From assembly GCA_965204735.1 (NCBI GenBank), contig OZ242008.1, forward strand, positions 160,001-224,000: a DNA stretch of 64,000 nt. Reading direction: 5' to 3'. This stretch comes from Longimicrobiales bacterium (lineage in GTDB: Bacteria > Gemmatimonadota > Gemmatimonadetes > Longimicrobiales > Gaopeijiaceae). This document shows positions 1-64,000 of the stretch, piece after piece. Positions within the stretch are counted from its first letter, which is position 1. Every line of letters starts with the position of its first letter. A model generated the notes under the pieces. That model was not told where the DNA came from and searched no databases. It saw only the letters and a program-made list of their open reading frames with translations. Made by a program: the position numbers and the translations under genes.

Positions 1-299
1 GGCGACTCGGGCAACTCACGGTTGCCTGCACTGCTTACACCACCGGTTCCAAGAGGTTCCCCGCAGCGGCGGGAGGGCTCGTCGGCACCGCGACTTGGCT
101 CATCGGAGCAGGTCGGGTTGTCGACCTTTGGCGAGTGTCGCCTTGGCTGCGGGGTGCGACTCCTGCCGGACTCAGGTTGGGTGCGGGTAAACCAAAACCG
201 AGACTCATGCCATCAACAGGGGCACGTGGCCGAAAGTCGGCTCACGATATCAGCGCTCGACTTAAAATCACAGGAGGCTGTTGCAACCGTAGAAACGCC

Positions 300-1469
300 A
301 TGGACACGATGAAGAAGACGGGAATTATCGCGCTGGTGTCGGGTGCGCTGGCCGTGCCTGTTGCGTGTATCGACGACATCAGAGGAGATGACCGTGGTCA
401 ACACCGCGTTGTCGCAAGCGAAGCGCCCTCCGATGGATACCTGCAGCTCGACGGCGACCCGCTGCTGGTGCTGGGCGAGCCAGCTGGTGCCACTGCGGTA
501 CACTTTGGGACCGTCGCGGGTGCGGTCGGCTTGGAAGACGGCAGCGTGGTCGTCGGCATGCTTCATGAGCGCGAGGTGCACAGGTTCGGACCAGATGGAC
601 GGCCATTGTGGACTCGGGGCGGCCGCGGCGAAGCGCCCGGCGAGTTCAGCGGCTTGCAGCTGATGCGCCATTGCCATGGCGATCGAGTGGTTGTCTGGGA
701 TCGGTATCTTGGGCGGCTTACGGAGTTCGACCACGACGGCAACCTCATCGGAACCAGGAGGCTTGATCTGCCTGCCTACAGCGCGGATTGCGCACCGGAC
801 GGGGCCTTCGTGTTCACTGGGTGGGGCGACTACTCCCAGGCCGCTGAAGTGGGCGAGCGATACAGGTGGGAGGTGCCGCTTCACGTGGATCGGGGTCAAG
901 GCATTCAGCTATTGCGGGCCGATGTGCCCGGACCCGACCGGGTCCGCTTCTCGAAGTCCGACGGACCTCTGACGTGGGGCCGCGAGCCGGTTATCGGGGC
1001 CGCCAACGACGGGGTTTGGCTGGGCACGGCCGACGCCTACGAACTGGAATTGATCGGATGGAACGGGACGACCGCCCTCGAAGTCGTGTTGAACGGTCCG
1101 AGTCAGAGGGTTACTGACGCCGACCTGCGCGCTTATCGGGCGCAGCGCATGAAGTCGCTCCCCGACGAGAGCAGTCGTGCCCGCTTCGGAGAGCGTTGGC
1201 GACGGATTAGATCCCAGCTGCCTTCCAGTTATCCCGCGTACGACCAGCTCCTCGACCTGCGGGACGGAGGTCTCCTGGTCCAAGTCTATCCGCGACCCGG
1301 GGCTCCTCGTGAATGGCATCGCCTCGACCGGCAAGGGACCTGGACCCACCGTCTGTTCCTAGATCGGAACATGGATGTCCTCGACGCCGGTGCCGACTGG
1401 ATCCTCCTCCTCGTTCGCGACGAGCTGGACATCGAGACGATCGAGCTCTACGCGCTAGCGGAGAGGTAA
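300..1469 (+). CDS. 6-bladed beta-propeller lipoprotein (DUF5128/TolB-like)
   Basis: Signal peptide with lipobox (MKKTGIIALVSGALAVPVAC); GGRGEAPGEF motif; C-terminal DELDIETIELY; start at ATG 300 or 309. Confidence 0.8.
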   Translation: MDTMKKTGIIALVSGALAVPVACIDDIRGDDRGQHRVVASEAPSDGYLQLDGDPLLVLGEPAGATAVHFGTVAGAVGLEDGSVVVGMLHEREVHRFGPDGRPLWTRGGRGEAPGEFSGLQLMRHCHGDRVVVWDRYLGRLTEFDHDGNLIGTRRLDLPAYSADCAPDGAFVFTGWGDYSQAAEVGERYRWEVPLHVDRGQGIQLLRADVPGPDRVRFSKSDGPLTWGREPVIGAANDGVWLGTADAYELELIGWNGTTALEVVLNGPSQRVTDADLRAYRAQRMKSLPDESSRARFGERWRRIRSQLPSSYPAYDQLLDLRDGGLLVQVYPRPGAPREWHRLDRQGTWTHRLFLDRNMDVLDAGADWILLLVRDELDIETIELYALAER

Positions 1470-1505
1470 ACTCGGTCGCAAGTCGGGGTGCCCAAAGGAG
1501 GAGCA

Positions 1506-2744
1506 ATGTCTGCGAAGGAACGATCCCTGACGCCGCGTTCGGCTATGGCAGCGACGCGGGCTTTCTCGTGGCTCCTGGTCGTCTTCTCGGCTTCGGTCGC
1601 CACAGGCGGCGAGCCGGAGTCGGTCCGGGCACAGCAGTCGGTCGGACCCGGGTTGATCTTGGAGGACAGCGTGGTTCTCCAGGAGAGCCGAGACGCTTAC
1701 GTCGGTCAGCCGGTCGAGATGTTTCTGGGCAGCGACGGCTCGCTGTTCGTCATCGACGGGTTCTCGAACAGCGTGGCGCGCTTCGACCAATCGGGACGGC
1801 TGATCCGTACCTATGGACGGCAAGGCCGAGGCCCGGGGGAGTTTTCCTACATCGGCTTCGGCGGATTTGCCGAGGAGGTTCTGGGAGTCGTCGACGGTCG
1901 GCCTCCGCAGCAGGAGATCGAGTTCTTTGACGTGGAGTCCGGCCGCCACCTGGGAAGGGTCGCAACGTCCAACATTGTGACGGCCGTAACCGCCCACGGG
2001 GAGAAGCTGTGGGTGGGAGGCGTGAATACCGACCAATGGAAGGGCGTGGGGGTCAAGTCCCTCCATGCCCTGCCGGGCGGCGAGGTTGCACTGGATCGCG
2101 TTCCAACTCCCAAGCCGTACTCGCAAAGCCAATTGCTTCTGTGGATTGGCGGAAGTGCTCGGTTGCACGCCGGCGACGCGGACCTCCTTGTCGGATACAT
2201 GGCAAGCCCGTTCCTAATGCGCGTCGACCCCGACGGAGACGTGCTCGACACGATACCGCTCGTGGCCGGCAAGCGCCGGGGCGTGCCCGCCGAGGACAAG
2301 TTGCTCGAGATGGCGAACAGCCATCAGACCGGCAAGACGACCTACGAAGAGATATTCAGCGCTTGGTCGTCTCTGATGAATCTGTCCAGAAGCGACGGTT
2401 TTGTCTTCACTGTTCACCAGGACAGCGAGCTTCACGGCCAGCAGGTTGCCGGAAAGCTCTACGTGAGCAGCCTGCGCGAAGACGGCACGAACCAGTGTCC
2501 CGACACGCCCGTGTCCACATCGGACGTGGGGCGGCCCGTCGCGGCGCTTCGCGGTGCGAGCCTCTTCGTCCTGGACCAGCGGATACACGACGGCGAACCC
2601 GACCGTTTGCGAACCGTCGTGCGGAAGTTCACGGTGGATCCCACCGAGTGCACGGGCCAAGTCGGAGTCCGAGGTCGGTCGGGGGATACAGCTCTGATGC
2701 TCGAAGGAATCCCGAGGTCATCCCGCTTCCCGCGGCCAGCGTGA
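1506..2744 (+). CDS. 6-bladed beta-propeller protein, secreted
   Basis: AAGGAGGAG RBS before ATG 1506; hydrophobic N-terminus; YGRQGRGPGEF motif. Confidence 0.8.
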   Translation: MSAKERSLTPRSAMAATRAFSWLLVVFSASVATGGEPESVRAQQSVGPGLILEDSVVLQESRDAYVGQPVEMFLGSDGSLFVIDGFSNSVARFDQSGRLIRTYGRQGRGPGEFSYIGFGGFAEEVLGVVDGRPPQQEIEFFDVESGRHLGRVATSNIVTAVTAHGEKLWVGGVNTDQWKGVGVKSLHALPGGEVALDRVPTPKPYSQSQLLLWIGGSARLHAGDADLLVGYMASPFLMRVDPDGDVLDTIPLVAGKRRGVPAEDKLLEMANSHQTGKTTYEEIFSAWSSLMNLSRSDGFVFTVHQDSELHGQQVAGKLYVSSLREDGTNQCPDTPVSTSDVGRPVAALRGASLFVLDQRIHDGEPDRLRTVVRKFTVDPTECTGQVGVRGRSGDTALMLEGIPRSSRFPRPA

Positions 2745-2773
2745 CGAGCCCCCGTGTCGCTTTCGTCACGTGG

Positions 2774-2965
2774 CTACCGGGGAGGGGCCGGGCGGCTCAC
2801 GTCGGCGGCCACGTGCCAGCCCCGAACCCCGTTCTGTTGCAGAACATCGCGGACGATCGTCGTCTTGCCGGTCTGCCGAGGACCGATGACCGCGACGATC
2901 AGCGGCTTCTCCAGGCGCAGCAGCCGGAGCACCGTCCCTACGTGTCGTCTCTGGAACTGTCTCAT
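2774..2965 (-). pseudogene. Truncated AAA (AAA_14-like) ATP-binding protein, N-terminal fragment
   Basis: IVAVIGPRQTGKTT Walker A in a 63-aa ORF with no Walker B. Confidence 0.6.
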
Positions 2966-3562
2966 GTCAGTGAATATACGTCACGAGGGCATCTTACTCA
3001 ACAACATCTTGGAAGCGGCCGTGAGGCCGAGGGTTCGGGGCGGCGCCGGGGGGCCGGTCCCTTGGCGGGGCCGTCGCCGTTGCGGATGCCGAAGAGGCCG
3101 TCGTAGCGGTCCAGCGAACCTCCACGGCAGGCGCGATGTCGGGACGCCGGGCTCGGGCTCACCCACGGCCCGTTCTCCGAACGACAGGACCGAGCCCCCG
3201 TCCGACCCGCAGTGCTCAAGGAACGGCGGGTGCTCACCATGAAGGACATGTGGCGGCCGTTCGCCGACCGGCGCTCCGACGCTCCCCGGGAACCCGACTG
3301 AGGCAGCCCCCGATGATATCGGGGGTCCGCTGCTGGCCCGTTGCCTTGCGTTACCGGCGTTGAGTTGGTAGCATGAGGGTCACGTGGGCACGGGGAGTGC
3401 GGAGGAGGGGGGAACAGGTCCTCCCTCCTCCGCACTAGTAGACGCAATCCAACTGAGGCGCTTGCATTCCGCAACCTCGTTCCAACACGAAGGATAGGGT
3501 ACCGAAAATGATAGCACCGTACAGCTTGCGTCAGGCCGGGCGCGTCGTGCGAGTGGTTCGGG

Positions 3563-4219
3563 CTAGACGTTGTACAGATGCCGAAACCAAGCAATGAACG
3601 CCGTTGCTGCTGGCGCATCGTGATGGAAGTATCTTGCACGGATTGCAGTACCGTAGCGCAAGCCGGGCTCCTTCTGCCATGCCAGCCATGCGTGCACTAC
3701 GGCCTTCTGAGTGTCCGTTGCCGTGAACTCTGCCCCCAATGCCGTCGCCTGATTTGTCGCAGTCCTTGCATGTGCAAGCAGCGGGTTGCCAGCCTCGACA
3801 AGGTCGGCAAGAAACTCCTCCAACGCTCCTTTCCGCAGGTTGTCAGGCATGATCCATACGCCGACTCGGGTGCCATAGTCAGGGGACTCGCCCACGAAGC
3901 CGCCCGCGGGAATCTGATCAGGAACGGGCACCCCCACCTTACTGAGACGGGACGACACTGCCGCCCAACGCCTCAACGGTTGGTTGTCGGCATCCAACAC
4001 AAATCCTGCTGAACGGCCCGTGCTGCTACGCACGCTGACAGCGATGGCGGACAGTACGCCCTTCACTCCGTCGCCGGGCGCGTTGGGAATCGGGAGCGGC
4101 GGTGGTGGATTTCTTTCACCGTAGCCGATATCGTGCCAGCGGAGCAGGTGCCGTACAGCACTCTCGTCGTCCTTTCCCTCGACCAGCAGGACGGACCGTT
4201 GATTGTCGACTGTGGTCAT
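3563..4219 (-). CDS. DUF3226 family Toprim-like protein
   Basis: LLVEGKDD and VLDAD Toprim motifs; GVWIMPDN..GALEEFL; overlaps the upstream ATPase stop by 4 nt. Confidence 0.8.
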   Translation of the reverse strand: MTTVDNQRSVLLVEGKDDESAVRHLLRWHDIGYGERNPPPPLPIPNAPGDGVKGVLSAIAVSVRSSTGRSAGFVLDADNQPLRRWAAVSSRLSKVGVPVPDQIPAGGFVGESPDYGTRVGVWIMPDNLRKGALEEFLADLVEAGNPLLAHARTATNQATALGAEFTATDTQKAVVHAWLAWQKEPGLRYGTAIRARYFHHDAPAATAFIAWFRHLYNV

Positions 4220-5313
4220 CGCAGTTCGATTTCGTGGTCGATAGCACTCTCGACGTCGGTGCTGTCAAATCCGACAGAGTGCGTCAGTGCCCGTTCTACT
4301 TTATGAACGGTAAACTCGGTCGCAAGGTCGGGGCGGGACGCAGCAAGGGAAGCGAGCCCTCGAATGCAGTCGTAGCTGTGAGTGGTGGCGAACACCTGAA
4401 TACTGGCCTTGGTGGCTTGCTCGATGACCAGTCGCCAGAGATCCTCGAGCACCGTCCAATGAAGTCCCGTGTCGATTTCATCGACCAGCAATACTCCTCC
4501 AGAGAGTTGAGTCAATGATAGAGCCAACGCAAGCAAGCGGCGCGTGCCATCGCCGTGACTGCCGATTGGAGTCCGCCGGGCCGTGTTGTGGAGTCCCAAG
4601 ACGATGTCGCCCCGGCCGTAACCGTTCGCGCTCAAGAAATGGATTGAATCCAGATTGTGTTCCACCAATTTGAGCGCATCAATTACTTCCAATTCTCGCC
4701 TCTCCAGCACCACTTGATCCCACATACGACGCATCGAATCTACACCCAGAGACGATGCAGTCACAAATTGGACAGGCGTGGTTGGCAATGCATCAACAGT
4801 TGTCCGCATTGTCCGAGTATCCAGGTGAAGCGTGCCGTCCATAGTCGCAGGAAAGAGCAGAGCATCTCCGGCGTCGGTACTCGAAACCCGCACGGCGAGC
4901 AACTCGGCATCGTCTTCGTCCTTCTCGAACAGACGGTGCTGATCGGAGTGGAGATCGCCCGTGTCTTCCTCAACGGTCACGGTCACGAACCGACCCTGGT
5001 CGCTTGACCGAATGCTGAACTCGGATCCAAGACCAAAGCGATGTCCGTACATGAACCCCGAAATATCGGCCATCCTACGTATGCGGCCTTGATACGGACG
5101 GTCGTGATCGCCAAGGTACTTGATCTCACCACGCTTGTCCGCGATCCCGCGAAGCACGTAGGGACTGCCTCCGGACGCCAAGAACTGGACTGCCTCGAGG
5201 ATTGAAGTTTTTCCGGAGTTGTTCTTGCCAACCAGCAGGTTGACTCGGGCCAAGTCGCGCAGCTCGTAGGACTTGAAGCTGCGATAGCCTTGAAGCTCCA
5301 GGTTGCGGATCAC
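4216..5313 (-). CDS. ABC-type ATPase (AAA_15/AAA_21 family)
   Basis: Walker A GKNNSGKT, signature-like GDG, Walker B LLVDEIDTGLH, H-loop ATTHS. Confidence 0.9.
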   Translation of the reverse strand: MIRNLELQGYRSFKSYELRDLARVNLLVGKNNSGKTSILEAVQFLASGGSPYVLRGIADKRGEIKYLGDHDRPYQGRIRRMADISGFMYGHRFGLGSEFSIRSSDQGRFVTVTVEEDTGDLHSDQHRLFEKDEDDAELLAVRVSSTDAGDALLFPATMDGTLHLDTRTMRTTVDALPTTPVQFVTASSLGVDSMRRMWDQVVLERRELEVIDALKLVEHNLDSIHFLSANGYGRGDIVLGLHNTARRTPIGSHGDGTRRLLALALSLTQLSGGVLLVDEIDTGLHWTVLEDLWRLVIEQATKASIQVFATTHSYDCIRGLASLAASRPDLATEFTVHKVERALTHSVGFDSTDVESAIDHEIELR

Positions 5314-5472
5314 GCTGCCGACCTCCGTTGCGCTCTCGGCGGATTATCTTGGTCTCCGACTAGGATTAGTGGACCGATGCCACAAGGTACTTTCGCGGGT
5401 TCCGGTCCGCCACCCCTCCGTCGCCGACGTGTCACCGCGTTGGCCTCGTCGGTCCGAAGCCTGGGAACCCGT

Positions 5473-7224
5473 TCACCGGCCCGCCCAGTGGGCTCGGACA
5501 CGAACGGCGAAGTTGTTTCGGTTGCGGCCGGTGAACGCGAAGTTGGCGGCCCGCTCGTAGGCTGCGCGAACCCCCAGGGCGATCCGGCCGGGTTCCGGCT
5601 CGCGGCGCCACTCCAACGTCAAGCGGCGGCGGACCTCGCTGGGGAACTCGGCCGTCTTCGTCCACACCCACGGCCGAGGGTCGCCCTCGAAGGCGCCTGC
5701 GAGCGTCCATTCGTCCGCCGACCAGCGCTCCTGGGCGACCGACGCCTCCGCCTTCCACGCCGACGCCGTCCACGCGAATCCGACGGAGACGCCGCGGGCG
5801 TTGGGTCCCAGGGGATCTCCCAGAACCCGTCCGTCGAGCGTGAGGCCGGAGGTGTACTGGTGATGCGTGTGGGGAAGGGGTCCCGCGCTCTTGGCGTCGG
5901 CCCACACGTCCAGGCGCCCCTGGCTCCCGAGTCCGTAGGCGCGCGCGCCGAACGCCCAGATCGCGTCCTGCCAGAACGCCCGCAGAGCTTGGTCCCGGTT
6001 CGCCCGAAGGTCGGTGGCGACGAAGTTCATGAAGAAGTGGGTGCGGATCGACGGGACGGTGACGAGAACGTCTATCCCGGCGACCTTGTCTGAGATTTCG
6101 ATCACGCCCCCGAGGAAGGGCAGGAAGACGTCGATGGCGCGCTCGCCGAGGGTCCCGTCCGGCGCACCGTCGCCGCCCTGCAGGTTCACGTACACCAACG
6201 CGAGTTCGACGGTACGCCCTGGGCGGTTGCTGAGCCGGAAGGCCGACAGCCAGCTGCCGGGCACGTCGCGGTCGGCGCCCATCCGGGCCAGCAGCGCCGA
6301 CGCCCGCCACTGACCCCACCCGCGAAGCCGACCTGGGAGACGAACCGGCCGCTCCGTTGCCAGGCGGATCATGTCGAAGCCCCGAGCGTTGCCGGAGAGC
6401 AGCGGCCCTCCGTCCCGTCCGTAGCCCATCGTCACCGAGTTGCGGCCCGCTTCCAGCGCCAGCGGACCCTGCACGAGCCTGGCGTATGCGGAATGGAAGG
6501 TCGCGGAGACGGAGGCGGAGGCGGACTCGCCGCCGCGGAGCGCGTGGAGCCAGGCGCGGGGGCGAAGGGAGGCGGCGAACCGGCCGGACTCGGCCTCGGC
6601 GGCGAACTCGGCCGAGACGGTCCACCCGTCGGCGATCTTCCGGCCCTGGTTGCGCTGCAGGATGGGGTTCAGGAGTCCATCGATCTCGCCGGCGGCGCCG
6701 GGGCCCAAGGGCCGGTAGGGCGACTGGGCCAGCCACAGGTCGACCTGGGCGTCCCGGAGGGCGACGGGAGCCGGTTGCGGGAAGCGTCTACGGAGCCGCG
6801 CCAAGGCTTCGGCGACCCGGGGACGAAGCGCTGGCCGCCCGAGAGATGCGGCGCGCTCGGCCGCCTCGGCCACCCAGCGAGCGAACGCGGCGCGGGAGTG
6901 GGGAGCTTCGCCGGCCGCGAGGGTCGCCACCAGGTCCGCCGCGGCCAGCAGCTCGACGTCGGCGTAGGCGGGGTCGAGGACGGGGACGTAGGCCGTGGCG
7001 CGGGTTCCGTCCTCGGCGGCTTGGGCGCGCAGCCCGCCGGAAAGCGTCGCCTGGGCGGCCAAGGTCGCGCCGATCGCCGCCGCGGTCCCCAGAACGAGGA
7101 CTCTGCTCGGTGCTCGGCGTCGGTGGGGGCGTGCGGGCCGCCGGAGTCGGGGCGGCGGCGCCGGGCCGCGCCACAGGGCCGACCGGGTCCCTCCCGCGAC
7201 GGACATGGCTCTGCTGAAACCCAC
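5473..7224 (-). CDS. Capsule assembly Wzi family outer-membrane protein
   Basis: GYGRDGGPLLSGNARGFDMIRL and YTSG...LGDPLGPNARG motifs; beta-barrel-like C-terminus; true start probably somewhat downstream. Confidence 0.75.
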   Translation of the reverse strand: MGFSRAMSVAGGTRSALWRGPAPPPRLRRPARPHRRRAPSRVLVLGTAAAIGATLAAQATLSGGLRAQAAEDGTRATAYVPVLDPAYADVELLAAADLVATLAAGEAPHSRAAFARWVAEAAERAASLGRPALRPRVAEALARLRRRFPQPAPVALRDAQVDLWLAQSPYRPLGPGAAGEIDGLLNPILQRNQGRKIADGWTVSAEFAAEAESGRFAASLRPRAWLHALRGGESASASVSATFHSAYARLVQGPLALEAGRNSVTMGYGRDGGPLLSGNARGFDMIRLATERPVRLPGRLRGWGQWRASALLARMGADRDVPGSWLSAFRLSNRPGRTVELALVYVNLQGGDGAPDGTLGERAIDVFLPFLGGVIEISDKVAGIDVLVTVPSIRTHFFMNFVATDLRANRDQALRAFWQDAIWAFGARAYGLGSQGRLDVWADAKSAGPLPHTHHQYTSGLTLDGRVLGDPLGPNARGVSVGFAWTASAWKAEASVAQERWSADEWTLAGAFEGDPRPWVWTKTAEFPSEVRRRLTLEWRREPEPGRIALGVRAAYERAANFAFTGRNRNNFAVRVRAHWAGR

Positions 7225-7483
7225 GATCTCTCCCCCTCCTGCTGCCGCTGTCCCGCCGCGCGGCCGGAGCAGCGCTCGGCCAGTCGCCGGTCAGCCGTGC
7301 GTGACGGTTGTGCCGCCGTGCGCCCGGATCGGCGCAAACGTTCGCCGGACTTGCCCGCGTGGGCTCGCCAAGGCACTTTCGCCGGGTTCCAAGCGCAGCG
7401 GTGCGCCGGTCCATGAGCGCAATGGCCACATGTGCGCCCCGGCTCCGCTTCGCTCCTCCGAACCCAGTCCAGGCAGTCCAACA

Positions 7484-8947
7484 ATGTCGAACGCCGCCCC
7501 CAGCCAAGTCACCCCCAACTTCGTGAACGGGGAGTGGTCGGTCCCGCAATCGGACCAGCGCTTGACGGTCGAGGACCCGGCCACCGGCGAGACGCTGGGC
7601 GCGGTGCCCCTCTCGGGAGCGGTCGACGTGGACGCCGCCGTCGGCGCCGCCAAGGCGGCGTTTCCCGAATGGCGACGCACGCCGGTGGTGGAGCGGGCCA
7701 GGGTCTTCTTCCGCCTGAAGGCCCTTCTGGACGAACGCCGCGACGAACTGGCGCTGGGGCTGGTCCGAGAGCACGGCAAGAACATGGCCGAGGCCGCAGG
7801 CGAAGTGCAGCGCGGGATCGAGAACGTGGAGCACGCGGCCGGGATGCCCACACTCATGATGGGCGACACCCTGGAGGACGTGGCGCGGGGCGTGGACTGC
7901 GAGACGGTGCGGCAGCCCCTCGGCGTCTTCGCCGTGATCACGCCGTACAACTTTCCCGTGATGGTGCCGCTCTGGTTCTGGCCCTACGCCGTGGCGGCGG
8001 GCAACACGGTGGTCCTCAAGCCGAGCGAGCAGGACCCGCTCACCCACCACCGGGTAGTGGAGCTGGCGGCGCGGGCGGGCCTCCCTCCCGGCGTGCTGAA
8101 CGTGGTGCACGGACGAGGCGAGACGGCAAAGGCGCTCGTGGAGCACCCGGACGTGGCCGGAGTGTCGTTCGTCGGCTCCAGCGAAGTCGCGGCGGCGATC
8201 TACCGGGCGGCGGGCGCGGCCGGCAAGCGCGTGCAGGCTCTGGGGGGCGCCAAGAACCACATGATCGTGCTCCCCGACGCCGACCCCGACGCGGTGGCTT
8301 CCGCAGTCGTGGAGTCGGTGTTCGGCTGCGCGGGACAGCGCTGCTTGGCGGGCTCGGTGGTGGTCGGCGTAGGCGAGTCCTACGAGCCCGTGCGGGAGCG
8401 GGTCCTGGACGGCGCCGCGTCCCTGAAGGTGGGTCGCGGAGTGGAGGAAGGGGTCGACATGGGGCCGGTGATCTCGGGAGCGCACAAGAACCGGGTGGCG
8501 GGCTTCATCGCCCAGGGAGAGCGCGACGGCGCCCGCCTCCTGCTGGACGGCCGCGGCGCCGAGGTGGCCGGATGCCCCGGCGGCCACTGGTTGGGACCCA
8601 CGGTCTTCGAGGACGTCTCTCCCGACACCCCCATCGGGCGCGACGAGGTGTTCGGCCCGGTGGCGGGGCTGGCGCGGTCCGACTCCCTGGAAGCCGCGCT
8701 GGAGCTGGTGGGCCGGAACCCCTACGGCAACGCGGCGTCGATCTTCACCCAGTCCGGCCGCGCGGCTCGGGAGTTCCGCTACCGGGCGGGCATCTCGATG
8801 CTGGGAGTCAACATCGGAGTCGCGGCGCCGATGGCGTTCTTTCCCTTCGGAGGCGCCCGGGCCTCCTTCTACGGCGACCTCAAGGCTCAAGGCAAGGACT
8901 CGGTCGCGTTCTACACCGACCAGCGCGTCGTGATCTCCAGGTGGTGA
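7484..8947 (+). CDS. mmsA: CoA-acylating (methyl)malonate-semialdehyde dehydrogenase
   Basis: ITPYNFP, LKPSEQDP, FVGSS, GAKNH, AGQRCLA, EVFGPV, GVNIGVAAPMAFFPFGG. Confidence 0.9.
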   Translation: MSNAAPSQVTPNFVNGEWSVPQSDQRLTVEDPATGETLGAVPLSGAVDVDAAVGAAKAAFPEWRRTPVVERARVFFRLKALLDERRDELALGLVREHGKNMAEAAGEVQRGIENVEHAAGMPTLMMGDTLEDVARGVDCETVRQPLGVFAVITPYNFPVMVPLWFWPYAVAAGNTVVLKPSEQDPLTHHRVVELAARAGLPPGVLNVVHGRGETAKALVEHPDVAGVSFVGSSEVAAAIYRAAGAAGKRVQALGGAKNHMIVLPDADPDAVASAVVESVFGCAGQRCLAGSVVVGVGESYEPVRERVLDGAASLKVGRGVEEGVDMGPVISGAHKNRVAGFIAQGERDGARLLLDGRGAEVAGCPGGHWLGPTVFEDVSPDTPIGRDEVFGPVAGLARSDSLEAALELVGRNPYGNAASIFTQSGRAAREFRYRAGISMLGVNIGVAAPMAFFPFGGARASFYGDLKAQGKDSVAFYTDQRVVISRW

Positions 8948-10371
8948 GCGAAGCCCCCGCGGCCGGCCCGCCGGCCGCGTCCCCCGGCGCGTCCCCCGTC
9001 CCGTCCGCCAGCCGGCCGCCCGCTCCCGCCGTTCCTCCGCACTCTGCCGACAGCCGCAGCGCCGCTCTCCTCGCCCGCCAAAGGGACTGCCTCTTCGACT
9101 GCGTGCAGCCCCTCTACGCCGAGCCCGTGGCGGTCGCCGAGGGAGCCGGGTGCTGGGTGAAGGACCACGACGGCCGAGAGTACCTGGACGCCTTCGCCGG
9201 CATCCTCACCACCTCTCTCGGGCACTGCCACCCGCGAGTCGCTGCGGCCGTGCAGGAGCAGGCCGCTCGCCTGGGCCACGTGTCGCCCCTTTACGTGAAC
9301 GAGCCCCAGGTGGAGGCCGCGGAGGCGCTGGCCCGGATCGCGCCGGGCGACCTGAGCCGCACCTTCTTCCTCAACAGCGGCACCGAAGCGATCGAGACCG
9401 CGCTGGCGGCGGCGCGCCTCCACACCGGGCGCACCGAGGTCGTGGCGCTGCGCCACGCCTACCACGGGCGCACCAGCCTGGCCGCCGCCGCGACCGCCCA
9501 CGCGCCCTGGCGAGTCCTGCCCAGCACGGTCGCGGGGATCACCCACGCCCTCTCGCCCTACCCCTACCGCGCCCCTTTCGGCCCGTGCAGCGACGAGGAG
9601 CTTGCGGAACGGTACGCCCAGGACTTGGCCGAGGTGATCGAGACCACGACGAACGGCCGCCCCGCCGCCCTCGTGGCCGAGACGATCCAGGGCGTCGGCG
9701 GCTACATCGTGCCTCCCAGAGGCTACTTCCAGCGGATGGCCGAAGTGGTCCGCTCCTACGGCGGCGTCTTCGTCAGCGACGAGGTCCAGTCCGGCTTCGG
9801 ACGCACGGGGGGACGGTGGTTCGGGATCGAGCACTGGGACGTGGTTCCGGAGATCATGGTCACCGCCAAGGGATTGGGCGCGGGGATGCCCGCCGGGGCG
9901 GTCACGGCCACGCCGGAGGTCGCGGCCAGCTGGCACGGCAAGACCCTCTCGACCTTCGGCGGCAACCCGGTGTGCATGGCGGCGGTCGCCACCGCGATCC
10001 AGGTCATGGAGGAAGAGGACGTTCCGGCCCGGGCCGAGGCGCGGGGCGGAAGGCTGCGGGCGGGCCTGGACGAGTTGGCTGCGCGCTTCCGGTGGATCGG
10101 CGAAGTGCGCGGCATGGGGCTGATGCAGGCGCTGGAGCTGGTGGAGGACCCGGACTCCAAGTCCCCCGCCCCGGCCCTGGGCGTCGCGCTGCTGGACGCC
10201 GCCAAGGAGAACGGCCTGCTGATCGGCCTCGGCGGCCTCCACGGCCATGTGATCCGTCTGGGGCCCTCGCTGCTGATCTCCGAGGACGAAGTCGACGAAG
10301 CGCTGCGTCGCCTCTCCCTCGCCTGCGCCGCCGTGGACGACTCCCGCCCGCGCCCCCGAGCGGACCGATGA
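8944..10371 (+). CDS. Class III PLP aminotransferase (beta-alanine/alanine-glyoxylate AT2-like)
   Basis: NSGTEA, YHGRT, ETIQGVGG, DEVQSGFGRTG, TAKGLG, STFGGNP; GTG start overlaps the mmsA stop. Confidence 0.9.
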   Translation: MSEAPAAGPPAASPGASPVPSASRPPAPAVPPHSADSRSAALLARQRDCLFDCVQPLYAEPVAVAEGAGCWVKDHDGREYLDAFAGILTTSLGHCHPRVAAAVQEQAARLGHVSPLYVNEPQVEAAEALARIAPGDLSRTFFLNSGTEAIETALAAARLHTGRTEVVALRHAYHGRTSLAAAATAHAPWRVLPSTVAGITHALSPYPYRAPFGPCSDEELAERYAQDLAEVIETTTNGRPAALVAETIQGVGGYIVPPRGYFQRMAEVVRSYGGVFVSDEVQSGFGRTGGRWFGIEHWDVVPEIMVTAKGLGAGMPAGAVTATPEVAASWHGKTLSTFGGNPVCMAAVATAIQVMEEEDVPARAEARGGRLRAGLDELAARFRWIGEVRGMGLMQALELVEDPDSKSPAPALGVALLDAAKENGLLIGLGGLHGHVIRLGPSLLISEDEVDEALRRLSLACAAVDDSRPRPRADR

Positions 10372-10586
10372 TCGCCGGGCTTCCCCTGGACACCTGGATC
10401 CTCGTCGTCGCGGCCACCGTGCCGCCCCTGGTCGTGGCGGCGGCGGCCTGCCGGGTCCACGGCCGAAGCGCAGACGGGTCGGGCGCCAAGCGGCCCTGGC
10501 CCGGCGAAGACGCGCCCGCCGCCCCCGCCGGAGAGAACGCCGGCGCCCCCGCCGGCGCCCCGGAAGGTCCCGCCCGAGCCCCGTGA
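10368..10586 (+). CDS. Small single-TM protein coupled to the symporter
   Basis: MIAGLPLDTWILVVAATVPPLVV; ATGA/GTGA overlaps on both sides. Confidence 0.6.
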   Translation: MIAGLPLDTWILVVAATVPPLVVAAAACRVHGRSADGSGAKRPWPGEDAPAAPAGENAGAPAGAPEGPARAP

Positions 10587-12088
10587 CCGACTCCGGCAAC
10601 CTCACCATCGTCGCGGTCCTGGCCGCCTACATCCTCGTGCTGGTGGGAATCGCGTGGCGGACCAGCCGCGAGAGCGGCTCCGTCTCGGGCTTCTACCTGG
10701 CGGGAAAGAAGCTGCCCTCCTGGGTGATCGCCTTCTCCGCCAACACGACCGGCGAGAGCGCGTGGCTCCTTATCGGCCTGACCGGCATGGGCTACCTCGT
10801 GGGCTTCCACGCCATGTGGGTCGTGCTGGGAGAGGTGCTGGGCGTGGCGCTGGCGTGGACGGTGGTCGCCCGTCCCTTCAAGGAGTTCACCGACCGGTAC
10901 GACGCCATCACCGTGCCCGACTACCTGGCCGACCGCTTCCACGACCGGAACCACGTCCTTCGCGTCGTGAGCGCGGTGATCATCTTCACGATGGTGGTGG
11001 CCTACACGGCGGCGCAGCTCACGATGTCGGGCAAGGCGTTCTCGTCGTTCATCGGGACCAGCTACCTCAACGGCGTCCTGATCGGGGCGGCGGTGATCCT
11101 GGTCTACACCAGCGTCGGGGGCTTCAAGGCCGTCGCCTACAGCGACCTGGTCCAGGGGGCGCTCATGTTCCTCTGCCTGATCCTCCTGCCCGTGGCCGGC
11201 ATCTGGCACGCCGGCGGCTGGAGCCAGCTGATGGCGGGGATCGGCGAGACGGACCCGGCGCTGCTGCGGCCCCTGGGCGCCCACGGCCTCGGCGCGGCCG
11301 GCATTGCCAGCGCCCTGAGCTTCGCGGGGATCGGGCTGGCGTTCCTGGGCGCGCCCCAGCTGCTCACCCGGTTCATGTCGGCACGCGACAAGCGGCAAAT
11401 CTCCCGGGGCGGGGTGATCGCCGTGGCGTGCATCGTGGTCTTCGACACGGGCGCCGTGCTGGCCGGCGTCGCGGGACGCTACCTCTTCCCGGGGCTGGCC
11501 GATCCCGAGACCGTGCTGCCGGTCATGTCCACCGAGCTCTTCCCGGCGGTGGTGGCCGGACTGGTGCTGGTGGTGGTCATGGCGGCGATCATGTCCACGG
11601 TGGACTCGCTGCTCATCCTGGCGTCGTCGGCCGTGATCCGGGACTTTGTGCAGAAGATCCTTCGACCGAACCTGTCGGACCGGGGGCTGTCGTCGGCGGG
11701 ACGGATCCTGACCGCCGTCATTGGGCTTGGCGGACTCGCGTTTGCGCTTCCGGGAGAGAACCAAGTGATCTTCTGGTTCGTGCTCTTCGCGTGGTCCGGG
11801 CTGGCGTCGGCGTTCACCCCGGTGGTACTCTGCTCCCTCTTCTGGCGACGCACCACCCGAGCGGGGGCCGTGGCGGGCATGATCGCCGGCTTCCTCACGG
11901 CCGTAGCGTGGGCGGTGGTCAAGGAGCACTTCCTGGACCTCTACGAGATGATCCCCGGCTTCGCGGCGGGCTTCGCGGTCACGATCGGCGTCAGCCTCTT
12001 CACCACGCCGCCGCCGGGCGCGGCCGAAGAGCTCGACGACGTGAGGCGCGTGGTCGGCGGTCCCTTCACCGCAGGAGCATCGGAATGA
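10583..12088 (+). CDS. putP: Sodium:solute symporter, PutP-like
   Basis: About 13 TM segments; FYLAGKKL, SAWLLIGLTG, YTSVGGFKAVAYSDLVQG, AAIMSTVDS. Confidence 0.8.
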   Translation: MTDSGNLTIVAVLAAYILVLVGIAWRTSRESGSVSGFYLAGKKLPSWVIAFSANTTGESAWLLIGLTGMGYLVGFHAMWVVLGEVLGVALAWTVVARPFKEFTDRYDAITVPDYLADRFHDRNHVLRVVSAVIIFTMVVAYTAAQLTMSGKAFSSFIGTSYLNGVLIGAAVILVYTSVGGFKAVAYSDLVQGALMFLCLILLPVAGIWHAGGWSQLMAGIGETDPALLRPLGAHGLGAAGIASALSFAGIGLAFLGAPQLLTRFMSARDKRQISRGGVIAVACIVVFDTGAVLAGVAGRYLFPGLADPETVLPVMSTELFPAVVAGLVLVVVMAAIMSTVDSLLILASSAVIRDFVQKILRPNLSDRGLSSAGRILTAVIGLGGLAFALPGENQVIFWFVLFAWSGLASAFTPVVLCSLFWRRTTRAGAVAGMIAGFLTAVAWAVVKEHFLDLYEMIPGFAAGFAVTIGVSLFTTPPPGAAEELDDVRRVVGGPFTAGASE

Positions 12089-13776
12089 CGGGAATGACCA
12101 GAGGCCGGTTCCTGGGGTTGTCCGCCGGCGCCGGCGCGGGGCTGGCGACGGGGTGCGGGCCCGACGGGCCACGCGTCGCCTTCGCCGCAGACGGCGGCAC
12201 GGCTCCGGATCTGATCGTCCACGGCGGAACGATCCACACGATGGACGACGCCAACCCCCGGGCCGAGTCGGTTGCGGTGAAGGACGGCCGCTTCGTGGCG
12301 GTGGGCTCTCGGTCCGACGTGGAGAACCTCCGGGGCGCCGGGACGCAGGTGATCGACCACGGCGACGCCGTGATCGTCCCCGGCTTCGTCGACGCCCACA
12401 CGCACCCGGCCGGCGCGGGCGTTCGGGAGCTGAAGGACGTGAACGTGGACGTCCGAAGCGTCGCCGAGATCAAGGACCGGATGGCGGCGAGGGCCAGAGA
12501 GACTCCCGTGGGCCAGTGGGTCGTGGGCTTCAAGTACGACGACACCAAGCTGGCCGAGGGCCGGCCGCTGAACCGGCTGGACCTGGACGAAGCGGTCCCG
12601 GACCATCCGGCGGTCGTGGGACACCGGGGCGGCCACACCAGCGTGTACAACTCCCGCGCCTTCGCTCTGGCCGGCGTGGACGCCGACACCCCGGACCCCG
12701 ACGGAGGCAAGTTCTACCGTGCGGAAGGAGCGCTGACGGGGCTGGTGGCGGAGCGGGCCAACTACGTCTTCCGCTCGCTGATCCCCAACACCCACACCGA
12801 CGACGACCGGCAGGCCGGCGTGGCCCTGATCACCAAGCTCATGGCCCAGGCCGGATTGACCTCCTTCCACGACGCCGGAACGTCGGCCGCCAGCCTGAGG
12901 GCCTACCGGGCCGCCTACGAAGCCGGCGAGCTGCGCTGCCGCGTCTACATGCTCATGCGAGGTCCCTACGAGGACCTGCGCCGGGCTGGGGTGGCGACGG
13001 GCTTCGGCGACGAGTGGCTGCGAGTCGGGCCGGTCAAGTACGGCGCCGACGGCTCGGCCTCGGAGCGCACGATGCGCATGAGCACGCCCTACGTGGGCCG
13101 CCCCGACGACTACGGCATCCTGACCATGAGCCAGGCCGAGCTCCACGAGGCGGTGGAGCAGGCCCACCGCTCCGGCTGGCAGGTCGGCGTCCACGCCAAC
13201 GGCGACGTCGCCATCGACATGGTGCTGAACGCCTACGAGCGCGTACAGGAGCGCTGGCCCCGGCCCGACCCGCGCCATCGGATCGAGCACTGCTCCCTGG
13301 TCGACCCGGACCTCCTCCGCCGGATCAAGGCCGCGGGCGTCGTGCCCACGCCCTTCTACACCTACGTCCACTACCACGGCAACAAGTGGGTGGAGTACGG
13401 TCCCGAGAAGATGGAGTGGATGTTCGCCCACCGGTCGTTCCTGGACCACGGAATCCCCGTGGCGCCGGCGTCGGACTACACTCCGGGTCCCTACGAGCCG
13501 CTCATGGCCGTCCAGAGCATGGCGACCCGCACCGACTTCGACGGTCGCGTGTGGGGCGCGAGCCAGCGGATCAGCGTGGCCGAAGCGCTGCGCATCTGCA
13601 CGATGGGCGGCGCGTTCGCGTCGTTCGAGGAGCACGAAAAGGGCTCCATCGCCGCCGGCAAGCTGGCGGACTTCGTGGCGCTGGCCGCCGATCCCCACGA
13701 CGTCGCCCCCGGCGCCGTCAAGGAGATCCCCGTCCTGCGCACCGTAGCCGGCGGAGCAACCACGCACGAGGCATGA
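12085..13776 (+). CDS. Amidohydrolase 3 (YtcJ-like), Tat-like/lipoprotein signal
   Basis: MTRGRFLGLS...ATGC; PGFVDAHTH, HANGD, RHRIEHC, ASD, GKLADFV. Confidence 0.9.
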   Translation: MTGMTRGRFLGLSAGAGAGLATGCGPDGPRVAFAADGGTAPDLIVHGGTIHTMDDANPRAESVAVKDGRFVAVGSRSDVENLRGAGTQVIDHGDAVIVPGFVDAHTHPAGAGVRELKDVNVDVRSVAEIKDRMAARARETPVGQWVVGFKYDDTKLAEGRPLNRLDLDEAVPDHPAVVGHRGGHTSVYNSRAFALAGVDADTPDPDGGKFYRAEGALTGLVAERANYVFRSLIPNTHTDDDRQAGVALITKLMAQAGLTSFHDAGTSAASLRAYRAAYEAGELRCRVYMLMRGPYEDLRRAGVATGFGDEWLRVGPVKYGADGSASERTMRMSTPYVGRPDDYGILTMSQAELHEAVEQAHRSGWQVGVHANGDVAIDMVLNAYERVQERWPRPDPRHRIEHCSLVDPDLLRRIKAAGVVPTPFYTYVHYHGNKWVEYGPEKMEWMFAHRSFLDHGIPVAPASDYTPGPYEPLMAVQSMATRTDFDGRVWGASQRISVAEALRICTMGGAFASFEEHEKGSIAAGKLADFVALAADPHDVAPGAVKEIPVLRTVAGGATTHEA

Positions 13777-13777
13777 C

Positions 13778-14923
13778 ATGAAGGACGACTTCCACCCTGC
13801 AACCTTCGCATCCCCCTTCCTCTGGATGCGCCTCGCCTGGGACAACGGCGGCATTCCGCGCCGGTACTGGCGGAAGTTCGCCGGCATACTCGCGTTGTCC
13901 ACGACGACGACACCGTTGCGGCTGGCCGAGCGGGTGGCGTTCTCGAGGAAGATCGACAGGACGCCCATCGACAAGCCGCCGTTCTTCGTACTGGGCTTCC
14001 CACGCACGGGCTCGACGCACTTGCAGTACCTGCTCGCCCAGGATCCGCAGTGGGGCTACTTCAACACCTACCAGTGCGTGGCGGCGCCGTTCTCGTTCGT
14101 GGCGAGCGGCTGGATCAAGCGGCTCCTGCGGAAGGCCATGGAGGCCGCCGGCGAGCAGACCCGGCCCATGGACAACGTCAAGGTAACGCTGGACTCGCCG
14201 CAGGAAGAGGACCTCGCCGTTGCCGCCATGTCGCGTCTGTCGGCCGTGCACCAGCTGGCGTTCCCCAAGTCGTTTCGGGAGACGGTGGCCAAGTACGTGA
14301 TGATGGGGCGCAGGCCGGACGGCTCTCCCGACGGCAGCCTGTCGGCGCGGGAGCTGCGCCAGTGGGAGCGCGTCTACGTCCGCGAGGTGCGAAAGGTGGT
14401 CCTCCACTCCGGCGGCAAGCCCCCGATGCTGCGGAACACGCTCAACATCGCCCGCTCCGACCACTTGGCGCGCCTCTTCCCGGGCGCGAAGTTCCTGCAC
14501 ATCATCCGCAATCCGTACGCCGTCTACCCCTCGGTGATGCACCTCAACCGCACGATGCTGCCGCTGTACCAGCTGGACGACTACGACTGGGACGAAGTGG
14601 AGCAGCACATTGTCGACGCCTACAAGCTGCTGATGTCCAAGTACATGCGAGACCGCGAGCTGATTCCGGACGGGCGCTTCGCCGAGGTGCGCTACGAAGA
14701 CCTGGACAAGGATCCGCTGGGCGAGCTGGAGCGCGTGTACGAGGAGCTGGAGCTCCCCGGTTGGAGCGTCGCCCGCGAACGCATCGAGGCGTACCTGGAG
14801 ACGGTGGCGGGCTACCGCAAGAACCGCTTCACGCTGCCGCAGGCGACGATAGATCGGATCACCGACGAGTGGGGGTTCGCAGTGGACGCCTGGGGCTACG
14901 AGCCGCCCCCCGCCGCCGAATAA
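13778..14923 (+). CDS. Sulfotransferase, Stf3-like
   Basis: 5'-PSB loop GFPRTGST, 3'-PB HIIRNPYAVYPS, RYEDL, RPMDN..PQEE. Confidence 0.85.
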   Translation: MKDDFHPATFASPFLWMRLAWDNGGIPRRYWRKFAGILALSTTTTPLRLAERVAFSRKIDRTPIDKPPFFVLGFPRTGSTHLQYLLAQDPQWGYFNTYQCVAAPFSFVASGWIKRLLRKAMEAAGEQTRPMDNVKVTLDSPQEEDLAVAAMSRLSAVHQLAFPKSFRETVAKYVMMGRRPDGSPDGSLSARELRQWERVYVREVRKVVLHSGGKPPMLRNTLNIARSDHLARLFPGAKFLHIIRNPYAVYPSVMHLNRTMLPLYQLDDYDWDEVEQHIVDAYKLLMSKYMRDRELIPDGRFAEVRYEDLDKDPLGELERVYEELELPGWSVARERIEAYLETVAGYRKNRFTLPQATIDRITDEWGFAVDAWGYEPPPAAE

Positions 14924-14936
14924 CGCGCGAACGGAC

Positions 14937-16913
14937 ATGCTGAGGTTTGCCGAGGAGCTGCTTCTCCTCCTCATCGACGAGGACTCCGGCAGCTTGGCGT
15001 TCGTGCCCGAGCGCGACTTGAACCACGCGCTGGCCGGCGCCGCGCTCATGGACCTGGCGCACGAGAACCGGATCGACACGGACCTGAAGCAGCTGACGGT
15101 GGTCGATTCCGCGCCCCTGGGCGACGACGTGCTGGACCCGGTGCTGGCGCGCCTGGCCAAGAGCACAAAGCAGCGCGCGCCCGAGTACTGGGTGCGCCAC
15201 TTCGCGCAGGACGGCGAGCGCATCCGGGCGTCGTCGCTCCAGCGCTTGGTCGAGGCCGGCATCATTCGGTCCGCCGACGAGGGCGCGATCGAAACGACGA
15301 CCAAGGTGGCCCGGGCCAAGCGCTACCCGGCAGTGGACGGCAAGGCGGAGCAAGAGGTGCGCCTCCGCATCATGGGCGTGCTCTTCAGCGACGACGTGCC
15401 CGGGCCGCGCGACGTGGTGATCATCTGCTTGGCCGACGCCTGCGGCGTCTTCAAGGGCATGCTCGCCAAGGCGGAGTTCGAAGAGGCGCGGGAGCGGATC
15501 GATACGGTGCGTCGCCTCGACCTGATCGGCCAAGCAGTGACCCGGGCCGTGCGCGAGTCCGAGGCGGAGGAGAAGGAGACCCGCCCGCGGCTGAAGAAGC
15601 CGCCGATGGCCAAGGGGCTGCCGTTCGTCGGCAACGTCCGCGAGGCGTCGATCGACTTGGGGCGCTTCCTGGCCGAACAGTACGTGGAGCTGGGTCCCGT
15701 GTTCGAGGTTCGCATTCTGCGCAGGACGCTTCTGGTGCTGGCGGGCGAGGAGGCGAACCGCTTCGTGAACCGCCAGGGGAGGCGCTGCTTCAGCTCGAGA
15801 GAACCGTTCCAGGGGCTTGCCGAAGGTCTAAACATGCACAGGATCGTGCTGAACATGGAGGGGCAGGAGCACTTCGCGATACGCAAGGCGTTCGCCCCCG
15901 CGCTGGGTCGCCCCCGCTTCAACCAGTGCTTCGACCTGGCCAACGAAGTCGTGCACCGGCAAGTTGCCGCCCTGCCCGTGGGCCGGCCCCTGCATCCCTT
16001 GCCGTTCCTGCAGCAGGTCGTCGCCGAGCAGATGGGAAGGATTCTGACGAACCGGTCGGCCTCCGAACAGGTCGAGGACATGGCGACGATGCTCGACATC
16101 TTGCTGAAGACCAAGGTGACCAAGCAGCTGCCATGGCTGCTGTTCGCGAGCAGGTTCAAGAAGGCGAAGGCGGGCGTGGAGACCGTTGCGCACGAGATCC
16201 TCGAGGCCCATGGGCCGGGCGGGCCGTTCCACGACTCCGGCGATTTCATCAGCGACCTGATCGACCTCAACCGCCGTGACCCGCAGCTCATACCCGAGAC
16301 CGACATGAGCGGCTGGGCGATCGCTCCCTTCCTCGCGGGAATGGAGACCGTGGCCAACACGTGCGCCTTCAACCTCTACGCCGCGCTGAAGTACCCGGAG
16401 CTGAAGGATAAAGTCGTCGCGGAAGCGGACGCTTTCTTCTCCGGCGCGCCGTCGGCCAAGGGGTTGGCGGAGATGGACGTCACGCGTCGCCTGATCATGG
16501 AGTCGATGCGCATGTGGCCGGCGGCCCCCGTGCTCTTCCGGGTCGCGGCCAACTCCTTCGACTTCGCGGGCTACCACGTGTCCGCAGGCACGCCCATGTT
16601 CCTTCCGCAAGCGGCGACCCATCACCTGCCCGAGCACTTCCCCGAACCGGAGCGCTTCGATGTCGACCGGTACCTGCCGGAGCGCGCAGAGCACCGGCAG
16701 TCTCATGCATACGTTCCCTACGGCGTGGGCGTGCATCGCTGCCTGGGCGCAGGCTTCGCCGATCTCCAGACGCTGCTCATCCTGGCCGTTTTGATGAACG
16801 GCGCGGAGATGGAACTCCACCCGCGCGACTACGACCTCAAGGTCACCAACGTCCCGACGCCCAGACCCGCGAAGAACTTCAAGATCAAGGTGACGAGGCT
16901 GCGGACGGGGTGA
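14937..16913 (+). CDS. GOLPH3/Vps74 (GPP34) domain - cytochrome P450 fusion
   Basis: N-terminal FAEELLLLLIDE..LAGAALMDLA (GPP34); P450 I-helix AGMETV, ExxR (ESMR), PERF, YGVGVHRCLG heme motif. Confidence 0.85.
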   Translation: MLRFAEELLLLLIDEDSGSLAFVPERDLNHALAGAALMDLAHENRIDTDLKQLTVVDSAPLGDDVLDPVLARLAKSTKQRAPEYWVRHFAQDGERIRASSLQRLVEAGIIRSADEGAIETTTKVARAKRYPAVDGKAEQEVRLRIMGVLFSDDVPGPRDVVIICLADACGVFKGMLAKAEFEEARERIDTVRRLDLIGQAVTRAVRESEAEEKETRPRLKKPPMAKGLPFVGNVREASIDLGRFLAEQYVELGPVFEVRILRRTLLVLAGEEANRFVNRQGRRCFSSREPFQGLAEGLNMHRIVLNMEGQEHFAIRKAFAPALGRPRFNQCFDLANEVVHRQVAALPVGRPLHPLPFLQQVVAEQMGRILTNRSASEQVEDMATMLDILLKTKVTKQLPWLLFASRFKKAKAGVETVAHEILEAHGPGGPFHDSGDFISDLIDLNRRDPQLIPETDMSGWAIAPFLAGMETVANTCAFNLYAALKYPELKDKVVAEADAFFSGAPSAKGLAEMDVTRRLIMESMRMWPAAPVLFRVAANSFDFAGYHVSAGTPMFLPQAATHHLPEHFPEPERFDVDRYLPERAEHRQSHAYVPYGVGVHRCLGAGFADLQTLLILAVLMNGAEMELHPRDYDLKVTNVPTPRPAKNFKIKVTRLRTG

Positions 16914-16922
16914 GGCCTGGAG

Positions 16923-17153
16923 CTACGAGCCGTCGCCCCCGGAGTCCGTGGTCGCTCGCTCTTCGGAAGGGACGGGAGGCCGGTTCCTGTCGGGCGCGAT
17001 GAGCCGCGGGGGCAACCGGAGATAAGTTCGCCCGGAAGTCGCCTCGCGGTCCTGAATGTCTTCGAATATCCGCTTCAGGTCATATCCGAACTTGCGAGCG
17101 TGCTCGTCCCTGATTGCCCGTACGTCTGCCACGATAGGGTCGGTCCAAGTCAT
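16923..17153 (-). CDS. Small putative antitoxin partner of the PIN toxin
   Basis: WTDPIVADVRAIRDEHARKFGYDLKRIFEDI; overlaps the PIN gene by 4 nt. Confidence 0.7.
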   Translation of the reverse strand: MTWTDPIVADVRAIRDEHARKFGYDLKRIFEDIQDREATSGRTYLRLPPRLIAPDRNRPPVPSEERATTDSGGDGS

Positions 17154-17578
17154 GTCGACTCTCCATGGAAATCCAGCCCGTTGGTGACGGCCACCGCAAC
17201 GTGCAATGCATCTCCTGCCGCGTTGGCGGGAAACGCTCCTACCGTTACAAGATGCTGAGCGAGTTCAAGGGCCGAGGGCGTTGTCGCCACTACATCCAAG
17301 TTGCGAATGCTCTCTTTCCGTGCACTGGCTAACTCTTGGTTTCCCGCCCCGGCTTCCCCGATTACGGCCTCCGACACGACCAATCGCCAATGTTTCGCTG
17401 CTGTCGCCCACCAGTCTTGCGTGGCCTGTTGCCTACCCAAGACGACAACATCGCGAGACCGTCGTGCGACCAAATAGCTAACCACGCTGGTCTCAAGATA
17501 GACGGTGGGTCGTACTGTGCACATTCTTTCCTGCTTCTGGCCACCTGATGATGTCTCGACGTCGACAAATAATCTCAT
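17150..17578 (-). pseudogene. PIN-domain (VapC-like) toxin, C-terminally truncated
   Basis: VYLETSVVSYL...DALHVAVAV; ends at GLDF without the usual LLTWN...H tail. Confidence 0.65.
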
Positions 17579-17585
17579 CGCTTCA

Positions 17586-18256
17586 CTACTCCTGCAAACG
17601 CAAGCTAGGCAGACTGTCGCAGATATCGACGGTCCGCAAGCTAACTGTCGTAATTCGTTTCACGAGGTCGATAATGTACCGGTCATCACCAGTTTCAGCG
17701 GCCCAATCGTTTGGGTCGTTGACAATGCCACTGGTCCCCATCGCATGATCGGGCGGTCGCTACGTTTCTCGAGGGCCTGTTCGGCATGGACACTCCATTT
17801 GCTCGTAGTGGACACGAAGATTCCTCCGCTGAATTCGGTCGTGGATGACGTTGCGATGAACCTGTCCACTTCGACACGGCGTATCGCAGCTCCGCGGGCA
17901 TAGAACTTGCACTGAATGGCGATCAGCCCACCACCATCACGCTCGCGGGCCACGAGGTCGATCCCTGTGTCGATCCGTCCGGCCCTCTGCGGATAGTCCT
18001 TCCACAGCCATACCTTATCGAATCGCTGCCGCTGCGCCTTGTCCACCTCGATGAACGCCTTCACTAGCTGCTCGAACACCGTCCCCTTAGCATACTGGTT
18101 CGTTGGGGACTGCCCCAGGGTCTTCTGTTCAAGAACTTCGAGCACCTGCTGGAACGACGACGGCGGAGCGTGCCGTACTCGGGGAAGAAGCCTTCGAGTC
18201 GCTCCTGGGGGTCGTTCAGGTCCATCCGTCGTCCCGTTCTCGGGTTGGCTTGCCAA
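17586..18256 (-). pseudogene. Type ISP restriction-modification enzyme with a large internal deletion
   Basis: N-terminal Mrr-like nuclease (DTGIDLVA..IAIQCKFY) joined out of frame near 17735 to the C-terminal peptide SGIVNDPNDW..RYIIDLVKRITTVSLRTVDI..LP (TAG at 17586). Confidence 0.8.
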
Positions 18257-18579
18257 TCACGGTGGCACTATTGATTGATAGGACGAGGTCGCCGCGGGCG
18301 CAAGTTGGTGTTGGGCAACTTGATCCCCGGGCCGGGCTTCGGCCCGCATCCCCGCCGCCCTCAAGAGACGGAGCGAGCAGGTGTGCCGAGGCGGGTCGCC
18401 GACGGTCGTCCGCCCCCGGGATCGCACCGAGTGGGATCGCGGGGGCGTCAGGAATGCGGACGCACCCCCGGGCAACTCCTGGAACCACCAACTACTTGGC
18501 CGCCGGCCCACGGTGTGCCACCTTGACCTTGACGCCGAGTCACCAACGAAGTCGCCCGTCCACCAGACGAAGATCCCGC

Positions 18580-21143
18580 ATGAAGACCAACTTCGATCCT
18601 TGCGCCGCTGCAGCTCCCGCGCCCGGAACGCGGGCGGGGGTGGGCTGGTCGCTCGCCGCTCGCGTCGGTGCCCTGTCGTTCAAGACCCGGACGCTGGCCG
18701 GAGCGGTCGTCCTCTTGGCAGTCGGCGTCGCGGAGGCGACTGCCCGGGAGGGCCGCCCCGCCCAGGAGCAGCAGGTCGTCGCGGTTCCGGGCCTGCAAGT
18801 GCCCGTGGAGATCGTTCGCGACCGCTGGGGCATCAACCACATCTACGCCCAGACCGAATACGATCTCTTCTTCGCCCAGGGCTACGCCGCCGCCCGGGAC
18901 CGCCTCTTCCAGTTCGAGGTGTGGCGGGCCCAGGCCACCGGCACGGCCGCCGAGATGCTGGGCCCCTCGGAGATCGAACGCGACGTCGGCTTCCGCCTCT
19001 TCAAGTACCGGGGCGACATGACGCAGGAGATGAACCACTACCACGACCGGGGATCGGAGATCATACCGGCCTACGTGGATGGCGTGAACGCGTGGATCGC
19101 CCGGACCGAAGCCGACCCGTCGCTGCTCCCCGTCGAGTTCGAGCTCCTCGGCATCCGTCCCAAGCGGTGGACCCCGGAAGTGGTGATCTCCCGCCACCAG
19201 GGACTGTTGGGGAACATCGGCGCCGAGCTGAACTACGGTCGGGCGGTCGCCGCCGCGGGCAGCCAAGCCGTCAAGCGAGTGGCCAACTTCCACCCCGGCG
19301 ACCCGGAGATCGATCTGGATCCGGCGATCGACGGCAGCCTGCTGGAGGCGGACATCCTTCGACTGTACAACGCGTTCCGGCGTCCGATCCGCTTCCGACC
19401 CGACCACTTGGCGCCGGAGCATCGCGGGAGCGGCCCGGCCCGGTCGCTTCTGGACGGCGCCGCCGACTCGGACGCCCTGGCGTGGTCGGAGCCGGAGTAC
19501 GAGAGCAGGGGCTCCAACAACTGGGTGGTCGCCGGACGGCTCGCGGAGAGCGGCTTCCCCATGATGGCCAACGACCCGCACCGCGCCCAGTCGGCCCCCT
19601 CGCTCAGGTACTGGGTGCACTTGGTGGGGCCGGGCTGGGACGTGATCGGCGGCGGCGAGCCGGAGATCCCTGGGGTCAGCATCGGCCACAACGGCCACGG
19701 AGCGTGGGGACTCACGGTGTTCAGGACGGACGGCGAGGACCTCTACGTCTACCGCACCGATCCCGCCGACCCCAACCGCTACCGCTACCGGGACGCATGG
19801 GAAGAGATGACGGTGATCGTCGAGGATATTCCCGTGAAGGGCCAGGGGCCGCACCGCGCCGAGCTCAAGTACACGCGCCACGGCCCGGTGGTCTACGAGG
19901 ACCCTCGAAACCAAGTCGCCTACGCGGTTCGGGCGGCGTGGCTGGAGCCCGGCGGCGCTCCCTACTTGGCCAGCCTTCGCATGGACCAAGCCAAGACGTG
20001 GGAAGAGTTCGTCGAGGCGTGCAGCTGGTCCAACATCCCCGGCGAGAACATGGTCTGGGCCGACCGGGACGGAAACATCGGCTGGCAGGCCGTGGGGATC
20101 GCGCCCGTGCGACGGAACTGGTCCGGCCTGGTGCCGGTTCCCGGCGACGGACGCTACGAGTGGGACGGCTACCTGCCGATCCCCGCCAAGCCCAGCGTGC
20201 TGAACCCCTCCGAGGGCTTCTTCGTCACCGCGAACAACCACCTGACGCCGCCCGACTACCCCCATCGAGACGCCATCGGATGGGAGTGGTCGGACCCCTA
20301 CCGGTGGGCCCGGGCGTCGGAGGCGCTGGGTTCGGGGCGCCGCCACTCGGTGGGCGACATGGCGGCGCTGCAGACCGACTACCTGTCGTTGCCGGCGCGC
20401 GCCTTGACGCCCATGCTCCGCCACGTGTCGTCGGTGCTGCCCGCCGTCGAGGAGGCCCGCCGCCGCCTGTTGGAGTGGGACTTCGTCCTCTCGCCCGAGT
20501 CGGTTGCGGCGGGCGTCTACGCGGCGTTCGAGCGGCGGGTGCGGCGCAACGTGTACGAAGCAGTCGCGCCGCCGGGTCGCGTGCGCCGCTTCCTTCGGGG
20601 AATGGCCATGACCAAGGTCCTGGCCCACCTGGAAGCGCCGGGAGGCGAGTTCGGCCCGGACCCCGTCGCCGGTCGGGACGTACTCCTCCTCCGCAGCCTC
20701 GAAGAAGCCGTCGAGGAGCTGCAGGCGAAGCTGGGACCGCACATGGACGAGCGGGAGTCCGATGGCGAAGGTTGGCGCTACGGCCAAGCCGCATACAAGC
20801 ACGCGGTTGTCCGCCACCCCCTCTCCGACGTCGTGCCGGACGAGCTGGCGGGCCGCCTCTCCGTGGGCCCGGCGCCGCGAGGCGGGAACAGCTACACGCT
20901 CAACAACACTGGAAGCGGCGACAACCAGACTTCGGGCGCGTCGTTCCGCATCGTAGTGGACACCGGCGACTGGGACCGGACGCTGGGCGCCAACACCCCC
21001 GGCCAATCCGGCGACCCCGACTCGCCGTTCTACCGCAACCTCTTCGACCTTGGGCCGCCGACCGCTACTTCCCGGTCTTCTACTCCCGGGAGCGGGTGGA
21101 GTCGGTTGCGGCGGAGCGATGGACGCTGACGCCGAGCAGTTGA
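18580..21143 (+). CDS. Penicillin acylase family (Ntn hydrolase) with a frameshift near 21051
   Basis: RDRWGINHIYA, GSNNW catalytic Ser, ANDPH, PGQSGDPDSPFY; the final 30 or so aa (WAADRYFPVFYSRE) lie in another frame. Confidence 0.85.
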
Positions 21144-21808
21144 ATCGGCCGGCGCCCTTGGGTTCGCTGGAGAACCCTCGGTTCTTCGCAGTGCCCAAGG
21201 AGATGCGCGAATGGCTGGAAGCCAGCCACCACGCCGCGGACGACCAGTGGGTGGGCTACTGGAAGAAAGACTCGGGGCTGCCCAGCGTGACGTGGCCCGA
21301 GTCGGTGGACGTGGCCCTCTGCTTCGGCTGGATCGACGGGCTCCGGAAGTCCATCGACGAGAAGAGCTACAAGATCCGCTTCACGCCACGTCGGCCGGGG
21401 AGCCACTGGAGCGCCCGCAACATTGCCCGCATGAAGGAACTGAAGCGGGCGGGCTTGGTGGCCGAGGCCGGGCTGGCCGCTTACCGCGCCCGCAACGCCG
21501 CGAACCAGAAGAAGGCGTCCTACGAGCAGCCGGCCGTCGCGCTTCCCACCGAGTACGAGCGCCGCATCAGGGCCGAGCCCCGGGCGTGGCGCTGGTTTCG
21601 GAAGGCCCGGCCGTCGTACCGCAAGCAGGTCGCGTGGTGGGTCGTCAGCGCGAAGCGTGAAGACACCCGGCTGCGCCGACTGGAAACCCTGATCGAGTCG
21701 TGCGCCAAGGGCGAAGTCGTCCCCGCCATGCGCTGGAGCGCCAAGCGAGCCTCGGCTGGAACCGGCGGACCTGGCCCGGAGGTAGCGAGCCGCGCCCCGA
21801 ACCGGTGA
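21140..21808 (+). CDS. YdeI/OmpD-associated family protein
   Basis: ALCFGWIDG, RFTPRRPGSHWS, WVVSAKREDTRLRRL; TTG start overlaps the upstream stop. Confidence 0.85.
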   Translation: MNRPAPLGSLENPRFFAVPKEMREWLEASHHAADDQWVGYWKKDSGLPSVTWPESVDVALCFGWIDGLRKSIDEKSYKIRFTPRRPGSHWSARNIARMKELKRAGLVAEAGLAAYRARNAANQKKASYEQPAVALPTEYERRIRAEPRAWRWFRKARPSYRKQVAWWVVSAKREDTRLRRLETLIESCAKGEVVPAMRWSAKRASAGTGGPGPEVASRAPNR

Positions 21809-21832
21809 GCCTCGGCCGGCGTCCGGCGAGCT

Positions 21833-22669
21833 TCAGCTGGAGCCAGCGTTCCCCCCGCCGCCACTCTCGCCTTCCGGGTCCGGTCCGGCGTCGTCCGTGG
21901 CGTGCGCGGCGGCGTCGGAGCACTCTCCCGAGTACGCCTCAGGGGTCTCCTCCCGCACGGTCTCCAGCTGGAGTCGGCGCGGGCGGGATCGCTCGTCGAG
22001 CTTCGCGCCCAGGGCGCTGACCTCGGCCTTCAGCGCCGCAAGTCCCGCCGAGAGTTCCCTGTGGTCCTCGCGAGCGTGCTTCTCCAACCGGTCGATTCGG
22101 CCCCCCAGCCGCTCCTCCAGCCTGTCGATGTGCTCCCGAAGCGCTTTGGTTTCGGCGCGGGTGTTCCCGGCCCCCTTGTCGATGTGCTCCCGAAGGGCTT
22201 GGGTGTCGGCGCGGGCGTCCCCAGCCAGTTTCTCGACGTGTTCCCGAAGGGCTTGGGTGTCGGCGCGGGCGTCCCCAGCCAGTTTCTCGACGTGTTCCCG
22301 AAGCGCCTGGATTTCGGCGCGGGCGTCCCCAGCCAATTCCTCGACGTGCTCCCGAAGTGCCTGGATTTCGGCGCGGGCGTCCCCAGCCAATTTCTCGACG
22401 TGTTCCCGAAGGGCTTGGGTGTCGGCGCGGGCATCCCCAGCCAATTCCTCGACGTGCTCCCGAAGCGCCTGGATTTCGGCGCGGGTGTTCCTGATTCCCT
22501 CGTCGATGTGCTCCCGAAGCGCTTTGGTTTCGGCGCGGATCTTCTCCATCTCGGCTCGAAGGCTCCTGGCTTCCCTGCGGGCGCTCGCCCTCAGGGCCAG
22601 AAACAGTCCCAGAGCCGAAATCACCAAGGAGGCGATCTGCCAGAAGTCGCTGCCGGTCGGTAGTTCCAT
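21833..22669 (-). CDS. Membrane-anchored coiled-coil protein with 18-aa tandem repeats
   Basis: N-terminal TM helix followed by 8 copies of RA(E/D)xxALREH(V/I)xxxxxxx. Confidence 0.75.
   Translation of the reverse strand: MELPTGSDFWQIASLVISALGLFLALRASARREARSLRAEMEKIRAETKALREHIDEGIRNTRAEIQALREHVEELAGDARADTQALREHVEKLAGDARAEIQALREHVEELAGDARAEIQALREHVEKLAGDARADTQALREHVEKLAGDARADTQALREHIDKGAGNTRAETKALREHIDRLEERLGGRIDRLEKHAREDHRELSAGLAALKAEVSALGAKLDERSRPRRLQLETVREETPEAYSGECSDAAAHATDDAGPDPEGESGGGGNAGSS
22106..22537 (-). repeat. 54-bp coding tandem repeat, 8 units
   Basis: Recurring cgacgtgttcccgaag...cggcgcgggcgtccccagcc with period 54. Confidence 0.9.
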
Positions 22670-22702
22670 CTTCGACGTGTCCTTCTCGGGACGGGCCGGT
22701 TC

Positions 22703-23911
22703 TCAGGACGGCTCCGTGCCGGGCGTAAGCGATTCCGAGGCCGAGGGAGCAAAGATAGGCCGCAACTCCGCCGCGCAAACCCCTGTGGGCGCGAGACCTC
22801 GCGCTTGGGACGGGGGCGGAGCCCACCTCGCCTGCTGCTCCGCCATCCACGCCGCGGGCGCCACGGCCTTCCGCCGCTCCCCAGGCCGCCGGGCGAACCA
22901 CTTCAGCGCCAAGAGCGTCTCCGTCGCCGCGACTGCTCCCATTGCCCCGTCCCGGTCCTCGGGCGCCGGACGAAAGACCCCCGCGACCACGCGGGCGGCC
23001 CGCCGGGCGGCGCGGGCCGTAGTGGGGCGGGCCAGGTCGCCGTGGAGCCTGCCCCGGCGAATCAAGTAGATCCGGTCCTCGCCTCCGAAGCCCTCGACGG
23101 GGTAGACCAAGTTCATCTCCCGAACTTGGCCCTGGAACCCGGAGAGGTGCGCTCGGAGCTTCTCCATGCGCTTCATCCGATCCCTGATCCGCGCCGCGTA
23201 CTCGTAGTCCAGCCGTTCCGCGGCCTCCGCCAAGGCGCCCGACAGCTGCGAGAAGAGCCGCTCGTCGCGCCCCTCGAGAAAGCCCCGCGCAACCGCCAGG
23301 CGCCGCTGGTACTCCGCCCTCGTGCAGAGCCCGGCGCACGGAGCCGGGCACGATCCCGTTGCGCCGCGCAGGCACGCGGGCGGCCGATCGGGCGCGAAGA
23401 TCTCCATCTGGTCGCCGAAGCGCGTGGGAACGTCCCCTGGGCAGTCCCGCAGCCCTGTCGCCCGCGCCAGGTCGTTCACGGCCCCGGCCAGCCACTCCGT
23501 GCGGGGCAGCGGCCCGTAGTAGCGCGCGCCGTCGTTCGCCACCCGCCCGACGACCAGAAGCCTGGGCGCCGGCTCGCGCGTGATCTTCACGAACCCGAAC
23601 CTCCGCTTGCGCTTGTGCTCCACGTTGTACTCGGGGCGCCACGCCCGGATCAGCCGCATCTCGCGAAAGACGGCTGCGAACTCGCTGGGCAGGTACTCCC
23701 ACGCCACGTCGGCCGCCTCCCGGACGAGCCGTCTCGTCTTGCCGTCTGCTGCGCGGAAGTACGACAACAGGCGGGACCTGACCCGGACCGACCTCCCCAC
23801 GTACAGGACACGCCCGTCGCCGGCGAGCCAGCGGTAGACGCCGGGCCGGTCCTCCGCTCGCGTCCGCACGTCGTCCCTAAGGGGACTGCCGGAGATCGGG
23901 GTCCTGGACAT
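22703..23911 (-). CDS. UvrC-like GIY-YIG + UVR domain nuclease (Cho-like, no C-terminal RNase H/HhH)
   Basis: PGVYRW..VLYVGRS..RSRLLSYF, PEYN, Cys cluster CPAPCAG, AAERLDYEYAARIRD. Confidence 0.85.
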   Translation of the reverse strand: MSRTPISGSPLRDDVRTRAEDRPGVYRWLAGDGRVLYVGRSVRVRSRLLSYFRAADGKTRRLVREAADVAWEYLPSEFAAVFREMRLIRAWRPEYNVEHKRKRRFGFVKITREPAPRLLVVGRVANDGARYYGPLPRTEWLAGAVNDLARATGLRDCPGDVPTRFGDQMEIFAPDRPPACLRGATGSCPAPCAGLCTRAEYQRRLAVARGFLEGRDERLFSQLSGALAEAAERLDYEYAARIRDRMKRMEKLRAHLSGFQGQVREMNLVYPVEGFGGEDRIYLIRRGRLHGDLARPTTARAARRAARVVAGVFRPAPEDRDGAMGAVAATETLLALKWFARRPGERRKAVAPAAWMAEQQARWAPPPSQARGLAPTGVCAAELRPIFAPSASESLTPGTEPS

Positions 23912-24061
23912 AGAGCACTCATCTTCGTATTTTGTTCGGGAAAAGGCAATGGGCCAACCGGGCGAGCCGACCAGGCGAAGGTGCGGTCGACCGCCATGCT
24001 CGCCGGCCACTGCTCGTCGCCGGCTTGCCGCCGGGGCCGCGAAGCGGTACTGTCGCGCTCC

Positions 24062-25483
24062 ATGCCTGGACATGGACGGTCCCTCGTCATCCGCGATCCC
24101 CTCTGGAACGCGATACGGCTGGATCCGGCAGCCGTCGCCATCATCGACACGGCGGCGTTTCAGCGGCTCCGCTACATCCGCCAGCTGGGGCTGGCTCACC
24201 TGGTCTACCCAGGCGCCACCCACACGCGCTTCGACCACGCCCTGGGCGTCTACCACCTGGCGACGAGGGCGCTTCGCATCCTGAAGGAGAAGCAGCCGGG
24301 CCCTCCGGAGGCTTGGCGGGGCGAACGGCTGATCCCCTATGCGGCCCTCCTCCACGACATCGGCCACTACGCCTTCTCCCACGCGCTGGAGGAGCTCGAG
24401 CCCGACCGCATCCCGGGCGACCACGAAGAAGTCGGCCTCCAGTTCTTCCAGTCCCACGACCTGAGGTCCGCCCTCGAACCCCTGGGCAAGGAAGCGGGCG
24501 AAGCGGTGCACCGGCTGATCCGGGGCGGCGACGACGCGCCCTTGCGGGGCTTGGTCAGCGGCAGCCTCGACTTGGACAAGATGGAGTACCTGCGTCGCGA
24601 CGCCCGGTTTTGCGGGGTCCCCTACGGCGCCGTGGACGTGGACCGTCTCCTGCAGGGACTGGCGCTCCTTCGAGACCCGGAGACGGGCAAGTGGGAAGTG
24701 GGACTGCAGGCGAAGGCGCTGAGCGCCCTGGAGTCGCTGCTCTTCTCCAAGTACCAGATGTTCCGCACCGTCTACTGGCACCACGGGGTGCGGGCCGCCA
24801 CGGGGCTCTACAAGCGGATCGTGGAAACGGCGGTGGAAGCCGGCCTCCTGTCCCCCGAAGAGCTGGTCGGTCCCACGGACGAAGCCCTTCTCCACGAACT
24901 CGAACGAAGGGCGTGGGACTCTTCCGACCAAAGGGCGGAGCAGATCGCCGAACGCTGGCTTCCGGCCCTGCGGAACCGACGGCTGCCCAAACGAGCGGCG
25001 GAGGCGACGGCGTGGCAGATGGAGGGGCGCGCGTTGCCGGAGTGGGCCAGCGGCGACTCGCCGGAGAAGCGCCGGTGGGAGAACGAGGTCGCCCGCGAGC
25101 TGGGACTGGCCCCGGGCGAAGCGATCCTCGACTTCCCCGTCAAGAAGGCCATGTTCCAGCTGGACGTGCTGGTGGACTGCTCCGGGAAAGTGGTGCGGAT
25201 GGGAAGGAAGGGAATCCCCGGTCTGATCGACCTGCCGAGGCTGGCCCGAGAGCTCTACCGAACCGCCCGGGTGCTCCGTCTCTTCACCTTCGAGCGGCGG
25301 AAGGTTTCCCCGGAATGGGTGCTCGATCGACTGACCGATGGAACCAATTCGGTCGCTGGTGCCGTCTACACTATGGAGGAGGCTGGTCGCCCGAACGGGC
25401 TGCGGCGCCGGGGACCGCAGGGCGGACCGGACCAGCGAAACGATCAACCCTTGACGCCGAGACCAATACACCCCATTGATTAG
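24062..25483 (+). CDS. HD-domain phosphohydrolase (dNTPase-like)
   Basis: FQRLRYIRQLG, HTRFDHALG, ALLHDIGH, DKMEYLRRD, VYWHH. Confidence 0.9.
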   Translation: MPGHGRSLVIRDPLWNAIRLDPAAVAIIDTAAFQRLRYIRQLGLAHLVYPGATHTRFDHALGVYHLATRALRILKEKQPGPPEAWRGERLIPYAALLHDIGHYAFSHALEELEPDRIPGDHEEVGLQFFQSHDLRSALEPLGKEAGEAVHRLIRGGDDAPLRGLVSGSLDLDKMEYLRRDARFCGVPYGAVDVDRLLQGLALLRDPETGKWEVGLQAKALSALESLLFSKYQMFRTVYWHHGVRAATGLYKRIVETAVEAGLLSPEELVGPTDEALLHELERRAWDSSDQRAEQIAERWLPALRNRRLPKRAAEATAWQMEGRALPEWASGDSPEKRRWENEVARELGLAPGEAILDFPVKKAMFQLDVLVDCSGKVVRMGRKGIPGLIDLPRLARELYRTARVLRLFTFERRKVSPEWVLDRLTDGTNSVAGAVYTMEEAGRPNGLRRRGPQGGPDQRNDQPLTPRPIHPID

Positions 25484-25573
25484 GGCTGTACTCGCTACAC
25501 CTAGGCGGGGCTCGGACCTAGCCTGCTGCTGGGGCTCGGGGCCAGCTCGCGCCGGAGAATCGAGCAAAGAAAG

Positions 25574-26467
25574 ATGGCAAGAAAGACTCGAGGCAAGAAG
25601 GGGCGGACCAACCCCCTCACGGGCTTCGACTCCAGCCTGGACGAGCAGACCGCGCTGGACCAGTATCTGAGGGACGTGAGCCGCCACGAGCTGATCACCC
25701 CCGAGGAGGAGAAGCGGCTGGGGGCCATGGCCCAGGAAGGCGACGAGGAGGCCATCCAGGCTCTCGCGAAGGCCAACCTGCGCTTCGTGATCAGCGTGGC
25801 CAAGAAGTACCAGAACCGAGGCGTCTCCCTCACGGACCTGATCCAGGAGGGGAACGTGGGACTGGTGACCGCGGCCCGGAAGTTCGACCCGGAGCAGGGG
25901 GTCAAGTTCATCAGCTATGCCGTGTGGTGGATCCGGCAGGCCATCCTGGCTTCGCTGGCCAACCAGGGGCGTCCTGTTCGGGTGCCCCTCAACCGGGCCT
26001 CGGACCTGGCGCGGATATTCCGGGAGAAGGAGCGCCTGAAGCAGGAGCTGGGCCGCGAGCCCACGAGCTACGAGCTGGGGCGGGCGGCTCGCCTGACGCC
26101 CGAGCTGGTGGAGTCGCTTCAGACGCTCAACGCGGCGGAGATCCGCCTGGACGCCCCCATCGGCGACAGCGAGGACTCCCAGCTGGTGGAGCGCTTCATC
26201 ACCGAGGAGGCGCCCGAGCCGGAGGTGGAGGTGGAGAACCGTCTTCTCCACGAGGCGATCAGCAAGGCGCTGGGCAACCTGGAGGACCGGGACGCCGAGG
26301 TGCTGAAGATGTACTTCGGCCTCGAAGGGGAGCGGGAGCACACGCTGGAGGAGATCGGCAACCACCTGGGCGTCACCCGGGAGCGGATCCGTCAGCTGCG
26401 CGACCGGGCGCTGCGGCGCTTGGCCGAGGGAGATTGCGGAGAGGCCCTGCGCTCCTTCGCAGCCTGA
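25574..26467 (+). CDS. RNA polymerase sigma factor, RpoD/RpoS family, lacking region 1.1
   Basis: ANLRFVISVAKKY, DLIQEGNVGL, KFISYAVWWIRQ, TLEEIG..GVTRERIRQ. Confidence 0.95.
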   Translation: MARKTRGKKGRTNPLTGFDSSLDEQTALDQYLRDVSRHELITPEEEKRLGAMAQEGDEEAIQALAKANLRFVISVAKKYQNRGVSLTDLIQEGNVGLVTAARKFDPEQGVKFISYAVWWIRQAILASLANQGRPVRVPLNRASDLARIFREKERLKQELGREPTSYELGRAARLTPELVESLQTLNAAEIRLDAPIGDSEDSQLVERFITEEAPEPEVEVENRLLHEAISKALGNLEDRDAEVLKMYFGLEGEREHTLEEIGNHLGVTRERIRQLRDRALRRLAEGDCGEALRSFAA

Positions 26468-26570
26468 CGTGCCGTCGGGCGGGGCCGTCGGTGGGACGGC
26501 TCCCCCGGCGTTCCGTCGCGTCTGCGAACGCCCCCCGGTCGAGACTCGGCGCGCTCCGCAACGAAGGGCG

Positions 26571-27485
26571 ATGACGCCGGGCCGCGTGCTGGAGGCGGTC
26601 GGCGGCGCCTACACGGTGGCGGCGCCCGACGGAACCGTCACCGCGTCCATCAGGGGCCGGATCAAGCACGTCGGCGGCGCGGAGGACAAGGTGGTGGTCG
26701 GCGACCGGGTCGGCGTGCGGCTCGATTCCGGGGGCTGGGTGATCGAGGAAGTGCGGCCCAGGCGTTCGGCGCTGATCCGCTGGTCCGCCGACGGCCGCGT
26801 GGCCAAGGTGATGGCGGCCAACCTGGACCGCCTGCTGGTGGTCGCGTCGGTCAAGGACCCCAAGCCCTCCCGAGAGGTCCTCGACAGGATGCTGGTCATG
26901 GGCGAGTCGGGGAGGCTGGCCGTCGTCCTCGTGCTGACGAAGACCGACCTGCCCGGCACCGGCCGTCGCCGGCGGTCGCTGGAGGACTTCTATGAAAGCG
27001 TTGGCTACCGGGTGCTCTCGACTTCGGCGACGACCGGGGAAGGGATGGAAGCGTTCGACCGGCTGGTGCGCTCCGGGGCGTCGGCGCTGGCCGGGCCTTC
27101 AGGCGTAGGCAAGTCCTCCCTCCTCAACTGGGTCGAGCCCTCGCTCTCGCTTCGCACGTTGACCGTGGGGAGACGCTCCCGGGCCGGCCGCCACGCCACC
27201 GTCTCCGGCCGCCTGGTGCCCCTGCCCGGGGGAGGATACGTGGCCGACCTGCCGGGGTTCTCGGCCGTGGGTCCCGGCTGCCCCGGCGCGGCCGGGCTCG
27301 ACCACTGCTTTCCCGACTTCCGCGCCTTCCTGGGCAAGTGCGCCTTCCGGGATTGCCGTCACCTCCAAGAGCCCGGCTGCGCCGTCGCGGCGGCCGTGGA
27401 GGACGGCCGCATCCGGAGCGCCCGTCACCGCACCTACAGGGCGATCCTGGCCGAGACCGGCGCGCCCCGACGAGGCTCGCCGTGA
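26571..27485 (+). CDS. rsgA: Ribosome small subunit-dependent GTPase A
   Basis: TKTDL, GPSGVGKSS, GRHAT, DLPGF, CAFRDCRHLQEPGC zinc site. Confidence 0.9.
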   Translation: MTPGRVLEAVGGAYTVAAPDGTVTASIRGRIKHVGGAEDKVVVGDRVGVRLDSGGWVIEEVRPRRSALIRWSADGRVAKVMAANLDRLLVVASVKDPKPSREVLDRMLVMGESGRLAVVLVLTKTDLPGTGRRRRSLEDFYESVGYRVLSTSATTGEGMEAFDRLVRSGASALAGPSGVGKSSLLNWVEPSLSLRTLTVGRRSRAGRHATVSGRLVPLPGGGYVADLPGFSAVGPGCPGAAGLDHCFPDFRAFLGKCAFRDCRHLQEPGCAVAAAVEDGRIRSARHRTYRAILAETGAPRRGSP

Positions 27486-29773
27486 AGATCGCCCACCTCT
27501 CCGACCTGCATCTGGGCTACGGGAGCGGCCAGCGGGCCCGGGACGTGCTCCGCGCCTTCGAGGCCGCCATGGCGCGGGCGACGGCGCTGGAGCCCGACCT
27601 GGTAGTCGTTTCCGGCGACGTCTTCGACCACCCGGAGGTGGGCGCCCAGCCGATCGCCGTCTTTGCCAAGGCCGTGGCTCGGTTGCGCAGCCGTCTCCCC
27701 GGCGTGACGGTGGCCGTCGCTGCGGGCGTCCGCGACACCCCGCTGGACTCGGAGCGCCCCGGTCCGCTGGCGCTGGTCGGCGAGGTCGCGTCGGTCCAGG
27801 CGGCGTGCACCTCGGTGCTTCGCTTTCGCGTTCTCGACGGCGCGGCCAGCGTCGTCCTCGCGCCTCACCGCGCAGTTGCGGATTCGCGCCCCCTGGCCGT
27901 CGCGCCGGACCCGGAGGCCGAATGGAACGTGCTGGTCGCCTACGCCGCCGTCGCGTCGGACGCCGCTCACGCCTCGGTCGTGCCCCTGGCCGGATGGGAC
28001 TACGTGGCGCTCGGCTCCAGGCACACCCGCGCCTGCGTTGCCGAGCAGGCCCACTACGCCGGCTCCCTGGAGCGGATCGGCCCGGATCCGTGGTTGGAGG
28101 CGGCCGAGGACAAGGGCTTCATGACGTTCGACGCGGGGGCGGCGAAAGCCACGTTCTGGCGCGTCGGAGCGCGGCCCGCGATCAGCCTGGCCCCGGTCGA
28201 TGCGACGGGGCGGGGGACTGCGACCGCTGCCCGGCGCCTGGCCGAAGCGCTGGCCGCGGTGCCCGGCAAGATCGACGGCACGCTCTTGCGGATACCGGTG
28301 AAGGGACTCGCGCCCGAGGATCTTGCCGTTCTGGACCGCAAGGCGCTGGAGCCGATCCGGCGACGAGCGGCCGAGCTGCGGGTGACCGCGTTGCGCGAGG
28401 GCCCGCCCAGGCGCACGCGAACTCGGGCGTCCGCAGGCGACCGCTGCGACGTGGTCCCGAGCTTCGTTTCCCTCCAGGCGCGTGCCCTGGGCCCGGCGGC
28501 GGAGTTGGCGGACGCTCGGGGACTGGTGGCGTTCGTGGAGGACGGCGGCTCCGTTTGGAACGAATGCGTGTCCGCCTTCCGAAGCTCCCTTCCGGGCGTC
28601 CTCGACGGAGCGCGGGAGCGATCGGCGGGCGGCAGCCCGCTGCGCCAGGAGGAGTGGGCGGCCCTCTGGCTCGGCGACGGCCCGGCGGCGGCCTGGGTGT
28701 CGGCGGCGGCCACGCTGGCCTTCCCGTCGCGGGGCGGCCTTGGCGCTGCCGGAAGTGCGGGTCGGCAGGCGGCGCCCCAGCGCCTCTCACAAACGGCGAC
28801 CAGGGCGAAGCCGGTCGAAGCGGCGGAGCGGGCCGAGGCGCAGGAGGAGTGCCTTCGCGCGCTGCGGGAGGAGGAGGCCGAGGTCCGGGGGGACCTGGAG
28901 GCCGGGGTCGTGGCCTGGGTGCGGGAGCGGCAAGACGCCGAGACTCGTCTCCTGCTCTACCGGGATCGGGGACGCGAGCTGCGGACCCGACTGAAGCGGA
29001 TCGACGACGCCGGGGCGGAGGGGTCTTGCAGGAGCTGCGGCGCGACGCTGGGGGACCGGCTGGAAACGGTGGCAAGGGCGGGCAAGGAAGAGTGGGAAGG
29101 GGTGGTCCAGGACGGCCGCTGGTGGCGGCAGCGGCTGGATCAGCTGGAGCACAAGCCCGCCGAGCTCAGGGCGCTGGAGTCGCGGGCGCTGACTCTGTCC
29201 GCGGAGGCCGCCGACCTGGCCGAACAGATGGAGCGCCGAAAGCGCGTCGGGCGAACCCAAGCGTCGTCGGCCGCCGGTTCGAGTCGGGCGTCGGAGGGAG
29301 CGGCCGAAGAGGGTCTTGCCAAGGCGAGCGGCGAAGCTCTCGACGAGGTCCGCGCCCGGGTCCACGCAGAGGTCGTGGAGATCACGGGCGGGCGCTTGGC
29401 CGGCTGCTTCCCAGCCCTCTTCGATGAATGGACCAGGGGCGGCCGACGGGGCGGCGGCGACGTGTCGGCCCTGGAAGCGGCCACGCGCGTCGCCATGGCC
29501 GAACTGGCGCTGGAGGCCGGCGTGAAGCTGGGCTCGGTGATCCTTCCCGACAGCCTGGACCGTCTGCGCGACGAGGACGCGCCCCGCGCCCTGGACCGAC
29601 TTGCTCGCTTGGCCCGGCGCATTCCCCTGGTCCTCGTTGCCGCTTCCGAGCGCACGGCGTCCGCCGCGCCCGAGCGCTTCGACCTCCTCTGCCGCCCCGA
29701 GGACACCCTGGACCGCGGTCGCGTCGTCCGCCGCCAGCGTCCGGGGCTGGGCGCCGTCCGGCTTCAGCCCTAG
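27482..29773 (+). CDS. Degenerate SbcD-like metallophosphoesterase fused to a SbcC-like coiled-coil/zinc-hook remnant
   Basis: AHLSDLHLG, SGDVFD, YAGSLER; later a coiled coil, CRSCG hook and SLD D-loop. Confidence 0.7.
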   Translation: MKIAHLSDLHLGYGSGQRARDVLRAFEAAMARATALEPDLVVVSGDVFDHPEVGAQPIAVFAKAVARLRSRLPGVTVAVAAGVRDTPLDSERPGPLALVGEVASVQAACTSVLRFRVLDGAASVVLAPHRAVADSRPLAVAPDPEAEWNVLVAYAAVASDAAHASVVPLAGWDYVALGSRHTRACVAEQAHYAGSLERIGPDPWLEAAEDKGFMTFDAGAAKATFWRVGARPAISLAPVDATGRGTATAARRLAEALAAVPGKIDGTLLRIPVKGLAPEDLAVLDRKALEPIRRRAAELRVTALREGPPRRTRTRASAGDRCDVVPSFVSLQARALGPAAELADARGLVAFVEDGGSVWNECVSAFRSSLPGVLDGARERSAGGSPLRQEEWAALWLGDGPAAAWVSAAATLAFPSRGGLGAAGSAGRQAAPQRLSQTATRAKPVEAAERAEAQEECLRALREEEAEVRGDLEAGVVAWVRERQDAETRLLLYRDRGRELRTRLKRIDDAGAEGSCRSCGATLGDRLETVARAGKEEWEGVVQDGRWWRQRLDQLEHKPAELRALESRALTLSAEAADLAEQMERRKRVGRTQASSAAGSSRASEGAAEEGLAKASGEALDEVRARVHAEVVEITGGRLAGCFPALFDEWTRGGRRGGGDVSALEAATRVAMAELALEAGVKLGSVILPDSLDRLRDEDAPRALDRLARLARRIPLVLVAASERTASAAPERFDLLCRPEDTLDRGRVVRRQRPGLGAVRLQP

Positions 29774-29860
29774 CCCGCACGCCGGCGGCCGGACCCGCGC
29801 GACCAGGACGGGTCGGTGCACGAGGAGATCGTGCCGACGGGCCCGACCCGTGCGCTCGGG

Positions 29861-32185
29861 CTAGTCGTTGCCGTCCTGCGCCAAGGTCGACCACGCGGTG
29901 AAGCGCTCGCGCCACGCCTCCTGCGCCTCTTCGTCGCCCCGCTGCCCCGCGTCCCAGTACAGCCCGTAGTAGACCCAGGCGTAGTAGTTCGGGATGCCCA
30001 CCGTGGACAGGTCGGGCCAGTACTCCCACTCGTCGGGGATTCCCCCTCGATGCACGAAGACTTCCTCCGTCAGCGTCCGAGTCCGCTCCATGTCGACCCA
30101 CGGCCCCACCACGCCCGCCAAGACGGACTCGTCGGTGTTCCGCACCACGCCGGGCGCTCCCTCCGGGGACCCGGTCCACAGCCGGAACGCCAGCCCCTGC
30201 CGCACCACGTAGCGCCGGAGCCCGAAGGTGGCCGCCGCGCTGCCGCTGGACGCGAAGTACACGGGGCGGTCGCCCAGGGAGTTCGAGATCGCCGACAGAG
30301 AGAACTGGTGCCAAGGGTACATGTGCTGGCCCGGCCCGCCGGCCATCGTGGCCGTCACCGGTCCCAGGTCCACCGTCCGGTCCTCTTCCATCAGCACGTA
30401 GCTCCGGGCGACCCGGTCGACCACCTCGTCGCTCAAGTCGGATCGGAAGACGGCGCGGGTGGGCGGCCGCACGGGCTCGCGCAGCAGGATCGGCGTCTTC
30501 CCCGCGGCTCGCGCCTCCTCCGGGTCGTGAGTGTACATCGCGTCGGTGTTCTCGGCCGTGTAGGGGCGCTGGCAGAGGATCCGCGTGGGTTCGGCCTCCG
30601 GGTCCTCGCCCGGCGCGCAGGGCCGGGTCAGCTCCCGAAGCTGCTTCACGTACCAGTGGGTGTTCAGGTACGAAACGACGGCCACGGTCACGTCCCGCCG
30701 AATGCCCTCCACTTCCTGCAGGTACCACAACGGAAAGGTGTCGTTGTCGCCGTTCGTGAAGAGCAGGCCATAGGGCTCCACGCTCATCAGCAGGTTGTAG
30801 CCCCAGTCGCGGGCAGCGTAGTCGTTGCCGCGGCTGGCCCGGTCGAAGTTGAGGAACACCGGGATCAGGGCCAGCCCCAGCACCGGGGCGCCGAACGCCA
30901 GCGAGCGGCCCGACGCCCGCGCCAGCCGTTGCCAGAGGGCCGCGATGCCCGTGCCCGCCAGCAGTCCCCACACCGAGAACCCGACGACGAAGAAGTAGTC
31001 CCGCTCCCGCACCTCGTGCAGCTCCCGGTCGGGGATGGGGTTGTCGGGGATCGAGTAGCCGTACTTGAAGTTGAGGTAGTAGACCAGTCCCGCCGACAGC
31101 ACCGCGAAGAGCGACGCCAGATACGCCCAGCTCGCCTTGTCGCGTCGGTAGTGCTCCGCCATCCCGAAGAGCCCCAGGCCGATGAAGAGCGCCGTGAAGG
31201 GAAGCCGGGCCGGCCCGAAGAGCACGTCGGAGCCCGACATGCCCCGAGCCCACTGCCAATCGAAGTACTGGAACCAGTTGCGAAGCTGGGAGACCAGGGG
31301 CGCCTGTCGGGGGACGAGCGGCGGCTTGTCGTACTGCTCGCGCTTCAACGACGACGACAGCTCTTCGCAGCCGGCGTTCCCGTAGGTGACGATGGCGCCC
31401 AGCGCGTCGCCGACGCCTTCGCACGTCGGCTGGGCTTCGTTGATGACGGGCCCCAGGCCCGACCGAACCGGCAGGAAGAGGTGGATCGACAGGCCCAGGA
31501 AGACAGCCAGGGCGCCCGCCGCGTAGAGGCGGGGGTTGAGGAGCGCCTGCGGACGCACCATCAGGACGAAGAGGAGGAGCGACGGGGCCGCCAGGAACAC
31601 CATCAGGTGGTTGCCGACCGAGAGCGCCAGCACGAACACCATCAGCACCAGCAGGTTGTCGTCCTTGCCCTTGCCCAGCTTCTCCTGCCAGCGGAAGGCG
31701 AGCCACGACAGGAGCGCGATGGTGAAGAGGGAGACGGTGTAGACCTTCTCGTTGACGTTCGACTGGTTCCACACCGTGAACGCCGTGGCGCTGACCAGCA
31801 CCGCGGCGTAGGCGCCGGCCAGGCGGAAGCGCCGGTCCCGGGAGAAGTGGCGGAGCACGTGGTGGATCACGAGGAACCACAGCCCGTGGGCCAGTGCGCC
31901 CATGAAGGTCGAGAAGAGGTTGATGCGGACGGCGGTGGACAGCCCGGTGGGGCCGAGGAGAATCTCCCAGGTGCGGGCCAGGACCACGAAGAGCGGGTTT
32001 CCCGGCGGATGAGGGATGCCCAGGATGTGGCCGGTGGCGATGTACTCGCTGGCGTCCCAGAACGCCGTAGTGGGCGCCAAGGTGGCCGCGTAGAGGGCCG
32101 CGACCGACGCCGCGGCGATTGCCGCCCAGCCGTAGGGGGGCCGCGGGTCGCCGGCGCCGACGGGGGAAGGACTCCCGTTCCTCAT
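29861..32185 (-). CDS. DUF2723 (TMEM260-like, GT-C) membrane protein
   Basis: TLAPTTAFWDASEY, HPPGNPLF, FTNGDNDTFPLWY; multiple TM segments. Confidence 0.9.
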   Translation of the reverse strand: MRNGSPSPVGAGDPRPPYGWAAIAAASVAALYAATLAPTTAFWDASEYIATGHILGIPHPPGNPLFVVLARTWEILLGPTGLSTAVRINLFSTFMGALAHGLWFLVIHHVLRHFSRDRRFRLAGAYAAVLVSATAFTVWNQSNVNEKVYTVSLFTIALLSWLAFRWQEKLGKGKDDNLLVLMVFVLALSVGNHLMVFLAAPSLLLFVLMVRPQALLNPRLYAAGALAVFLGLSIHLFLPVRSGLGPVINEAQPTCEGVGDALGAIVTYGNAGCEELSSSLKREQYDKPPLVPRQAPLVSQLRNWFQYFDWQWARGMSGSDVLFGPARLPFTALFIGLGLFGMAEHYRRDKASWAYLASLFAVLSAGLVYYLNFKYGYSIPDNPIPDRELHEVRERDYFFVVGFSVWGLLAGTGIAALWQRLARASGRSLAFGAPVLGLALIPVFLNFDRASRGNDYAARDWGYNLLMSVEPYGLLFTNGDNDTFPLWYLQEVEGIRRDVTVAVVSYLNTHWYVKQLRELTRPCAPGEDPEAEPTRILCQRPYTAENTDAMYTHDPEEARAAGKTPILLREPVRPPTRAVFRSDLSDEVVDRVARSYVLMEEDRTVDLGPVTATMAGGPGQHMYPWHQFSLSAISNSLGDRPVYFASSGSAAATFGLRRYVVRQGLAFRLWTGSPEGAPGVVRNTDESVLAGVVGPWVDMERTRTLTEEVFVHRGGIPDEWEYWPDLSTVGIPNYYAWVYYGLYWDAGQRGDEEAQEAWRERFTAWSTLAQDGND

Positions 32186-34248
32186 GGCGCGGACGTCCCC
32201 GCGACGCTCCGGGCCGACCCGACGGGCCGCTCCAGCAGCAAGCTTCCTGTTTCCATCACGGTGCACTCCCAGCTCTCGGGGACCCAGGTCGTTCCCGAAT
32301 ACTCTGCGACGATCGCCGGCCCTGCGAATCTAGCCCCGGCGCCCAGGGCGTCGCGGACGTGGCTTTCCGCCACAATGGACCCGTCGGCGGTCAGAACGGT
32401 TGCCGGCTCCGCCTTCGGGGCCGTTCCGGGACCGGGGCCCGGAAGCCGCACCTCCGCCGGCGGCGCCTGGGCCACCGCACGCAACGTAACGGCTTCCACC
32501 GGGCTCTCGCGCCGGGCGTAGCCGTAGCGCTCTTCGTGGGCGGAGTGGAACGCCTCCGCCCAGTCTTCGGCCGGCACGCGAAGCTCGAAGCTCTGGCCGG
32601 CGTAGCGGGCGTCCACCGAGCAGCGGACGGTCACGCCTTCGCCTTCGAAGCCCTCGTCGCGGAGGGCGCCGGCCGCTGCCGCCCGGAGCTCGGCGAAGGC
32701 GTCCTCGCACTCCTGGGGGTCGTCGCCCGCGCGCTGCAGGACCGTCCGGGACACCTCGCGGGTCACCGGGGCCACCAGCATTCCGAAGGCGGAAAGGAGA
32801 CCGGGCGACGGGGGCACCAGCGCGCGCTCGACGCCGATCCTCCCCGCCAGCTCCGCCACGTGAAGTCCGCCCGCCCCGCCGAACGCGACCAGGCAGAACT
32901 CCCGGGGATCGTAGCCCCGCTCCACCGAGATCACCCGCAGCGCGCGCTCCATGGCGCTGTCGGCCACCGCCAGCACTCCCTCGGCCGCCGCCTCCAGGCT
33001 GGCCCCCATCCCCTCGGCCACGCCCCGCAGCACGGGCTCCACCGCCTCCCGGTCCAGCGACGCGGTTCCGCCCAGGAACCCTCCGACGGGCAGCCGCCCG
33101 AGCCACACGTGGGCGTCGGTCACGGCCAGAGAACGACCGCCGCGCCCGTAGCACGCCGGCCCCGGCTCGGCCCCGGTGCTCTCGGGCCCCACCTTGAGGG
33201 CGCCTCCGGCGTCCAGCCGCGCGATGCTGCCGCCCCCTGCGCCCACCGTGTGGATGTCCAGCACCGGGACCGCCACCGGCTGCCCGTCGACGGCGAACTC
33301 CCGGGTGCGGAGCGGCCGTCCCGGGCACAGGGACACGTCGGTGGACGTGCCCCCCATGTCGAAGGCGACCACCTTGTCGAAGCCGGCGGCGCGTCCCCAG
33401 TGCAGCGCCCCCACCACGCCGCCGGCCGGACCGGACAGCACGGTGTGCACTGGTTCCCTCGTCGCCCGCCTCACCGGCACGGTTCCCCCGTTGGAGCCCA
33501 TGATCGCGACCCGCTCCGCGCCGGCCCGCTCCTCCAGCCGGGCCAAGTAGCCCGACACCATCGGCGCGACGAAGGCGTTCACCACCGTGGTCGAGGTTCG
33601 CTCGTACTCGCGAAACTCGGGAAGCAGCCGCGACGACACCGACACCGGCACGCCGCTCCCCTCCAGCGCCGTCGCCACCGCTTCCTCGTGGACCGGATTC
33701 GCGTACGAGTGCAGCAGGCACACCGCCACCGAGTCCCGCTCCCGCGCCCACTCCGCCAGCTTGGCCAGCTCCTCGGCGTCCACCGGCTCGAGCTCCGCGC
33801 CCTGGGGGTCCAGCCGCCCCGCCACGCCCAGCCGGTCCTCCCGTCCCGCCAGCGGCGGCTTGCGCCAGCCGACCAGCGCATAGAGCTGGGGACGGTTCTG
33901 ACGCCCGATCTCCAGCACGTCCTCGAAGCCCCGGTTGGTGACAAGTCCCACCCGCGCGCCCTTGCGCTCCAGAAGCGCGTTGGTCGCCACCGTGGTTCCG
34001 TGGAGAAGGACGAAGGGCCGGCGTTCGGGGCGCCCGCGTTCGGTCGAGCTTTCGCCCAGCCCCAGCGCCCGGAGCCCGTCGAGCACCGCCCGGCTGGGGT
34101 CCGCCGGCGTCGAGGGCACCTTGAGGCTCCGCAGCCCGCCGTCGGCGAGGATCAGCAGGTCGGTGAAGGTGCCGCCCGTGTCCACGGCCACCAGGAGGGG
34201 CTCGGCGCCCGCCTCCGTCGGCTTCGGCTTTCGCGTCGCTTCCGTCAA
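32182..34248 (-). CDS. Hydantoinase/oxoprolinase A family protein
   Basis: DTGGTFTD, HGTTVATNALLE, SGPAGG, DMGGTSTD, AFGGAGGLH. Confidence 0.9.
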   Translation of the reverse strand: MTEATRKPKPTEAGAEPLLVAVDTGGTFTDLLILADGGLRSLKVPSTPADPSRAVLDGLRALGLGESSTERGRPERRPFVLLHGTTVATNALLERKGARVGLVTNRGFEDVLEIGRQNRPQLYALVGWRKPPLAGREDRLGVAGRLDPQGAELEPVDAEELAKLAEWARERDSVAVCLLHSYANPVHEEAVATALEGSGVPVSVSSRLLPEFREYERTSTTVVNAFVAPMVSGYLARLEERAGAERVAIMGSNGGTVPVRRATREPVHTVLSGPAGGVVGALHWGRAAGFDKVVAFDMGGTSTDVSLCPGRPLRTREFAVDGQPVAVPVLDIHTVGAGGGSIARLDAGGALKVGPESTGAEPGPACYGRGGRSLAVTDAHVWLGRLPVGGFLGGTASLDREAVEPVLRGVAEGMGASLEAAAEGVLAVADSAMERALRVISVERGYDPREFCLVAFGGAGGLHVAELAGRIGVERALVPPSPGLLSAFGMLVAPVTREVSRTVLQRAGDDPQECEDAFAELRAAAAGALRDEGFEGEGVTVRCSVDARYAGQSFELRVPAEDWAEAFHSAHEERYGYARRESPVEAVTLRAVAQAPPAEVRLPGPGPGTAPKAEPATVLTADGSIVAESHVRDALGAGARFAGPAIVAEYSGTTWVPESWECTVMETGSLLLERPVGSARSVAGTSAP

Positions 34249-34255
34249 AGCTGTT
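34228..34255 (+). repeat. 28-bp direct repeat, left copy (island boundary)
   Basis: CTTTCGCGTCGCTTCCGTCAAAGCTGTT; 27/28 identical to 40541-40568. Confidence 0.85.
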
Positions 34256-34443
34256 CCGCCTCCGTGCTCCGTTTCCTGCGTGTCTCCGGCAATGCAAGCT
34301 AAAGGTGGACCTGGAGCGGCGCTTGGCCGACGCCCTGCCCCGACGACGCCTGCAAGCCCAGGTCGTCAGGTCGGCTCGGGGCCTCACGCGCTGCTGGGTG
34401 CGACAGCTTGCAGCTCCGCAATGCAGCCGATAATGTGCGCGAC

Positions 34444-35013
34444 ATGTCGGACCTGCCCGAAGTCGAAATCGACTTGGAGCGCCTGCGCGCCAGGGACCAG
34501 GAAGAAGTGACGAAGGTCGTAATGACGTACGGCCCCGTGCTCAAGTCGGTGTTTTGGGGAGTCGCGGTCGATCGGCATGACCTTGCCGACATCGTGAACG
34601 ACTTCTGGATACATATCGTGCCGAGACTGGACCGCTACTCCGGCAAGTCTCCGTTCGGGCCGTGGCTCGTGCGCTGCGCCAAGAACTTCCGCAACTCCAG
34701 GGCGCGCAAGAACAGCGCCTGGGCTGCTCGGACGGCAACCTTCAAGGAGCGCCGGGAGCTGGTGGTCGACGGTTCGGCCCTCGACGAGGAAGTCCAGCGG
34801 CAGTTGCTGAAGCAAGCCGTCTTCAAGGCAGTGGACGAGCTGCCGGGGCTGGAGGGCCAGGCGGTGACGCTGACGATGCTGGAGGGCCGGAGCAAGGCGG
34901 ACGCCGCGAAGATGCTGAACGTCAGCCAGGCGACGGTTGCGAACTTGGTGCGACGGGGGCTGTTCAAGCTGCAGGAGAACGAGCTTCTCCAAAGCTTTCA
35001 CGACGACATGTAG
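34444..35013 (+). CDS. ECF-type RNA polymerase sigma factor
   Basis: Region 2 (DLADIVNDFWIHI..YSGKSPFGPWL..CAKN) and region 4 (AVDELP..AAKMLNVSQATV..RGLFKL). Confidence 0.8.
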   Translation: MSDLPEVEIDLERLRARDQEEVTKVVMTYGPVLKSVFWGVAVDRHDLADIVNDFWIHIVPRLDRYSGKSPFGPWLVRCAKNFRNSRARKNSAWAARTATFKERRELVVDGSALDEEVQRQLLKQAVFKAVDELPGLEGQAVTLTMLEGRSKADAAKMLNVSQATVANLVRRGLFKLQENELLQSFHDDM

Positions 35014-35019
35014 GGACCC

Positions 35020-35754
35020 ATGCCGCCGCCGTTGCTCGCCCTGTCCGCCAGTTCGAGGTTGCGCCGGAAGCTCCGCATGGTCGCCGAGGCCGGCCCGGTG
35101 TCGCCGATCGTCGGACCCGTCGCCTTTGCTCGCAGCTGGAGCGGGCTGGCCGAGCTTGCCGCAGCTCACCCCGCGTCGCCGACGGTCGTCGATGCCGCGT
35201 TCCCCGAGGGTTCGCCCCCGCCGTCCACATTCGCGACGGCGCCGGGGATCGGTGGGAGCGACTCGCTTGGCGTCATTCGGCACGCCGTTCTTGGGGCCAT
35301 CGATCCCGAACGACCTCGTCGCTTGCTGGCCCGGATCCGCGAGCAAGGCGCCACCGAAGCCTGCCGGATCATGGACCACGTGCTGACCCGGTCCTTCGGT
35401 CCGTGCACGGTACCGGACTTGGCGGCGAGCCTGGGGCTGTCCCACTGGTCGCTGCTCCGCCGTTGCGCCGCCCTCGGCATTCCCACGCCCAAGAAGCTGA
35501 CCGACCTGGGACGCGTCTACACCGTCGAGCGACTGGCCGAGTGGAGCGAGCAACCGTCGGGCGTCGCGGCAACGGCCGTGGGGTACCCGGAGCCCGCCAA
35601 CTACCGACGAACGGCTCGCCGTGCCCTGGGCGAGCCGCCGACGGCGATCCGTCGCAGCGGCGGCGCCGCCTACGTGGGCCGCGTCATTCTGCGGAGGCTG
35701 GCGCCGCCGCCGACAGGTCCCGTCGGCCTCGCGCAACACGGCGCCAAAAACTGA
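35020..35754 (+). CDS. AraC-like HTH transcriptional regulator
   Basis: TVPDLAASLGLSHWSLLRRC..GIPTPKKL; ATAVGYPEPANYRR second HTH; homologous to the C-half of 62230-63633. Confidence 0.75.
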   Translation: MPPPLLALSASSRLRRKLRMVAEAGPVSPIVGPVAFARSWSGLAELAAAHPASPTVVDAAFPEGSPPPSTFATAPGIGGSDSLGVIRHAVLGAIDPERPRRLLARIREQGATEACRIMDHVLTRSFGPCTVPDLAASLGLSHWSLLRRCAALGIPTPKKLTDLGRVYTVERLAEWSEQPSGVAATAVGYPEPANYRRTARRALGEPPTAIRRSGGAAYVGRVILRRLAPPPTGPVGLAQHGAKN

Positions 35755-35794
35755 CCTGCATGTTCAGGGTTTCGAGAGCGTTCAACAGGTACGC
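35743..35794 (+). promoter_or_regulatory. Class A promoter-like motif GCCAAAAACTGACCTGCAT-N16-GCGTTCA-N4-GTACGC
   Basis: Same blocks at identical spacing at 42274-42325; lies directly upstream of a propeller operon. Confidence 0.7.
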
Positions 35795-35827
35795 ACAGCG
35801 GTCTCACATCCAACTGGGGGTGGCAGG

Positions 35828-36883
35828 ATGAAGGTGCGGCGCGTGTTCGCCCAAGTGGTCGCTACCACCACCTTGGCAAGTTGTGGCAGCGATCCGGTCC
35901 CGTATCGGCCCTTGTTCTCGTTGGCGGACACGGTCTCCAGAGTGAAGTCGGCCGCGGTCTTCGACACGCTGTGGGCGTTCGGTGGCCCGGACGACACGCT
36001 TCTCGCCTTGCCGGCAATGCCCCGTCCCGATGGTTCCGGCGGGGTGGTCTTCGTCGACGTGCAGAGCATGAAGGTTCATCGCATCGGGGGCGAGGGGACG
36101 TTGCTGTGGTCGTGGGGCCGCAAGGGCGAAGGCCCAGGCGAGATCAAGAACGTTCGGGCCATGGACGTTCGCGACGACGGCTCCGTGGTTCTCGTCGACT
36201 CGGGGAACCGGCGGATCGTGACGCTGGACTCTGGCGGCAAGCAGATCGGCGAAACGGGCTTTTTCGGGAGGACGGTGCACTCCGTGGCGTCTCTCTTGGA
36301 GGACAAGCTCGCAGTCCACTCGACCAGCCCGTTGTGGGGCGTCTTGGAGGGCGGCAAAGTGCAGGAAGCGGAGTCTCCTCCTGGAACGGGTCCCTCTCCG
36401 TCGGTGGTGCAGCACCAAGGCCACGTCGTGAGGTGGCGAGGGGACAAGTGGGTGTTCGGCTACGGAGTGGGGAACGGCTGGATGGTCTTTGCCGATGACG
36501 CGCTTGTCGGCGTGCATCCATATGTGGAGCACACGGAGGTCCCGGCAGTGCGGGAGGCAGACCGGGTGCGCCGGACCTCTGGCTTCGTCTCCCGGCCTGT
36601 GACGTCCGGCCGTTCCCTTGCAGTGATCGGCGACACTCTGCATGTGCTTTTCGGCGGCGTCAAGGGCCTGGCTGGCCACAAGATCGACAGATACAACCTT
36701 CGGACGGGCGAGTACTTGAACACCGATCTGCTGCCGCACTACGCAAACCGAGCGGCCATGGCCGAAGGAAGAGTGGTCACCGTCTATTCGGCGGGTCTGT
36801 TCCCGCGTATCGTGGCGCTGGCGCGCAGGTCCCCTGACGACGTAGAAGCTGGTGTCAGCCTCGACAAAGGAGTTGAAAGATGA
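35828..36883 (+). CDS. 6-bladed beta-propeller lipoprotein
   Basis: Lipobox LASC; WGRKGEGPGEI motif. Confidence 0.8.
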   Translation: MKVRRVFAQVVATTTLASCGSDPVPYRPLFSLADTVSRVKSAAVFDTLWAFGGPDDTLLALPAMPRPDGSGGVVFVDVQSMKVHRIGGEGTLLWSWGRKGEGPGEIKNVRAMDVRDDGSVVLVDSGNRRIVTLDSGGKQIGETGFFGRTVHSVASLLEDKLAVHSTSPLWGVLEGGKVQEAESPPGTGPSPSVVQHQGHVVRWRGDKWVFGYGVGNGWMVFADDALVGVHPYVEHTEVPAVREADRVRRTSGFVSRPVTSGRSLAVIGDTLHVLFGGVKGLAGHKIDRYNLRTGEYLNTDLLPHYANRAAMAEGRVVTVYSAGLFPRIVALARRSPDDVEAGVSLDKGVER

Positions 36884-38073
36884 TCAAGCCGGTTCGCTTG
36901 ATCTCCGTCTCGCGCCTGCTGGCGCGCACGGTGGCCGCTGCCCTGCTGCTGAGCTTCCTCGCTTGTTCCGACGCCCCGGGCGCGCACGACGCAGTCGCGA
37001 ACGACGGCTCCCGCCCCTGGGCTTCGCGGGATTCCTGGCTGGAGGCTCGGCTTGAGGCCGTTTCAGACGCAAGCCTGAACCTGGGCGAGGTCTTGGGCTT
37101 GGCAGTCGGGCATCAGGACATGGTCTACGTGCTGGACGCACTTAGTCCAGGCGTGGTCGTCTTGGACTCGCTTCTGTCGCCGGTCACGACGGTCGGCCGA
37201 CGAGGCGAAGGACCCGGCGAGTTCATGTTCATCCGCAACGTCCAGGTCCTGCCCGGAGACAGCCTGATGGTGTTCGACGGACAGCTGAAGCGCGTCACCG
37301 TCTTGTCAGAAGCGCCGGAAGCGCCGGAAGCGCAGTACGACTCGATGCGCTTCGCGGTGGTGCCCGCCGACGTCTCGCAACTCTGGAGAATGCTCGGACC
37401 CGTTGGGAACTACTTGGCCTACGACCGGCGAACGTTCTACGCAGGTGACATTCCAGAGGCAGACGCAGCACGCAACGACGTGTTCTTCGTCCTCGGCGAC
37501 GACGGCCTGACCAAGCGGCATGATTCCGTTCTGGTTGCCCCATCGTTGGAGACCTTGGTCGCGCGGAGTTCCGGGGCCGTGGCGCTCGGCCGGCACCCGT
37601 ACGGCCGCGAAGGATTCGTGGGAATGCTGACCAACGGGGGCTTCGCATACGTCAACTCGGACGCACTGTCGGTTGCGATCTTCGACGACGAAGGGCAACA
37701 AACCCGGTCGTTCTCGTATCCTACCGTCCCGTTGCCGGTGTCGTCCCAGGACCTTGCTGCCGAACTCGACAAGCTTCGACCGGCCCTTGCGAGAGTGCTG
37801 AGGGAAGGGGCTCCCTACACGCGGCCTCCGTTGGTTGGCATGGTCGTGGACGACCAGGATCGGATCTGGCTGGGGCTGCGCGGACCTGCCGAAGAGATGC
37901 CATGGGAATGGGCCGCGTTCGAGCTCGACGGTCGCCATGTGGGCTCGGTGCGCCTGCCTGCCGGTCTCTTGCTTCGCGCAGCCACAGGGGGCAAGCTGCT
38001 GGGAGTGGCCGTCGACGACCTCGAGGTGCCGAGGATTCACCTCTATCGGACCGTTGGGACGGCCGCATCATGA
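36880..38073 (+). CDS. 6-bladed beta-propeller lipoprotein
   Basis: Lipobox FLAC; VGRRGEGPGEF motif; DDLEVPRIHLY C-terminus. Confidence 0.8.
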   Translation: MIKPVRLISVSRLLARTVAAALLLSFLACSDAPGAHDAVANDGSRPWASRDSWLEARLEAVSDASLNLGEVLGLAVGHQDMVYVLDALSPGVVVLDSLLSPVTTVGRRGEGPGEFMFIRNVQVLPGDSLMVFDGQLKRVTVLSEAPEAPEAQYDSMRFAVVPADVSQLWRMLGPVGNYLAYDRRTFYAGDIPEADAARNDVFFVLGDDGLTKRHDSVLVAPSLETLVARSSGAVALGRHPYGREGFVGMLTNGGFAYVNSDALSVAIFDDEGQQTRSFSYPTVPLPVSSQDLAAELDKLRPALARVLREGAPYTRPPLVGMVVDDQDRIWLGLRGPAEEMPWEWAAFELDGRHVGSVRLPAGLLLRAATGGKLLGVAVDDLEVPRIHLYRTVGTAAS

Positions 38074-38131
38074 GGGCAGGCGTGGCTCGAAACGGCGACT
38101 CCGGCCAGCGGCGGCCGCCTGCTGTCGTGTG

Positions 38132-39298
38132 ATGGCGGACCTTCCCCCGTCCAGTGCGGTCGAGGGCCGATTCCCGGCCATGACGGGCCGCATCTTCGGC
38201 AAGCTGGCCGCGCTCTTTTCGCTGTACGCAGGATGGCTCCTTTTCGACGACCTCGATGGCGTGCCCTATCTGGAGCGCCTCGTCATGATCGGCGGCATCG
38301 CCTCGTTTGCCCTGGCGCTGCTGGTGGCTCCTGCCGTCTTTGCGGCCGGCAGCGAGTTCGACGTCTTCGGCGAAAGGGGGCCAGGAGAACGGCGACGCGG
38401 CTGGCGGTGGCTCGGTCTGGCGGCCCTCGGGGCTTGCCTAATGGCCGAGACGGGAGTTCCCCTGTCGGAGTACCTGCTCGACGTTGTCGCCCCGAACCGA
38501 ACACGCGGGGTGCCGGAACCGGGAGTCAGGTACTACAACCGCCTCCTGGTGCCAATCGCAGTGGGGATCTTCATCGTGACCTCGGGCGTGGCCGGTGCCG
38601 TGGTCCACTGCATGACTCGGGACTCGAGTCCGGGCCGCCGCAGTCTGGTGCGGTTTCTGACGTGCGTGGGCTTGGTCGCGTTGTTCTGGGCGTCTCTCCT
38701 GATCTGCAGCGAGCTGGTGAGGTCCACCACCACTATGCCCGTCGTCCTGATCGTCCTTGGCCCGCAGCTGATCCCCCTCCTGCTGACGTGGCGCCTTGTG
38801 CGCTCCCAGGGCTACGGCGTCCTCGAAGTCGTCGGGTTGGACAGAAGGATGGACCGTTGGCTGGACGCCGATGCCGTGGACCGACTTGTGCATGCCGTAA
38901 GCCGACAGGACGCGCCGAACGCCCCCGTCGTCGAAGATGTAGCGCGGAACCGGACCGAAGCGGAAGCCGCTCGGTTCATGCTGGCAATGAGGCGCGCAGC
39001 GGCCCCTGCGATCCGGGTGAGTGAAGCGGAAGCGCGGGCGACCGCAGCTCGCGCCCTGGCGGCGGCGCCGGCTCAAGCTGCAACATCAGGCGCCACGAGT
39101 CTCCGGCGGCTCGTCTCGGGTCGGGTCGGCGATTTCGGCGTGTCGTGGGCATCCCTGTCGGCAGGGTTGGTTCTCTTCGGCCTCATGGCTGCCGTGCCCC
39201 CCAACGCCTTGGCGGCTCTGACCGTGGCGTTGATCGGGACCGCAGTCCAGACTCGTTGGCTCCGGCCTGCTCGCGCAACCGCGCCGACACCGGCCTGA
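38132..39298 (+). CDS. Multi-pass membrane protein of unknown function
   Basis: About 8 hydrophobic segments; co-oriented in the operon; start 38132 or 38180. Confidence 0.65.
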   Translation: MADLPPSSAVEGRFPAMTGRIFGKLAALFSLYAGWLLFDDLDGVPYLERLVMIGGIASFALALLVAPAVFAAGSEFDVFGERGPGERRRGWRWLGLAALGACLMAETGVPLSEYLLDVVAPNRTRGVPEPGVRYYNRLLVPIAVGIFIVTSGVAGAVVHCMTRDSSPGRRSLVRFLTCVGLVALFWASLLICSELVRSTTTMPVVLIVLGPQLIPLLLTWRLVRSQGYGVLEVVGLDRRMDRWLDADAVDRLVHAVSRQDAPNAPVVEDVARNRTEAEAARFMLAMRRAAAPAIRVSEAEARATAARALAAAPAQAATSGATSLRRLVSGRVGDFGVSWASLSAGLVLFGLMAAVPPNALAALTVALIGTAVQTRWLRPARATAPTPA

Positions 39299-39305
39299 CG
39301 AGCGG

Positions 39306-40514
39306 ATGAACGACACGTTTTCCAAGACCGTCGCCGGGGTGCTGGTCGCCTGCGCGCTGGTGGTTGCGGTTGCCGTCGTGCGGCAAGCCTTCTGGACGCC
39401 TGCGCCGCCCCCGCCTCCCAGCAGCGAGCCCCGCACGGAGAACGGCGAGTACGTGCAACGGACTTCGGCCGCCGGCGAGTCGCGATCGTGGGCAACGGGC
39501 CCTTGGCTGGAGCTCGACTCGAAGAACACGAGAACGGCGACCGGTTACGGCCTGGACGACTTCGACAACGTCGCGCTCGACTTGAAGGGCCGAGCGCATG
39601 TGGTGGATCGATCCAGCAAGAAGGTCGTCGTGTTCGATCCCGACTTGCAGTTCATCCACGCCGTCGCCCTCTCCCCCGCCGACCAGGAGATCGGAATCGA
39701 CATGCTGGGGACGGACAGCATCGCAGTCCTCGATTGGCGAACAGGACTGGCGTCGGTCAGGTCCACCAGAACTGGTGAAGTGGCATCCCACTTTCTTGTC
39801 TCCGGCGCCGGAACCTACTACCCCTACGCGATATGGGCCTTTGGGCAAGGCGCCGGCTTCCTGACGGCCTACACAAGCTCCTACACCCCCGACAACGCGT
39901 TGCAGAAGAACCGGCAAAACTTCATTCGCCTCTTCGACCGCGGCGGAGGCGTTGCCCGCGATTCGGTGTTCCTGTTTCCGGCCACGGAGAAGCTGGTTGC
40001 TGGAGCCGGGCTCGGCGTTTCGGTCGGCCCGCACCCCTTCGGCGCCACCTCCTACGTGCGCGTCCTGGCGGGCACGACGGTGGTCCAGGCGTCCTCGGAC
40101 CGCTTTGCCGTCAGCCTCGTAGACGTCGAGGAGGACGCGGCCACCTCCTTCTCGTACCCCACGGATCCGGCGTGGGTGTCCGACGCTGAGCTGACGGCCG
40201 CCGCGGCTCGGGAGTCGGAGGAGCGCGCCGCCGCTCTGCTCGCCGAAGGGCGTCGCGCCCGCCAAGTGCTGGCCGGGCTCGCAGTGGACAACCTGCGCAG
40301 CACAATCTGGGTAGGCGTCTGGGCGCCGCCCGGGTCCGACAGGGAGTGGGCCGCCTTCGACACGTCGGGCACGCATCTGGCTTCGGTTGCCCTGCCCGCC
40401 GCCTTTGTCCTGCACAGCGTAGTGGATGGCCGCTTGGTTGGCATCGACTACTCCGAAGGCAAGCGTGCTCCGGCGCTCCAATCGTTTCGAGTGCTTCGCG
40501 ACGACGAGCCCTGA
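39306..40514 (+). CDS. 6-bladed beta-propeller-like protein with N-terminal membrane anchor
   Basis: Alignable with 36880-38073 (DSV....E.LVA...HP(F/Y)G, SFSYPT.P..VS, EWAAF...G.H..SV.LPA). Confidence 0.75.
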   Translation: MNDTFSKTVAGVLVACALVVAVAVVRQAFWTPAPPPPPSSEPRTENGEYVQRTSAAGESRSWATGPWLELDSKNTRTATGYGLDDFDNVALDLKGRAHVVDRSSKKVVVFDPDLQFIHAVALSPADQEIGIDMLGTDSIAVLDWRTGLASVRSTRTGEVASHFLVSGAGTYYPYAIWAFGQGAGFLTAYTSSYTPDNALQKNRQNFIRLFDRGGGVARDSVFLFPATEKLVAGAGLGVSVGPHPFGATSYVRVLAGTTVVQASSDRFAVSLVDVEEDAATSFSYPTDPAWVSDAELTAAAARESEERAAALLAEGRRARQVLAGLAVDNLRSTIWVGVWAPPGSDREWAAFDTSGTHLASVALPAAFVLHSVVDGRLVGIDYSEGKRAPALQSFRVLRDDEP

Positions 40515-40540
40515 GGCCCGACCCCGACTGACGGTGTTGA

Positions 40541-40568
40541 CTTTCCCGTCGCTTCCGTCAAAGCTGTT
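40541..40568 (+). repeat. 28-bp direct repeat, right copy (island boundary)
   Basis: CTTTCCCGTCGCTTCCGTCAAAGCTGTT. Confidence 0.85.
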
Positions 40569-40619
40569 TCCCGTCCCCGCTTTCCGTACTCCAGCGCGCT
40601 TGGCCCTTCGCTTCTCCCG

Positions 40620-42182
40620 TTGAACGTCCGTCCGTCCCTCGATTCCTTCCTGAAGAACGCCGCGCCCAACTCCCGCGTTCCCGTCTGGTGCGAGTTCCTC
40701 TTCGACTCCGACACCGCGGTCACGGCATACCACAAGCTGAAGGACGGACCCTTCGGCTTTCTGCTGGAGTCGGTGGTAGGTGGTGAGCAGTGGGCCCGCT
40801 ACAGCTTCCTGGGAAGCCGCCCTCGGGGCGCCTGGAAGCTGGAGGGCGACGCGCTTTCGCTCTGGAGCCCGTCCGACGGCTGGCGGCTGGTGCAAGCTCG
40901 CGACCCCATGGCGGACCTGGAGCGGCGCCTGACCGGGTCCGCTCCCCAGGCCGACCCTCGGCTGCCGCGGTTCTGGGGCGGCGCCGTCGGCTACTTCGGA
41001 TACGACCTGGTGCGCCGCTTCGAGCGGCTGGGTCCGGGACCCGCCGACGACCGGGGCTTTCCCACCGCGCTGGTCCTCTTCACCGACGTGGTGGTGGCGG
41101 TGGACAACCTCAACGGCCGAGCGAAGGCCGTCGCCACCGTCGAAACGGGGTCGAACTCGAGTCGGGCCGGCCTTGAACGGGCCTACCGAGACGCCGTCGC
41201 GCGCCTGGAGGACACGGTGGGACGGCTGCTGTCCCGCTCGGCGCCCGCGCCCCTCGACTTGGCGTTCGGCGACGGCACGCTCCGCGCGGGCGCCCCCGGC
41301 GCCACGGAGTCCGACCAACCCGTCGCCACGCCTCCGTTGCCGCCCATCGAGTACGTCAGCAACATGAAGAAGGACGCCTTCTTGGCCTGCGTCCGGCGGA
41401 TCAAGGAATACATTGCGGCCGGCGACGCCTTCCAGGTGGTCCTCAGTCAGCGCCTCGCCACCCCGTTCCGCGGTCCCCCCTTCCACCTCTACCGGGCGAT
41501 TCGGACCCTCAACCCGTCGCCCTACCTCTACCACCTGGACCTGGACGACTTCAGCATCGTAGGCTCCTCGCCGGAGGTCATGGTGCGGCTCGAAGATGGG
41601 ATCGTCACCGTCCGGCCCATCGCGGGGACCCGGCGACGGGGACGTTCGGTGGCGGAGGACCGAGCGCTGGCCGTCGAGCTTGCCCGCGACGAGAAGGAGC
41701 TTGCCGAGCACCGGATGCTGGTGGACCTGGGACGCAACGACGTGGGCCGAGTGTCCGAGTACGGGTCGGTGACGGTCCCCGAGCTGATGAAGATCGAGCG
41801 CTACTCCCACGTCATGCACTTGTGCAGCCAGGTGGAAGGGCGCGTGCGCCGTGGGGTCTCGGCCCTGGACGTGCTTCGGGCGTGCTTCCCCGCCGGGACC
41901 GTCTCGGGCGCTCCCAAGGTCCGCGCAATGGAGATCGTGGACGAGCTGGAGCCCACGGCCCGGGGGCCATACGCCGGTGCTGTGGGGCACGTCGGCTGGG
42001 GCGGCGCGCAGATGGACACCGCCATCGCGATCCGCACGATGGTGGTGAAGGACGGAACGGCCAGCGTCCAGGCCGGGGCGGGCGTGGTGGCCGACTCCGA
42101 CCCCGCGTCCGAGCACAAGGAGACCCTCAACAAGGCCCGGGCCCTCCTGCGGGCCGCTGCGATGGCCGAGGGCGCTTCCTAG
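40620..42182 (+). CDS. trpE: Anthranilate synthase component I
   Basis: FLLESV, GDAFQVVLSQR, NPSPY, PIAGTR, EHRMLVDLGRND, PAGTVSGAPK, QAGAGVVADS. Confidence 0.92.
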   Translation: MNVRPSLDSFLKNAAPNSRVPVWCEFLFDSDTAVTAYHKLKDGPFGFLLESVVGGEQWARYSFLGSRPRGAWKLEGDALSLWSPSDGWRLVQARDPMADLERRLTGSAPQADPRLPRFWGGAVGYFGYDLVRRFERLGPGPADDRGFPTALVLFTDVVVAVDNLNGRAKAVATVETGSNSSRAGLERAYRDAVARLEDTVGRLLSRSAPAPLDLAFGDGTLRAGAPGATESDQPVATPPLPPIEYVSNMKKDAFLACVRRIKEYIAAGDAFQVVLSQRLATPFRGPPFHLYRAIRTLNPSPYLYHLDLDDFSIVGSSPEVMVRLEDGIVTVRPIAGTRRRGRSVAEDRALAVELARDEKELAEHRMLVDLGRNDVGRVSEYGSVTVPELMKIERYSHVMHLCSQVEGRVRRGVSALDVLRACFPAGTVSGAPKVRAMEIVDELEPTARGPYAGAVGHVGWGGAQMDTAIAIRTMVVKDGTASVQAGAGVVADSDPASEHKETLNKARALLRAAAMAEGAS

Positions 42183-42273
42183 CAGCCTCCGCTCCATGGG
42201 GGACAGCTCCATCGCCCACAGGGTCGCGGGCCGCCGAAAAGCGCCTGTCCGGGGAGGGCCGGGTCCGGGATCT

Positions 42274-42325
42274 GCCAAAAACTGACCTGCATTTTCGAGG
42301 GGCTGGGGGCGTTCAGAAAGTACGC
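42274..42325 (+). promoter_or_regulatory. Class A promoter-like motif, second copy
   Basis: GCCAAAAACTGACCTGCAT-N16-GCGTTCA-N4-GTACGC, followed by AAGGAGG RBS and ATG 42360. Confidence 0.7.
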
Positions 42326-42359
42326 GGCGGCTTCCACGCCCAATCGCAAGGAGGATCGA

Positions 42360-43403
42360 ATGAGCCGCTTTGTCCGGAAGGACCGGGCCAAGGCCCTGGT
42401 CGCAGTCGTCCGTACGTTGCTCGTGGGCCTGTTGTTGGGCCCAGCCGCGGCCTTGGACGCTCAGCGCCAATGGTTGCCGCCCCCCGTGGAAGTTGTTGCG
42501 TGGGAGGATGTCGACGGGAATGTCCTTGGGGGGCGTCCGCTGCAGATCGAGGGCAGTCCGCGAGGAGGGTTGGTCGTGGCCGACTGGGGAGACTTCTCCA
42601 TTCGCGAGTTGTCTGCTTCCGGCGAACTCGTCTGGAAGTTCGGACGAAGCGGCCCGGGACCTGGCGAGTTTCTCGCCATTCTGGACTTGCACTTTGCCGA
42701 CGACGGAAACCTGCACGTCCTCGACCCACGGAATCGCCGGGTGACGGTCGTCAGCGCGACAGGCGATCTTGTCGAGAGTGTGCCCGTCCCGGGTGGGGAG
42801 CCGGCAGCGCTGTTGCCCGCGTCCTTCGACCCCGGGTACTTCGCCGTCGTGCCGCACACCAACAAGAAGGACACCTTGTGGAGGTCGTTCTCAAAAACCG
42901 GCGTTCGGCATCGGACCGTGCTCATGCCGTCGGAAGTGGCGTTCGATCATGACTTGGCAGGCGAGGGTTGGGCCGCGGAGATACCGGGCGGTCGCGCGGT
43001 AGTCTTTTTTCGATGGTCCAGCCGGATGATCATCTTGGACGCCGACGGCAATGCAAGCGTTGTTGCGGACGGAATAGAGGCGATCCCTTTTCCCGAACTC
43101 GTCGCAGTCGAACGATCGGGGCCCGGCTGGACCGTTAGTGGATTCAAGGTCGATCCCAAAGCCGTGAAGGCAGCGCGGGGAGCGACGGCCACTGCGTCCC
43201 GCATCTTTGTGCTGTACTTGGGAACCACTGGCCATGCAGGGCGTGTGGTGGACACCTATTCGACGCATGACGGCGAGTACCTTGGATCCTACCTGTTCCC
43301 ACGCAGCGTGGACGCGATTGCCGTTCTCGCAGACGGTCGGCTTGCGACTCTTGAGAACCGACTGGTTCCGACCCTTCGCCTGTGGGACCTGTCTGTCGAC
43401 TAA
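42360..43403 (+). CDS. 6-bladed beta-propeller protein, secreted (orphan)
   Basis: Signal peptide ..AALDA; FGRSGPGPGEF; resembles 35828-36883 (D.Y....GEYL). Confidence 0.8.
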   Translation: MSRFVRKDRAKALVAVVRTLLVGLLLGPAAALDAQRQWLPPPVEVVAWEDVDGNVLGGRPLQIEGSPRGGLVVADWGDFSIRELSASGELVWKFGRSGPGPGEFLAILDLHFADDGNLHVLDPRNRRVTVVSATGDLVESVPVPGGEPAALLPASFDPGYFAVVPHTNKKDTLWRSFSKTGVRHRTVLMPSEVAFDHDLAGEGWAAEIPGGRAVVFFRWSSRMIILDADGNASVVADGIEAIPFPELVAVERSGPGWTVSGFKVDPKAVKAARGATATASRIFVLYLGTTGHAGRVVDTYSTHDGEYLGSYLFPRSVDAIAVLADGRLATLENRLVPTLRLWDLSVD

Positions 43404-44770
43404 GGCTCCGCCGCCAGCTCGTCGTACAGGCGCGCTAGCGTCTCGATCCCCTTCTCGAAGCACTCGGTGGCGAACCACTCGTTGGGGGCGTGCATGTTGC
43501 ATCCGGGGAGCGCGAAGCCCAGCAGCAACGTCTCCGCGCCGAGGATCTCCTCCAGCTCCACCACGATGGGGATGCTGCCGCCTTCCCCCGCCAGCACGGG
43601 CGGCGCGCCGAACGCCTGCTGCAGCGCACGCGACGCCGCGTCGAAGAGAGGACCGCCCACCGTCGCCCTCCACGGCCGCCCGCCGTGGAGCTCCACCACT
43701 TCCAGCGCGATCCCCGGCGGCGCGACCTGCCGCAGGTGCGCCTCCAGCAGCTCCCGCACCCGCTCCGGCGTCTGGTCGGGCACCAGCCGGAAGCTGACCT
43801 TCGCGGTCGCCGAAGCCGGCAACACGGTCTTGGCCCCCTCGCCCGTGTAGCCCGAGAGGATTCCGTTCACGTCGCAGCAAGGGCGGGTCCACACTCGCTC
43901 CAGCAACGAGCGGCCGGCCTCGCCGCCCGCCGGCGTCGTGCCGACTTCCGCAGCGTACTCGTCCTCGTCGAAGGGCAGCCGACGAATCCCCTCCAGCGCC
44001 TCGGGCGGCGGATCGACCACGTCGTCGTAGAAGCCGGGGACGGCGATCCGCCCCGCGTCGTCGTGCAGGCCGGCCACGATCCGGGCCAGGGCGTTGGCCG
44101 GATTGGCCACTGCGCCCCCGTACGCCCCCGAGTGCAGGTCGCTCGACGGCCCCTTGGCGTGCAGCTCGAAGTAGGCCAGCCCCCGCAGCGAGAAGAGGAG
44201 CGAAGGCACGCCCGGCGCGAACATCGCCGAATCCGAGATCACCACGGCGTCCGCCCGCAGCCGCTCCCGACGTTCCTTCACGAAGGGGACCAGGTTCGGC
44301 GAGCCCACCTCCTCTTCGCCCTCTGCCAGCACCACCACGTTGACCGGCAGCGCCCCCTTGGTCGCCAGGTGCGCCTCCAGAGCCTTCAGGTGCAGGAAGA
44401 GCTGGCCCTTGTCGTCGGCGGACCCTCTGGCGTAGATGCGGCCGTCCCGCACTTCGGGCTCGAACGGGGGCGACTCCCACAGGTCGAGGGGTTCGGGCGG
44501 CTGCACGTCGTAGTGACCGTAGATCAGCACCGTGGCCGCGTCGGCGCCTGCCCCTCGCCACTCTCCCACCACCACCGGGTGGCCCGGCGTCGCGTGCACC
44601 TGCGCTTCCAGGCCCGCTCCCGAAAGCTGGTCCCGCACCCAGTGGGCCGCCCGCGCCACGTCGCCGTCGTGCTCCGACTTGGCCGAGACCGACGGGATGC
44701 GCAGAAACTCCCACAGCTCGTCGTAGAAGCGGGAGCGCTCGGCCCGGACGAACTCGAGGGGTCCGGTCAT
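43400..44770 (-). CDS. M20 family dipeptidase
   Basis: YGHYDVQP, ARGSADDKGQ, EGEEEVGS, DLHSG, GGSIP, HAPNE. Confidence 0.92.
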   Translation of the reverse strand: MTGPLEFVRAERSRFYDELWEFLRIPSVSAKSEHDGDVARAAHWVRDQLSGAGLEAQVHATPGHPVVVGEWRGAGADAATVLIYGHYDVQPPEPLDLWESPPFEPEVRDGRIYARGSADDKGQLFLHLKALEAHLATKGALPVNVVVLAEGEEEVGSPNLVPFVKERRERLRADAVVISDSAMFAPGVPSLLFSLRGLAYFELHAKGPSSDLHSGAYGGAVANPANALARIVAGLHDDAGRIAVPGFYDDVVDPPPEALEGIRRLPFDEDEYAAEVGTTPAGGEAGRSLLERVWTRPCCDVNGILSGYTGEGAKTVLPASATAKVSFRLVPDQTPERVRELLEAHLRQVAPPGIALEVVELHGGRPWRATVGGPLFDAASRALQQAFGAPPVLAGEGGSIPIVVELEEILGAETLLLGFALPGCNMHAPNEWFATECFEKGIETLARLYDELAAEP

Positions 44771-44786
44771 GGCCGACGGGAGCCGG

Positions 44787-45065
44787 TCAAGTCAGCCCCT
44801 TGACCCCCCAGCGGTAGAGCCAGCCCATCATCGCCGAGAAGACGAACGCGCCGGCCATCCCGCCCAGGCTCAGCGCCCTCGGGTCGTCGAACTCGAAGAT
44901 GCCGACGCCGAGCATCCCGCCGATGGCGGCCGCGAAGGCGCCCAGCAGGAAGAGGAGCGTCGAGTGTCCAGGGGTCTCGCGCGGGTTCTTCACGAGGAGC
45001 TTCATGGAGAGCCCCACGACCCCGCCCATCACGACCCAGACCGCAACACCGATCCAGTTTTCCAT
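44787..45065 (-). CDS. Small membrane protein (GlsB/YeaQ/YmgE-like)
   Basis: 3 Gly-rich TM helices, 92 aa. Confidence 0.65.
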   Translation of the reverse strand: MENWIGVAVWVVMGGVVGLSMKLLVKNPRETPGHSTLLFLLGAFAAAIGGMLGVGIFEFDDPRALSLGGMAGAFVFSAMMGWLYRWGVKGLT

Positions 45066-45074
45066 GTCCGAAAG

Positions 45075-45713
45075 CTACTTCCTTCCCATGCGTCGCTTCA
45101 ACTCGTCGAGGCGCGTGTCCGCACTCCGCTGCCGGCGGGAGGCGCCGAGCTCGCGGTCGAAGCCGGCGGCGTCGCGGACCCCTTCGGCCGTCGCGTCCTC
45201 GCCGCCGACCTTCTCGGCCATCCGGTCGAACTCCCCGAAGAGGTCGTCCGGGTCGCTCAGGGAGGAGCGCGCCCGAGTTCGCCCCGCGGTGGCGGCCATG
45301 GCGCTGCGCTTGGCCTGGGCCTCCTTGATCTGCTTCAGCATCTCCCGGTACTCGGAGTCCCTAAGGCGAATCTCGGCCTCGATCGCGTCGGCCTTCTCCG
45401 ACAGCACCCGCCGGCGCTCCGCGTGCCTTGCCCCGAACTCCGCGGCGACCTCGGCCGTCTCCTGGTCGCCGATCTCCCGGGCCATCGCCTCGCGCCGGCC
45501 GCACGTCTCGACCTCGCGACTCTCGGCCGCCGCGGCCTTCCGAGCCCGCTCCAGCTCCCGCTTCAGGCCGTCCAGCGCCGCCTTGGCGTCCACGGCCTCC
45601 CGCTCCATGCCCCTGACCAGGGAGTCCACCATCTCGGGGACCTGATCCCGGCCCACTTCTTGGTGGAAGTTCTCCACGGCCTCTCTGAACGCCCTGCGAA
45701 GGTTGTCGAACAT
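45075..45713 (-). CDS. PspA/IM30-like coiled-coil protein
   Basis: MFDNLRRAF..; long coiled coil; FDRMAEKV; RLDELKRRMG. Confidence 0.7.
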   Translation of the reverse strand: MFDNLRRAFREAVENFHQEVGRDQVPEMVDSLVRGMEREAVDAKAALDGLKRELERARKAAAAESREVETCGRREAMAREIGDQETAEVAAEFGARHAERRRVLSEKADAIEAEIRLRDSEYREMLKQIKEAQAKRSAMAATAGRTRARSSLSDPDDLFGEFDRMAEKVGGEDATAEGVRDAAGFDRELGASRRQRSADTRLDELKRRMGRK

Positions 45714-45745
45714 GGCGGGGATTATAGACGGATCAGCGGCCGTCG

Positions 45746-46969
45746 TCACCCCGGGTCGGCGGTTGGCGAGCCGACCCCGCCTCCCGGCCGAGCCGAGGCT
45801 CCAGGCGCCGGCGAGTCCGAAACCCCAGGTCCCGGCCCGTTCGCGCCCGGTGCTTCCTGCCGGCGAGCCATCCAGTGCAGCACGCCGCCCTCCGAGACCC
45901 CCGCATAGAGGGCGCGCTCCGGCTCCGGGGGCCGGTCGAGGGACGCCAGCGCGCGCTCCGCCGCCTCCGACACCGCTCGGAGCGCTTCCGCCTCCACTTC
46001 CTCCAGCGTTCCGGCCGACACCCCCTCGTCGGCCAAGTACGCCTCCAGGAGCCCCACCGGGTCTCGCCGCCCCCACTCCCGAAAGCGCTCCTCCGAGAAC
46101 GTCTGCCGCGCCTCGCGCTCGTCGTGGGTTGCGTGCCCCCCCATCCGGAAGGTCTCGGCCACGACCACCGCCGGGCCGCGGCCGGCGAGGCACCGCTCCC
46201 GGGCCAGGGCCGTGGCCGCGTAGACGTCCAGCACGTTGTTGCCGTCGCAGGTCCATGCCGCGATTCCGTAGGCCGCCGGCATCGCCTCAAGCTTGCCGGG
46301 CAGGTGGCGGTCGGTTCGCGTGCCCAGGGCGACCTGGTTGTTCTGGACCACGAAGATCGCCGGAACCCGCAGGCGCGCCGCGAAGACGAGCCCCTCGTGA
46401 CACGCCGCCGTCCGCGTGGCGCCGTCGCCCGCCCACGTCAGGGCCACCCGCGCTTCGCCCCGGCTGCGGAACGCGAAGGCGAGCCCGGCAACGACGGCGA
46501 CGCTGGTGCCCATGTGGCTGATCGGCTGGACGACTCCACGGCGCAGGTCGCCCATGTGCAGGTCCCGTCCCCCGCTGGGACTGTCCGCGGTGGCCAGGTA
46601 GCCGGTGAAGCCGTGCTCCAGCGGCATCCCCATCATGTGGCAGGCCCCGGCGTTGCGGATCATGGGCGACACCACGTCCGCGCCCCGGTCCAGCGCGGCC
46701 ACGGCGCCCACCGTGACCGCCTCCTCGCCGGTGCCCAGCCACGCCTTGCTGATCTTCCCGTGGCGCACCCAGCGCTTCAGCTCGACGTCCTGGAGGCGCG
46801 TAAGGAGCAGGTCCCGGTAGAGCCCCAGAAGGCCGGCCTGCCCGAGTCCCTCCACGCGAGCGCGCCGGGCCGGGTCGTCGGCGACGCGAAGCCGGTACTC
46901 CCGGACCAGGTCGGGGGCCGGGGTCCACGTCACGTACTCGGGAGGATCGAGGGACGGGTAGCGCTTCAA
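45746..46969 (-). CDS. TPP-dependent 2-oxoacid dehydrogenase E1 alpha subunit
   Basis: GDGA..NNQ TPP motif, CDGNN, RMGGHATHD; TTG start inferred. Confidence 0.85.
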   Translation of the reverse strand: MKRYPSLDPPEYVTWTPAPDLVREYRLRVADDPARRARVEGLGQAGLLGLYRDLLLTRLQDVELKRWVRHGKISKAWLGTGEEAVTVGAVAALDRGADVVSPMIRNAGACHMMGMPLEHGFTGYLATADSPSGGRDLHMGDLRRGVVQPISHMGTSVAVVAGLAFAFRSRGEARVALTWAGDGATRTAACHEGLVFAARLRVPAIFVVQNNQVALGTRTDRHLPGKLEAMPAAYGIAAWTCDGNNVLDVYAATALARERCLAGRGPAVVVAETFRMGGHATHDEREARQTFSEERFREWGRRDPVGLLEAYLADEGVSAGTLEEVEAEALRAVSEAAERALASLDRPPEPERALYAGVSEGGVLHWMARRQEAPGANGPGPGVSDSPAPGASARPGGGVGSPTADPG

Positions 46970-47348
46970 GGGAGGACCGAGGGGCAAGGGGGTCGAGGAG
47001 CGCGCGGGGACCGGCGCAACCCGGGTACGGCGACGCCAAGCACGATCGAGGGGTCGAGGCGCACGCGGGGACCGGCGGTCCGACGCGGGGAACTTACTTC
47101 GGCCTCGCCGGGGGACCAACGACACTTCAGCCTCGCCGGGGGACCAACGAACAGCGGGTTCGCGAGCGAACGGGACTCCGACGGACGGCGGGACCTCCGC
47201 GAGCGTCTTGCCTTCGGCGGGCTGGTCTGCCTTCGGCGGGTTGCCCAGGGCGCCGGCACCCCCGACATTTGCAGGGAGGCGCCGTGCCGGGGGGACGCGC
47301 CACGGGGGATCGGAGGGCACCGACCACGCACCGACGGGAGCAACCACG

Positions 47349-47954
47349 CTGAGTTCCCAAAAGGCACAGATCGCCGCCGACGTGGCGCTGGCCATGTTCG
47401 AGGCCCTCCAGCACAAGGACCGTCCCGACGAAGTGCTTGAAGACGAGGACGTCTCGCGAACGATGCCCCGCCGCCTGGGGTTGAGCGACGTGATCGACCG
47501 CCAAGTCCGCTTCCAGCGCGAGAACGTGCGGCAGGGGAACAAGTTCACCGTGGACGAGCTCGCCGAGTTCATGCGGCTCACGCTCCGCCGCCCCGACTCG
47601 CGGGAGATCTTCTTCGACACTGGCGCGCGGCTGTCGGCCAAGGGCGCCGGGCTGACGCGACTCCTTCCGCGCCGCCTGCGCTTCGTCGCCGCCAAGCGCC
47701 GGATCCGGAAGTGCCTGGGCCAGCTCTTCGCTCGTCGGCTGGGCGGGTTCCTCTCGGGTCCCTTCGCCTTCGAGACGTCGGCGTCTCCCTTCGTGCAGGT
47801 GGACGAGACGGGCGAAGCGTGCCACCTGCTGTCCGGGCTCTGCCAGCAGGCGCTGCGGGACGTGGTGGACAGCGGGCTGACGGTGGCGAAGGTCGCCTGC
47901 GAGACCAAGGGCGACCCGTCGTGCCGGTGGGTGCTGACGGACGACGCCGAGTAG
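47349..47954 (+). CDS. V4R-like domain protein
   Basis: C-terminal ACHLLSG..CETKGDPSCRW; start uncertain (47349-47394). Confidence 0.6.
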   Translation: MSSQKAQIAADVALAMFEALQHKDRPDEVLEDEDVSRTMPRRLGLSDVIDRQVRFQRENVRQGNKFTVDELAEFMRLTLRRPDSREIFFDTGARLSAKGAGLTRLLPRRLRFVAAKRRIRKCLGQLFARRLGGFLSGPFAFETSASPFVQVDETGEACHLLSGLCQQALRDVVDSGLTVAKVACETKGDPSCRWVLTDDAE

Positions 47955-48010
47955 CTTCCCGACGTTTCTTCGGGGCCCCGCCGGGTCCCTCGGGCTCGAA
48001 CCCCGCTCGC

Positions 48011-48445
48011 CTATTCCCCGCCCACGTGGTACAGCATCACGTACACGATCAGGCCGGTGACGGAGACGTAGAGCCACAAGGGGAAGGTCCAGCGCGCCAG
48101 CTTGGCGTGGGCCTTGAACCGCCGCCGGCGGACCAGGAGCAGCAGGCGCGCCACCATGGGGACGATCGCCGCCGCCAGCGCCATGTGGCTGAAGAGGATC
48201 GACAGGTAGACGGCGCGGAGCGGCGCCGGTCCCTCGAAGCGGTGAGTCCCCGTCAGCGAGAAGCGCACCACGTAGAAGACCAGAAAGAGCGCCGCCGCCG
48301 TCACCGCGCCGATCATGCACTTGCGGTGCCGCGCCAGGTCCCGGCGGCGCACGAAGCGAAGCCCGGCGACCAGGAGCACCGCGCTGGAAAGGTTCAGGAA
48401 GGCGTTCACCGTCGCCAATCCGGCCCCGAACGCCTCGACCGTCAC
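48011..48445 (-). CDS. DUF420 family membrane protein (cytochrome oxidase assembly-associated)
   Basis: VNAFLN, HRKCM, YLSILFSH, HAKLARWTFPLWLYVSVTG. Confidence 0.88.
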   Translation of the reverse strand: MTVEAFGAGLATVNAFLNLSSAVLLVAGLRFVRRRDLARHRKCMIGAVTAAALFLVFYVVRFSLTGTHRFEGPAPLRAVYLSILFSHMALAAAIVPMVARLLLLVRRRRFKAHAKLARWTFPLWLYVSVTGLIVYVMLYHVGGE

Positions 48446-49377
48446 GGGGCGCCGGCGGCGGGTGCCGGTTCCGGCCGCTCGTCGACCCCGCCGGCCCCGC
48501 CGGCCCGAGCACGCCCGGCGGCCGTCGCCGCCAGCGTCAGGAGCACGGCGGCCAGCAGCGTGTGGGCCGACACCCAGGGAGCGCCCAGCCGCTGGGCCAC
48601 CGAGACGAACCCCAGCAGCATCTGGGAGACGACGACGACGGCCATGCCCGCCGCCAGCCGACGAGCCGCGGGTTCCCGCACCCGACGCAGCACCCGCCAA
48701 GCGTGCCAGAGCACCATCCCGACGACCAGCACGCCCAGCGCCCTGTGCTGGAAGTGGATCGCCACGAGGGGATGGTCGAGCGGGGGCGCCAGCCGGCCCA
48801 GGCAGAGGGGCACATCGGGACACGCGACCCCGGCGTCGGTGTGGCGCACCACTGCTCCGCCCACCGACTGGAGGAAGACCGCCCACGTTCCCGCCACCCC
48901 CGTCCGTCGCGTCGCTCGCCGGTCGCGCTCCGTGCCCGTCCACCCCGGCCCGGTGCGCTCCAGCATCGCCACGACCACAACGAGAAAGGCGAAGGCCATG
49001 GCCAGGTGGGCCGTGGACACCGCGTCCGGCAGCTTGTAGATCACCGTCGCGCCCCCCAGCAGCGACTGCACCACCAGCTGTGCCAGCCCGACCGCGCCCA
49101 GCCAAAGGAGGTCGCCGCGCCCGGGATGCGCGCGCCGCACCAAGACCACCGCCGCCGCGAAGAGGAGCACGAGGGCGCCGGCCCAGAGGCGGTGCAGGTG
49201 CTCCCAGAAGACGCCGCCGGTCATCTCGGGCATCATCGAGCCGAAGCAGGTGGGCCAGTCGGGGCAGGCCAAGCTGGACTCGGTGGCGTGCACCACGCTG
49301 CCCAGAAGCAGCAGCGCCAGCGTCCACAGCAGGACGAAGAAGAGGAACCTTCGCGCGCCCCGCGCCCTGCCCGTCAA
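48442..49377 (-). CDS. ctaA: Heme A synthase COX15/CtaA family
   Basis: LACPDWPTCFG, EHLHR, second ACPDVPLC, HFQHR, conserved His. Confidence 0.85.
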   Translation of the reverse strand: MTGRARGARRFLFFVLLWTLALLLLGSVVHATESSLACPDWPTCFGSMMPEMTGGVFWEHLHRLWAGALVLLFAAAVVLVRRAHPGRGDLLWLGAVGLAQLVVQSLLGGATVIYKLPDAVSTAHLAMAFAFLVVVVAMLERTGPGWTGTERDRRATRRTGVAGTWAVFLQSVGGAVVRHTDAGVACPDVPLCLGRLAPPLDHPLVAIHFQHRALGVLVVGMVLWHAWRVLRRVREPAARRLAAGMAVVVVSQMLLGFVSVAQRLGAPWVSAHTLLAAVLLTLAATAAGRARAGGAGGVDERPEPAPAAGAP

Positions 49378-49378
49378 C

Positions 49379-51214
49379 TCAGAGCTCCTCCTCCAGCCAG
49401 GCGTAGCGCCCGTCCATGGCGGCCCGAGCCGTGCGGTAGGTGCTGGCGTCGTCGTTGCGGAAGACCTGGCGGAACCGGGCCGCGATCCGTCGCCGAGCCA
49501 GCGCGCACGCCTGGTCCGCCAGCTCGAACGGGGCCGGGTCGTCGGGCCGCTCGTCGGCCAGCTTCATCGCCCTGGCGCAGCAGGACGCCATGACGAAGAG
49601 GTCGCAGCCGATGTCCACGAGGCGCCCCAGGACCGCTTGGCGGCGCTCGAGCTTGGGACCGAAGCGGACCATGCAGTGGAAGATCGTCCGGGCCAGCCGA
49701 CGGGAGGCCCGGTCGGCGTAGCGCATGTGGCCGGCCAGCGCGCCGAAGCTCCGGTAGCGGGGCCAGCGGCCCCATCCCAGCCAACGGGAGGGGTACCAGG
49801 CGGCGTAGTGGACCGCCGCCCGAAGCGCCGAGGCCGCCCGCCGCCCCGCCGGCGCGCGGGGGTCGATCATCTCGCCCGCCACCGCCAAGTGCTGGTCCAC
49901 GGCCTCTCGGGCGATGAAGAGCCGCATGATCTCGCTGGACCCCTCGAAGATCATGTTGATCCGCGAGTCCCGCAGGGCGCGCTCAAGGGGCGCCGGGTCC
50001 TCGCCCCGCTGCCGCAGCGAGTCCGCCGTCTCGTACCCTCTGCCGCCCCGGATCTGCACGGCGTCGTTCACCAGCTCCCACGCCTTCTCGCTGTGCCAGA
50101 GCTTGGCCGACGCCGCCTCGAGCCGGATGTCCAGCTTCTTGCCGTCGGAGATCGCGGCCGCCAGCTCCACCGCTGCCGCCATGGCGTAGGTCTCGGCCGC
50201 CATCCGCCCCAGCATCTGGGCGACGGCGTCGTGCTTCCCCACGGGCCGCCCCCACTGGACCCGCTCCGCCGCCCACCGCCGGCACGTGGCCAGGTACGAC
50301 TTGGCCGCCGCCGCGCAGAAGGCCGGCAGGGCCAGCCGTCCGGTGTTGAGGGTGATCAGCGCCAGCTTCAGGCCCAGTCCCTCGCCCCACAGCAGGTTCT
50401 CCCGGGGCACCTTCACGTCCTGGAAGCGGAGCACGCCGTTGGAGATGCCGTTCAGCCCCATGAAGCGGCACTGGTGGCCGTTCTCGACGCCCGGCCACGC
50501 CGTCTCCACGATGAAGGCGCTGATCGGGCGCTTGCCGCGCACCCCCTCCCGCGCCGGAGTCCGCGCCATCACCACGAGAAGCTCGGCCCGGGGACCGTTG
50601 GTCGTCCACAGCTTCTCCCCGTTGAGCACGTAGTGGCTCCCGTCCTCCGACGGCTGGGCGAAGGTGGACATGTTGGCCGGGTCCGATCCCACCATCGGCT
50701 CCGTGAGGGCGAAGGCCGAGAGCGCGCCCGCCGCCGCCCGGGGCAGGTACTCGCGCTTCTGCTCCTCGGTTCCGAAGAGCGCCAAGGGCGTGGGCACGCC
50801 TATGGACTGATGGGCCGAGAGGAAGGCCGCCGTGGAGCCGCACCGCGAGGCCACGATGCCCAGCGCCCGGTTGTAGGAGGTCTGGGAGAGCCCCAGTCCG
50901 CCGTACTCGGTGGGAATCTTGATCCCGTACGCGCCGATCTCGGCCAAGCCCTTCAGCACCGAGTCCGGCACCCACTGCTCCCGGTCCACCGCGTCGCCGT
51001 CCACGTGCTCCTCGACGAACGCCGCCAGCCGCTTCAGGAAGGGCGCGGCCCGGGCCGCCTCCTCCGGGTCCTGCTCCGGGTGCGGATGGATCAGGTCCAG
51101 CGAGAGCCGCCCCCCGAAGAGCTCCTTCATGAAGCTGCGCTTCCGCCACCCTTCCTCGCGCGCGCCCTCGGCGACCGCCCTGGACTCGTCGGCCCCTGCG
51201 GGTCTGCTGCTCAT
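49379..51214 (-). CDS. Acyl-CoA dehydrogenase (ACAD9/VLCAD-like)
   Basis: AFALTEP..GSD, NGEKLWTTNG, QIRGGRGY, IFEGSSEI. Confidence 0.92.
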   Translation of the reverse strand: MSSRPAGADESRAVAEGAREEGWRKRSFMKELFGGRLSLDLIHPHPEQDPEEAARAAPFLKRLAAFVEEHVDGDAVDREQWVPDSVLKGLAEIGAYGIKIPTEYGGLGLSQTSYNRALGIVASRCGSTAAFLSAHQSIGVPTPLALFGTEEQKREYLPRAAAGALSAFALTEPMVGSDPANMSTFAQPSEDGSHYVLNGEKLWTTNGPRAELLVVMARTPAREGVRGKRPISAFIVETAWPGVENGHQCRFMGLNGISNGVLRFQDVKVPRENLLWGEGLGLKLALITLNTGRLALPAFCAAAAKSYLATCRRWAAERVQWGRPVGKHDAVAQMLGRMAAETYAMAAAVELAAAISDGKKLDIRLEAASAKLWHSEKAWELVNDAVQIRGGRGYETADSLRQRGEDPAPLERALRDSRINMIFEGSSEIMRLFIAREAVDQHLAVAGEMIDPRAPAGRRAASALRAAVHYAAWYPSRWLGWGRWPRYRSFGALAGHMRYADRASRRLARTIFHCMVRFGPKLERRQAVLGRLVDIGCDLFVMASCCARAMKLADERPDDPAPFELADQACALARRRIAARFRQVFRNDDASTYRTARAAMDGRYAWLEEEL

Positions 51215-52440
51215 CGGCTTCCTGCTCCTTCCTCGGCGGGCGCCGGCGGAGGCCCGACCAAGGCTGCCAGCTCCTCGTGGCGAGCCTCGGCGTCGGCCTC
51301 GCCCACCCGGATCAGCTCCGCCACGTAGTCGGGCTGAAACATGATCATACTAAGGAAGTCCGGCGCCTCCGTCTGCCGGGTCCCCAGCCCCCGCGTCATG
51401 AAGCGCAGCCCCTTGGGCAGGTCGGGCTCGTAGCGGCTCGCCAGCCGGCCCAGGTCCACCGACGGCCGGATCGTCACCAGCTTCACCACCCGCAGCCCCA
51501 GCCTGCGCTCCGGCGGCAGCTGGGCGACCAGGGCGTTGATCCGGTCCAGCAGGTGCCCGTCCTGGTCCAGCACGTCGAGGAAGACCGAGTTGAGGAGGAT
51601 GCCTGCGACTTGGGCCGGCGGGGGGTAGCCCGTGACCGAGGGCGCGTCCGCCTCCGACGCCGTGCGCTCCCGCCGCGTGCTGACCGCCAGGATGCGGGAG
51701 GCGCCCAGGTGAAGCGCGGGCGCGAGAGGGGCCGTGAGGCGGATGCCGCCGTCGCCGAACCAGTGGGCGCCGAGCCGCACCGCGGGGAAGACCAGCGGCA
51801 GCGCGGCCGAGGCCATGACGTGGTCGACCGAGAGGGTCGTCACTCGGGAGCGCCGGTTCGGCTTCTGCCACTCCTCGATGTCGTGGCCCTGGGTCCAGGT
51901 GACCGACTGGCCCGTGGAGTAGTTGGTCGTGCTCAGCGCCACCGCCTTCAGCCTTCCTGTGCGCAAGTTGTAGTTGATCCCCGTCAGCTCGCCGCGCACC
52001 GCGTGGAGCGCCTCGACCAAGTAGGCCCGCAGCGGGTCGGTGTCCAGCAGCCCCACCGCCCGCGGCGGACGCTTCCCGCCCCCGGACACGAGCTGCCGGC
52101 CCCAGCGCGCGACGTGGCGCGCCAGCGACCACGGGTCGGTGCGGAAGACCTTCTCGGTGCTCAACTCGGACCAGAGGTGGTGCAGCTCCTCGGCGGCCTG
52201 CTCGAAGGTGCCGTGGTGGGCGGCGAAGTGCGCCGCGTTGATCGCCCCCGCGCTCACGCCGGTGATGATCGGCGCCTCGAGCCGGGGGAAGCGGCGCGCC
52301 AGGGAGCGGAGCACCCCCACCTGGTACGCGGCCCTCGCCCCGCCGCCGCTCATGACGAACGCCAGGTCGCCGCCGGGCGCCGCGACGCCCTCGCCCCGCT
52401 TCGCCTGTTCCTCGCCCCGCGCTGGGTCCTTGCTCCGCAT
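51211..52440 (-). CDS. Patatin-like phospholipase
   Basis: SGGGARAAYQ, GVSAG, DGG. Confidence 0.9.
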   Translation of the reverse strand: MRSKDPARGEEQAKRGEGVAAPGGDLAFVMSGGGARAAYQVGVLRSLARRFPRLEAPIITGVSAGAINAAHFAAHHGTFEQAAEELHHLWSELSTEKVFRTDPWSLARHVARWGRQLVSGGGKRPPRAVGLLDTDPLRAYLVEALHAVRGELTGINYNLRTGRLKAVALSTTNYSTGQSVTWTQGHDIEEWQKPNRRSRVTTLSVDHVMASAALPLVFPAVRLGAHWFGDGGIRLTAPLAPALHLGASRILAVSTRRERTASEADAPSVTGYPPPAQVAGILLNSVFLDVLDQDGHLLDRINALVAQLPPERRLGLRVVKLVTIRPSVDLGRLASRYEPDLPKGLRFMTRGLGTRQTEAPDFLSMIMFQPDYVAELIRVGEADAEARHEELAALVGPPPAPAEEGAGSR

Positions 52441-52511
52441 TGCCGGCTCCGTTGAAGGGGGAGGCGTCCGGTCAAGATACCCTTGCTTGACGCATCGGCG
52501 CATGGTCCCAA

Positions 52512-55124
52512 ATGTCCAGCGTGGCCAAGGGACTTCTCGCCGGGGGATCGCTGGCCGCCGCGCTGCTGGCGACGCTGGCGGTTCAGGCGGCGGACAGGGG
52601 GCCGCGCCGTTCCGCCCCTCGCGCCGCCGTCCCGGCCGGCGCCCAGGCGGCCTCCGACTACGCGGGCGCCGAAGCCTGCCGAAGCTGCCACGCGGACCAC
52701 TTTGACGCCTGGGCGTCGTCCACCCACGGAACCGCCGGCGGCCCCCCGGGACCGGAGACGGTGATCGCCCCCTTCGGCGGTCCCCCGATCCGCTTTGCCG
52801 ACGCCGTGGTGTCGCCCCGGGTGGACGCCGACCGGTACCTCTTCGTCGTGGAGCGTCGGGGCCGTCCGCCGCTTCGCTACCAAGTCTCGGGCGTCGTCGG
52901 CCGGGGCCACATGGTGGGCGGAGGGACCCAAGGCTTCCTCTCCGCCTTTCCCGACGGCACCGAGCGCTTCCTTCCCTTCGACTGGTCCGCGGACGCCGAA
53001 GCGTGGTTCTGCAACACGGCCTTCGTGGGCGGCTTCTGGGTTCCGGGCGCGGACCGGGCGGCGCTCCGTGCCGACGCGGGATGGCTCCCGATCACCCCGG
53101 AGACGCGCCTGACCGAGTGCGGCGACTGGCCGCCCGTCCGGGTCATGGGCTCCACCCGCCGCTTCGCCAACTGCCAGAACTGCCACGGCAGCGGCGTCGA
53201 GGTCGCCTACCTTCCCGACGATCGCCGCTACGAGACCGCGATCGCGACCCTCCGGATCGACTGCGAATCGTGCCACGGTCCCGCCGCCGACCACGTGGAG
53301 CGCGCCCGCTCCGGCCTCCTCGCCTCTTCGCCCGACCTGGGCCTTCCCGCCCTGGACACCCTGGACGTCGACCAGTCCCTGGCGGTCTGCTTCCAATGCC
53401 ACGCCCTGAAGCGGTCGCTGGAGGACTCGCCGCCCCCGGACCCGTCGCCGAGCGGCCGGCCGCGCCGCCCCCCTGCGCGGTACAGCCTGGGGCTGCCCCT
53501 CGTGGGCGACTCGCCCTACCTCCCCGACGGCCGCATCCGCACCTTCGGCTACCAGCAGACCCACCGCAGCAGCGCCTGCTACCTCTCGGGCGCCATGACC
53601 TGCGTGGATTGCCACGACCCTCACTCCCAGTCCTACCGAGACCCCTTCGGCGCGCCCCTGGCCGGCCGCTGGGACGACGGCCAGTGCACCGCCTGCCACG
53701 CCAGCAAGGCCGCGGACCCGGAGTCCCACACCTTCCACCCGACCGCCTCCGACGGCGCCCGATGCGTCTCGTGCCACATGCCCTACGTCCAGCACCCGGA
53801 GCTGTCGGACGCGATCCCCTACGCCCGCTCCGACCACACGATTCCCGTCCCGCGCCCCGGCTTCGACGAGGCGGCGGGGCTGCCGTCGGCGTGCGCGGGC
53901 TGCCACCAGGACCGGACGCCGGCGGCCCTCGCCGAGCAGGTTGCGGAGTGGTGGGGGGAGCTGAGGCCGCACCGCCCGGAGGTCGCCGCGCTCTTCTCGG
54001 CGGCCTTTCCGGGCGCGGCAACTCCCGCCCGACCGCCCTCCGGCGCCCCGCCCCAGCCGACCCGCCCGGAAGACTTGGCCGCCCCCGCCCGTCCCCACGC
54101 CCCCGGCGCTTACGGCGCCCCCGCCGCCCCACCCGCCCCCTCGGCCCAGGCAACTTCCTCGGCCCAGGCAACTTCCTCGGCCCATGCCGCCCTCGCGGCT
54201 CCAGCCGCCTCCTCGGCCCAAGCCACCCTCGCGGCCCTGACCGAGGCCGCCGCCCTTGGCGAGCGCTACGCCCTTGCCAAGCTCATGGCGCTGAACGCCT
54301 GGGTCCTGGGCGCGGCCGCCTCGCCGGACCGCGTGGTCGTCCCGGCGGCCACCGCAGCGCTGACCGTCCTGGCCGGCGATCCCGACGTCGACGTCCGCGC
54401 CGTCGCCGCGGCCGCGCTTCACGCCACCCACGACGACGACCACCCGGCCCTTCACGCCCTCCTCGTCGCGCCGACGGCCCCTCCGTCCTCGACCCCCTCT
54501 CTGCCGCCCTCCACCGCTCAGTCCCGCGCCGCAGGCGTCCGCGTCCGCTGGGCCGCCGCTCTCTCCCAGTGGGCGGCGGCGCTCTCCCGCTCTCACGGCC
54601 CGGCGGCGGCCCTCCCCTTCCTGCAACGAGCGCGGCAACTCCGCCCGACCGATCCGGAGGCGCTGATCGGCCTCGCCGCAGGGCTGGCGGCGGTCGGCAA
54701 CCACGCCCAGGCCGTGGGAGTCTACCAGGACGCCCTTGGCCTCGATCCCGACCACCCGGTCGCCCTGGTCAACCTCGGGCTGGGCCTCGAGGCCCTGGGC
54801 CGCGACGCCGAAGCCGAGGCCGCCTACGACCGGGCCGCGACGGCAAGACCGAGCGAGGCTCTGGCGCACTTCAACCTGGGCAACGCCCGCTTCCGCCGCG
54901 GCGACCTGCTGGGCGCGGGCGTCGCGTACCGCGCCGCCGTCGAATCCGATCCGGGCTTGGCCCGCGCCCACTTCTACCTCGCCGTCGTCCTCGTCAACGG
55001 CGGTGGCGATCTGGAGGAAGCCCTTTCGGCCCTGTACAGCGCCGCCGAGTTCGCCCCCGACGACGAAAAGGTCCGTCGCGTTCTCCAGCAGGTGGAAGCG
55101 GCGGTGAACAGGCCGGGCGGCTAA
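52512..55124 (+). CDS. Multiheme c-type cytochrome (8 CxxCH) with C-terminal TPR repeats
   Basis: CRSCH, CQNCH, CESCH, CFQCH, CVDCH, CTACH, CVSCH, CAGCH; TPR ALVNLG/AHFNLG; signal peptide. Confidence 0.9.
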   Translation: MSSVAKGLLAGGSLAAALLATLAVQAADRGPRRSAPRAAVPAGAQAASDYAGAEACRSCHADHFDAWASSTHGTAGGPPGPETVIAPFGGPPIRFADAVVSPRVDADRYLFVVERRGRPPLRYQVSGVVGRGHMVGGGTQGFLSAFPDGTERFLPFDWSADAEAWFCNTAFVGGFWVPGADRAALRADAGWLPITPETRLTECGDWPPVRVMGSTRRFANCQNCHGSGVEVAYLPDDRRYETAIATLRIDCESCHGPAADHVERARSGLLASSPDLGLPALDTLDVDQSLAVCFQCHALKRSLEDSPPPDPSPSGRPRRPPARYSLGLPLVGDSPYLPDGRIRTFGYQQTHRSSACYLSGAMTCVDCHDPHSQSYRDPFGAPLAGRWDDGQCTACHASKAADPESHTFHPTASDGARCVSCHMPYVQHPELSDAIPYARSDHTIPVPRPGFDEAAGLPSACAGCHQDRTPAALAEQVAEWWGELRPHRPEVAALFSAAFPGAATPARPPSGAPPQPTRPEDLAAPARPHAPGAYGAPAAPPAPSAQATSSAQATSSAHAALAAPAASSAQATLAALTEAAALGERYALAKLMALNAWVLGAAASPDRVVVPAATAALTVLAGDPDVDVRAVAAAALHATHDDDHPALHALLVAPTAPPSSTPSLPPSTAQSRAAGVRVRWAAALSQWAAALSRSHGPAAALPFLQRARQLRPTDPEALIGLAAGLAAVGNHAQAVGVYQDALGLDPDHPVALVNLGLGLEALGRDAEAEAAYDRAATARPSEALAHFNLGNARFRRGDLLGAGVAYRAAVESDPGLARAHFYLAVVLVNGGGDLEEALSALYSAAEFAPDDEKVRRVLQQVEAAVNRPGG

Positions 55125-55361
55125 GGAGCGGCGCGCAGGCCTCTGCGGGCGGTGTGCCAATTTTGATATACCACGGGAGCGGCTTGCGGCGTCTCCATAT
55201 ATGTCGGCAGGAACCGACAGGCTCACGGGGGAGGACTCGCACCTTCCCGGAATTCAGAATCTCTACCAGGAGACAGCAGCATGACTTACCTCCGCAAGCT
55301 CGCCCGGCTCTTCCGTCGCGCCGTCGCGACGGTCGCCTTCGGCCAGGGCACTCCCCAGTCG
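54115..55361 (+). repeat. Left anchor repeat, copy 1 (TPR 3' end + class B promoter + MTYLRK leader)
   Basis: Near-identical to about 57355-58467. Confidence 0.9.
55154..55198 (+). promoter_or_regulatory. Class B promoter-like motif GTGCCAATTYTGATATACCACG-N10-GCGGCGTCTCCAT
   Basis: Also at 58255-58299 and, independently, at 63687-63731 with the same spacing. Confidence 0.7.
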
Positions 55362-55817
55362 GTCACGCTGAAGAGCAGGGTGGCCACGACATTCCCGACT
55401 CCGACAAACCGCTCCAACTCCCCCAGGTCACGGGTCAGAACCTTCCGGCACGGTCGTGGGCAAGACCCCGGATCACTCTGGGACAAGACCGGGCAAAGCC
55501 GCTGCTACATGGCCAACACCGGAGTCAGCGTTCTCGTAGCTGGGCTGGCATTCCTGCAACTTGGTTGTGACGCGACATCGCCGTCGCACGATTCACAACC
55601 GATAGTTGTCGAAGCCCGACCGGCTGTAACCGAGCGCGGAACACTACAGGTTCGGCTGACCAGCAGCAGAAACGCCGTTGCCGGTGTTCCAGTCGTTCTT
55701 CGCGTCTACGACCTGGCAGGAAACGTCGTGGACGAACGGAAGTTTGCTTCTCTGCAGGACGTCGCGGCAGGCGCCGTATTCACGGACGACAGCACTGAGA
55801 CGGAGGGCGAACGATGA
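55281..55817 (+). CDS. Hypothetical lipoprotein-like protein with MTYLRK leader
   Basis: GGAG RBS; internal lipobox-like VLVAGLAFLQLGC; ATGA overlap with the next gene; alternative start at 55509. Confidence 0.55.
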   Translation: MTYLRKLARLFRRAVATVAFGQGTPQSVTLKSRVATTFPTPTNRSNSPRSRVRTFRHGRGQDPGSLWDKTGQSRCYMANTGVSVLVAGLAFLQLGCDATSPSHDSQPIVVEARPAVTERGTLQVRLTSSRNAVAGVPVVLRVYDLAGNVVDERKFASLQDVAAGAVFTDDSTETEGER

Positions 55818-56407
55818 AGCCATGGGCCAGGGCCGTATCCGCCGTTCTGTTGATCACTACGGCAACCCTCCCCGCATCGTTGGTCGCTGTAGAATCCGCT
55901 TCCCTCAATCGTCCTCTGGACGTAACTGTCGAGCTGTCGGCTCTGGAATGCCGCGCAGACGGCAACGTTGTCTTCAGCGCAACAGGCTCCTCTGGAGGCT
56001 TCGCGGCCGAAGCGGTTCGTGACGCCATCCCTTCCTGCGAGGTGGACTGGACGGCGGCCGTAACGGGTTGTACGACGTGCTTCACATCCGTCATGTTCCT
56101 CGTGGGCGGCGCATGGGCTGTTCGAGCTGCACACTTGGGCATGAGGCTCGCCATTGCCATGACCAGAGGCCAAGCCCGGGCAGCGATGTTCGCTGCCGGG
56201 TTCACCTTCGCTGGCGTCTTGTCCCAGCTCTTGCCTGGATGTCGCGGGTGCTTTTCTGCAACGTGCGTGCGTGAGTTGGCTCGAGGCGTGATGGAGGCGA
56301 TTGAGCAGTTGTTCACGTCTCCCCTCTGGTCGTGCGCGAACGCGGACGTCAATGCCGAGTTGGAGTGCCTGATTGGGATCAACGACGATGGCGAGATCGA
56401 ATACTAG
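55814..56407 (+). CDS. Secreted Cys-rich (9 Cys) hydrophobic hairpin protein, bacteriocin-like candidate
   Basis: Signal peptide; GCTTCF...hydrophobic core...GCRGCF. Confidence 0.65.
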   Translation: MKPWARAVSAVLLITTATLPASLVAVESASLNRPLDVTVELSALECRADGNVVFSATGSSGGFAAEAVRDAIPSCEVDWTAAVTGCTTCFTSVMFLVGGAWAVRAAHLGMRLAIAMTRGQARAAMFAAGFTFAGVLSQLLPGCRGCFSATCVRELARGVMEAIEQLFTSPLWSCANADVNAELECLIGINDDGEIEY

Positions 56408-56627
56408 CACTGGCACCGTCGAGAAGGTCGCTAGGTATCGGCGCCGAGCTCGATGCGCGGTGATCGTTGCGGTAGCGATGGCGACGGTGGGACCGGTCGT
56501 GGACCCGTCCCTGGAAGCGATAGTGTCGGCGGTGACGGCGTGGGCCGCCGGCACTATCATCTGGCTGATCGCGGACATCTCCAAGGCGGTCGTTGACTGC
56601 GCCGACGGGCAGGACTGCGAGGACTAG
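56388..56627 (+). CDS. Small 2-TM protein (immunity-like candidate)
   Basis: Two hydrophobic segments; overlaps the end of the Cys-rich gene. Confidence 0.5.
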   Translation: MARSNTSTGTVEKVARYRRRARCAVIVAVAMATVGPVVDPSLEAIVSAVTAWAAGTIIWLIADISKAVVDCADGQDCED

Positions 56628-56710
56628 GTTGGCAACCGCCAAATGGGAAGTGGACGGGACCACCGTCACGGAAAAATGGCTCGAATGCTTTGAACCGGAG
56701 TGGTAGAGAA

Positions 56711-57271
56711 ATGATGAAGCTACTTGAGCGTCAAGTCCCGCTCTGGCTGATCTTGGTCTGCTTCGTCACCATGGCGACGACACTCGTGGTGGCGGCTTGG
56801 TTGTCTTCACGACCGGCCGACGAACCGACCGTCGTGAACGTCGTGGACGTCGTCTGGACGGACGGACGGCTGGAGATGCCCAACCCGGAAGCGTTCACGG
56901 AAGGGCACGACGGCCCTGTCGCTTTTCGCATCATTGAGGACGGAGAGGTCGTCATGGAGTTCGCAGGGGCGAACTTGGCGGAAGCACGCCAGAAGCTCGA
57001 GCAAGCATCCATGGAATACCTCGAGGAGATGGCCGGCCGACCGGATGCGTCTCAGGCGCTGCGGGCTCTTGTAGAGCTGAGAGAAAGCCTCCCGTCCGAT
57101 TCTTCCATCAGGCTTATGACGGCCGACCAACTGACTCGTTTGCTGGAGACGATGGAACCGCTGTTGGCGGCTGGTTATGCCGACATGCCGGCGGAGGAGC
57201 AGGCCAAGGTGCTCTCGGGCGTGAAGGAAGCCGTGAACGCCGTGAAGTCGGAGGTGGCGAAGGACTCCTGA
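56711..57271 (+). CDS. Membrane-anchored hypothetical protein (DEPTVV family, paralog of 58387-59061)
   Basis: SRPADEPTVV..DVVW..DGPV..ESLP...I.LMT..TRLLE..EPLLAA. Confidence 0.75.
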   Translation: MMKLLERQVPLWLILVCFVTMATTLVVAAWLSSRPADEPTVVNVVDVVWTDGRLEMPNPEAFTEGHDGPVAFRIIEDGEVVMEFAGANLAEARQKLEQASMEYLEEMAGRPDASQALRALVELRESLPSDSSIRLMTADQLTRLLETMEPLLAAGYADMPAEEQAKVLSGVKEAVNAVKSEVAKDS

Positions 57272-57345
57272 CTCCGGGACCGACGGACCGGCCTGGCGAG
57301 CAGGCGGTCACGCTCCCGAGGGCTGGTCCAGTTCGTTATCCACGC
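57223..57345 (+). repeat. Right anchor repeat, copy 1 (about 120 bp)
   Basis: gaaggaagccgtgaacgccgtgaagtcggagg..ggtccagttcgtt..ccacgc recurs at 60967-61086. Confidence 0.9.
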
Positions 57346-57354
57346 ACGCGCGCA

Positions 57355-58225
57355 GCGCCCCTGCCGCCCCACCCGCCCTCGCGGTCCAGGCAATGCCTTC
57401 GGCCCAGGGCGGCCCTCTCGGCCCAAAGCCACCCTCGCCGCCCCGACCGAGGCCGCCGCCCTTGGCGAGCGCCACGCCCTTGCCAAGCTCATGGCGCCTG
57501 AACGCCTGGGTCCTGGGCACGGCCGCCTCGCCGGACCGGGCGGTCGTCCCGGCGGCCACCGCAGTGCCCTGACCGTCCTGACCGGCGATCCCGACATCGA
57601 CGTCCGCGCGGTCGCCGCGGCTGCGCTTCACGCCACCCACGACGACGACCACCCGGCCCTTCGCCCCCTCCTAGCCGCGCCAGCGGCCCCTCCGTCCTCG
57701 GCCCCCTCTCCGCTGCCCTCCACCGCAACGAGCGCGGCAACTCCGCCCGACCGATCCGGAGGTGCTGATCGGCCTCGCCGCAGGGCTGGCGGCGGCCGGC
57801 AACCATGCCCAGGCCGTGGGAGTCTACAGGACGCCCTTGGCCTCGATCCCGACCACCCGGTCGCCCTGGTCAACCTCGGGCTGGGCCTCGAGGCCCTGGG
57901 CCGCGACGCCGAAGCCGAGGCCGCCTACGATCGGGCCGCGACGGCAAGACCGAGCGAGGCTCTGGCGCACTTCAACCTGGGCAACGCCCGCTTCCGCCGC
58001 GGCGACCTGCTGGGCGCGGGCGTCGCGTACCGGGCCGCCGTCGAATCCGATCCGGGCTTGGCCCGCGCCCACTTCTACCTCGCCGTCGTCCTCGTCAACG
58101 GCGGCGGCGATCTGGAGGAAGCCCTTTCGGCCCTCTACAGCGCCGCCGAGTTCGCCCCCGACGACGAAGAGGTCCGTCGCGTTCTCCAGCAGGTGGAAGC
58201 GGCGGTGAACAGGCCGGGCGGCTAA
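57355..58225 (+). pseudogene. Degraded duplicate of the 3' part of the multiheme-TPR gene
   Basis: Near-identical to 54115-55124 with deletions and frameshifts (e.g. gtctacagg vs gtctaccagg). Confidence 0.9.
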
Positions 58226-58254
58226 GGAGCGGCGCGCAGGCCTCTGCGGGCGGT

Positions 58255-58299
58255 GTGCCAATTTTGATATACCACGGGAGCGGCTTGCGGCGTCTCCAT
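58255..58299 (+). promoter_or_regulatory. Class B promoter-like motif, copy 2
   Basis: Identical to 55154-55198 (part of the duplication). Confidence 0.65.
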
Positions 58300-58386
58300 A
58301 TATGTCGGCAGGAACCGACAGGCTCGCGTCGCGAGGAGGCTCGCACCCTTCCCGGAATTCAGAATCCTCTACCAGGAGACAGCAGC

Positions 58387-59061
58387 ATGACTTACCTTCG
58401 CAAGCTCGCCCGGCTCTTCCGTCGCGCCGTCGCGACGGTCGCCTTCGGCCAGGGCGCTCCCCAGTCGCAAGTCCGGCCGAACCAAGCCCCGGTCCGCCGC
58501 GGCTTCTCCCACCGCGGCCTCGCCCTGGTGCCGCTGCTCAGGTTCAGGCATGGACTGACGGTGGGCGTCATAGCGATCGCGATGTCCGCCAGCGGCTGCA
58601 CGGACGCGTTTTCGCGGCCGGTCGATGAGCCGACCGTCGTTGACGTCGTCTGGAGGAACGGCCGTGTGGAACTCGCCGATCCAGAAGTCGCGCTGGAGCG
58701 GCCCGACGGCCCTGTCAGGGTTCGCTTCATCAAGGACGACGAGGTAGTCAAGGAATACGCCGCCGGAAGCTTGGCGCAGGCACGGGCGGAAATGGAGCGT
58801 GACGTCCGGAACAAGTGGAAGGATATGGCCAGGCGCCCGGGCGCATTGCCCGAAACCAGGGCGTGGGCAGAGCTGATGGAGAGCCTCCCTACCGAGTCTG
58901 CCATCATGCTCATGACGGACGAAGAACGGACGCGCCTGTTGGAGGCGGTGGAGCCGTTGCTGGCGGCTAGTCGCCGCGACATGAGGGCGGAGGAGCGTGC
59001 CAGGATGCTGTCCGACGTTAGAGAAACCGTGAACGCCTTGATGTCGGAGGTGGCAAAATGA
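58387..59061 (+). CDS. Lipoprotein-like DEPTVV family protein with MTYLRK leader
   Basis: Same first 23 aa as 55281; lipobox-like ASGC; body paralogous to 56711-57271. Confidence 0.7.
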   Translation: MTYLRKLARLFRRAVATVAFGQGAPQSQVRPNQAPVRRGFSHRGLALVPLLRFRHGLTVGVIAIAMSASGCTDAFSRPVDEPTVVDVVWRNGRVELADPEVALERPDGPVRVRFIKDDEVVKEYAAGSLAQARAEMERDVRNKWKDMARRPGALPETRAWAELMESLPTESAIMLMTDEERTRLLEAVEPLLAASRRDMRAEERARMLSDVRETVNALMSEVAK

Positions 59062-59534
59062 TGATGGCACGTGGCTTGGTCTTCATCCTTCTCCTCCTCG
59101 GCGCGGCCTTCGCTGCCGAGCCAGCGGAAGCCGCCGTAGCCCCGGACGCCGAAGTCACTTCGGTCAACACCTGTCCGATCCCCCAACGCAACTGCTCGAG
59201 GTCGGAGGCATGGGAAATGGGCATCAACTGCGGGGCATGCTTCGTCGAAGTGTTCCTGTGCCCGTTCGCGATCGGGGCCGTCTACATAGCTCCGGACCCT
59301 GCGTCAAAAGCGGCTGCGATCCTTGCCGCGCTCATCACGTGTCTGGGTCCATTCCAGTCGTGCACGCAGTGTGTCAGGGCGGCCCACCGCTGCGGCGACG
59401 AAGCCAAGGAGCGGGCGGCGCGAGAGCACCTGCGGGCGACCATGGAACGCATTCGTCGTCTGGAGGAGATGCTGATCCCAGGCAATGGTAACGAGTGCGA
59501 AGAGAGCGCTCCTGATTGCCATACTCCCCACTGA
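59058..59534 (+). CDS. Secreted Cys-rich (11 Cys) hairpin protein, bacteriocin-like candidate
   Basis: Signal peptide (..GAAFA/AEA); CxxC-x6-C...C-x6-CxxC; ATGA overlap; GGAGG RBS. Confidence 0.7.
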   Translation: MMMARGLVFILLLLGAAFAAEPAEAAVAPDAEVTSVNTCPIPQRNCSRSEAWEMGINCGACFVEVFLCPFAIGAVYIAPDPASKAAAILAALITCLGPFQSCTQCVRAAHRCGDEAKERAAREHLRATMERIRRLEEMLIPGNGNECEESAPDCHTPH

Positions 59535-59548
59535 GCGGAGAGGCTAAC

Positions 59549-59794
59549 GTGATAAACTTTCTGGTCACTTTTGGCCGATGGTGGCTTGGGTTTGGATGCG
59601 GCTGGTGTTTCGCCATGACCTACGGCCCCTGGACGGTCTTGGTCGCTGTTCCAATGACGGTGTTGGTAGTGTGCACCGCGTTGTGGTTCTGCGGCTTTCG
59701 CGGGGCCGTGTTTGCCCTCTTCGGGGGCGATACGCCGACGCTTGTTCGTCCGGTTCCGGCCTGGCTCCTGCGAATCGCCCCATGGCTCCGATAG
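59549..59794 (+). CDS. Small Trp-rich 2-TM protein (immunity-like candidate)
   Basis: GGAGAGG RBS, GTG start, hydrophobic 81 aa. Confidence 0.6.
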   Translation: MINFLVTFGRWWLGFGCGWCFAMTYGPWTVLVAVPMTVLVVCTALWFCGFRGAVFALFGGDTPTLVRPVPAWLLRIAPWLR

Positions 59795-59804
59795 GTCCCG
59801 GCCC

Positions 59805-60980
59805 GTGAGTCGCGACTGTCCAGGTCCGTGCGTCGGTTTCGTGCCGATCTGGGCAGTCGCGACCATCGCAGCAACCCTGCTCGCTTCTTCCGCAGAGGCC
59901 CAATGGCGGCTGGGTCCGCCGGACTTGGTGATCGGCGAGGAAGCAGGGACGCTGTTCGACGACATAGCGGATGTGTTCGTCCGCGACGCTCGCATCTACG
60001 TGACGGACCGAGGCGCCCGCACGATTCGAGCGTTCGCTCGGGCGACCGGGCGCTTGGTCGCAACGGCGGGGCGTGAAGGCGAGGGCCCTGGCGAGTTTCG
60101 GTTTGTGGGCTGGGTAGACGACTGCGGTACCGACGCAATCGTCGCGTCGGACCACGGCTTGGACCGTGTGTCCGTCTTTACCCTGGATCTGGACCATGTT
60201 CGGACGTTCGCTCTGGGCGCCACGCGACTCGCTGCGATCCAGTGCGTTGGTTCGCGCGGATTCGTAGGAATCAAACGAAACCCCGATCCCCTGCTCCACC
60301 TTCGGGGGGAAATCCCAATGGAGCCGTACGTCGGTACGGTCGATCTCGTCCTGTTGGGGCCAGACGGTTCCCTCCAGCGGACGATCGGAAGATTCCCTGC
60401 TGAAGACCGATTCCGTGTGGCCATGCCCGACGGCCGGGGCTACAGCATACTCCCCCTCGTGTGGGGTCTGCGGCCGGTCTTCGAGTCCTTCCAGCAGGGG
60501 TTTGTCTTCGGAACAGGAGACTCGTGGTCGCTGGCCCGCTACGACGCGGAGGGCAACGTCTTGGACACGCTGGCGCTGGACCAGAGCCGTCTCGCCGTTG
60601 CGCGTGCCCATGTCGACGAGCATGCCCGGCGAGCGGTCGCGGCCAGCCGCAACCCCGAACGCGATCGACGGTTCTACGCGGACTACCCGTTCCCTTCCCA
60701 CTTCCCCGCATACACCGATGTCGTCGCGTCGAAGAGCGGCTTCACCTGGGTAGAACAGTTCTCCGCACCTTACCCGGAAGCTGACCCTCACTGGAAGGTC
60801 TTCGCACCCGACCGCGCCTTGGCGGCTACTGCGGACTTGCCGAGAGGCTTCGAACTCATGTGGGTTGGGGACACGCAAGTCGCGGGAGTCGTGAGAGACG
60901 AACTGGGCGTCCAGAGCATGGAGCTGCGCCCCATCGTGCGCGTGGCGGAAAACGACCTATCGGCTCGAAGGAAGCCGTGA
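59805..60980 (+). CDS. 6-bladed beta-propeller protein, secreted
   Basis: Signal ..SAEA; AGREGEGPGEF; PL.WG..PV and RDELGVQ motifs resemble 300-1469; start uncertain. Confidence 0.8.
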   Translation: MSRDCPGPCVGFVPIWAVATIAATLLASSAEAQWRLGPPDLVIGEEAGTLFDDIADVFVRDARIYVTDRGARTIRAFARATGRLVATAGREGEGPGEFRFVGWVDDCGTDAIVASDHGLDRVSVFTLDLDHVRTFALGATRLAAIQCVGSRGFVGIKRNPDPLLHLRGEIPMEPYVGTVDLVLLGPDGSLQRTIGRFPAEDRFRVAMPDGRGYSILPLVWGLRPVFESFQQGFVFGTGDSWSLARYDAEGNVLDTLALDQSRLAVARAHVDEHARRAVAASRNPERDRRFYADYPFPSHFPAYTDVVASKSGFTWVEQFSAPYPEADPHWKVFAPDRALAATADLPRGFELMWVGDTQVAGVVRDELGVQSMELRPIVRVAENDLSARRKP

Positions 60981-61086
60981 ACGCCGTGAAGTCGGAGGCG
61001 GCGAAGGACTCCTGACTCCGGGCCGAGGGACCGGCCGGCGAGCAGGCGGTCGCGCTTCCGAGGGCTGGTCCAGTTCGTTTCCACGC
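60967..61086 (+). repeat. Right anchor repeat, copy 2 (relic of DEPTVV gene end EAVNAVKSEAAKDS*)
   Basis: Near-identical to 57223-57345. Confidence 0.9.
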
Positions 61087-61111
61087 GCCGAAGCAGTAGA
61101 TTGCAGGTGCC

Positions 61112-61588
61112 ATGACCCGAATCCGCGTCGCCGTCGCCCTGGTACCGCTCCTGTGCGGGGCGTGCCACGCCTACGCGCCGGCGTCTCCTTCCGCCGTCGG
61201 ACCCGGCGACCAGGTCCGCGCCCTCCTCACCGCCGAGCAGCTCGACCGCTTCCGGGGGGTGCTGCCGACCGACGCCCGGAGCGTGGAAGGCACAGTGCTC
61301 GAAGCGGTCCCGGGCGAGCTGCTGCTGGAAGTCCCCCTTCTCGTCCAAGCCGAAGGGCTGCGCGTCGAGTCGCTCCGGCAGCGGCTTCGCATCCCCGAGA
61401 CGGGATTGGCCGACTTGGAGTTCCGCACCCTCGCCCGGGGCCGAACCTGGGCCCTGGCCGGCGCTGCTGCCGCGCTGGTGGGGTACGTGACCTGGGACCA
61501 ATGGTTCTCCGACGCCAAGCGCGACCCCCAAGTGCTGCCCGGCCCGGTCAACGAGTTCTGGCGGGTCGTGGTCCCGGTTCCGCCGTGA
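61112..61588 (+). CDS. Hypothetical lipoprotein
   Basis: LCGAC lipobox-like motif; C-terminal TM helix. Confidence 0.65.
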   Translation: MTRIRVAVALVPLLCGACHAYAPASPSAVGPGDQVRALLTAEQLDRFRGVLPTDARSVEGTVLEAVPGELLLEVPLLVQAEGLRVESLRQRLRIPETGLADLEFRTLARGRTWALAGAAAALVGYVTWDQWFSDAKRDPQVLPGPVNEFWRVVVPVPP

Positions 61589-62010
61589 CCTCCATGCATC
61601 CGGCCGCAAGGCGCGCCGGCAGAACCCCGTCGCCCGTGGTCGGCCTGCCCCTGGGCGCCTTTCCGGCCCTGCTGGCGTTGATGGCGGCCGCCGTCGCGAC
61701 CGCCTGCGACGAGGACCCCATCGGCTCGCCCCTCTCGATTGAGCTGGCGGGTCCCGGCGCCGGCGTCGTCGGCGAAGAGCTGGCGGTGCAGTACCAAGTG
61801 CGCGGCCGCCAGCTCCTGGGCGTCGTCTTCACCTGGGGCGACGGCGCCGCCGACACCCTCGCCACCGAGGGCGCCCAGAGCGCCGCCGGCACGCGACGCC
61901 ACACCTACCGCTCTGCTGGCGTCTACACCGTCCAGGCCCGGGCCCAGGACGCGGTGGAAGGCGTCGCGACCGCCGAAGCGTCGATTCGGGTGGAGGACGC
62001 CGGTTCCTGA
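61585..62010 (+). CDS. PKD domain lipoprotein
   Basis: ATAC lipobox; FTWGDG..HTYRSAGVYTV. Confidence 0.75.
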   Translation: MTSMHPAARRAGRTPSPVVGLPLGAFPALLALMAAAVATACDEDPIGSPLSIELAGPGAGVVGEELAVQYQVRGRQLLGVVFTWGDGAADTLATEGAQSAAGTRRHTYRSAGVYTVQARAQDAVEGVATAEASIRVEDAGS

Positions 62011-62094
62011 CCGGCGGCGTCTTCGCCGCCCGGCCACGACAGGCGCTCGCCCCGCCATGACAGGCTGAGCACGGCGCGCCACGGGGCCGATCCT

Positions 62095-62146
62095 GGCGGA
62101 AAGTGACCTATCGAGGGAACGGCTCTCCAGCGTTCTCGAAGTGTTC
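62095..62146 (+). promoter_or_regulatory. Degenerate class A motif upstream of the sigma-AraC fusion
   Basis: AAAGTGACCT..GCGTTC with the same 26-nt TGACCT-to-GCGTTC offset as the class A copies. Confidence 0.45.
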
Positions 62147-62229
62147 GCGGGCTGGACCGGAACACGTCCGGGAACCTTTGGCGGTTTGCGGAGTATCACT
62201 GTCAGTAACCGCCAACAGGGGGCCGCCCA

Positions 62230-63633
62230 ATGGACGCTGCTTCGCCAATCGACTCGACCGCCGACACGCCGAAGGCAACCGAGAGACCACCCACGCTCGC
62301 CGAGCTGGAACGCTTCCGAGCCGCCGACCCCGCCCTCCTGCGGGAGTGGCTCGCGGAGGTGGAGCCACGCCTGATCGGGACGATAGCGGGCTGGGCCGCC
62401 GATCCCGCCCACGCGGACGACCTGCTGCAGGAGGTCCAGGTCCGCATCTACCGGCGGCGGGCAGGCTTTTCCGGCTCCGGCACGTTCGCGCGGTGGGCGG
62501 ACAAGGTCTGCCTGAACATCTGTCGCACCGATCAGCGCATGAGGGCGCGCAATCGGGCGGTGCCGATCGACCAGTGCCCGGAGATCGCGGACGACGCGCC
62601 CGGTCCCGCGGAGCAGTTCCAGAGCCGCCTGCGGGCCGCGACGGTTCGCGAGGCCGTCGAACGGCTGGACGAGAGGGAGCGGGAAGCGGTCGTCGCCTGT
62701 CACCTCGAGGAGCTGCCGACGGCCGAGGTCGCCCGAACGATGAAGACGACCGAACAGGTCGTCAGAACCCTGGTCCACCGGGGCTTCCGGAAGCTCAGGA
62801 GCATGGACGACGTGACGGAGTTCATGATCGGCTCCAACAGCCGCGCGCCACAAGCGTCCTCCGTTCTCGCGCTCCAATCGGACTGCCGGCTTCGGACTCG
62901 GTTGCGGACGGGCGTGCGGGCCGGGGCCGTCCACGGCTTGGTGGAAGGCGTCCACTTCGCCTCCGGCTGGAGCGACCTGCGGGAGTTGGCGCTCCGCTTC
63001 AGTGGTTCGCCCGCGTTCGTGGACCCCTCGCATCCCTCGGCGGAGGAACGACGAGACCCAGCGGCGTGGTTGCAGCAGGCGGTGCCGGAGTGTCCTCTGA
63101 TCCGCTACGGGAAGGGCGGCGCCAAGTCGCCGGCCACGGACGCCGAGTTCGTCGCGCGTCTGACGCCCGGCGACAACGACAGCCTCGTGGCGATCGGCAC
63201 TGCGGTGCTTCTGGCCGCCAACTACGACTTGGTGCGCAACCTGCTGGCGAACCTCGGGAAGGTCGCTCCCGTCGAAGCTCGAGAGCTTCTGGGGAGCGTC
63301 GTTCGCCGCACGGTGTTCCCGTGCACGGTCGGGGCACTGGCGACGAGCTGGGGAACCAGCGTGGCGATGGTAGGGCGGCGGTGCCGGGCGTGGGGACTGC
63401 CGAAGCCCAAGAGACTCGTCTTGCTGGCACGCCTCTTTCACGTGCAGAGGCTGGCCGAATGGAGCGGTCGGCCGCCGGGCGCGATCGCCCTCGCCCTGGG
63501 CTACTCGGCCTACTCCAACTACGCGCGGTGCGTGCGAAGGGAGATGGAGTGCACGTCGTCGGAGGTCGCCCAACGCGGCGGAGCGGCCTACGTGGCCGCG
63601 AGACTGATCGACGAGGTTGGGGACTCCCGATGA
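62230..63633 (+). CDS. ECF sigma factor - AraC-like HTH fusion protein
   Basis: ADDLLQEV..FSGSGTFARW..CLN (region 2), EVARTM..VRTLVHRGFRKL (region 4), then TVGALA..GLPKPKRL..ALALGYSAYSNY. Confidence 0.8.
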   Translation: MDAASPIDSTADTPKATERPPTLAELERFRAADPALLREWLAEVEPRLIGTIAGWAADPAHADDLLQEVQVRIYRRRAGFSGSGTFARWADKVCLNICRTDQRMRARNRAVPIDQCPEIADDAPGPAEQFQSRLRAATVREAVERLDEREREAVVACHLEELPTAEVARTMKTTEQVVRTLVHRGFRKLRSMDDVTEFMIGSNSRAPQASSVLALQSDCRLRTRLRTGVRAGAVHGLVEGVHFASGWSDLRELALRFSGSPAFVDPSHPSAEERRDPAAWLQQAVPECPLIRYGKGGAKSPATDAEFVARLTPGDNDSLVAIGTAVLLAANYDLVRNLLANLGKVAPVEARELLGSVVRRTVFPCTVGALATSWGTSVAMVGRRCRAWGLPKPKRLVLLARLFHVQRLAEWSGRPPGAIALALGYSAYSNYARCVRREMECTSSEVAQRGGAAYVAARLIDEVGDSR

Positions 63634-63686
63634 GGCGGTCCAGCGCGAGCCGGTTCGCGCCCCTCGAGATCGAGGAATTCGCAGAG

Positions 63687-63731
63687 GTGCCAATTCTGAT
63701 ATACCACGCAGCGGGCGGGCGGCGTCTCCAT
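63687..63731 (+). promoter_or_regulatory. Class B promoter-like motif, independent copy
   Basis: GTGCCAATTCTGATATACCACG-N10-GCGGCGTCTCCAT; the flanks are unrelated to 55154. Confidence 0.7.
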
Positions 63732-63794
63732 CTACAAGACCCAATGCCCCCGTTTGGAAGTACGCGTTCCCCGCAACAAGGATCCCTGACTGAC

Positions 63795-64000
63795 ATGAAG
63801 ATGGAGCCCCGCCGCGCGACGCTTCTGGTCGCGGCGTTCGTCGCGTTGCCGTTGGCCACCGAACCGCTCTCGGCCCAGACCGTGCTGGCCGCTCGGGCCG
63901 GCATGTCCTTCGCAACCCTCGCCTACAGCTCCAACCCGGGCGTCGACATCGGCTACCGCCGAGGCGTGTCGGTCGACCTGTCGGCCACGTGGTACCCGGC
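63795..64000 (+). CDS. Secreted/outer-membrane beta-barrel (porin-like) protein, partial
   Basis: MKMEPRRATLLVAAFVALPLATEPLSAQTVLAARAGMSFATL..; runs off the window. Confidence 0.55.
   Translation, partial: MKMEPRRATLLVAAFVALPLATEPLSAQTVLAARAGMSFATLAYSSNPGVDIGYRRGVSVDLSATWYP

Follow-up and report, generated by a model that had tools for sequence, protein, structure and literature searches.

The window analyzed here, a 64,000-nucleotide stretch of a Longimicrobiales genome (G000, 4.14 Mb), raises the question of which protein reads a promoter when an ECF sigma factor is encoded side by side with an AraC-like protein and, in a second instance, is fused to one. The earlier note on this DNA had proposed an activator-dependent type of ECF with a dedicated AraC-like partner. 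Comparison with genomes of Longimicrobiales relatives, many of which are close kin within one genus, gives this proposal strong support in the form of co-occurrence, congruent trees, motifs in held-out loci and a contrasting set of AraC-less sigmas, and we put at roughly two in three the probability that the AraC-like protein binds an upstream box and positions its cognate ECF in a class II-like manner.

Both domain assignments of the note, at 34444-35754 and in fused form at 62230-63633, agree with Pfam matches; these genes, like all genes and promoters of the window described below, lie on the forward strand. The first locus, which we call the class A pair, encodes a 189-aa ECF sigma (34444-35013) and a 244-aa AraC-like partner (35020-35754; HTH_18), the latter comprising, in its AF2 model, a shortened receiver-like alpha/beta domain and a two-HTH domain. 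The second encodes a single 467-aa protein, whose N-terminal half matches Sigma70_r2 and Sigma70_r4_2 and whose C-terminal half, the receiver-like domain lying between, matches HTH_18; this half is 38% identical to the class A partner (E 9e-38). Both sigmas have the ECF architecture, with Sigma70_r2 and r4_2 as their only Pfam domains and sigma3 and sigma1 absent, and score 62.9 and 76.9 bits against TIGR02937 (cut-off 42.9); no NCBIfam subfamily cut-off was reached. HTH_18 scores of the AraC-like parts are 34.8 and 33.4 bits, the second just under the cut-off of 33.6. The model of the partner (pLDDT 92, both HTHs) finds its best fold match in the AdpA DBD (TM-score 0.69 by target length, E 0.07), among weak Foldseek matches to AdpA and SoxS DBDs and to response regulators, all at E >0.001. 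Across 27 aligned proteins the receiver-like domain keeps a nearly invariant beta3 Asp (D58) and has neither an acidic pair after beta1 nor a conserved Lys, and it gave no Response_reg match; the domain does not fit a phosphorylated response regulator.

The class A pair sits in an island bounded by two copies of a 28-bp direct repeat (34228-34255 and 40541-40568), which is absent from the syntenic place in the related genome G003, where a single repeat copy is found. Behind the pair lies a class A promoter (35742-35795; upstream box 35742-35756, -10 GCGTTC at 35778-35783) with a predicted start near 35791, then two secreted or lipoprotein beta-propeller-like ORFs (35828-36883 and 36880-38073; called from sequence, weak NHL-type NCBIfam matches and an iterated profile), a membrane protein that is a candidate anti-sigma (38180-39298), and directly 3′ of it a further propeller-like ORF (39306-40514), which in AraC-less relatives is fused to the anti-sigma candidate. 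A second class A promoter (42273-42326), outside the island and present at the syntenic place in G003, precedes the orphan propeller gene of the earlier note (42360-43403), which is indeed a secreted propeller-like ORF by sequence, NCBIfam and iterated profile. G003 thus holds two class A sites with the class A pair itself absent, which weakens a strict assignment of one pair to one class; held-out class A sites in G002 and G280 adjoin class A orthologues.

On the class B side, the predicted promoters at 55154-55205 and 58255-58306 both read as described, but they lie within one near-identical duplication of ~750 bp and therefore count once. They do stand ahead of the Cys-peptide cassettes, as had been claimed, except that the first gene of each is a lipoprotein-like ORF and the Cys-rich ORF comes second. 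The first cassette consists of a lipoprotein-like ORF (55281-55817), a Cys-rich secreted ORF (55814-56407) and a membrane-anchored ORF (56711-57271), with no Pfam or NCBIfam family above cut-off; the second consists of a lipoprotein-like ORF (58387-59061), a Cys-rich secreted ORF (59058-59534) and a propeller ORF ending at 60980, with a below-cut-off Pfam match to DUF5128 (E 8e-4). The Cys-rich ORFs have no homologue among the fetched loci or elsewhere in G000, and 59058-59534 matches Ssp4 too weakly (15.7 bits, cut-off 300; E 0.007) to be assigned to that family. Two promoters precede the fused gene: a family promoter of a third class (62094-62140), absent from the earlier note, which at 31.9 bits is the second best in the genome and is of the type found around the pair at C1:4013-4016 kb, and an ordinary ECF-type promoter, GGAACC-N16-GTA (62171-62195, from sequence), which is likely read by another ECF; GGGAACC-N16-GTA occurs 21 times genome-wide, against 0-10 times for nine other spacings. 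At the position of the former, ahead of its fused-gene orthologue, G003 carries a class A-type site. A last class B promoter (63687-63738) lies behind the fused gene and ahead of a secreted ORF starting at 63795, and the only two class B cores in G002 are both within 9 kb of the class B orthologue.

The fused gene is split into two in G002 and G003. An assembly error was nonetheless rejected, because three more fused clusters exist at 80-81% identity and contigs of two runs from two studies span the gene with no listed indel within. Fused forms occupy three places of the AraC tree, so fusion recurs. G000 has five sigma/AraC-like pairs; among 35 family loci of the relatives, 32 have a sigma no farther than 4.1 kb from the AraC-like gene, and of 24 fresh loci, 20 have a family sigma at a distance of up to 6 kb. 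Stand-alone distant AraC homologues have an ECF nearby in one of 21 loci (1.5-kb flanks). The sigma and AraC trees agree, and the identities of the two proteins covary (Mantel r 0.59, 19 loci). One further protein, P0067, in which sigma2 is joined to HTH2, was considered as a design and taken instead as a deletion product, being nearly identical to the sigma of locus L033.

All five motif copies listed in the note, at 35743, 42274, 55154, 58255 and 63687, are correct to the letter. The 19-nt class A block occurs, with up to three mismatches, at only two places in the 4.14-Mb genome (35743 and 42274), and the class B block, with up to four, at four places (three in the window and one at C1:4089905); a fifth class B site lies at C1:4088630. 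With block PWMs, real sites score 31.6-50.9 bits, training sites included, and the reversed genome yields at best 21.6 (A) and 23.1 (B). The two are nevertheless not two promoter classes, as first thought, but subclade variants within one family, of which G000 holds at least five, and their supposed common beginning, GCCAA..TGA, was one base off: once in register on GA, they share the consensus TGNCNNAWWYYGAY at about -50 to -37, followed by a GCRTY -10. Beside pairs, the family pattern is a TGNC-N6-YGAY upstream box, a variable -35 and the GCRTY -10. The upstream element, asymmetric, made of two boxes and abutting the -35 position, as is typical of targets of class II AraC activators, is present in 49 distinct sites, its GA near-invariant (49/49 and 48/49) and its bipartite spacing fixed while the spacer letters are free. 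Of the 39 sites with a -10, 26 have an RBS and an ORF with a hydrophobic N-terminus downstream, compared with 69 of 2000 random positions; excluded from this count were the 11 of 50 sites that have no -10 and are probably coding look-alikes or remnants.

The scan of genome and relatives that the note had called for recovered the motif beside pairs in held-out loci. When a PWM built from nine G000 sites was run on 30 other loci, 20 had a hit of at least 13 bits no more than 400 nt from a pair gene, versus 10 of 144 background windows, and a general PWM reaches at least 20 bits in 21 of 24 fresh loci and nowhere in 286,658 reversed bases. Most propeller-like ORFs, on the other hand, do not follow a site: with 10 of 63 lying within 6.5 kb behind one, the proposed general control of dispersed propellers is not supported. 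No convincing site was found near the five loci of a deep fused clade (best 6.2-14.3 bits; none by pairwise comparison), and stand-alone distant AraC homologues lack the family motif in their 21 short loci (best 14.3 bits). A strict IUPAC pattern was discarded as a family marker: over 201 genomes it missed 4 of 11 AraC-family genomes and matched 40 of 190 others, in a comparison that is noisy and partly circular. Could the motifs be insertion or recombination signals of mobile cassettes? The direct repeats around the class A island, its absence in G003 and the origin of two class B copies by duplication would fit, yet the bounding repeat differs in sequence from the motif, and the sites are oriented 65-150 nt ahead of an RBS and start codon, with fixed spacing and, in 17 of 37, a TA[G/C] step 12-15 nt behind the -10, all of which renders the idea scarcely credible.

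The sharpest contrast comes from sister modules in which the sigma has no AraC-like partner. All 13 carry a CGCAAC-N16-GCRTC promoter and score -17 to -31 for the box, whereas AAC occurs in one of 37 AraC-paired sites. The residues equivalent to R171, S172, F175 and R176 of RpoE, which read the -35 (PMC1540707), are all retained in 13 of 13 AraC-less sigmas and in 2 of 29 paired ones; taken singly, R176 persists in 25 of the 29 and R171 in 17, and at locus L100 all four are kept alongside an AraC box. The paired sigmas thus depart from the ECF norm, with -35-reading residues and AAC-type -35 mostly gone. In ten genomes with an AraC-less module, AraC matches stay below family level, the best one scoring 41 bits over the HTH only. 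The AraC-less group forms a single branch (support 99/98), so the contrast represents one evolutionary event; as to the direction of the change, paired monophyly is not rejected (p-AU 0.34). A Leu at the R173 position, once entertained as a mark of AraC dependence, was dropped because the AraC-less sisters carry it too.

This contrast bears on three other accounts of the box. If the AraC-like protein sat there as a signal-relieved repressor or damper of its cognate ECF, a strong -35 would be expected, yet AAC and the reading residues are eroded, and several fusions of a repressor to its own sigma are hard to explain; we regard such a role as rather improbable, even though a box abutting the -35 position could occlude sigma4 and the class B clade, which has no anti-sigma, would be in want of a negative regulator. 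It is highly improbable that the AraC-like protein works with a housekeeping or other sigma while the linked ECF has its targets elsewhere: class II activators of the AraC type are known to act with sigma70, and some class B sites are AT-rich behind the CGT block, but there is no conserved TAnnnT, the GCRTY -10 is that of the AraC-less sisters' own promoters, and the sigma-AraC co-phylogeny is tight. Finally, the sigma, together with the RNA polymerase alpha-CTD, might read the whole motif; the block would then be a displaced -35 or resemble an UP element, and the AraC-like protein would be a linked but separate regulator. The upstream block covaries with sigma (r 0.48) nearly as well as with AraC (r 0.54), so that covariation does not assign the reader; between -46 and -42 the class A block is rich in A, a stretch that we take to resemble a proximal UP subsite; and sites remain where AraC is truncated (locus L033 in G002) or absent (G003). 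Against this, the -10 is 24-35 nt downstream of GA and G-N-C, which places these two outside the sigma4 footprint, sigma4.2 is the most variable part of the sigma while HTH2 is conserved, the box is missing exactly where AraC is missing, and fusion is recurrent. We consider it unlikely that the sigma reads the motif by itself.

In these uncultured bacteria, the promoter shared by a stress-type sigma and its AraC-like partner has an AraC-shaped box in place of the usual -35 signal, so that promoter reading probably falls to the partner. The AraC-like protein would bind the box adjoining the -35 position, its two HTHs contacting two sub-boxes ~10 bp apart much as ExsA reads GnC and TGnnA, and would place the cognate sigma-RNA polymerase, which would then open the -10 and express genes for secreted proteins in small sets. 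Activation would be class II-like, with the partner required; each paralogous pair would owe a promoter class of its own to the subclade letters, and the site at 62094 suggests that pairs may cross-activate. On a bolder version, drawn from sequence comparison, we are evenly divided: an ECF lineage may have handed -35 recognition to a dedicated AraC-like subunit, yielding a sigma that works only as two proteins or as one fused protein and has its specificity reset by the helices of the partner. Paralogous pairs would then make up a network, orthogonal yet cross-wired, that serves islands of secreted propellers and Cys-peptides, and the AraC-less sisters would be its natural control.

How does this compare with known systems? 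Some ECF promoters need an activator, as with AlgU and AlgR/AmrZ at PalgD or CarQ and CarD/CarG. The present sigmas resemble these in that they probably need a further DNA-binding factor, but there the helpers are general regulators at single promoters that keep a canonical -35, whereas here a cognate AraC partner is inherited and fused with the sigma. ExsA, Rob/SoxS/MarA and AdpA act with the housekeeping sigma. In contrast to such class II AraC/XylS activators, the partner here is a dedicated, co-inherited ECF, with paralogous pairs having their own box letters, and a receiver-like domain takes the N-terminal place of a cupin or DJ-1 domain. Our G-N-C-N6-YGAY matches the layout that part of PMC12648661 gives for ExsA, in which HTH1 reads GnC, HTH2 reads TGnnA and the site overlaps the -35, and the two-HTH domain is also that of Rob/SoxS/MarA and AdpA; the AdpA consensus TGGCSNGWWY resembles the first ten bases of several sites. 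In Bacillus subtilis, two co-encoded proteins, SigO and RsoA, likewise share promoter recognition (PMC8103513), though by splitting sigma2 and sigma4, while the ECF here is complete and is joined by a DNA-binding protein unrelated to it.

For ECF (group 4) sigma factors, Casas-Pastor et al. (2021; PMC7826278) list, in the main text and part of the supplement, anti-sigmas, extensions, kinases, two-component systems and neighboring TetR, LysR, MerR or HTH genes thought to control ECF transcription; AraC is mentioned nowhere in those parts. The sigmas here share with these ECFs the sigma2 and sigma4 domains alone, a CGT/CAT-type -10, island-linked targets and, in part of the family, a candidate membrane anti-sigma; they differ from the modes in those parts in that an AraC-like partner co-evolves and fuses with the sigma, and -35 reading is lost where this partner is present. 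A search of the openly accessible literature turned up no account of an ECF sigma paired with an AraC-like protein. The accepted view is that an ECF promoter is read by sigma2 and sigma4 with no other help, and ECF regulon prediction depends on this (bioRxiv 10.1101/2020.06.23.168245); for sigmaE transcription, little is said to be known of what activators do (PMC1540707). A family with and without the cognate AraC, split and fused, each with matched promoters, makes the question directly testable. If true, our reading would add a regulatory mode to ECF classification, exemplify a sigma that loses -35 reading after takeover by an activator, and offer natural orthogonal AND-gates for synthetic biology; it would also mark out which uncharacterized secreted peptides and propellers are co-regulated.

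The least certain part is the signal input. For class A and related clades it likely passes through the membrane protein 38180-39298, with a propeller as sensor; for the class B clade, where the anti-sigma candidate is absent, the input is probably either promoter activity at 62094/62171 or a ligand bound by the atypical receiver-like domain. The earlier remark that no obvious anti-sigma lies nearby accordingly applies to the fused gene, whereas the class A island does have a candidate. The candidate comprises an LptF/G-like six-helix domain (LptF likeness of the model: Z 13.6, rmsd 3.8, 203 aligned), a helical segment of ~75 aa and two TM helices, and its C-terminal part, encoded beside an ECF as a cytoplasmic helical segment with a TM anchor, has a putative class I anti-sigma layout. 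HHalign matches the segment (99.25%) to the N-terminal part of the protein encoded at +1 behind AraC-less sigmas, and the homology extends to 13/13 modules. Foldseek returned nothing at E<=0.001 for the model of the membrane protein, the whole protein gave no usable ESM Atlas match, and profile and HHalign searches with the segment found no match to Pfam, PDB or five ordinary G000 anti-sigma N-termini. As in the class I anti-sigmas described in part of PMC7406223, the AraC-less modules have, at +1 behind the ECF, a short helical N-terminal segment, a TM anchor and an outer domain. Unlike those, the candidate lacks a Pfam or PDB profile match and has two TM helices, and in AraC-paired systems the segment is fused behind the LptF/G-like bundle. 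An Atlas lead (0.87) connects the segment to a cluster with zf-HC2 in 20% of members, its profile ranks a G000 Hx3Cx2C protein 6th of 36,387 ORFs (E 0.45), and a G000 outgroup module has the Hx3Cx2C motif in the same slot.

The window corresponds to G000:C1:160001-224000, G000 being the organism's own 4.14-Mb, 69% GC genome and C1 its single contig. The genes called in the earlier note, an ECF sigma factor (34444-35013), an AraC-like protein (35020-35754) and a fusion of the two (62230-63633), were all confirmed, and its five motif copies lie exactly where it had placed them: class A at 35743 and 42274, class B at 55154, 58255 and 63687. The class A block occurs at those two places in G000 and nowhere else; the class B block has two additional copies there. 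Sites 55154 and 58255 belong to a single duplicated block, and 52512-55124, a multiheme cytochrome gene, has a frameshifted duplicate of its TPR tail at 57450-58225 that moved along with the promoter duplication. The fusion is genuine, because neither the stop nor the start codon of its split orthologues (G002, G003) remains in it, three further fused clusters exist at 80-81% identity, and short-read contigs from two studies span the gene with no indel listed. An unrelated cluster at 7432-21129 encodes an aminotransferase class III fusion, an amidohydrolase, a sulfotransferase, a GPP34-P450 fusion and a penicillin amidase.

Pairs of this kind number five in G000, and strong homologues of the AraC-like protein turned up only in the window's own taxonomic family (at E<=1e-30, in 11 of the 201 genomes of that family). 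When 30 loci from relatives (10 from an initial set plus 20 of the 22 strongest further places) were joined to the five own loci, a sigma gene lay within 4.1 kb of the AraC-like gene in 32 of 35, the exceptions being L088, L095 and a 3.9-kb contig; of 21 loci of stand-alone distant homologues, including L075 from the unpublished genome G192, one had an ECF no farther than 1.5 kb away. The AraC and sigma trees agree (Mantel r 0.59, 19 loci), with fused forms in a deep clade, inside the class B clade and once inside the class A clade. The fourth pair's sigma, at G000:C1:3440613-3442286 (-), is frameshifted in the assembled sequence and whole in the relative G003. L033 (G002:C1:327264-328267), the fifth pair's orthologue, has lost its AraC HTH; the database protein P0067, with a nearly identical sigma2, carries a different deletion that joins sigma2 to HTH2.

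A similar site follows the sigma or AraC stop codon in most loci whose DNA was inspected, and what had been proposed as two promoter classes proved to be subclade variants of one family. With a first matrix, trained on nine G000 sites of which one had a mis-anchored -10, 20 of 30 other loci showed a site scoring 13 bits or more no farther than 400 nt from a pair gene, versus 10 of 144 background windows. The iterated matrix reads TGNCNNAWWYYGAYM, a variable stretch, then GCRTY 35-37 nt from the start; within the GAY of this upstream box, G is present in 49 and A in 48 of 49 distinct sites. In 24 previously unused loci, many of them close kin, a family sigma was present in 20 and a site scoring 20 bits or more in 21, and 286,658 reversed bases held none at that threshold. 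A ribosome-binding site and an ORF whose N-terminus is hydrophobic lie downstream of 26 of the 39 sites having a -10, versus 69 of 2000 random positions; that the motifs are not promoters at all is hardly credible. Class A-like sites adjoin class A orthologues in G002 and G280, and class B sites adjoin class B orthologues in G002 and G003; the deep fused clade yielded no convincing family site in a matrix scan near its loci or in pairwise comparison. A third-variant site lies at 62094, upstream of the fused gene. A third-class box without a -10 (60943-60962), inside the 3' end of a propeller gene, is possibly a cassette-origin remnant or a coding look-alike.

A natural control is provided by sister modules of the same sigma family that lack the AraC-like partner. 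Of the 58 loci that hold the AraC family, 39 also have a conserved third gene, encoding the membrane protein 38180-39298; it is missing from the class B clade and from the deep fused clade. A search of 301 genomes revealed a split form, whose two parts flank a same-family sigma in 13 of 13 fetched loci, the second part being the N-terminus of a +1 protein with a helical segment, two transmembrane segments and a beta-propeller. Neither an AraC gene nor the family site was present in the 5-8 kb fetched at these 13 loci, and ten genomes with an AraC-less module hold no family-level AraC; other genomes have both types. All 13 modules carry upstream CGCAAC-N16-GCRTC, that is, a canonical AAC -35 and class B's -10 with no upstream box, whereas AAC stands at the -35 of 1 of 37 paired sites. 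RpoE reads its -35 through R171, S172, F175 and R176 (PMC1540707); equivalents mapped by our alignment are all retained in 13 of 13 AraC-less versus 2 of 29 paired sigmas, which often keep R176 or R171 singly. Since the AraC-less sigmas form one tree branch, and the change may have run in either direction, the contrast counts as one event, though a clean one. The spacer-plus--10 of L142-L155, GCCGATTYGGCATCC, looks like the upstream block of class B type, TCCGATTCGGACATACC, a hint that local duplication may have given rise to the box, though the likeness may be chance.

Because the -10 is common to paired and unpaired sigmas, the sigma would likely be its reader. That the promoters use another sigma is improbable. 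An ordinary GGAACC-N16-GTA promoter stands at 62171, ahead of the fused gene. GGGAACC-N16-GTA, with 21 copies in G000:C1 versus 0-10 at nine other spacings, precedes another ECF, at C1:69557, as well as three of the five pairs, and probably marks a separate ECF regulon that may feed the pairs. The upstream box is found only where the AraC-like protein is present; its two conserved sub-boxes are spaced by about 10 bp, and it stops just before the -35 position. It is of the same kind as the site bound by ExsA, which overlaps the -35, GnC being read by HTH1 and TGnnA by HTH2 (PMC12648661); binding would be analogous here. In the AraC-like protein conservation lies in the HTH2 half, and in the box it is the GAY half that is invariant. 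In the predicted protein model an alpha/beta domain at the N-terminus accompanies the two HTHs; the model matches AdpA, SoxS and response regulators weakly, and the receiver signature is incomplete. The shared -10, the AraC-restricted box, the likeness to ExsA and the model with both HTHs together argue for class II-like activation of the cognate ECF by its AraC-like partner, to which we assign a probability of roughly two in three. Box covariation (r 0.54 with AraC, 0.48 with sigma) cannot decide between the two as box reader, and a block read by the sigma or alpha-CTD is unlikely but carries some weight; a repressor role for the partner is a little less plausible still. Against class II-like activation stand the lack of a convincing site in the deep fused clade, the frequent retention of R176 or R171 alone in paired sigmas, and G003. 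In that genome the class A island, which a 28-bp repeat delimits, is absent and two class A sites persist, so that either the island was lost recently or a related pair reads them.

The C-part of 38180-39298 and the N-terminus of the AraC-less sigmas' +1 gene are homologues (HHalign 99.25%), and the N-part of 38180-39298 has a fold resembling the LptF/G membrane bundle (Z 13.6, against 7.8 for the next unrelated fold; rmsd 3.8, 203 aligned). In an outgroup module in G000, the same slot is occupied by an Hx3Cx2C protein, a signature regarded as that of zinc-binding anti-sigma factors (PMC7406223). Direct profile support for likeness of the C-part to anti-sigma factors is weak, so the membrane protein is an anti-sigma candidate only. 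The six-helix membrane domain (38180-38820, and L156), LptF/G-like without the beta-jellyroll, is always tied to these ECF modules.

ECF promoters requiring general activators are known, and the component parts here are of known kinds; we found no description of their combination, nor of an ECF-AraC pair, in the literature, on which further supplements and subscription papers may bear. The word AraC is absent from the main text and part of the supplement of the ECF reclassification (PMC7826278), and its pairing with ECFs was not found in parts of a 2021 review.

The genes predicted to be under this control encode propeller-like lipoproteins, small secreted peptides rich in Cys, and exported proteins of other kinds. 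Of G000's 63 propeller-like ORFs, 10 have a site no more than 6.5 kb upstream, so the predicted regulons are small. No homologue of the window's two Cys-rich ORFs was detected in the fetched loci or the rest of G000. Cys-rich secreted peptides of 58-93 aa, some conserved between genomes, lie right behind family promoters at L032, L034, L038, L086 and L087; the one of these checked against NCBIfam gave no match. Far from any pair, two class B sites that diverge from each other across 1.3 kb, G000:C1:4088630 (-) and 4089905 (+), flank methyltransferase-like and ribosomal-protein-like ORFs, one site standing ahead of a lipoprotein-like ORF.

Follow-up and report, generated by a model that had tools for sequence, protein, structure and literature searches.

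How did two tandem units with shared ends come to enclose different genes, and what might those genes do? The question is raised by positions 54115-61086 of the window, which is the whole 64,000-nucleotide stretch analysed here from a sponge-associated Longimicrobiales bacterium; all features described below lie on its forward (+) strand. The locus is one duplicated insertion in which two unlike cassettes of three genes each are stacked. Each cassette is an allele of a module made up of a lipoprotein, a cysteine-hairpin (Cys) protein and a small membrane protein and, judged from the sequence, there is about an even chance that the latter two are a bacteriocin-like toxin and its immunity protein.

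The insertion and its repeated ends

The left flank is a host gene for a multiheme c-type cytochrome with a C-terminal TPR (52512..55124; Pfam, with orthologues in genomes G001 and G003), and the right flank is a host gene at 61112..61588 whose orthologues (63-64% identity) directly follow the TPR gene in the same two genomes. Both genomes belong to the same genus and carry an empty site, in which the TPR gene abuts the downstream gene directly; thus the whole 6 kb is an insertion. The preliminary description missed this empty site, as it did the module's spread across the family and the orphan copies of the membrane gene.

The repeats reported there were recovered, the left as 54115-55361 versus 57355-58467 and the right as 57223-57345 versus 60967-61086 (94.3%, 123 bp), and both are absent elsewhere in the 4.14 Mb single-contig genome except for a 49-bp promoter piece. 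The left repeat had been called near-identical, which is true of its last 744 bp (97.4%) but not of its 5' part, where identity is 85-91% with frameshifts and a 106-bp deletion (substitutions 23/314 in the 5' part versus 8/501 in the last part, p=5e-5). Nor does this repeat belong wholly to the cassettes, since about 1 kb of it comes from a host gene that was duplicated and is decaying. The copy (57355..58225) is frameshifted, comprises 1 kb from the 3' end of the TPR gene and starts within the 18-bp repeat tract there. Its 5' part is in neutral decay (pS 0.086, pN 0.068), and the synonymous bias of the duplicated piece (p=0.23) fits an added allele or a duplication with conversion alike. At the other side, the right end of the insertion (57272..57345, by sequence comparison) may form a GC-rich hairpin, and its last part is similar, in local alignment only, to the host gene's own displaced end. 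The right repeat is present in both units as claimed, but the unit-2 copy (60962..61086, by sequence comparison) is what is left of the terminal DEPTVV gene, together with the right end; 8 bp matching 56678-56685 are joined at GAA to the equivalent of 57226, and 540 bp are gone. The window lacks an integrase, as had been stated: a scan of 44 ORFs returned no integrase or transposase family, and the tyrosine integrase family PF00589 occurs in the genome at 1.726 and 2.419 Mb only and in none of the window ORFs. An Rfam scan was empty.

It is extremely improbable that the stack is an artefact in which two strain haplotypes were assembled as a chimera. Assemblers may stumble over near-identical anchors in tandem, and no single contig piece covers the whole stretch; against this, the junction between the units is bridged by contigs of runs X3, X6, X7, X12 and X9 (5 of 8 runs, 4 studies), the sequences of X6, X7 and X9 differ from the window by SNPs, and the second TPR copy has frameshifts of its own. 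Depth is not halved but similar over both units and comparable to the flanks (46-52 versus 36-50 in X6; 30-35 versus 31-36 in X15). The junction and coverage check thus largely refutes an assembly artefact, and the two-unit tandem structure is real.

The preliminary description had further proposed a polymorphic locus, diversified by homologous recombination between the anchors. Two distinct alleles do lie in tandem between shared ends, with the 81-bp leader and the terminal gene as recombinable flanks around two different cassettes, and other arrangements exist. The leader is joined directly to DEPTVV...KDS in P0003 and P0004, DNA homologous to the unit-2 membrane gene lies ahead of a DEPTVV-like gene in P0014, and one rearranged X16 contig (depth 2.3) joins 60957 to 56680 without the 540-bp loss. 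However, homologous recombination alone cannot have built the stack because one end needed an illegitimate join. Nor is a currently hypervariable locus supported: seven of the eight runs, with near-full cover, carry the same genes in both units, at up to ~4% nucleotide divergence (X16 lacks cover at 56991-57297, and no piece across the junction is listed for X10; neither is counted as absence). Gene content is thus almost fixed among the sampled strains, and swapping is historical rather than demonstrated as ongoing.

Both units may derive from an ancestral form that read promoter, leader, cassette, terminal DEPTVV gene and right end. A second allele would have been added by homology within the TPR gene, with an illegitimate join at the 18-bp repeat tract, which would have duplicated 1 kb of that gene; the 540 bp would have been lost later from the unit-2 terminal gene, and cassettes could have been exchanged via the shared leader and terminal gene. 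ComEC is present in the genome. In an unlikely alternative history, the island's gene set would have been duplicated in tandem long ago, after which one cassette was replaced and neutral decay set in; the anchors would be relics and the orphan copies accidental debris. The neutral decay in the TPR copy, the fixed content in seven of eight runs, the shortened unit-1 lipoprotein and the deleted unit-2 terminal gene are all in keeping with such a history, whereas in both units the ORFs of the Cys and membrane genes are open in the window and no indel inside the Cys genes is among those listed for the runs.

Genes of the two units

The gene lists previously given for both units are correct, but their interiors, thought to be differently ordered, both read lipoprotein, Cys protein, membrane protein. 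This common order appears because the unit-1 lipoprotein (55281..55817, alternative start 55509) belongs to the DEPTVV family as a shortened and distant member, matching it at 24.3 bits, a score reached by 0/500 shuffles. The unit-2 lipoprotein (58387..59061) comprises a leader, a lipobox (SGC) and a DEPTVV domain, and is predicted to form a small beta-sheet and a three-helix bundle, for which a fold search gave no specific match (best Z 7.9, rmsd 1.6, 60 aligned). It shows a dN/dS of 0.38 against the terminal DEPTVV gene of unit 1 (56711..57271), which has a hydrophobic anchor in place of the lipobox and ends in EAVNAVKSEVAKDS followed by a stop. The shared 81-bp leader MTYLRKLARLFRRAVAT... 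(55281..55361; 79/81 identical to 58387-58467) forms the 5' end common to genes of the lipoprotein family and marks the left breakpoint, and leaders of the same type occur on P0003-P0006. An exported six-bladed beta-propeller-like protein (59805..60980, start uncertain; PF17170 E 8e-4, below cut-off) also lies in unit 2 and has 21 further tblastn matches in the genome.

The unit-1 Cys protein (55814..56407, 197 aa) has a signal-like N-terminus and two hydrophobic segments between two CxxC motifs, and has a homologue in P0008 (67%). In the unit-2 Cys protein (59058..59534, 158 aa), the signal-like N-terminus is followed by C-x2-C-x6-C, a hydrophobic hairpin, C-x6-C-x2-C-x6-C and a third helix. 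The latter protein belongs to a family-wide Cys family (55.2 bits, 0/500 shuffles), whereas the homology of the unit-1 protein to that family is not significant (98/500 shuffles) and its sequence type is distinct; at least three Cys types, the third being that of G275, occupy the same slot. The pattern CxxC-hydrophobic-CxxC has 8 matches among 31,155 genome ORFs, and by eye only the two cassette Cys genes look exported. The AF2 model of the unit-2 protein (pLDDT 87; helices 13-42, 46-77 and 80-104) places the mirrored cysteine spacings on two antiparallel helices, which fits a stapled hairpin with presumably paired cysteines.

Searches with these proteins gave few leads. Both Cys proteins are stand-alone ORFs with no Pfam match and no NCBIfam match near cut-off, and for the cargo as a whole nothing reached cut-off in Pfam, NCBIfam, PADLOC, PHROGs or PDB sequences, the weak propeller match aside; an Atlas search gave no usable match. 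Toxin and bacteriocin families likewise gave none at cut-off, which argues against a toxin; the sole hint was Ssp4 in one of seven Cys members (16.4 bits versus 300). A fold search with the Cys domain found generic three-helix bundles only (a designed bundle scored best, with Z 13.1, rmsd 1.6 and 92 aligned), and the model itself is a generic, soluble-looking bundle with an amphipathic third helix. Such a model favours a rather doubtful but different role for the module, as a non-toxic exported envelope unit that serves host contact, ligand binding or signalling; in this role, the lipoprotein would present a disulfide-stabilised three-helix protein, the membrane protein would be its anchor, and the variation would reflect diversifying surface selection.

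The third gene encodes in unit 1 a two-helix membrane protein of 79 aa (56388..56627) that overlaps the end of the Cys gene and is a candidate immunity gene, and in unit 2 a membrane protein of 81 aa (59549..59794) with one strong hydrophobic peak and possibly two helices. Upstream of the cassettes lies a promoter-like motif, TTTTGATATACCA-N16/17-CGTCT (55154..55201), with a second copy at 58255..58302 found by repeat comparison and a genome-wide motif search. Five sites with the same spacing exist genome-wide; the motif has 4 exact genome copies versus 0 for 20 permuted motifs, and the exact pattern was not found in 5 relatives. We take it to be ECF-type from its resemblance to the consensus of such promoters. 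At 62230..63734, Pfam and the motif search place an ECF sigma-HTH fusion gene with a third motif copy behind it; the gene is a candidate reader of the cassette promoters, the regulatory link being putative. A sigma-54 reading was dropped as the spacing is not preserved at 63687, and a scan for sigma-70 promoters and terminators gave chance level only. The motif is also found upstream of other exported or lipoprotein genes in the genome, which again suits an envelope unit.

If the module is a toxin with its immunity gene, the ECF-type promoter would drive the operon and the signal peptide would export the Cys protein, which would fold as a disulfide-stapled hydrophobic helical hairpin and enter a competitor's membrane. 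The overlapping membrane protein would shield the producer, and the always-adjacent lipoprotein may aid release of the toxin or hold it; a complex prediction for lipoprotein and Cys domain scored 0.28 against a mark of 0.32 and was counted neither for nor against.

The module in relatives and the orphan membrane genes

The lipoprotein and Cys-hairpin pair is an unnamed module, and 8 further genomes of the same family carry it at unrelated loci. All 7 non-self genomes with lipoprotein matches at E<1e-6 (among 313; 2 of the 7 contributed to the query profile) have an adjoining membrane-signal-Cys gene, and in G176, found via the Cys profile alone, a lipoprotein lies upstream. The lipoprotein profile had 24 matches, of which 12 were left uninspected (3 self, G062 and G256, seen in another search, and 7 at E>1e-3); among 10 inspected, G252, G323, G325 and a second G062 match have no adjoining Cys gene. 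Cys matches in G287 and G142 were due to chance. In a phylum sample of 351 genomes, 3 weak matches fell outside the family (E 0.002-0.007), and the one inspected, G658, was unrelated. The locus was not found in metagenome contigs, viral contigs or plasmids.

The Cys genes are broken in 4 of the 8 relatives (truncated, frameshifted or IS-split), and that of G203 versus G237 has a dN/dS of 0.29. The recurrence of the module in three genera with purifying dN/dS speaks against mere duplication and decay. Many relatives' loci adjoin IS elements, and thus passive carriage fits too. Relatives also carry a membrane hairpin segment fused to the Cys protein, an anchor-like feature in favour of the envelope role; the similarity of the window membrane proteins to this segment is not significant (170 and 277 of 500 shuffles).

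As an orphan, the membrane gene of unit 1 has three copies, one in its own genome and two in G003 (5 weak matches to the membrane-gene profile were left out of inspection). Each orphan starts within the last 13-20 codons of a Cys gene, and all three are co-directional with a host gene and lie a few bases behind its stop codon. The upstream genes are, by similarity, presumably aconitase, hutU and FMN reductase, and the orphans are missing at those sites in the other genomes checked. By analogy, this placement resembles that of orphan immunity genes. A non-toxic envelope unit leaves unexplained three captures of a lone membrane gene with a ribosome-site-bearing Cys tip behind host genes, two of them in G003, which has Cys tips only and no Cys gene, and the common orientation of all three is not what accidental debris of a duplication would suggest. 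The dN/dS of the membrane gene is 0.34 against the orphan in its own genome and 0.84-0.91 against the intact G003 orphan, the other being truncated; the values near 1 favour neutral decay, and selection on the orphans is thus not established.

Should the toxin reading hold, a bolder and more tentative proposal is that hairpin bacteriocins which are disulfide-stapled and lipoprotein-assisted form a new class specific to sponge-associated Longimicrobiales. Operons would be stacked and swapped as wholes at a single locus, and non-producers would become immune by grafting the bare immunity gene directly behind housekeeping genes, its ribosome site coming from the final codons of the toxin gene. 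Strain-level warfare among uncultured sponge symbionts of the Gemmatimonadota would then have a first concrete candidate, with three unnamed protein families involved, and immunity would be a matter of single-gene capture behind housekeeping genes, with neither array nor integrase. Were the toxin reading false, the locus would still be a well-supported case of two alleles stacked without an integrase. Because the proteins are small, toxicity and rescue are directly testable in E. coli.

Comparison with known systems

For the T6SS effector-immunity arrays of Vibrio cholerae, additive homology-facilitated illegitimate recombination has been proposed (PMC5361080). As described there, those arrays share with the present locus modules behind a conserved upstream anchor, older parts moved downstream, the lack of an integrase, and orphan immunity-like genes with toxin 3' remnants. 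In contrast to those arrays, whole three-gene modules with their promoter are stacked here, 1 kb of a host gene is duplicated, and orphans are scattered behind housekeeping genes rather than arrayed. There is also no T6SS sheath gene here; the marker VipB (PF05943), the one marker searched, is absent from the 98% complete genome.

Halocin C8 and ProC8 (10.64898/2026.07.27.741052) provide a second likeness, in a small exported Cys-rich product and, for HalI-HalC8, in a single precursor that joins an extra N-terminal domain to the Cys domain, as in the relatives. Unlike Halocin C8 as presented there, the fused part is a short membrane hairpin rather than a HalI-sized domain, the window membrane gene is separate and downstream, and a lipoprotein partner is conserved. 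The TIGR04449 domain had 0 matches in the genome, with a working control, and none among 7 Cys proteins at E<=1. Ssp4/Sip4 (PMC12669606) resemble the module in hydrophobic helices, an adjoining small membrane protein and a short insertion in a housekeeping cluster, and a Cys protein matches the Ssp4 profile weakly (NF053808, E 0.004). In contrast to Ssp4, the Cys protein is about half the length and has a signal peptide and 8 or more cysteines in a genome without T6SS, and the immunity candidate has 1-2 helices rather than the 4 of Sip4.

The arrangement also has a trait of polymorphic toxins, in the small gene tight behind the Cys gene and the orphans with a Cys 3' remnant. In Rhs, CDI and Maf polymorphic toxin loci, shared 5' sequence flanking variable cassettes permits swapping, and shared 5' sequence likewise flanks the variable cassettes here. 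Unlike in those loci, the Cys proteins lack a long, conserved delivery domain at the N-terminus with a variable toxin tip fused C-terminally to it, and the shared 5' sequence is that of the lipoprotein gene, not of the toxin candidate.

Composition of the insertion

In two related genomes (G001 and G003) the host multiheme c-type cytochrome gene to the left of the units (the TPR gene, 52512..55124) directly adjoins the orthologue of the host gene to their right (61112..61588), and in a third, G002, the more distant TPR homologue lies in another gene context. The empty site in the first two genomes identifies about 55125-61096 as an insertion, and 57355-58225 is therefore host DNA that has been duplicated. 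The window occupies positions 160001-224000 of the carrying genome, a single 4.14 Mb contig (69% GC, 98% complete), within which the GC content of the cassettes (60-66%) is lower than that of the flanking genes (73-75%).

The preliminary description of two tandem units (about 54115-57345 and 57355-61086) with near-identical anchors and swapped cargo captured a real structure, although the left anchor is in part a host-gene duplicate, its leader belongs to a lipoprotein family and the gene order does not differ. A genome-wide comparison showed the anchor repeats to be real and unique within the genome, but only the last 744 bp of the left repeat are near-identical (97.4%). This 3' zone, which spans the TPR end, the promoter and the 81-bp leader, follows a gap of 106 missing bp; the 5' zone (54115-54517 against 57355-57726) aligns at 85-91% identity with several indels. 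Substitutions number 23/314 in the 5' zone versus 8/501 in the 3' zone (p=5e-5); the former looks neutrally evolving (pS 0.086, pN 0.068) and the latter allele-like (pS 0.037, pN 0.008). The duplication begins inside a tract of 18-bp repeats in the TPR gene (54097-54240), of which one unit is absent from a contig of metagenome run X6, with 18 gaps in a piece from X9.

Two database proteins, P0003 and P0004, each unite the leader, a lipobox, a DEPTVV domain and an EAVNAVKS.VAKDS end in one gene, and thus the leader is the shared 5' end of a lipoprotein family; P0004 matches the unit-1 ORF across its first 42 residues. Because the lipoproteins of units 1 and 2 are members of one family, cassette order is conserved, contrary to the initial reading of differently ordered interiors. 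Following the propeller gene (59805..60980), unit 2 contains 8 bp equal to 56678-56685. At GAA these run into the final codons of a terminal DEPTVV gene like that of unit 1 (56711..57271), with 540 bp lost; the chance expectation of such an 8-mer is 0.005 per 120 bp. One X16 contig (depth 2.3) runs from the propeller end to 56680 and on into another MIH-type leader. We infer that both units once comprised promoter, leader, cassette, terminal gene and right end, the cassettes measuring about 1.3 kb and 2.5 kb.

Most simply, the stack arose in one additive event, which would have been anchored in the TPR gene with an illegitimate join in its repeat tract, a mechanism that PMC5361080 also proposes for Vibrio arrays. 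An initial duplication and a later cassette replacement explain the stack equally well.

Beyond the window, a transposase-like ORF (C1:230546-232276) lies some 9.5 kb downstream. The motif TTTTGATATACCA-N16/17-CGTCT, which resembles an ECF promoter, has five sites. One of them (63687-63734), directly behind a sigma-HTH fusion gene at 62230, precedes a gene for an exported protein; two more, at genome positions C1:4088623(-) and 4089912(+), stand before a lipoprotein gene and a short ORF of unclear nature. Another pair of ECF sigma and HTH-like genes, with a different repeated 52-bp upstream motif before propeller-like genes, is found in the window at 34206-35794 and 42274-42325. A coiled-coil gene (21836-22702) contains eight 54-bp tandem repeats at 22063-22602.

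Representation in metagenomes

Contigs from eight of 20 listed sponge and marine metagenome runs were aligned to the window. The unit junction (57345-57355) is spanned by contigs from five of the eight (X3, X6, X7, X12 and X9, from four studies); the join takes a variant form in X15, and no bridging piece is among those listed for X10 and X16. Contig depth, which is not equivalent to copy number, is alike across both cassettes, and single contigs extend from the unit-2 leader to 62200 in X6, X7 and X15. The array is thus very probably not a chimera of two assembled haplotypes. The X3 and X12 contigs hardly differ from the window and may have been its source, but X6, X7 and X9 carry SNPs. Gene content is identical in all seven runs with near-full cover, and the X15 terminal gene is about 96% identical to that of the window. 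At 57333-57359 X15 has 33 additional letters and a short repeat, so the join appears to be still changing.

The lipoprotein and Cys protein module in relatives

With 55 bits, the unit-2 Cys protein clearly belongs to the relatives' Cys family; its unit-1 counterpart has only the architecture in common with it, one that is rare in this genome. A confident AlphaFold model of the unit-2 protein places two 30-residue helices, both hydrophobic, in a hairpin beside a third helix, and the mirrored spacing of the Cys residues (3-7 and 7-3) suggests that three staples may cross this predicted hairpin.

A lipoprotein profile that included G062 and G256 sequences picked out 20 of the 313 family genomes at E<=0.01. 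In all seven that matched at E<1e-6 the next gene after the lipoprotein encodes a protein with a membrane segment, a signal-like segment and a Cys domain; these loci are unrelated and several adjoin IS-like ORFs. The Cys profile added G176, with a lipoprotein gene upstream. Four of these genomes (G316, G203, G237 and G176) retain an intact Cys gene; in the other four (G062, G256, G056 and G314) it is broken, and in G275 its slot holds a third Cys type. An earlier, narrower profile had hits in 2 of 300 genomes of the order, each from the window's family, and a search of 1.84 billion representatives gave six matches at E<=1e-10. No description of the module was found in literature titles or abstract openings, though supplementary genome-mining tables could still list its genes. 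In G083, a further membrane-signal-Cys gene (C2:2512877-2513206) is frameshifted and lies behind IS-like sequence, with no lipoprotein seen there.

Putative function and orphan membrane genes

The locus is built from unnamed protein families and its function is putative. There is perhaps an even chance that it is a bacteriocin-like toxin-immunity module, in which the Cys protein would be an exported stapled hairpin and putative toxin, the small membrane protein its putative immunity protein and the lipoprotein a putative helper. It would work similarly to polymorphic toxin-immunity loci, but falls outside their classical fused-toxin type, outside integrons and outside halocin C8 (10.64898/2026.07.27.741052) and Ssp4 (PMC12669606).

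Further copies of the unit-1 membrane gene, each with the final 13-20 codons of a Cys gene, lie at one site in this genome (C1:1732866-1733127; 93.5%) and at two in G003 (L083:1501-1650 and C1:3558514-3558793), where the Cys gene is present as tips only. All three orphans are co-directional with an unrelated gene and begin a few bases past its TAG stop, at sites empty in the other genomes checked. The Cys-gene heads in G003 match the allele of database protein P0008, and the head in this genome is nearer the unit-1 allele. Since the membrane and Cys genes overlap by 20 bp, the Cys tip would carry the orphan's ribosome site. Two observations speak against an immunity-type role for the orphans: one of the two copies in G003 is truncated, and the unit-1 membrane gene has a dN/dS of about 0.9 versus the intact G003 orphan, whereas the value is 0.34 versus the orphan of its own genome. 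The main rival to a toxin module, a non-toxic exported repertoire, is the less probable account. Behind the G003 orphan at C1:3558514-3558793 is a run of CTAG-containing short repeats, although CTAG is about nine-fold depleted in the genome that carries the window.

Follow-up and report, generated by a model that had tools for sequence, protein, structure and literature searches.

What is the role of two exported, cysteine-rich proteins that are each followed by a small membrane protein in this Longimicrobiales genome? A preliminary description of the window (the whole 64,000-nucleotide stretch analyzed here) had proposed a new family of bacteriocins with cognate immunity proteins. Both parts of that cassette, the cysteine protein and the small membrane protein, are present, but an upstream lipoprotein gene (X family), a genomic island and its tandem units had gone unnoticed. 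We tentatively infer, with a confidence well below even, that the island consists of two operons whose cysteine proteins (CysA and CysB) would be envelope- or membrane-directed antagonistic toxins, from which the small membrane partner would shield the producer.

Two tandem units in an accessory island

The cysteine genes lie in an accessory island (Table 1) that two genomes of the same genus, G440 and G442, lack at the corresponding site. There, the cytochrome-TPR gene (aligned with the query to ~55096-55102) is followed within ~27 bases by the homolog of the gene at 61112. It is evident that the island comprises two tandem units with common flanks and unrelated interiors. The common 5′ flank is made up of the TPR 3′ end, a 48-nucleotide motif and 27 codons, and the common 3′ flank of the X 3′ end and 43 nucleotides; the cysteine and membrane-protein genes between them are unrelated. 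The left flank of unit 1 recurs in unit 2 at 85-99% identity (repeat families D1, D2, D3, D5, D7 and D11). The 22-nucleotide core of the 48-nucleotide motif has four matches in the 4.14-Mb genome (≤3 mismatches; control, 0), and the repeat of the X 3′ end and right flank (D6, D13) occurs in two copies in the whole genome and no more. Each unit has the gene order X-family lipoprotein, cysteine protein, small membrane protein. The exported cargo protein downstream of unit 2's membrane protein has a weak match to DUF5128 (Pfam, E = 8e-4, below the cut-off) and numerous distant paralogs in its own genome.

Table 1. Features of the island and its borders, in window positions
Feature	Position	Strand	Remarks
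Multihaem cytochrome-TPR gene (52512-55124), 3′ end; left flank of unit 1	54100..55124	+	Pfam: TPR and cytochrome c domains
Accessory island	55125..61097	+	~6 kb; G+C ~0.61-0.66 vs ~0.70-0.75 in surroundings
48-nt intergenic motif (repeat family D9)	55154..55201	+	copy 2 at 58255-58302, 100% identical; third at 63687-63734, 81%
X0, truncated X-family lipoprotein	55281..55817	+	lipobox-like LQLGC after internal start at 55509
CysA, predicted exported protein, 197 aa, 9 cysteines	55814-56407	+	open reading frame
TM-A, 79 aa, 2 TM segments, basic N-terminus	56388..56627	+	ATG start; gene call P0017
X1, X-family paralog, 193 aa	56690..57271	+	signal-anchor, without lipobox cysteine
Right flank of unit 1	57272..57337	+	with X 3′ end, repeated at 60962-61079
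Duplicated fragment of cytochrome-TPR 3′ end; left flank of unit 2	57355..58225	+	Pfam: TPR only (244-aa ORF)
X2, X-family lipoprotein, 224 aa	58387..59061	+	lipobox-like SASGC; ATGA stop-start overlap with CysB
CysB, predicted exported protein, 158 aa	59058-59534	+	AEA/A cleavage-type site; predicted three-helix bundle, ladder on first two helices
TM-B, hydrophobic, 81 aa	59549..59794	+	GTG start; gene calls; 4 conserved cysteines (CGWC, C-x5-C)
Exported beta-propeller-like protein, 391 aa; island cargo	59805..60980	+	start from gene calls
X-gene 3′ end remnant and right flank of unit 2	60962..61079	+	95% identity to 57218-57337 (D6, D13)

Cysteine ladders on predicted helical hairpins

A Shine-Dalgarno-like GGAGG is located 7-9 nucleotides 5′ of each cysteine gene's ATG, and G+C by codon position follows GC3 > GC1 > GC2 in both ORFs. 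None of five rival minus-strand ORFs looked up is present in a collection of 15 billion proteins. Both proteins are predicted from their sequences to carry Sec-type signals. As described before, neither contains CxxCH, and the first CxxC is followed by F in both. The cysteine spacing in the translations also agrees with the earlier account, being C75-x10-C86xxC89 ... C143xxC146-x4-C151 in CysA and C46-x11-C58xxC61-x6-C68 ... C95-x6-C102xxC105-x6-C112 in CysB. That the two proteins form one family is, on the other hand, not detectable (BLASTP E = 58; hhalign probability 8%).

CysA has cysteines at 46, 75, 86, 89, 143, 146, 151, 174 and 185, arranged as C-x10-CxxC, helix, loop, helix, CxxC-x4-C, third helix and a C-x10-C tail. 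Its homology is limited to near relatives, one of which, 67% identical, keeps all nine cysteines, and its layout is the same as that of CysB. The AlphaFold2 model of CysA is weak (mean pLDDT 51.7, reaching 70-83 over residues ~80-170), with helices at 87-110, 118-143 and 149-168. The NCBI-source record for this genome holds just a 38-residue piece of CysA (P0006).

CysB has cysteines at 39, 46, 58, 61, 68, 95, 102, 105, 112, 147 and 154; C39, C147 and C154 do not appear in the preliminary description. Of 20 sequences with 23-32% identity to CysB, all have C46, C58, C61, C102, C105 and C112, and at least 90% have C68 and C95. The AlphaFold2 model has pLDDT >90 for residues ~45-135, with helices at 48-77, 81-112 and 115-139. 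In a 19-residue Kyte-Doolittle window, helix 1 of CysB is the only hairpin helix that is TM-like; helix 2 of CysB and the CysA helices are not. Cysteines are lost exclusively as mirror pairs, in 2 of the 24 full-domain rows: P0046 lacks 68 and 95, and G192a lacks 58, 105, 68 and 95 and retains 61 and 102. The other 22 rows retain all six hairpin cysteines. By our own estimate, the chance of such mirror pairing is ~0.01. Since 58/105 and 68/95 are lost as pairs, nested disulfides across the CysB hairpin are suggested, and the nested-cysteine hairpin proposed earlier thus gains from both the confident CysB model (pLDDT >90) and the pattern of loss.

A redox or metal site would also suit CysB, because its core has nine conserved cysteines, an odd number. 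One alternative is a non-toxic envelope complex, in which a periplasmic three-helix bundle, membrane-tethered or dipped into the membrane, would work with lipoprotein X, its CxxC pairs serving redox buffering or sensing or the binding of soft metals (Cu(I), Hg, Cd). We regard this as somewhat unlikely. The two CxxC motifs (58/61 and 102/105) do face each other at one level of the predicted hairpin, but no match was found to copper-storage (DUF326), Mer, CopZ, DsbD/CcdA or any metal or redox family (Pfam, NCBIfam; E ≤ 0.1). Moreover, a metal site would fail after losing two ligands, so that the disappearance of complete, unreplaced mirror pairs speaks rather for structural disulfides.

Many CysB-family members are predicted to be held in the envelope of their producer, whether through a 2-TM extension at the N-terminus, through a lipobox (P0038) or because they are fused to X. 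In the full-length sister-genus relatives examined, a conserved cleavage-type site, P-x-x-A-x-A, separates the 2-TM extension from the cysteine domain that follows it. A freely diffusing bacteriocin is poorly suited to the family, because many members are membrane- or lipid-tethered. A short C-terminal Cys-x-Pro-x-Cys loop is conserved in many members, and P0031 and P0029 have long Gly/Ser-rich tails. These loops and tails, together with a predicted disulfide-stapled fold of high stability, would agree with a secreted signal (the alternative raised earlier) or an adhesion or surface protein, in which the stapled bundle is a stable ligand and no toxin. We consider this very unlikely: no receptor, kinase or regulator is linked within the island, and the ECF-sigma/HTH gene at 62230 lies outside it, with homologs in G442 and G441 apart from the cytochrome-lipoprotein junction.

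A conserved lipoprotein upstream and variable membrane proteins downstream

X-family genes are located directly 5′ of CysA and CysB, and also of CysB-family genes in six other genomes (G354, G431, G324, G426, G411 and G130). In G245, an X-family gene precedes a third, unrelated cysteine-rich hydrophobic exported protein (L060), again with an ATGA overlap, and in P0032 and P0037 an X-like lipoprotein domain is fused directly to the cysteine domain. The X element, of ~150 residues, is the conserved element of these loci. The partner conserved across genomes is the upstream X lipoprotein, unlike the downstream 2-TM ORF. The stop codon of X0 overlaps the start of CysA. X0 can be aligned to the X family across its lipobox and its 'PxxxRV..G.VV' core, and with X2 it has the first 27 codons in common (residues 1-27, 96% identity). 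X1 and X2 share 55% identity (E = 7e-49).

The small ORFs themselves largely hold up. TM-A is a genuine gene with its start revised to 56388, on the evidence of a gene call, a 90%-identical paralog in the same genome (1732869-1733105) and a 44%-identical homolog in a sister species (G442); its hydrophobic segments span residues 20-42 and 42-64. TM-B is probably genuine as well, with its start revised to 59549. It has GGAGAGG 6 nucleotides 5′ of the GTG, it is called on Logan/ENA contigs only, and a variant differing at 15 of the 81 aligned positions, mostly hydrophobic for hydrophobic, keeps the frame and all four cysteines. TM-A and TM-B are unrelated to each other by sequence comparison. An HMM search also found no match of either to the N-terminal extension of CysB relatives. 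The downstream 2-TM ORF is not conserved: TM-A is present in 2 of the 301 family genomes and has no match among them outside the window's own genus, and TM-B has no match in the three other genomes of that genus. The second TM-A copy in the same genome lies 3′ of an aconitase gene, and in G442 there are a full copy and a remnant. Upstream of each orphan copy stand the last 12-18 CysA codons but no cysteine gene.

Several of these observations bear again on the non-toxic envelope complex, in which the 2-TM protein would have an anchoring or assembly role. Members are anchored to the producer envelope in four ways, X-cysteine fusions exist, the hairpin of P0038 is polar, non-hydrophobic and soluble-looking, TM-B retains a CxxC, and the island is directly 3′ of a multihaem cytochrome gene. 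The cytochrome neighbor is, however, an insertion site rather than a conserved partner, as G440 and G442 lack the island, and interchangeable unrelated cysteine proteins behind X, together with frequent decay, would be unusual for a housekeeping function.

Sporadic distribution and decay

The CysB family is rare, with 29 matches (E ≤ 1e-3) among 1,835,955,588 representative proteins. It was found in 9 of 314 genomes of the taxonomic family (8 of 53 in genus g3 and none of the three others of the window's own genus). A phylum-wide sample of 401 genomes included 331 from outside the family, and none of these matched. Truncated copies adjoin transposases in G434 and G192 and a VapBC-type pair in G130 (antitoxin-like and PIN-like ORFs, named from sequence); G133 has a truncated copy too.

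The island location, the nearby IS elements and toxin-antitoxin pair, and the patchy spread could alternatively be explained by an envelope-protection module of mobile DNA, which would block or change surface or periplasmic entry (superinfection exclusion, or resistance to phage or incoming toxins) without attack on other cells. Pairs of a lipoprotein and an inner-membrane protein are a known phage-exclusion layout, and all parts are predicted to stay in the producer's envelope. Nevertheless, PADLOC and PHROGs gave no match above noise, the Pfam scan of window ORFs revealed no phage genes in or beside the island, and the orphan TM-A copies with CysA remnants would be left unexplained. We consider this explanation improbable.

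Comparison with known systems

The CysB family has no match above noise in Pfam, NCBIfam, PHROGs or PADLOC. The same four collections revealed no similarity to toxin, bacteriocin or immunity families; the sole toxin-named match, Ssp4, scored 15.7 bits where the cut-off is 300. The suggested kinship with glycocins and halocin C8 found no backing, as no homology to either or to any toxin family was detected. A Pfam scan of 13 + 23 window ORFs revealed no glycosyltransferase, radical-SAM enzyme or peptidase-ABC exporter, nor did these 36 include any other exporter, a lysis gene or a secretion system.

Glycocins (sublancin, glycocin F, thermoglycocin) are ~40-residue peptides from Gram-positive bacteria, S/O-glycosylated by a dedicated glycosyltransferase, with a leader usually cut by a C39-peptidase transporter. 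Mature CysB, in contrast, has ~130 residues, four predicted nested pairs and a third helix, and the locus combines a predicted Sec-type signal and a lipoprotein partner with no glycosyltransferase or transporter. Glycocins are described (PMC12457901) as a helix-loop-helix with nested disulfides and cysteines seven residues apart in each helix, certain of them with an additional C-terminal disulfide loop. Similarly, the CysB pairs 61-102 and 68-95 show C-x6-C spacing, and many members have a small Cys...Cys loop at the C-terminus.

Halocin C8 is likewise a cysteine-rich, hydrophobic, exported antimicrobial; cleavage of its precursor, ProC8, yields the immunity protein from the N-terminal part and the toxin from the C-terminal part (bioRxiv 10.64898/2026.07.27.741052). 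The sister-genus CysB relatives, with their 2-TM part, P-x-x-A-x-A site and cysteine domain, may be cleaved in a comparable way. The predicted signal here is Sec-type, not Tat, the cysteine pattern differs, and neither the halocin C8 domain (TIGR04449) nor Hac8_like_N (PF22862) was matched in the NCBIfam and Pfam scans.

In pore-forming colicins, a hydrophobic helical hairpin enters the membrane and an adjacent small multi-pass membrane protein counters it. The hairpin here is predicted to be disulfide-stapled and is only partly hydrophobic; there is no match to the colicin pore domain, and receptor and translocation domains and a lysis gene are lacking. In polymorphic toxin loci (CDI, Rhs, the myxobacterial lipoprotein SitA), unrelated toxin/immunity cassettes replace one another between conserved flanks, 3′ ends of displaced genes are left behind, and orphan protector genes occur at other genomic sites. 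Conserved-flank swapping, 3′ remnants and orphan TM-A are also seen at this island and in its genome, although a large delivery protein or recognizable toxin domain is absent and the conserved element is lipoprotein X. Alpha-hairpinins and twin-CX3C/CX9C (CHCH) proteins consist of two antiparallel helices with two nested disulfides from mirror-spaced cysteine pairs. They are eukaryotic, with CX3C or CX9C spacing and two pairs, whereas CysB is bacterial and predicted to be periplasmic, with x2 then x6 spacing, four predicted pairs and no sequence relation. At the level of sequence, none of the cysteine, X or TM proteins of the island matches a described family.

A possible toxin and protection module

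The orphan TM-A copies with the last CysA codons, the swapping of cassettes and the decay near IS elements together make a conflict module (toxin and protection) a fitting explanation, and an accessory low-GC island fits as a further signature. Against a toxin, fusion of an upstream lipoprotein to its partner is seen more typically in proteins that work together than in a toxin and its antidote, and the orphan TM-A copies may be no more than a small mobile gene.

Under the toxin explanation, the cysteine protein would be exported by Sec and cleaved at the conserved P-x-x-A-x-A site. VKOR and DsbA-like genes adjoin at 3.228 Mb of the genome, and this pair may oxidize the cysteines into disulfides 46-112, 58-105, 61-102 and 68-95, after which the hydrophobic hairpin tip would engage the membrane. 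X would work physically with the cysteine domain, as a carrier, a tether or a second protector. The 2-TM partner would neutralize the toxin in the producer, being encoded by a separate gene here and as an N-terminal extension in the sister-genus relatives examined.

Structure of the island and its two units

The genome is a single contig of 4.14 Mb with ~70% G+C, of which the window covers bases 160001-224000, and the G+C content drops to 0.61-0.66 in the genes between 55.2 and 61 kb. This accessory stretch (~55125-61097, the island) holds two operons, each with an exported cysteine-rich protein (CysA or CysB), a lipoprotein of family X upstream (X0 or X2) and a small membrane ORF downstream (TM-A or TM-B). 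In two genomes of the same genus (G440 and G442), a homolog of the gene at 61112 lies within ~27 bases after the cytochrome-TPR gene, and this junction identifies ~55125-61097 as an insertion. The gene call for the beta-propeller-like ORF removes its overlap with TM-B, so that the second operon is tightly packed.

Genes of the island and the gene preceding it (window positions)
Feature	Position	Strand	Called start
Multihaem cytochrome-TPR gene	52512-55124	+	
X0, 178-aa ORF	55281-55817	+	
CysA	55814-56407	+	
TM-A small ORF (open frame)	56373-56627	+	ATG 56388
X1, 193-aa ORF	56690-57271	+	
TPR-only fragment	57491-58225	+	
X2, 224-aa ORF	58387-59061	+	
CysB	59058-59534	+	
TM-B small ORF (open frame)	59516-59794	+	GTG 59549
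Beta-propeller-like ORF (open frame)	59712-60980	+	GTG 59805

The segment 54100-55361, which contains the TPR 3′ end, the intergenic region around a 48-nt motif and X codons 1-27, recurs at 57355-58467 with 85-100% identity. At the other side, the X 3′ end plus 43 nt (57218-57337) recurs at 60962-61079 with 95% identity, and the genome holds no copies beyond these two. The island thus consists of two tandem units that have both flanks in common and different interiors, X0-CysA-TM-A-X1 and X2-CysB-TM-B-propeller-(X remnant). Within the cytochrome-TPR gene, 18-nt tandem repeats (54097-54290) encode an Ala/Pro/Ser-rich linker that is partly copied into the second unit.

Since no homology gives a function, we infer the mechanism from anatomy and genome behavior. 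An accessory island, and conserved flanks whose unrelated interiors have been swapped, fit a module of inter-bacterial conflict. The cysteine protein would then be a toxin and a 2-TM module its protector, which would be a separate gene in the island and a fused, probably cleaved, N-terminal extension elsewhere in the CysB family.

Copies of the 48-nt motif (core GTGCCAATTNTGATATACCACG) are located at 55154-55201, 58255-58302, 63687-63734 and genome position 4089905 (L035:5906). Two copies precede X operons. The copy at 63687-63734 follows an ECF-sigma/HTH gene (62230-63633; ECF-type sigma factor, regions 2 and 4, with a fused C-terminal AraC-type HTH_18 domain) and precedes an exported ORF at the end of the window, and the fourth is flanked by the gene for ribosomal protein S14 and by an ORF for a 75-aa membrane protein with a GCRCSACGC cluster. 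By eye, the motif shows no consensus promoter of the sigma-70, sigma-54 or ECF type. A role as a general promoter element was rejected, because the 22-nt core matches the whole genome at four places only.

Among the public runs listed as carrying the island, 16 of 20 rows are labelled sponge or marine metagenome (6 studies), and none is an RNA run. A comparison of strain variants on contigs from four runs, too clonal for a codon-position test, gave 79 differences; among the 40 listed, one falls in CysA and none in CysB or TM-B.

Two further loci in the window were noticed. A DUF3226 gene followed by an AAA_21/AAA_15 ATPase gene ("AbiEii-like"; 3563-5313, minus strand) lies in a stretch of lower G+C and is a possible two-gene defence system; a similar ATPase-like ORF, recognized by eye, is found near the fourth motif copy (L035:9871-11229). 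At 14937-16913, next to a sulfotransferase gene, one ORF combines a GPP34 (Golgi phosphoprotein 3-like) domain and a cytochrome P450 in a single protein.

CysA and CysB and their cysteine pattern

Both cysteine genes have a GGAGG-type ribosome-binding site 7-9 nt upstream of the ATG and a coding-like G+C content by codon position, and none of five overlapping minus-strand ORFs was found in a 15-billion-protein collection. In the NCBI-source entry for this genome CysA is present as a 38-residue piece only; gene calls on further contigs of the species give the full 197-residue protein. By its sequence features, the predicted export signal of CysB is of the Sec type, with a mature part of ~130 residues, and neither CysB (MMMARGLVF...) nor CysA (MKPWARAVS...) has a twin-arginine motif. 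Recounting from the sequence gave exactly the cysteine spacings of the preliminary description, together with cysteines absent from it: C39 and the tail pair C147/C154 in CysB, and C46, C174 and C185 in CysA.

A single family comprising CysA and CysB was rejected (BLASTP E 58; hhalign probability 4.6%, then 8.4%), although the hhalign alignment keeps C-x10/11-CxxC in register despite its low probability. The two proteins appear to share the same layout, their homology being unproven. In 401 genomes of the phylum, the matches to CysA other than its own copy were at chance level (E >= 0.0011).

Predicted fold and nested disulfides

With a 6-row alignment as input, AlphaFold2 predicts CysB at pLDDT >90 over residues ~45-135, with helices at 48-77, 81-112 and 115-139, that is, a hairpin plus a third helix. 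The prediction agrees with the helical hairpin proposed earlier, and the disulfide pairing itself is read from cysteine losses. For CysA the model is weak (mean pLDDT 51.7), with helices at 87-110, 118-143 and 149-168 in the same order.

Among 25 sequences tabulated for cysteine loss, 24 span the whole domain and 22 of these keep all six hairpin cysteines (CysB numbering is used throughout). In the relative P0046, cysteines 68 and 95 are lost together. The copy in G192, which aligns with CysB without gaps from 46 to 112, lacks both members of 58/105 and of 68/95, and retains 61/102 and 46/112. Independent losses would strike whole mirror pairs with chances of 4/28 and 6/70, or jointly ~0.012 by our own arithmetic. 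Such losses are the signature expected of nested pairs 46-112, 58-105, 61-102 and 68-95. These results argue indirectly, from mirror-spaced cysteines and a predicted model, for a helix-loop-helix with putative nested disulfides. Outside the window, a VKOR gene and a gene for a DsbA-like thioredoxin-fold protein adjoin each other (genome 3227806-3228750) and likely encode an envelope disulfide-forming system, which makes disulfide formation in the envelope plausible.

Structure searches with the model returned generic three-helix bundles. Foldseek against the PDB gave nothing at E <= 0.001 (best E 0.11), and the best match of VIA-align wide (Z 12.7) is a designed three-helix bundle, with MIT-, spectrin- and Dps-like helices next in rank. 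Because these folds are generic and the Z values lie within the uninformative range of the tool for helical bundles, the matches carry no functional information. A sequence profile search of the PDB reached a best E of 0.52. For a colicin pore-forming domain there was no Pfam match, and fold searches gave the same generic bundles only. Of four hairpin helices encoded by the window, only one has a hydropathy like that of transmembrane helices, which counts against the toxin reading.

Spread, architecture and decay of the CysB family

The CysB family is undescribed in Pfam, NCBIfam, PADLOC and PHROGs and public data contain very few members of it. When 5.8 billion clusters were searched by word index, only the species' own CysB cluster came up. 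An exhaustive HMMER search of 1,835,955,588 representative proteins gave 29 matches at E <= 1e-3, of which 15 reach <= 1e-10 and 5 reach <= 1e-30. No Pfam domain rose above noise in any of 20 members scanned, a related-locus search with CysB found nothing in genome or metagenome contigs, and an ESM Atlas search gave no usable match. Genome searches identified relatives in 9 of 314 genomes of the taxonomic family, including 8 of 53 in the sister genus (g3) and none of the three others in the own genus. Of 401 genomes from across the phylum, a 20-sequence profile matched 6, namely 5 of 70 in the family plus the window's own, and none of 331 elsewhere; true relatives in the genome searches are confined to the same taxonomic family.

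In the 20-sequence alignment no sequence lacks C46, C58, C61, C102, C105 or C112, and C68 and C95 occur in at least 90%. All members have a further cysteine at a variable distance of 6-17 residues ahead of C46, and many have an extra C-terminal Cys...Pro...Cys loop. The odd number of conserved cysteines counts against the toxin reading. Ahead of the cysteine domain lies a P-x-x-A-x-A site, typical of signal peptidase I.

Four architectures were found. The full-length g3 copies that were read and many metagenome members have a 2-TM extension, then a signal-like segment, then the domain; CysB, P0031 and P0040 have a signal peptide only; in P0038 a lipobox directly precedes a polar, non-hydrophobic hairpin; and in P0032 and P0037 an X-like lipoprotein domain is fused directly to the cysteine domain. 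That many members would be tethered in the envelope of the producer, and that one (P0038) has a polar hairpin, counts against the toxin reading. A signal or surface role is very improbable in our view.

The copy in G130 breaks off past the first cysteines and has a VapBC-type pair as its neighbor (antitoxin-like and PIN-like ORFs, named by sequence), that in G133 is truncated, and those in G434 and G192 are fragments or divergent copies between transposase genes. Frequent inactivation fits the conflict module. The transposase surroundings would also suit an envelope-protection function of mobile DNA, which we consider improbable.

The lipoprotein family X

X1 and X2 are paralogs with 55% identity (E 7e-49). 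X0 aligns with both and with their relatives over the lipobox and the "PxxxRV..G.VV" core, and is without the helical C-terminal half that they have. No match to X was found in Pfam, NCBIfam, PADLOC or PHROGs. Before the lipoprotein signal, X0 (55281-55508) and X2 (58387-58554) carry a long, basic and near-identical N-terminal extension (MTYLRKLARLFRR...), which may be a 5′ leader rather than coding sequence.

The stop codons of X0 and X2 overlap the starts of CysA and CysB, respectively. The X profile matches 8 of 53 g3 genomes, in six of which the X gene is directly upstream of a CysB-family gene; in G434 an IS element is inserted between the two. In G245, which also has a stand-alone X gene, an X gene overlaps by ATGA a third cysteine-rich hydrophobic exported protein of 182 aa; this protein (L060:923-1935) has 11 cysteines, is unrelated to CysA and CysB, and adjoins a transposase. 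That one conserved marker stands before at least three unrelated cysteine-rich exported proteins fits the conflict module.

Fusion, stop-start overlap and co-occurrence suggest a joint function of X and the cysteine domain in the periplasm. A predicted complex of X2 with CysB has a median score of 0.09, which makes no call for or against binding. The fused upstream lipoprotein resembles a working partner more than an antidote, which counts against the toxin reading and would suit a non-toxic periplasmic redox or metal-binding complex. We consider such a complex somewhat less likely than a toxin/protection module: at E <= 0.1, Pfam and NCBIfam gave no copper-storage or other Cys-rich metal-binding helical bundle family, and unrelated interiors exchanged between conserved flanks speak for a conflict module.

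The small membrane ORFs

Of the small ORFs after the two cysteine genes, as first described, TM-A is a gene and TM-B is probably one, with their starts revised to 56388 and 59549. TM-A (gene call P0017) has 79 aa. TM-B has 81 aa and a GGAGAGG 6 nt upstream, and is gene-called on Logan/ENA contigs. In one TM-B variant 15 of 81 aligned positions differ (our own count), mostly hydrophobic for hydrophobic, with the frame and four cysteines kept. These cysteines (CGWC, a CxxC, and C-x5-C) sit in hydrophobic segments, in the variant as well, and TM-B could itself be redox-active.

TM-A has a 90% identical paralog (genome 1732869-1733105) directly 3′ of an aconitase-like gene (named by sequence), and a 44% identical homolog in an unrelated neighborhood of G442, which also has a 108-nt remnant. 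In all three of these extra copies (genome 1732866-1733140; G442 L043:4012-4251; remnant G442 L042:4298-4405), the similarity starts within the last 12-18 CysA codons and stops at the TM-A stop. They are inserted after unrelated housekeeping genes and behave as a tiny mobile gene unit. Orphan TM-A copies that keep the CysA end fit the conflict module.

The downstream small ORFs are not conserved across genomes. The TM-A profile matches 2 of 301 family genomes, both of the window's own genus, and TM-B has no match in three genomes of that genus. TM-A and TM-B share no similarity, so a relationship between them was rejected. An origin of either by splitting off from the N-terminal 2-TM extension of the relatives was likewise rejected (hhalign probability 0.9%); when an HMM of six such extensions was run against 36,387 six-frame genome ORFs, TM-A and TM-B fell outside the top 30. 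That these ORFs are narrowly distributed and mutually unrelated counts against the toxin reading.

Comparison with known systems

Glycocins are a published precedent for nested disulfides in a bacteriocin (PMC12457901). CysB would share this trait, as judged indirectly from its hairpin, predicted at pLDDT >90, and from the loss of cysteines only as mirror pairs in 2 of 24 rows. Unlike glycocins, which are short peptides whose leader is cut by a peptidase-ABC transporter, it has a mature part of ~130 residues behind a Sec-type signal. Pfam scans of 13 + 23 window ORFs found no glycosyltransferase, C39 peptidase or ABC transporter, in line with the earlier statement that the cassette has no modifying enzyme or peptidase-ABC exporter. 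The absence of an exporter or lysis gene counts against the toxin reading.

In halocin C8, cleavage of the precursor yields an immunity protein from the N-terminal part and a cysteine-rich toxin from the C-terminal part, which is a published precedent for the fused form (bioRxiv 10.64898/2026.07.27.741052). The g3 relatives that were read have a 2-TM extension followed by the conserved P-x-x-A-x-A, where halocin C8 has an N-terminal immunity part that is cut off. No TIGR04449 or Hac8_like_N (PF22862) match was found in CysA or CysB (E <= 0.1) or in relatives (three with NCBIfam; 20 with Pfam, E <= 0.05), and CysA and CysB differ from halocin C8, with its Tat signal peptide, in having no twin-arginine motif.

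Three other candidates were rejected: an Ssp4-family T6SS effector (NF053808; CysB residues 48-122 score 15.7 bits, E 0.0069, against a cut-off of 300 bits), a spanin pair (no phage lysis genes, wrong gene order, X too large for an o-spanin) and an anti-sigma sensor (no cytoplasmic signalling domain). The closest in kind are disulfide-stapled helical-hairpin antimicrobials and polymorphic toxin cassettes. The present system differs from both in size, four predicted nested pairs, a third helix, an obligatory lipoprotein partner and Sec export in a presumably diderm host (judged from lipoboxes).

Possible function and significance

Having weighed the points against it, we propose a toxin/protection module as a possible reading, and a tentative one. 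More doubtful is the wider proposal of a new class of polymorphic envelope toxins of diderms. Such a toxin would be a ~130-residue three-helix bundle whose hairpin is held by four nested disulfides, always accompanied by a dedicated lipoprotein; its cassettes would be exchanged between conserved flanks, and its protector would be encoded downstream or fused N-terminally and freed by signal peptidase. If this proposal is true, the "one precursor, toxin plus immunity" logic of halocin C8 would have arisen independently in bacteria.

Should the toxin reading prove correct, the island would encode antimicrobial proteins of an undescribed family, disulfide-laddered and partnered by a lipoprotein, in a marine lineage of high G+C that has been little studied. 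Protein engineering, and the study of how bacteria compete in host-associated communities, could both profit from a scaffold so small and stable. If the protein turns out to be no toxin, the family would still offer a clean example from nature of a helical hairpin that is spanned by four nested disulfides and loses its cysteines in pairs. Its conserved lipoprotein partner, for which Rosetta-stone fusions exist, has a role that is directly testable.
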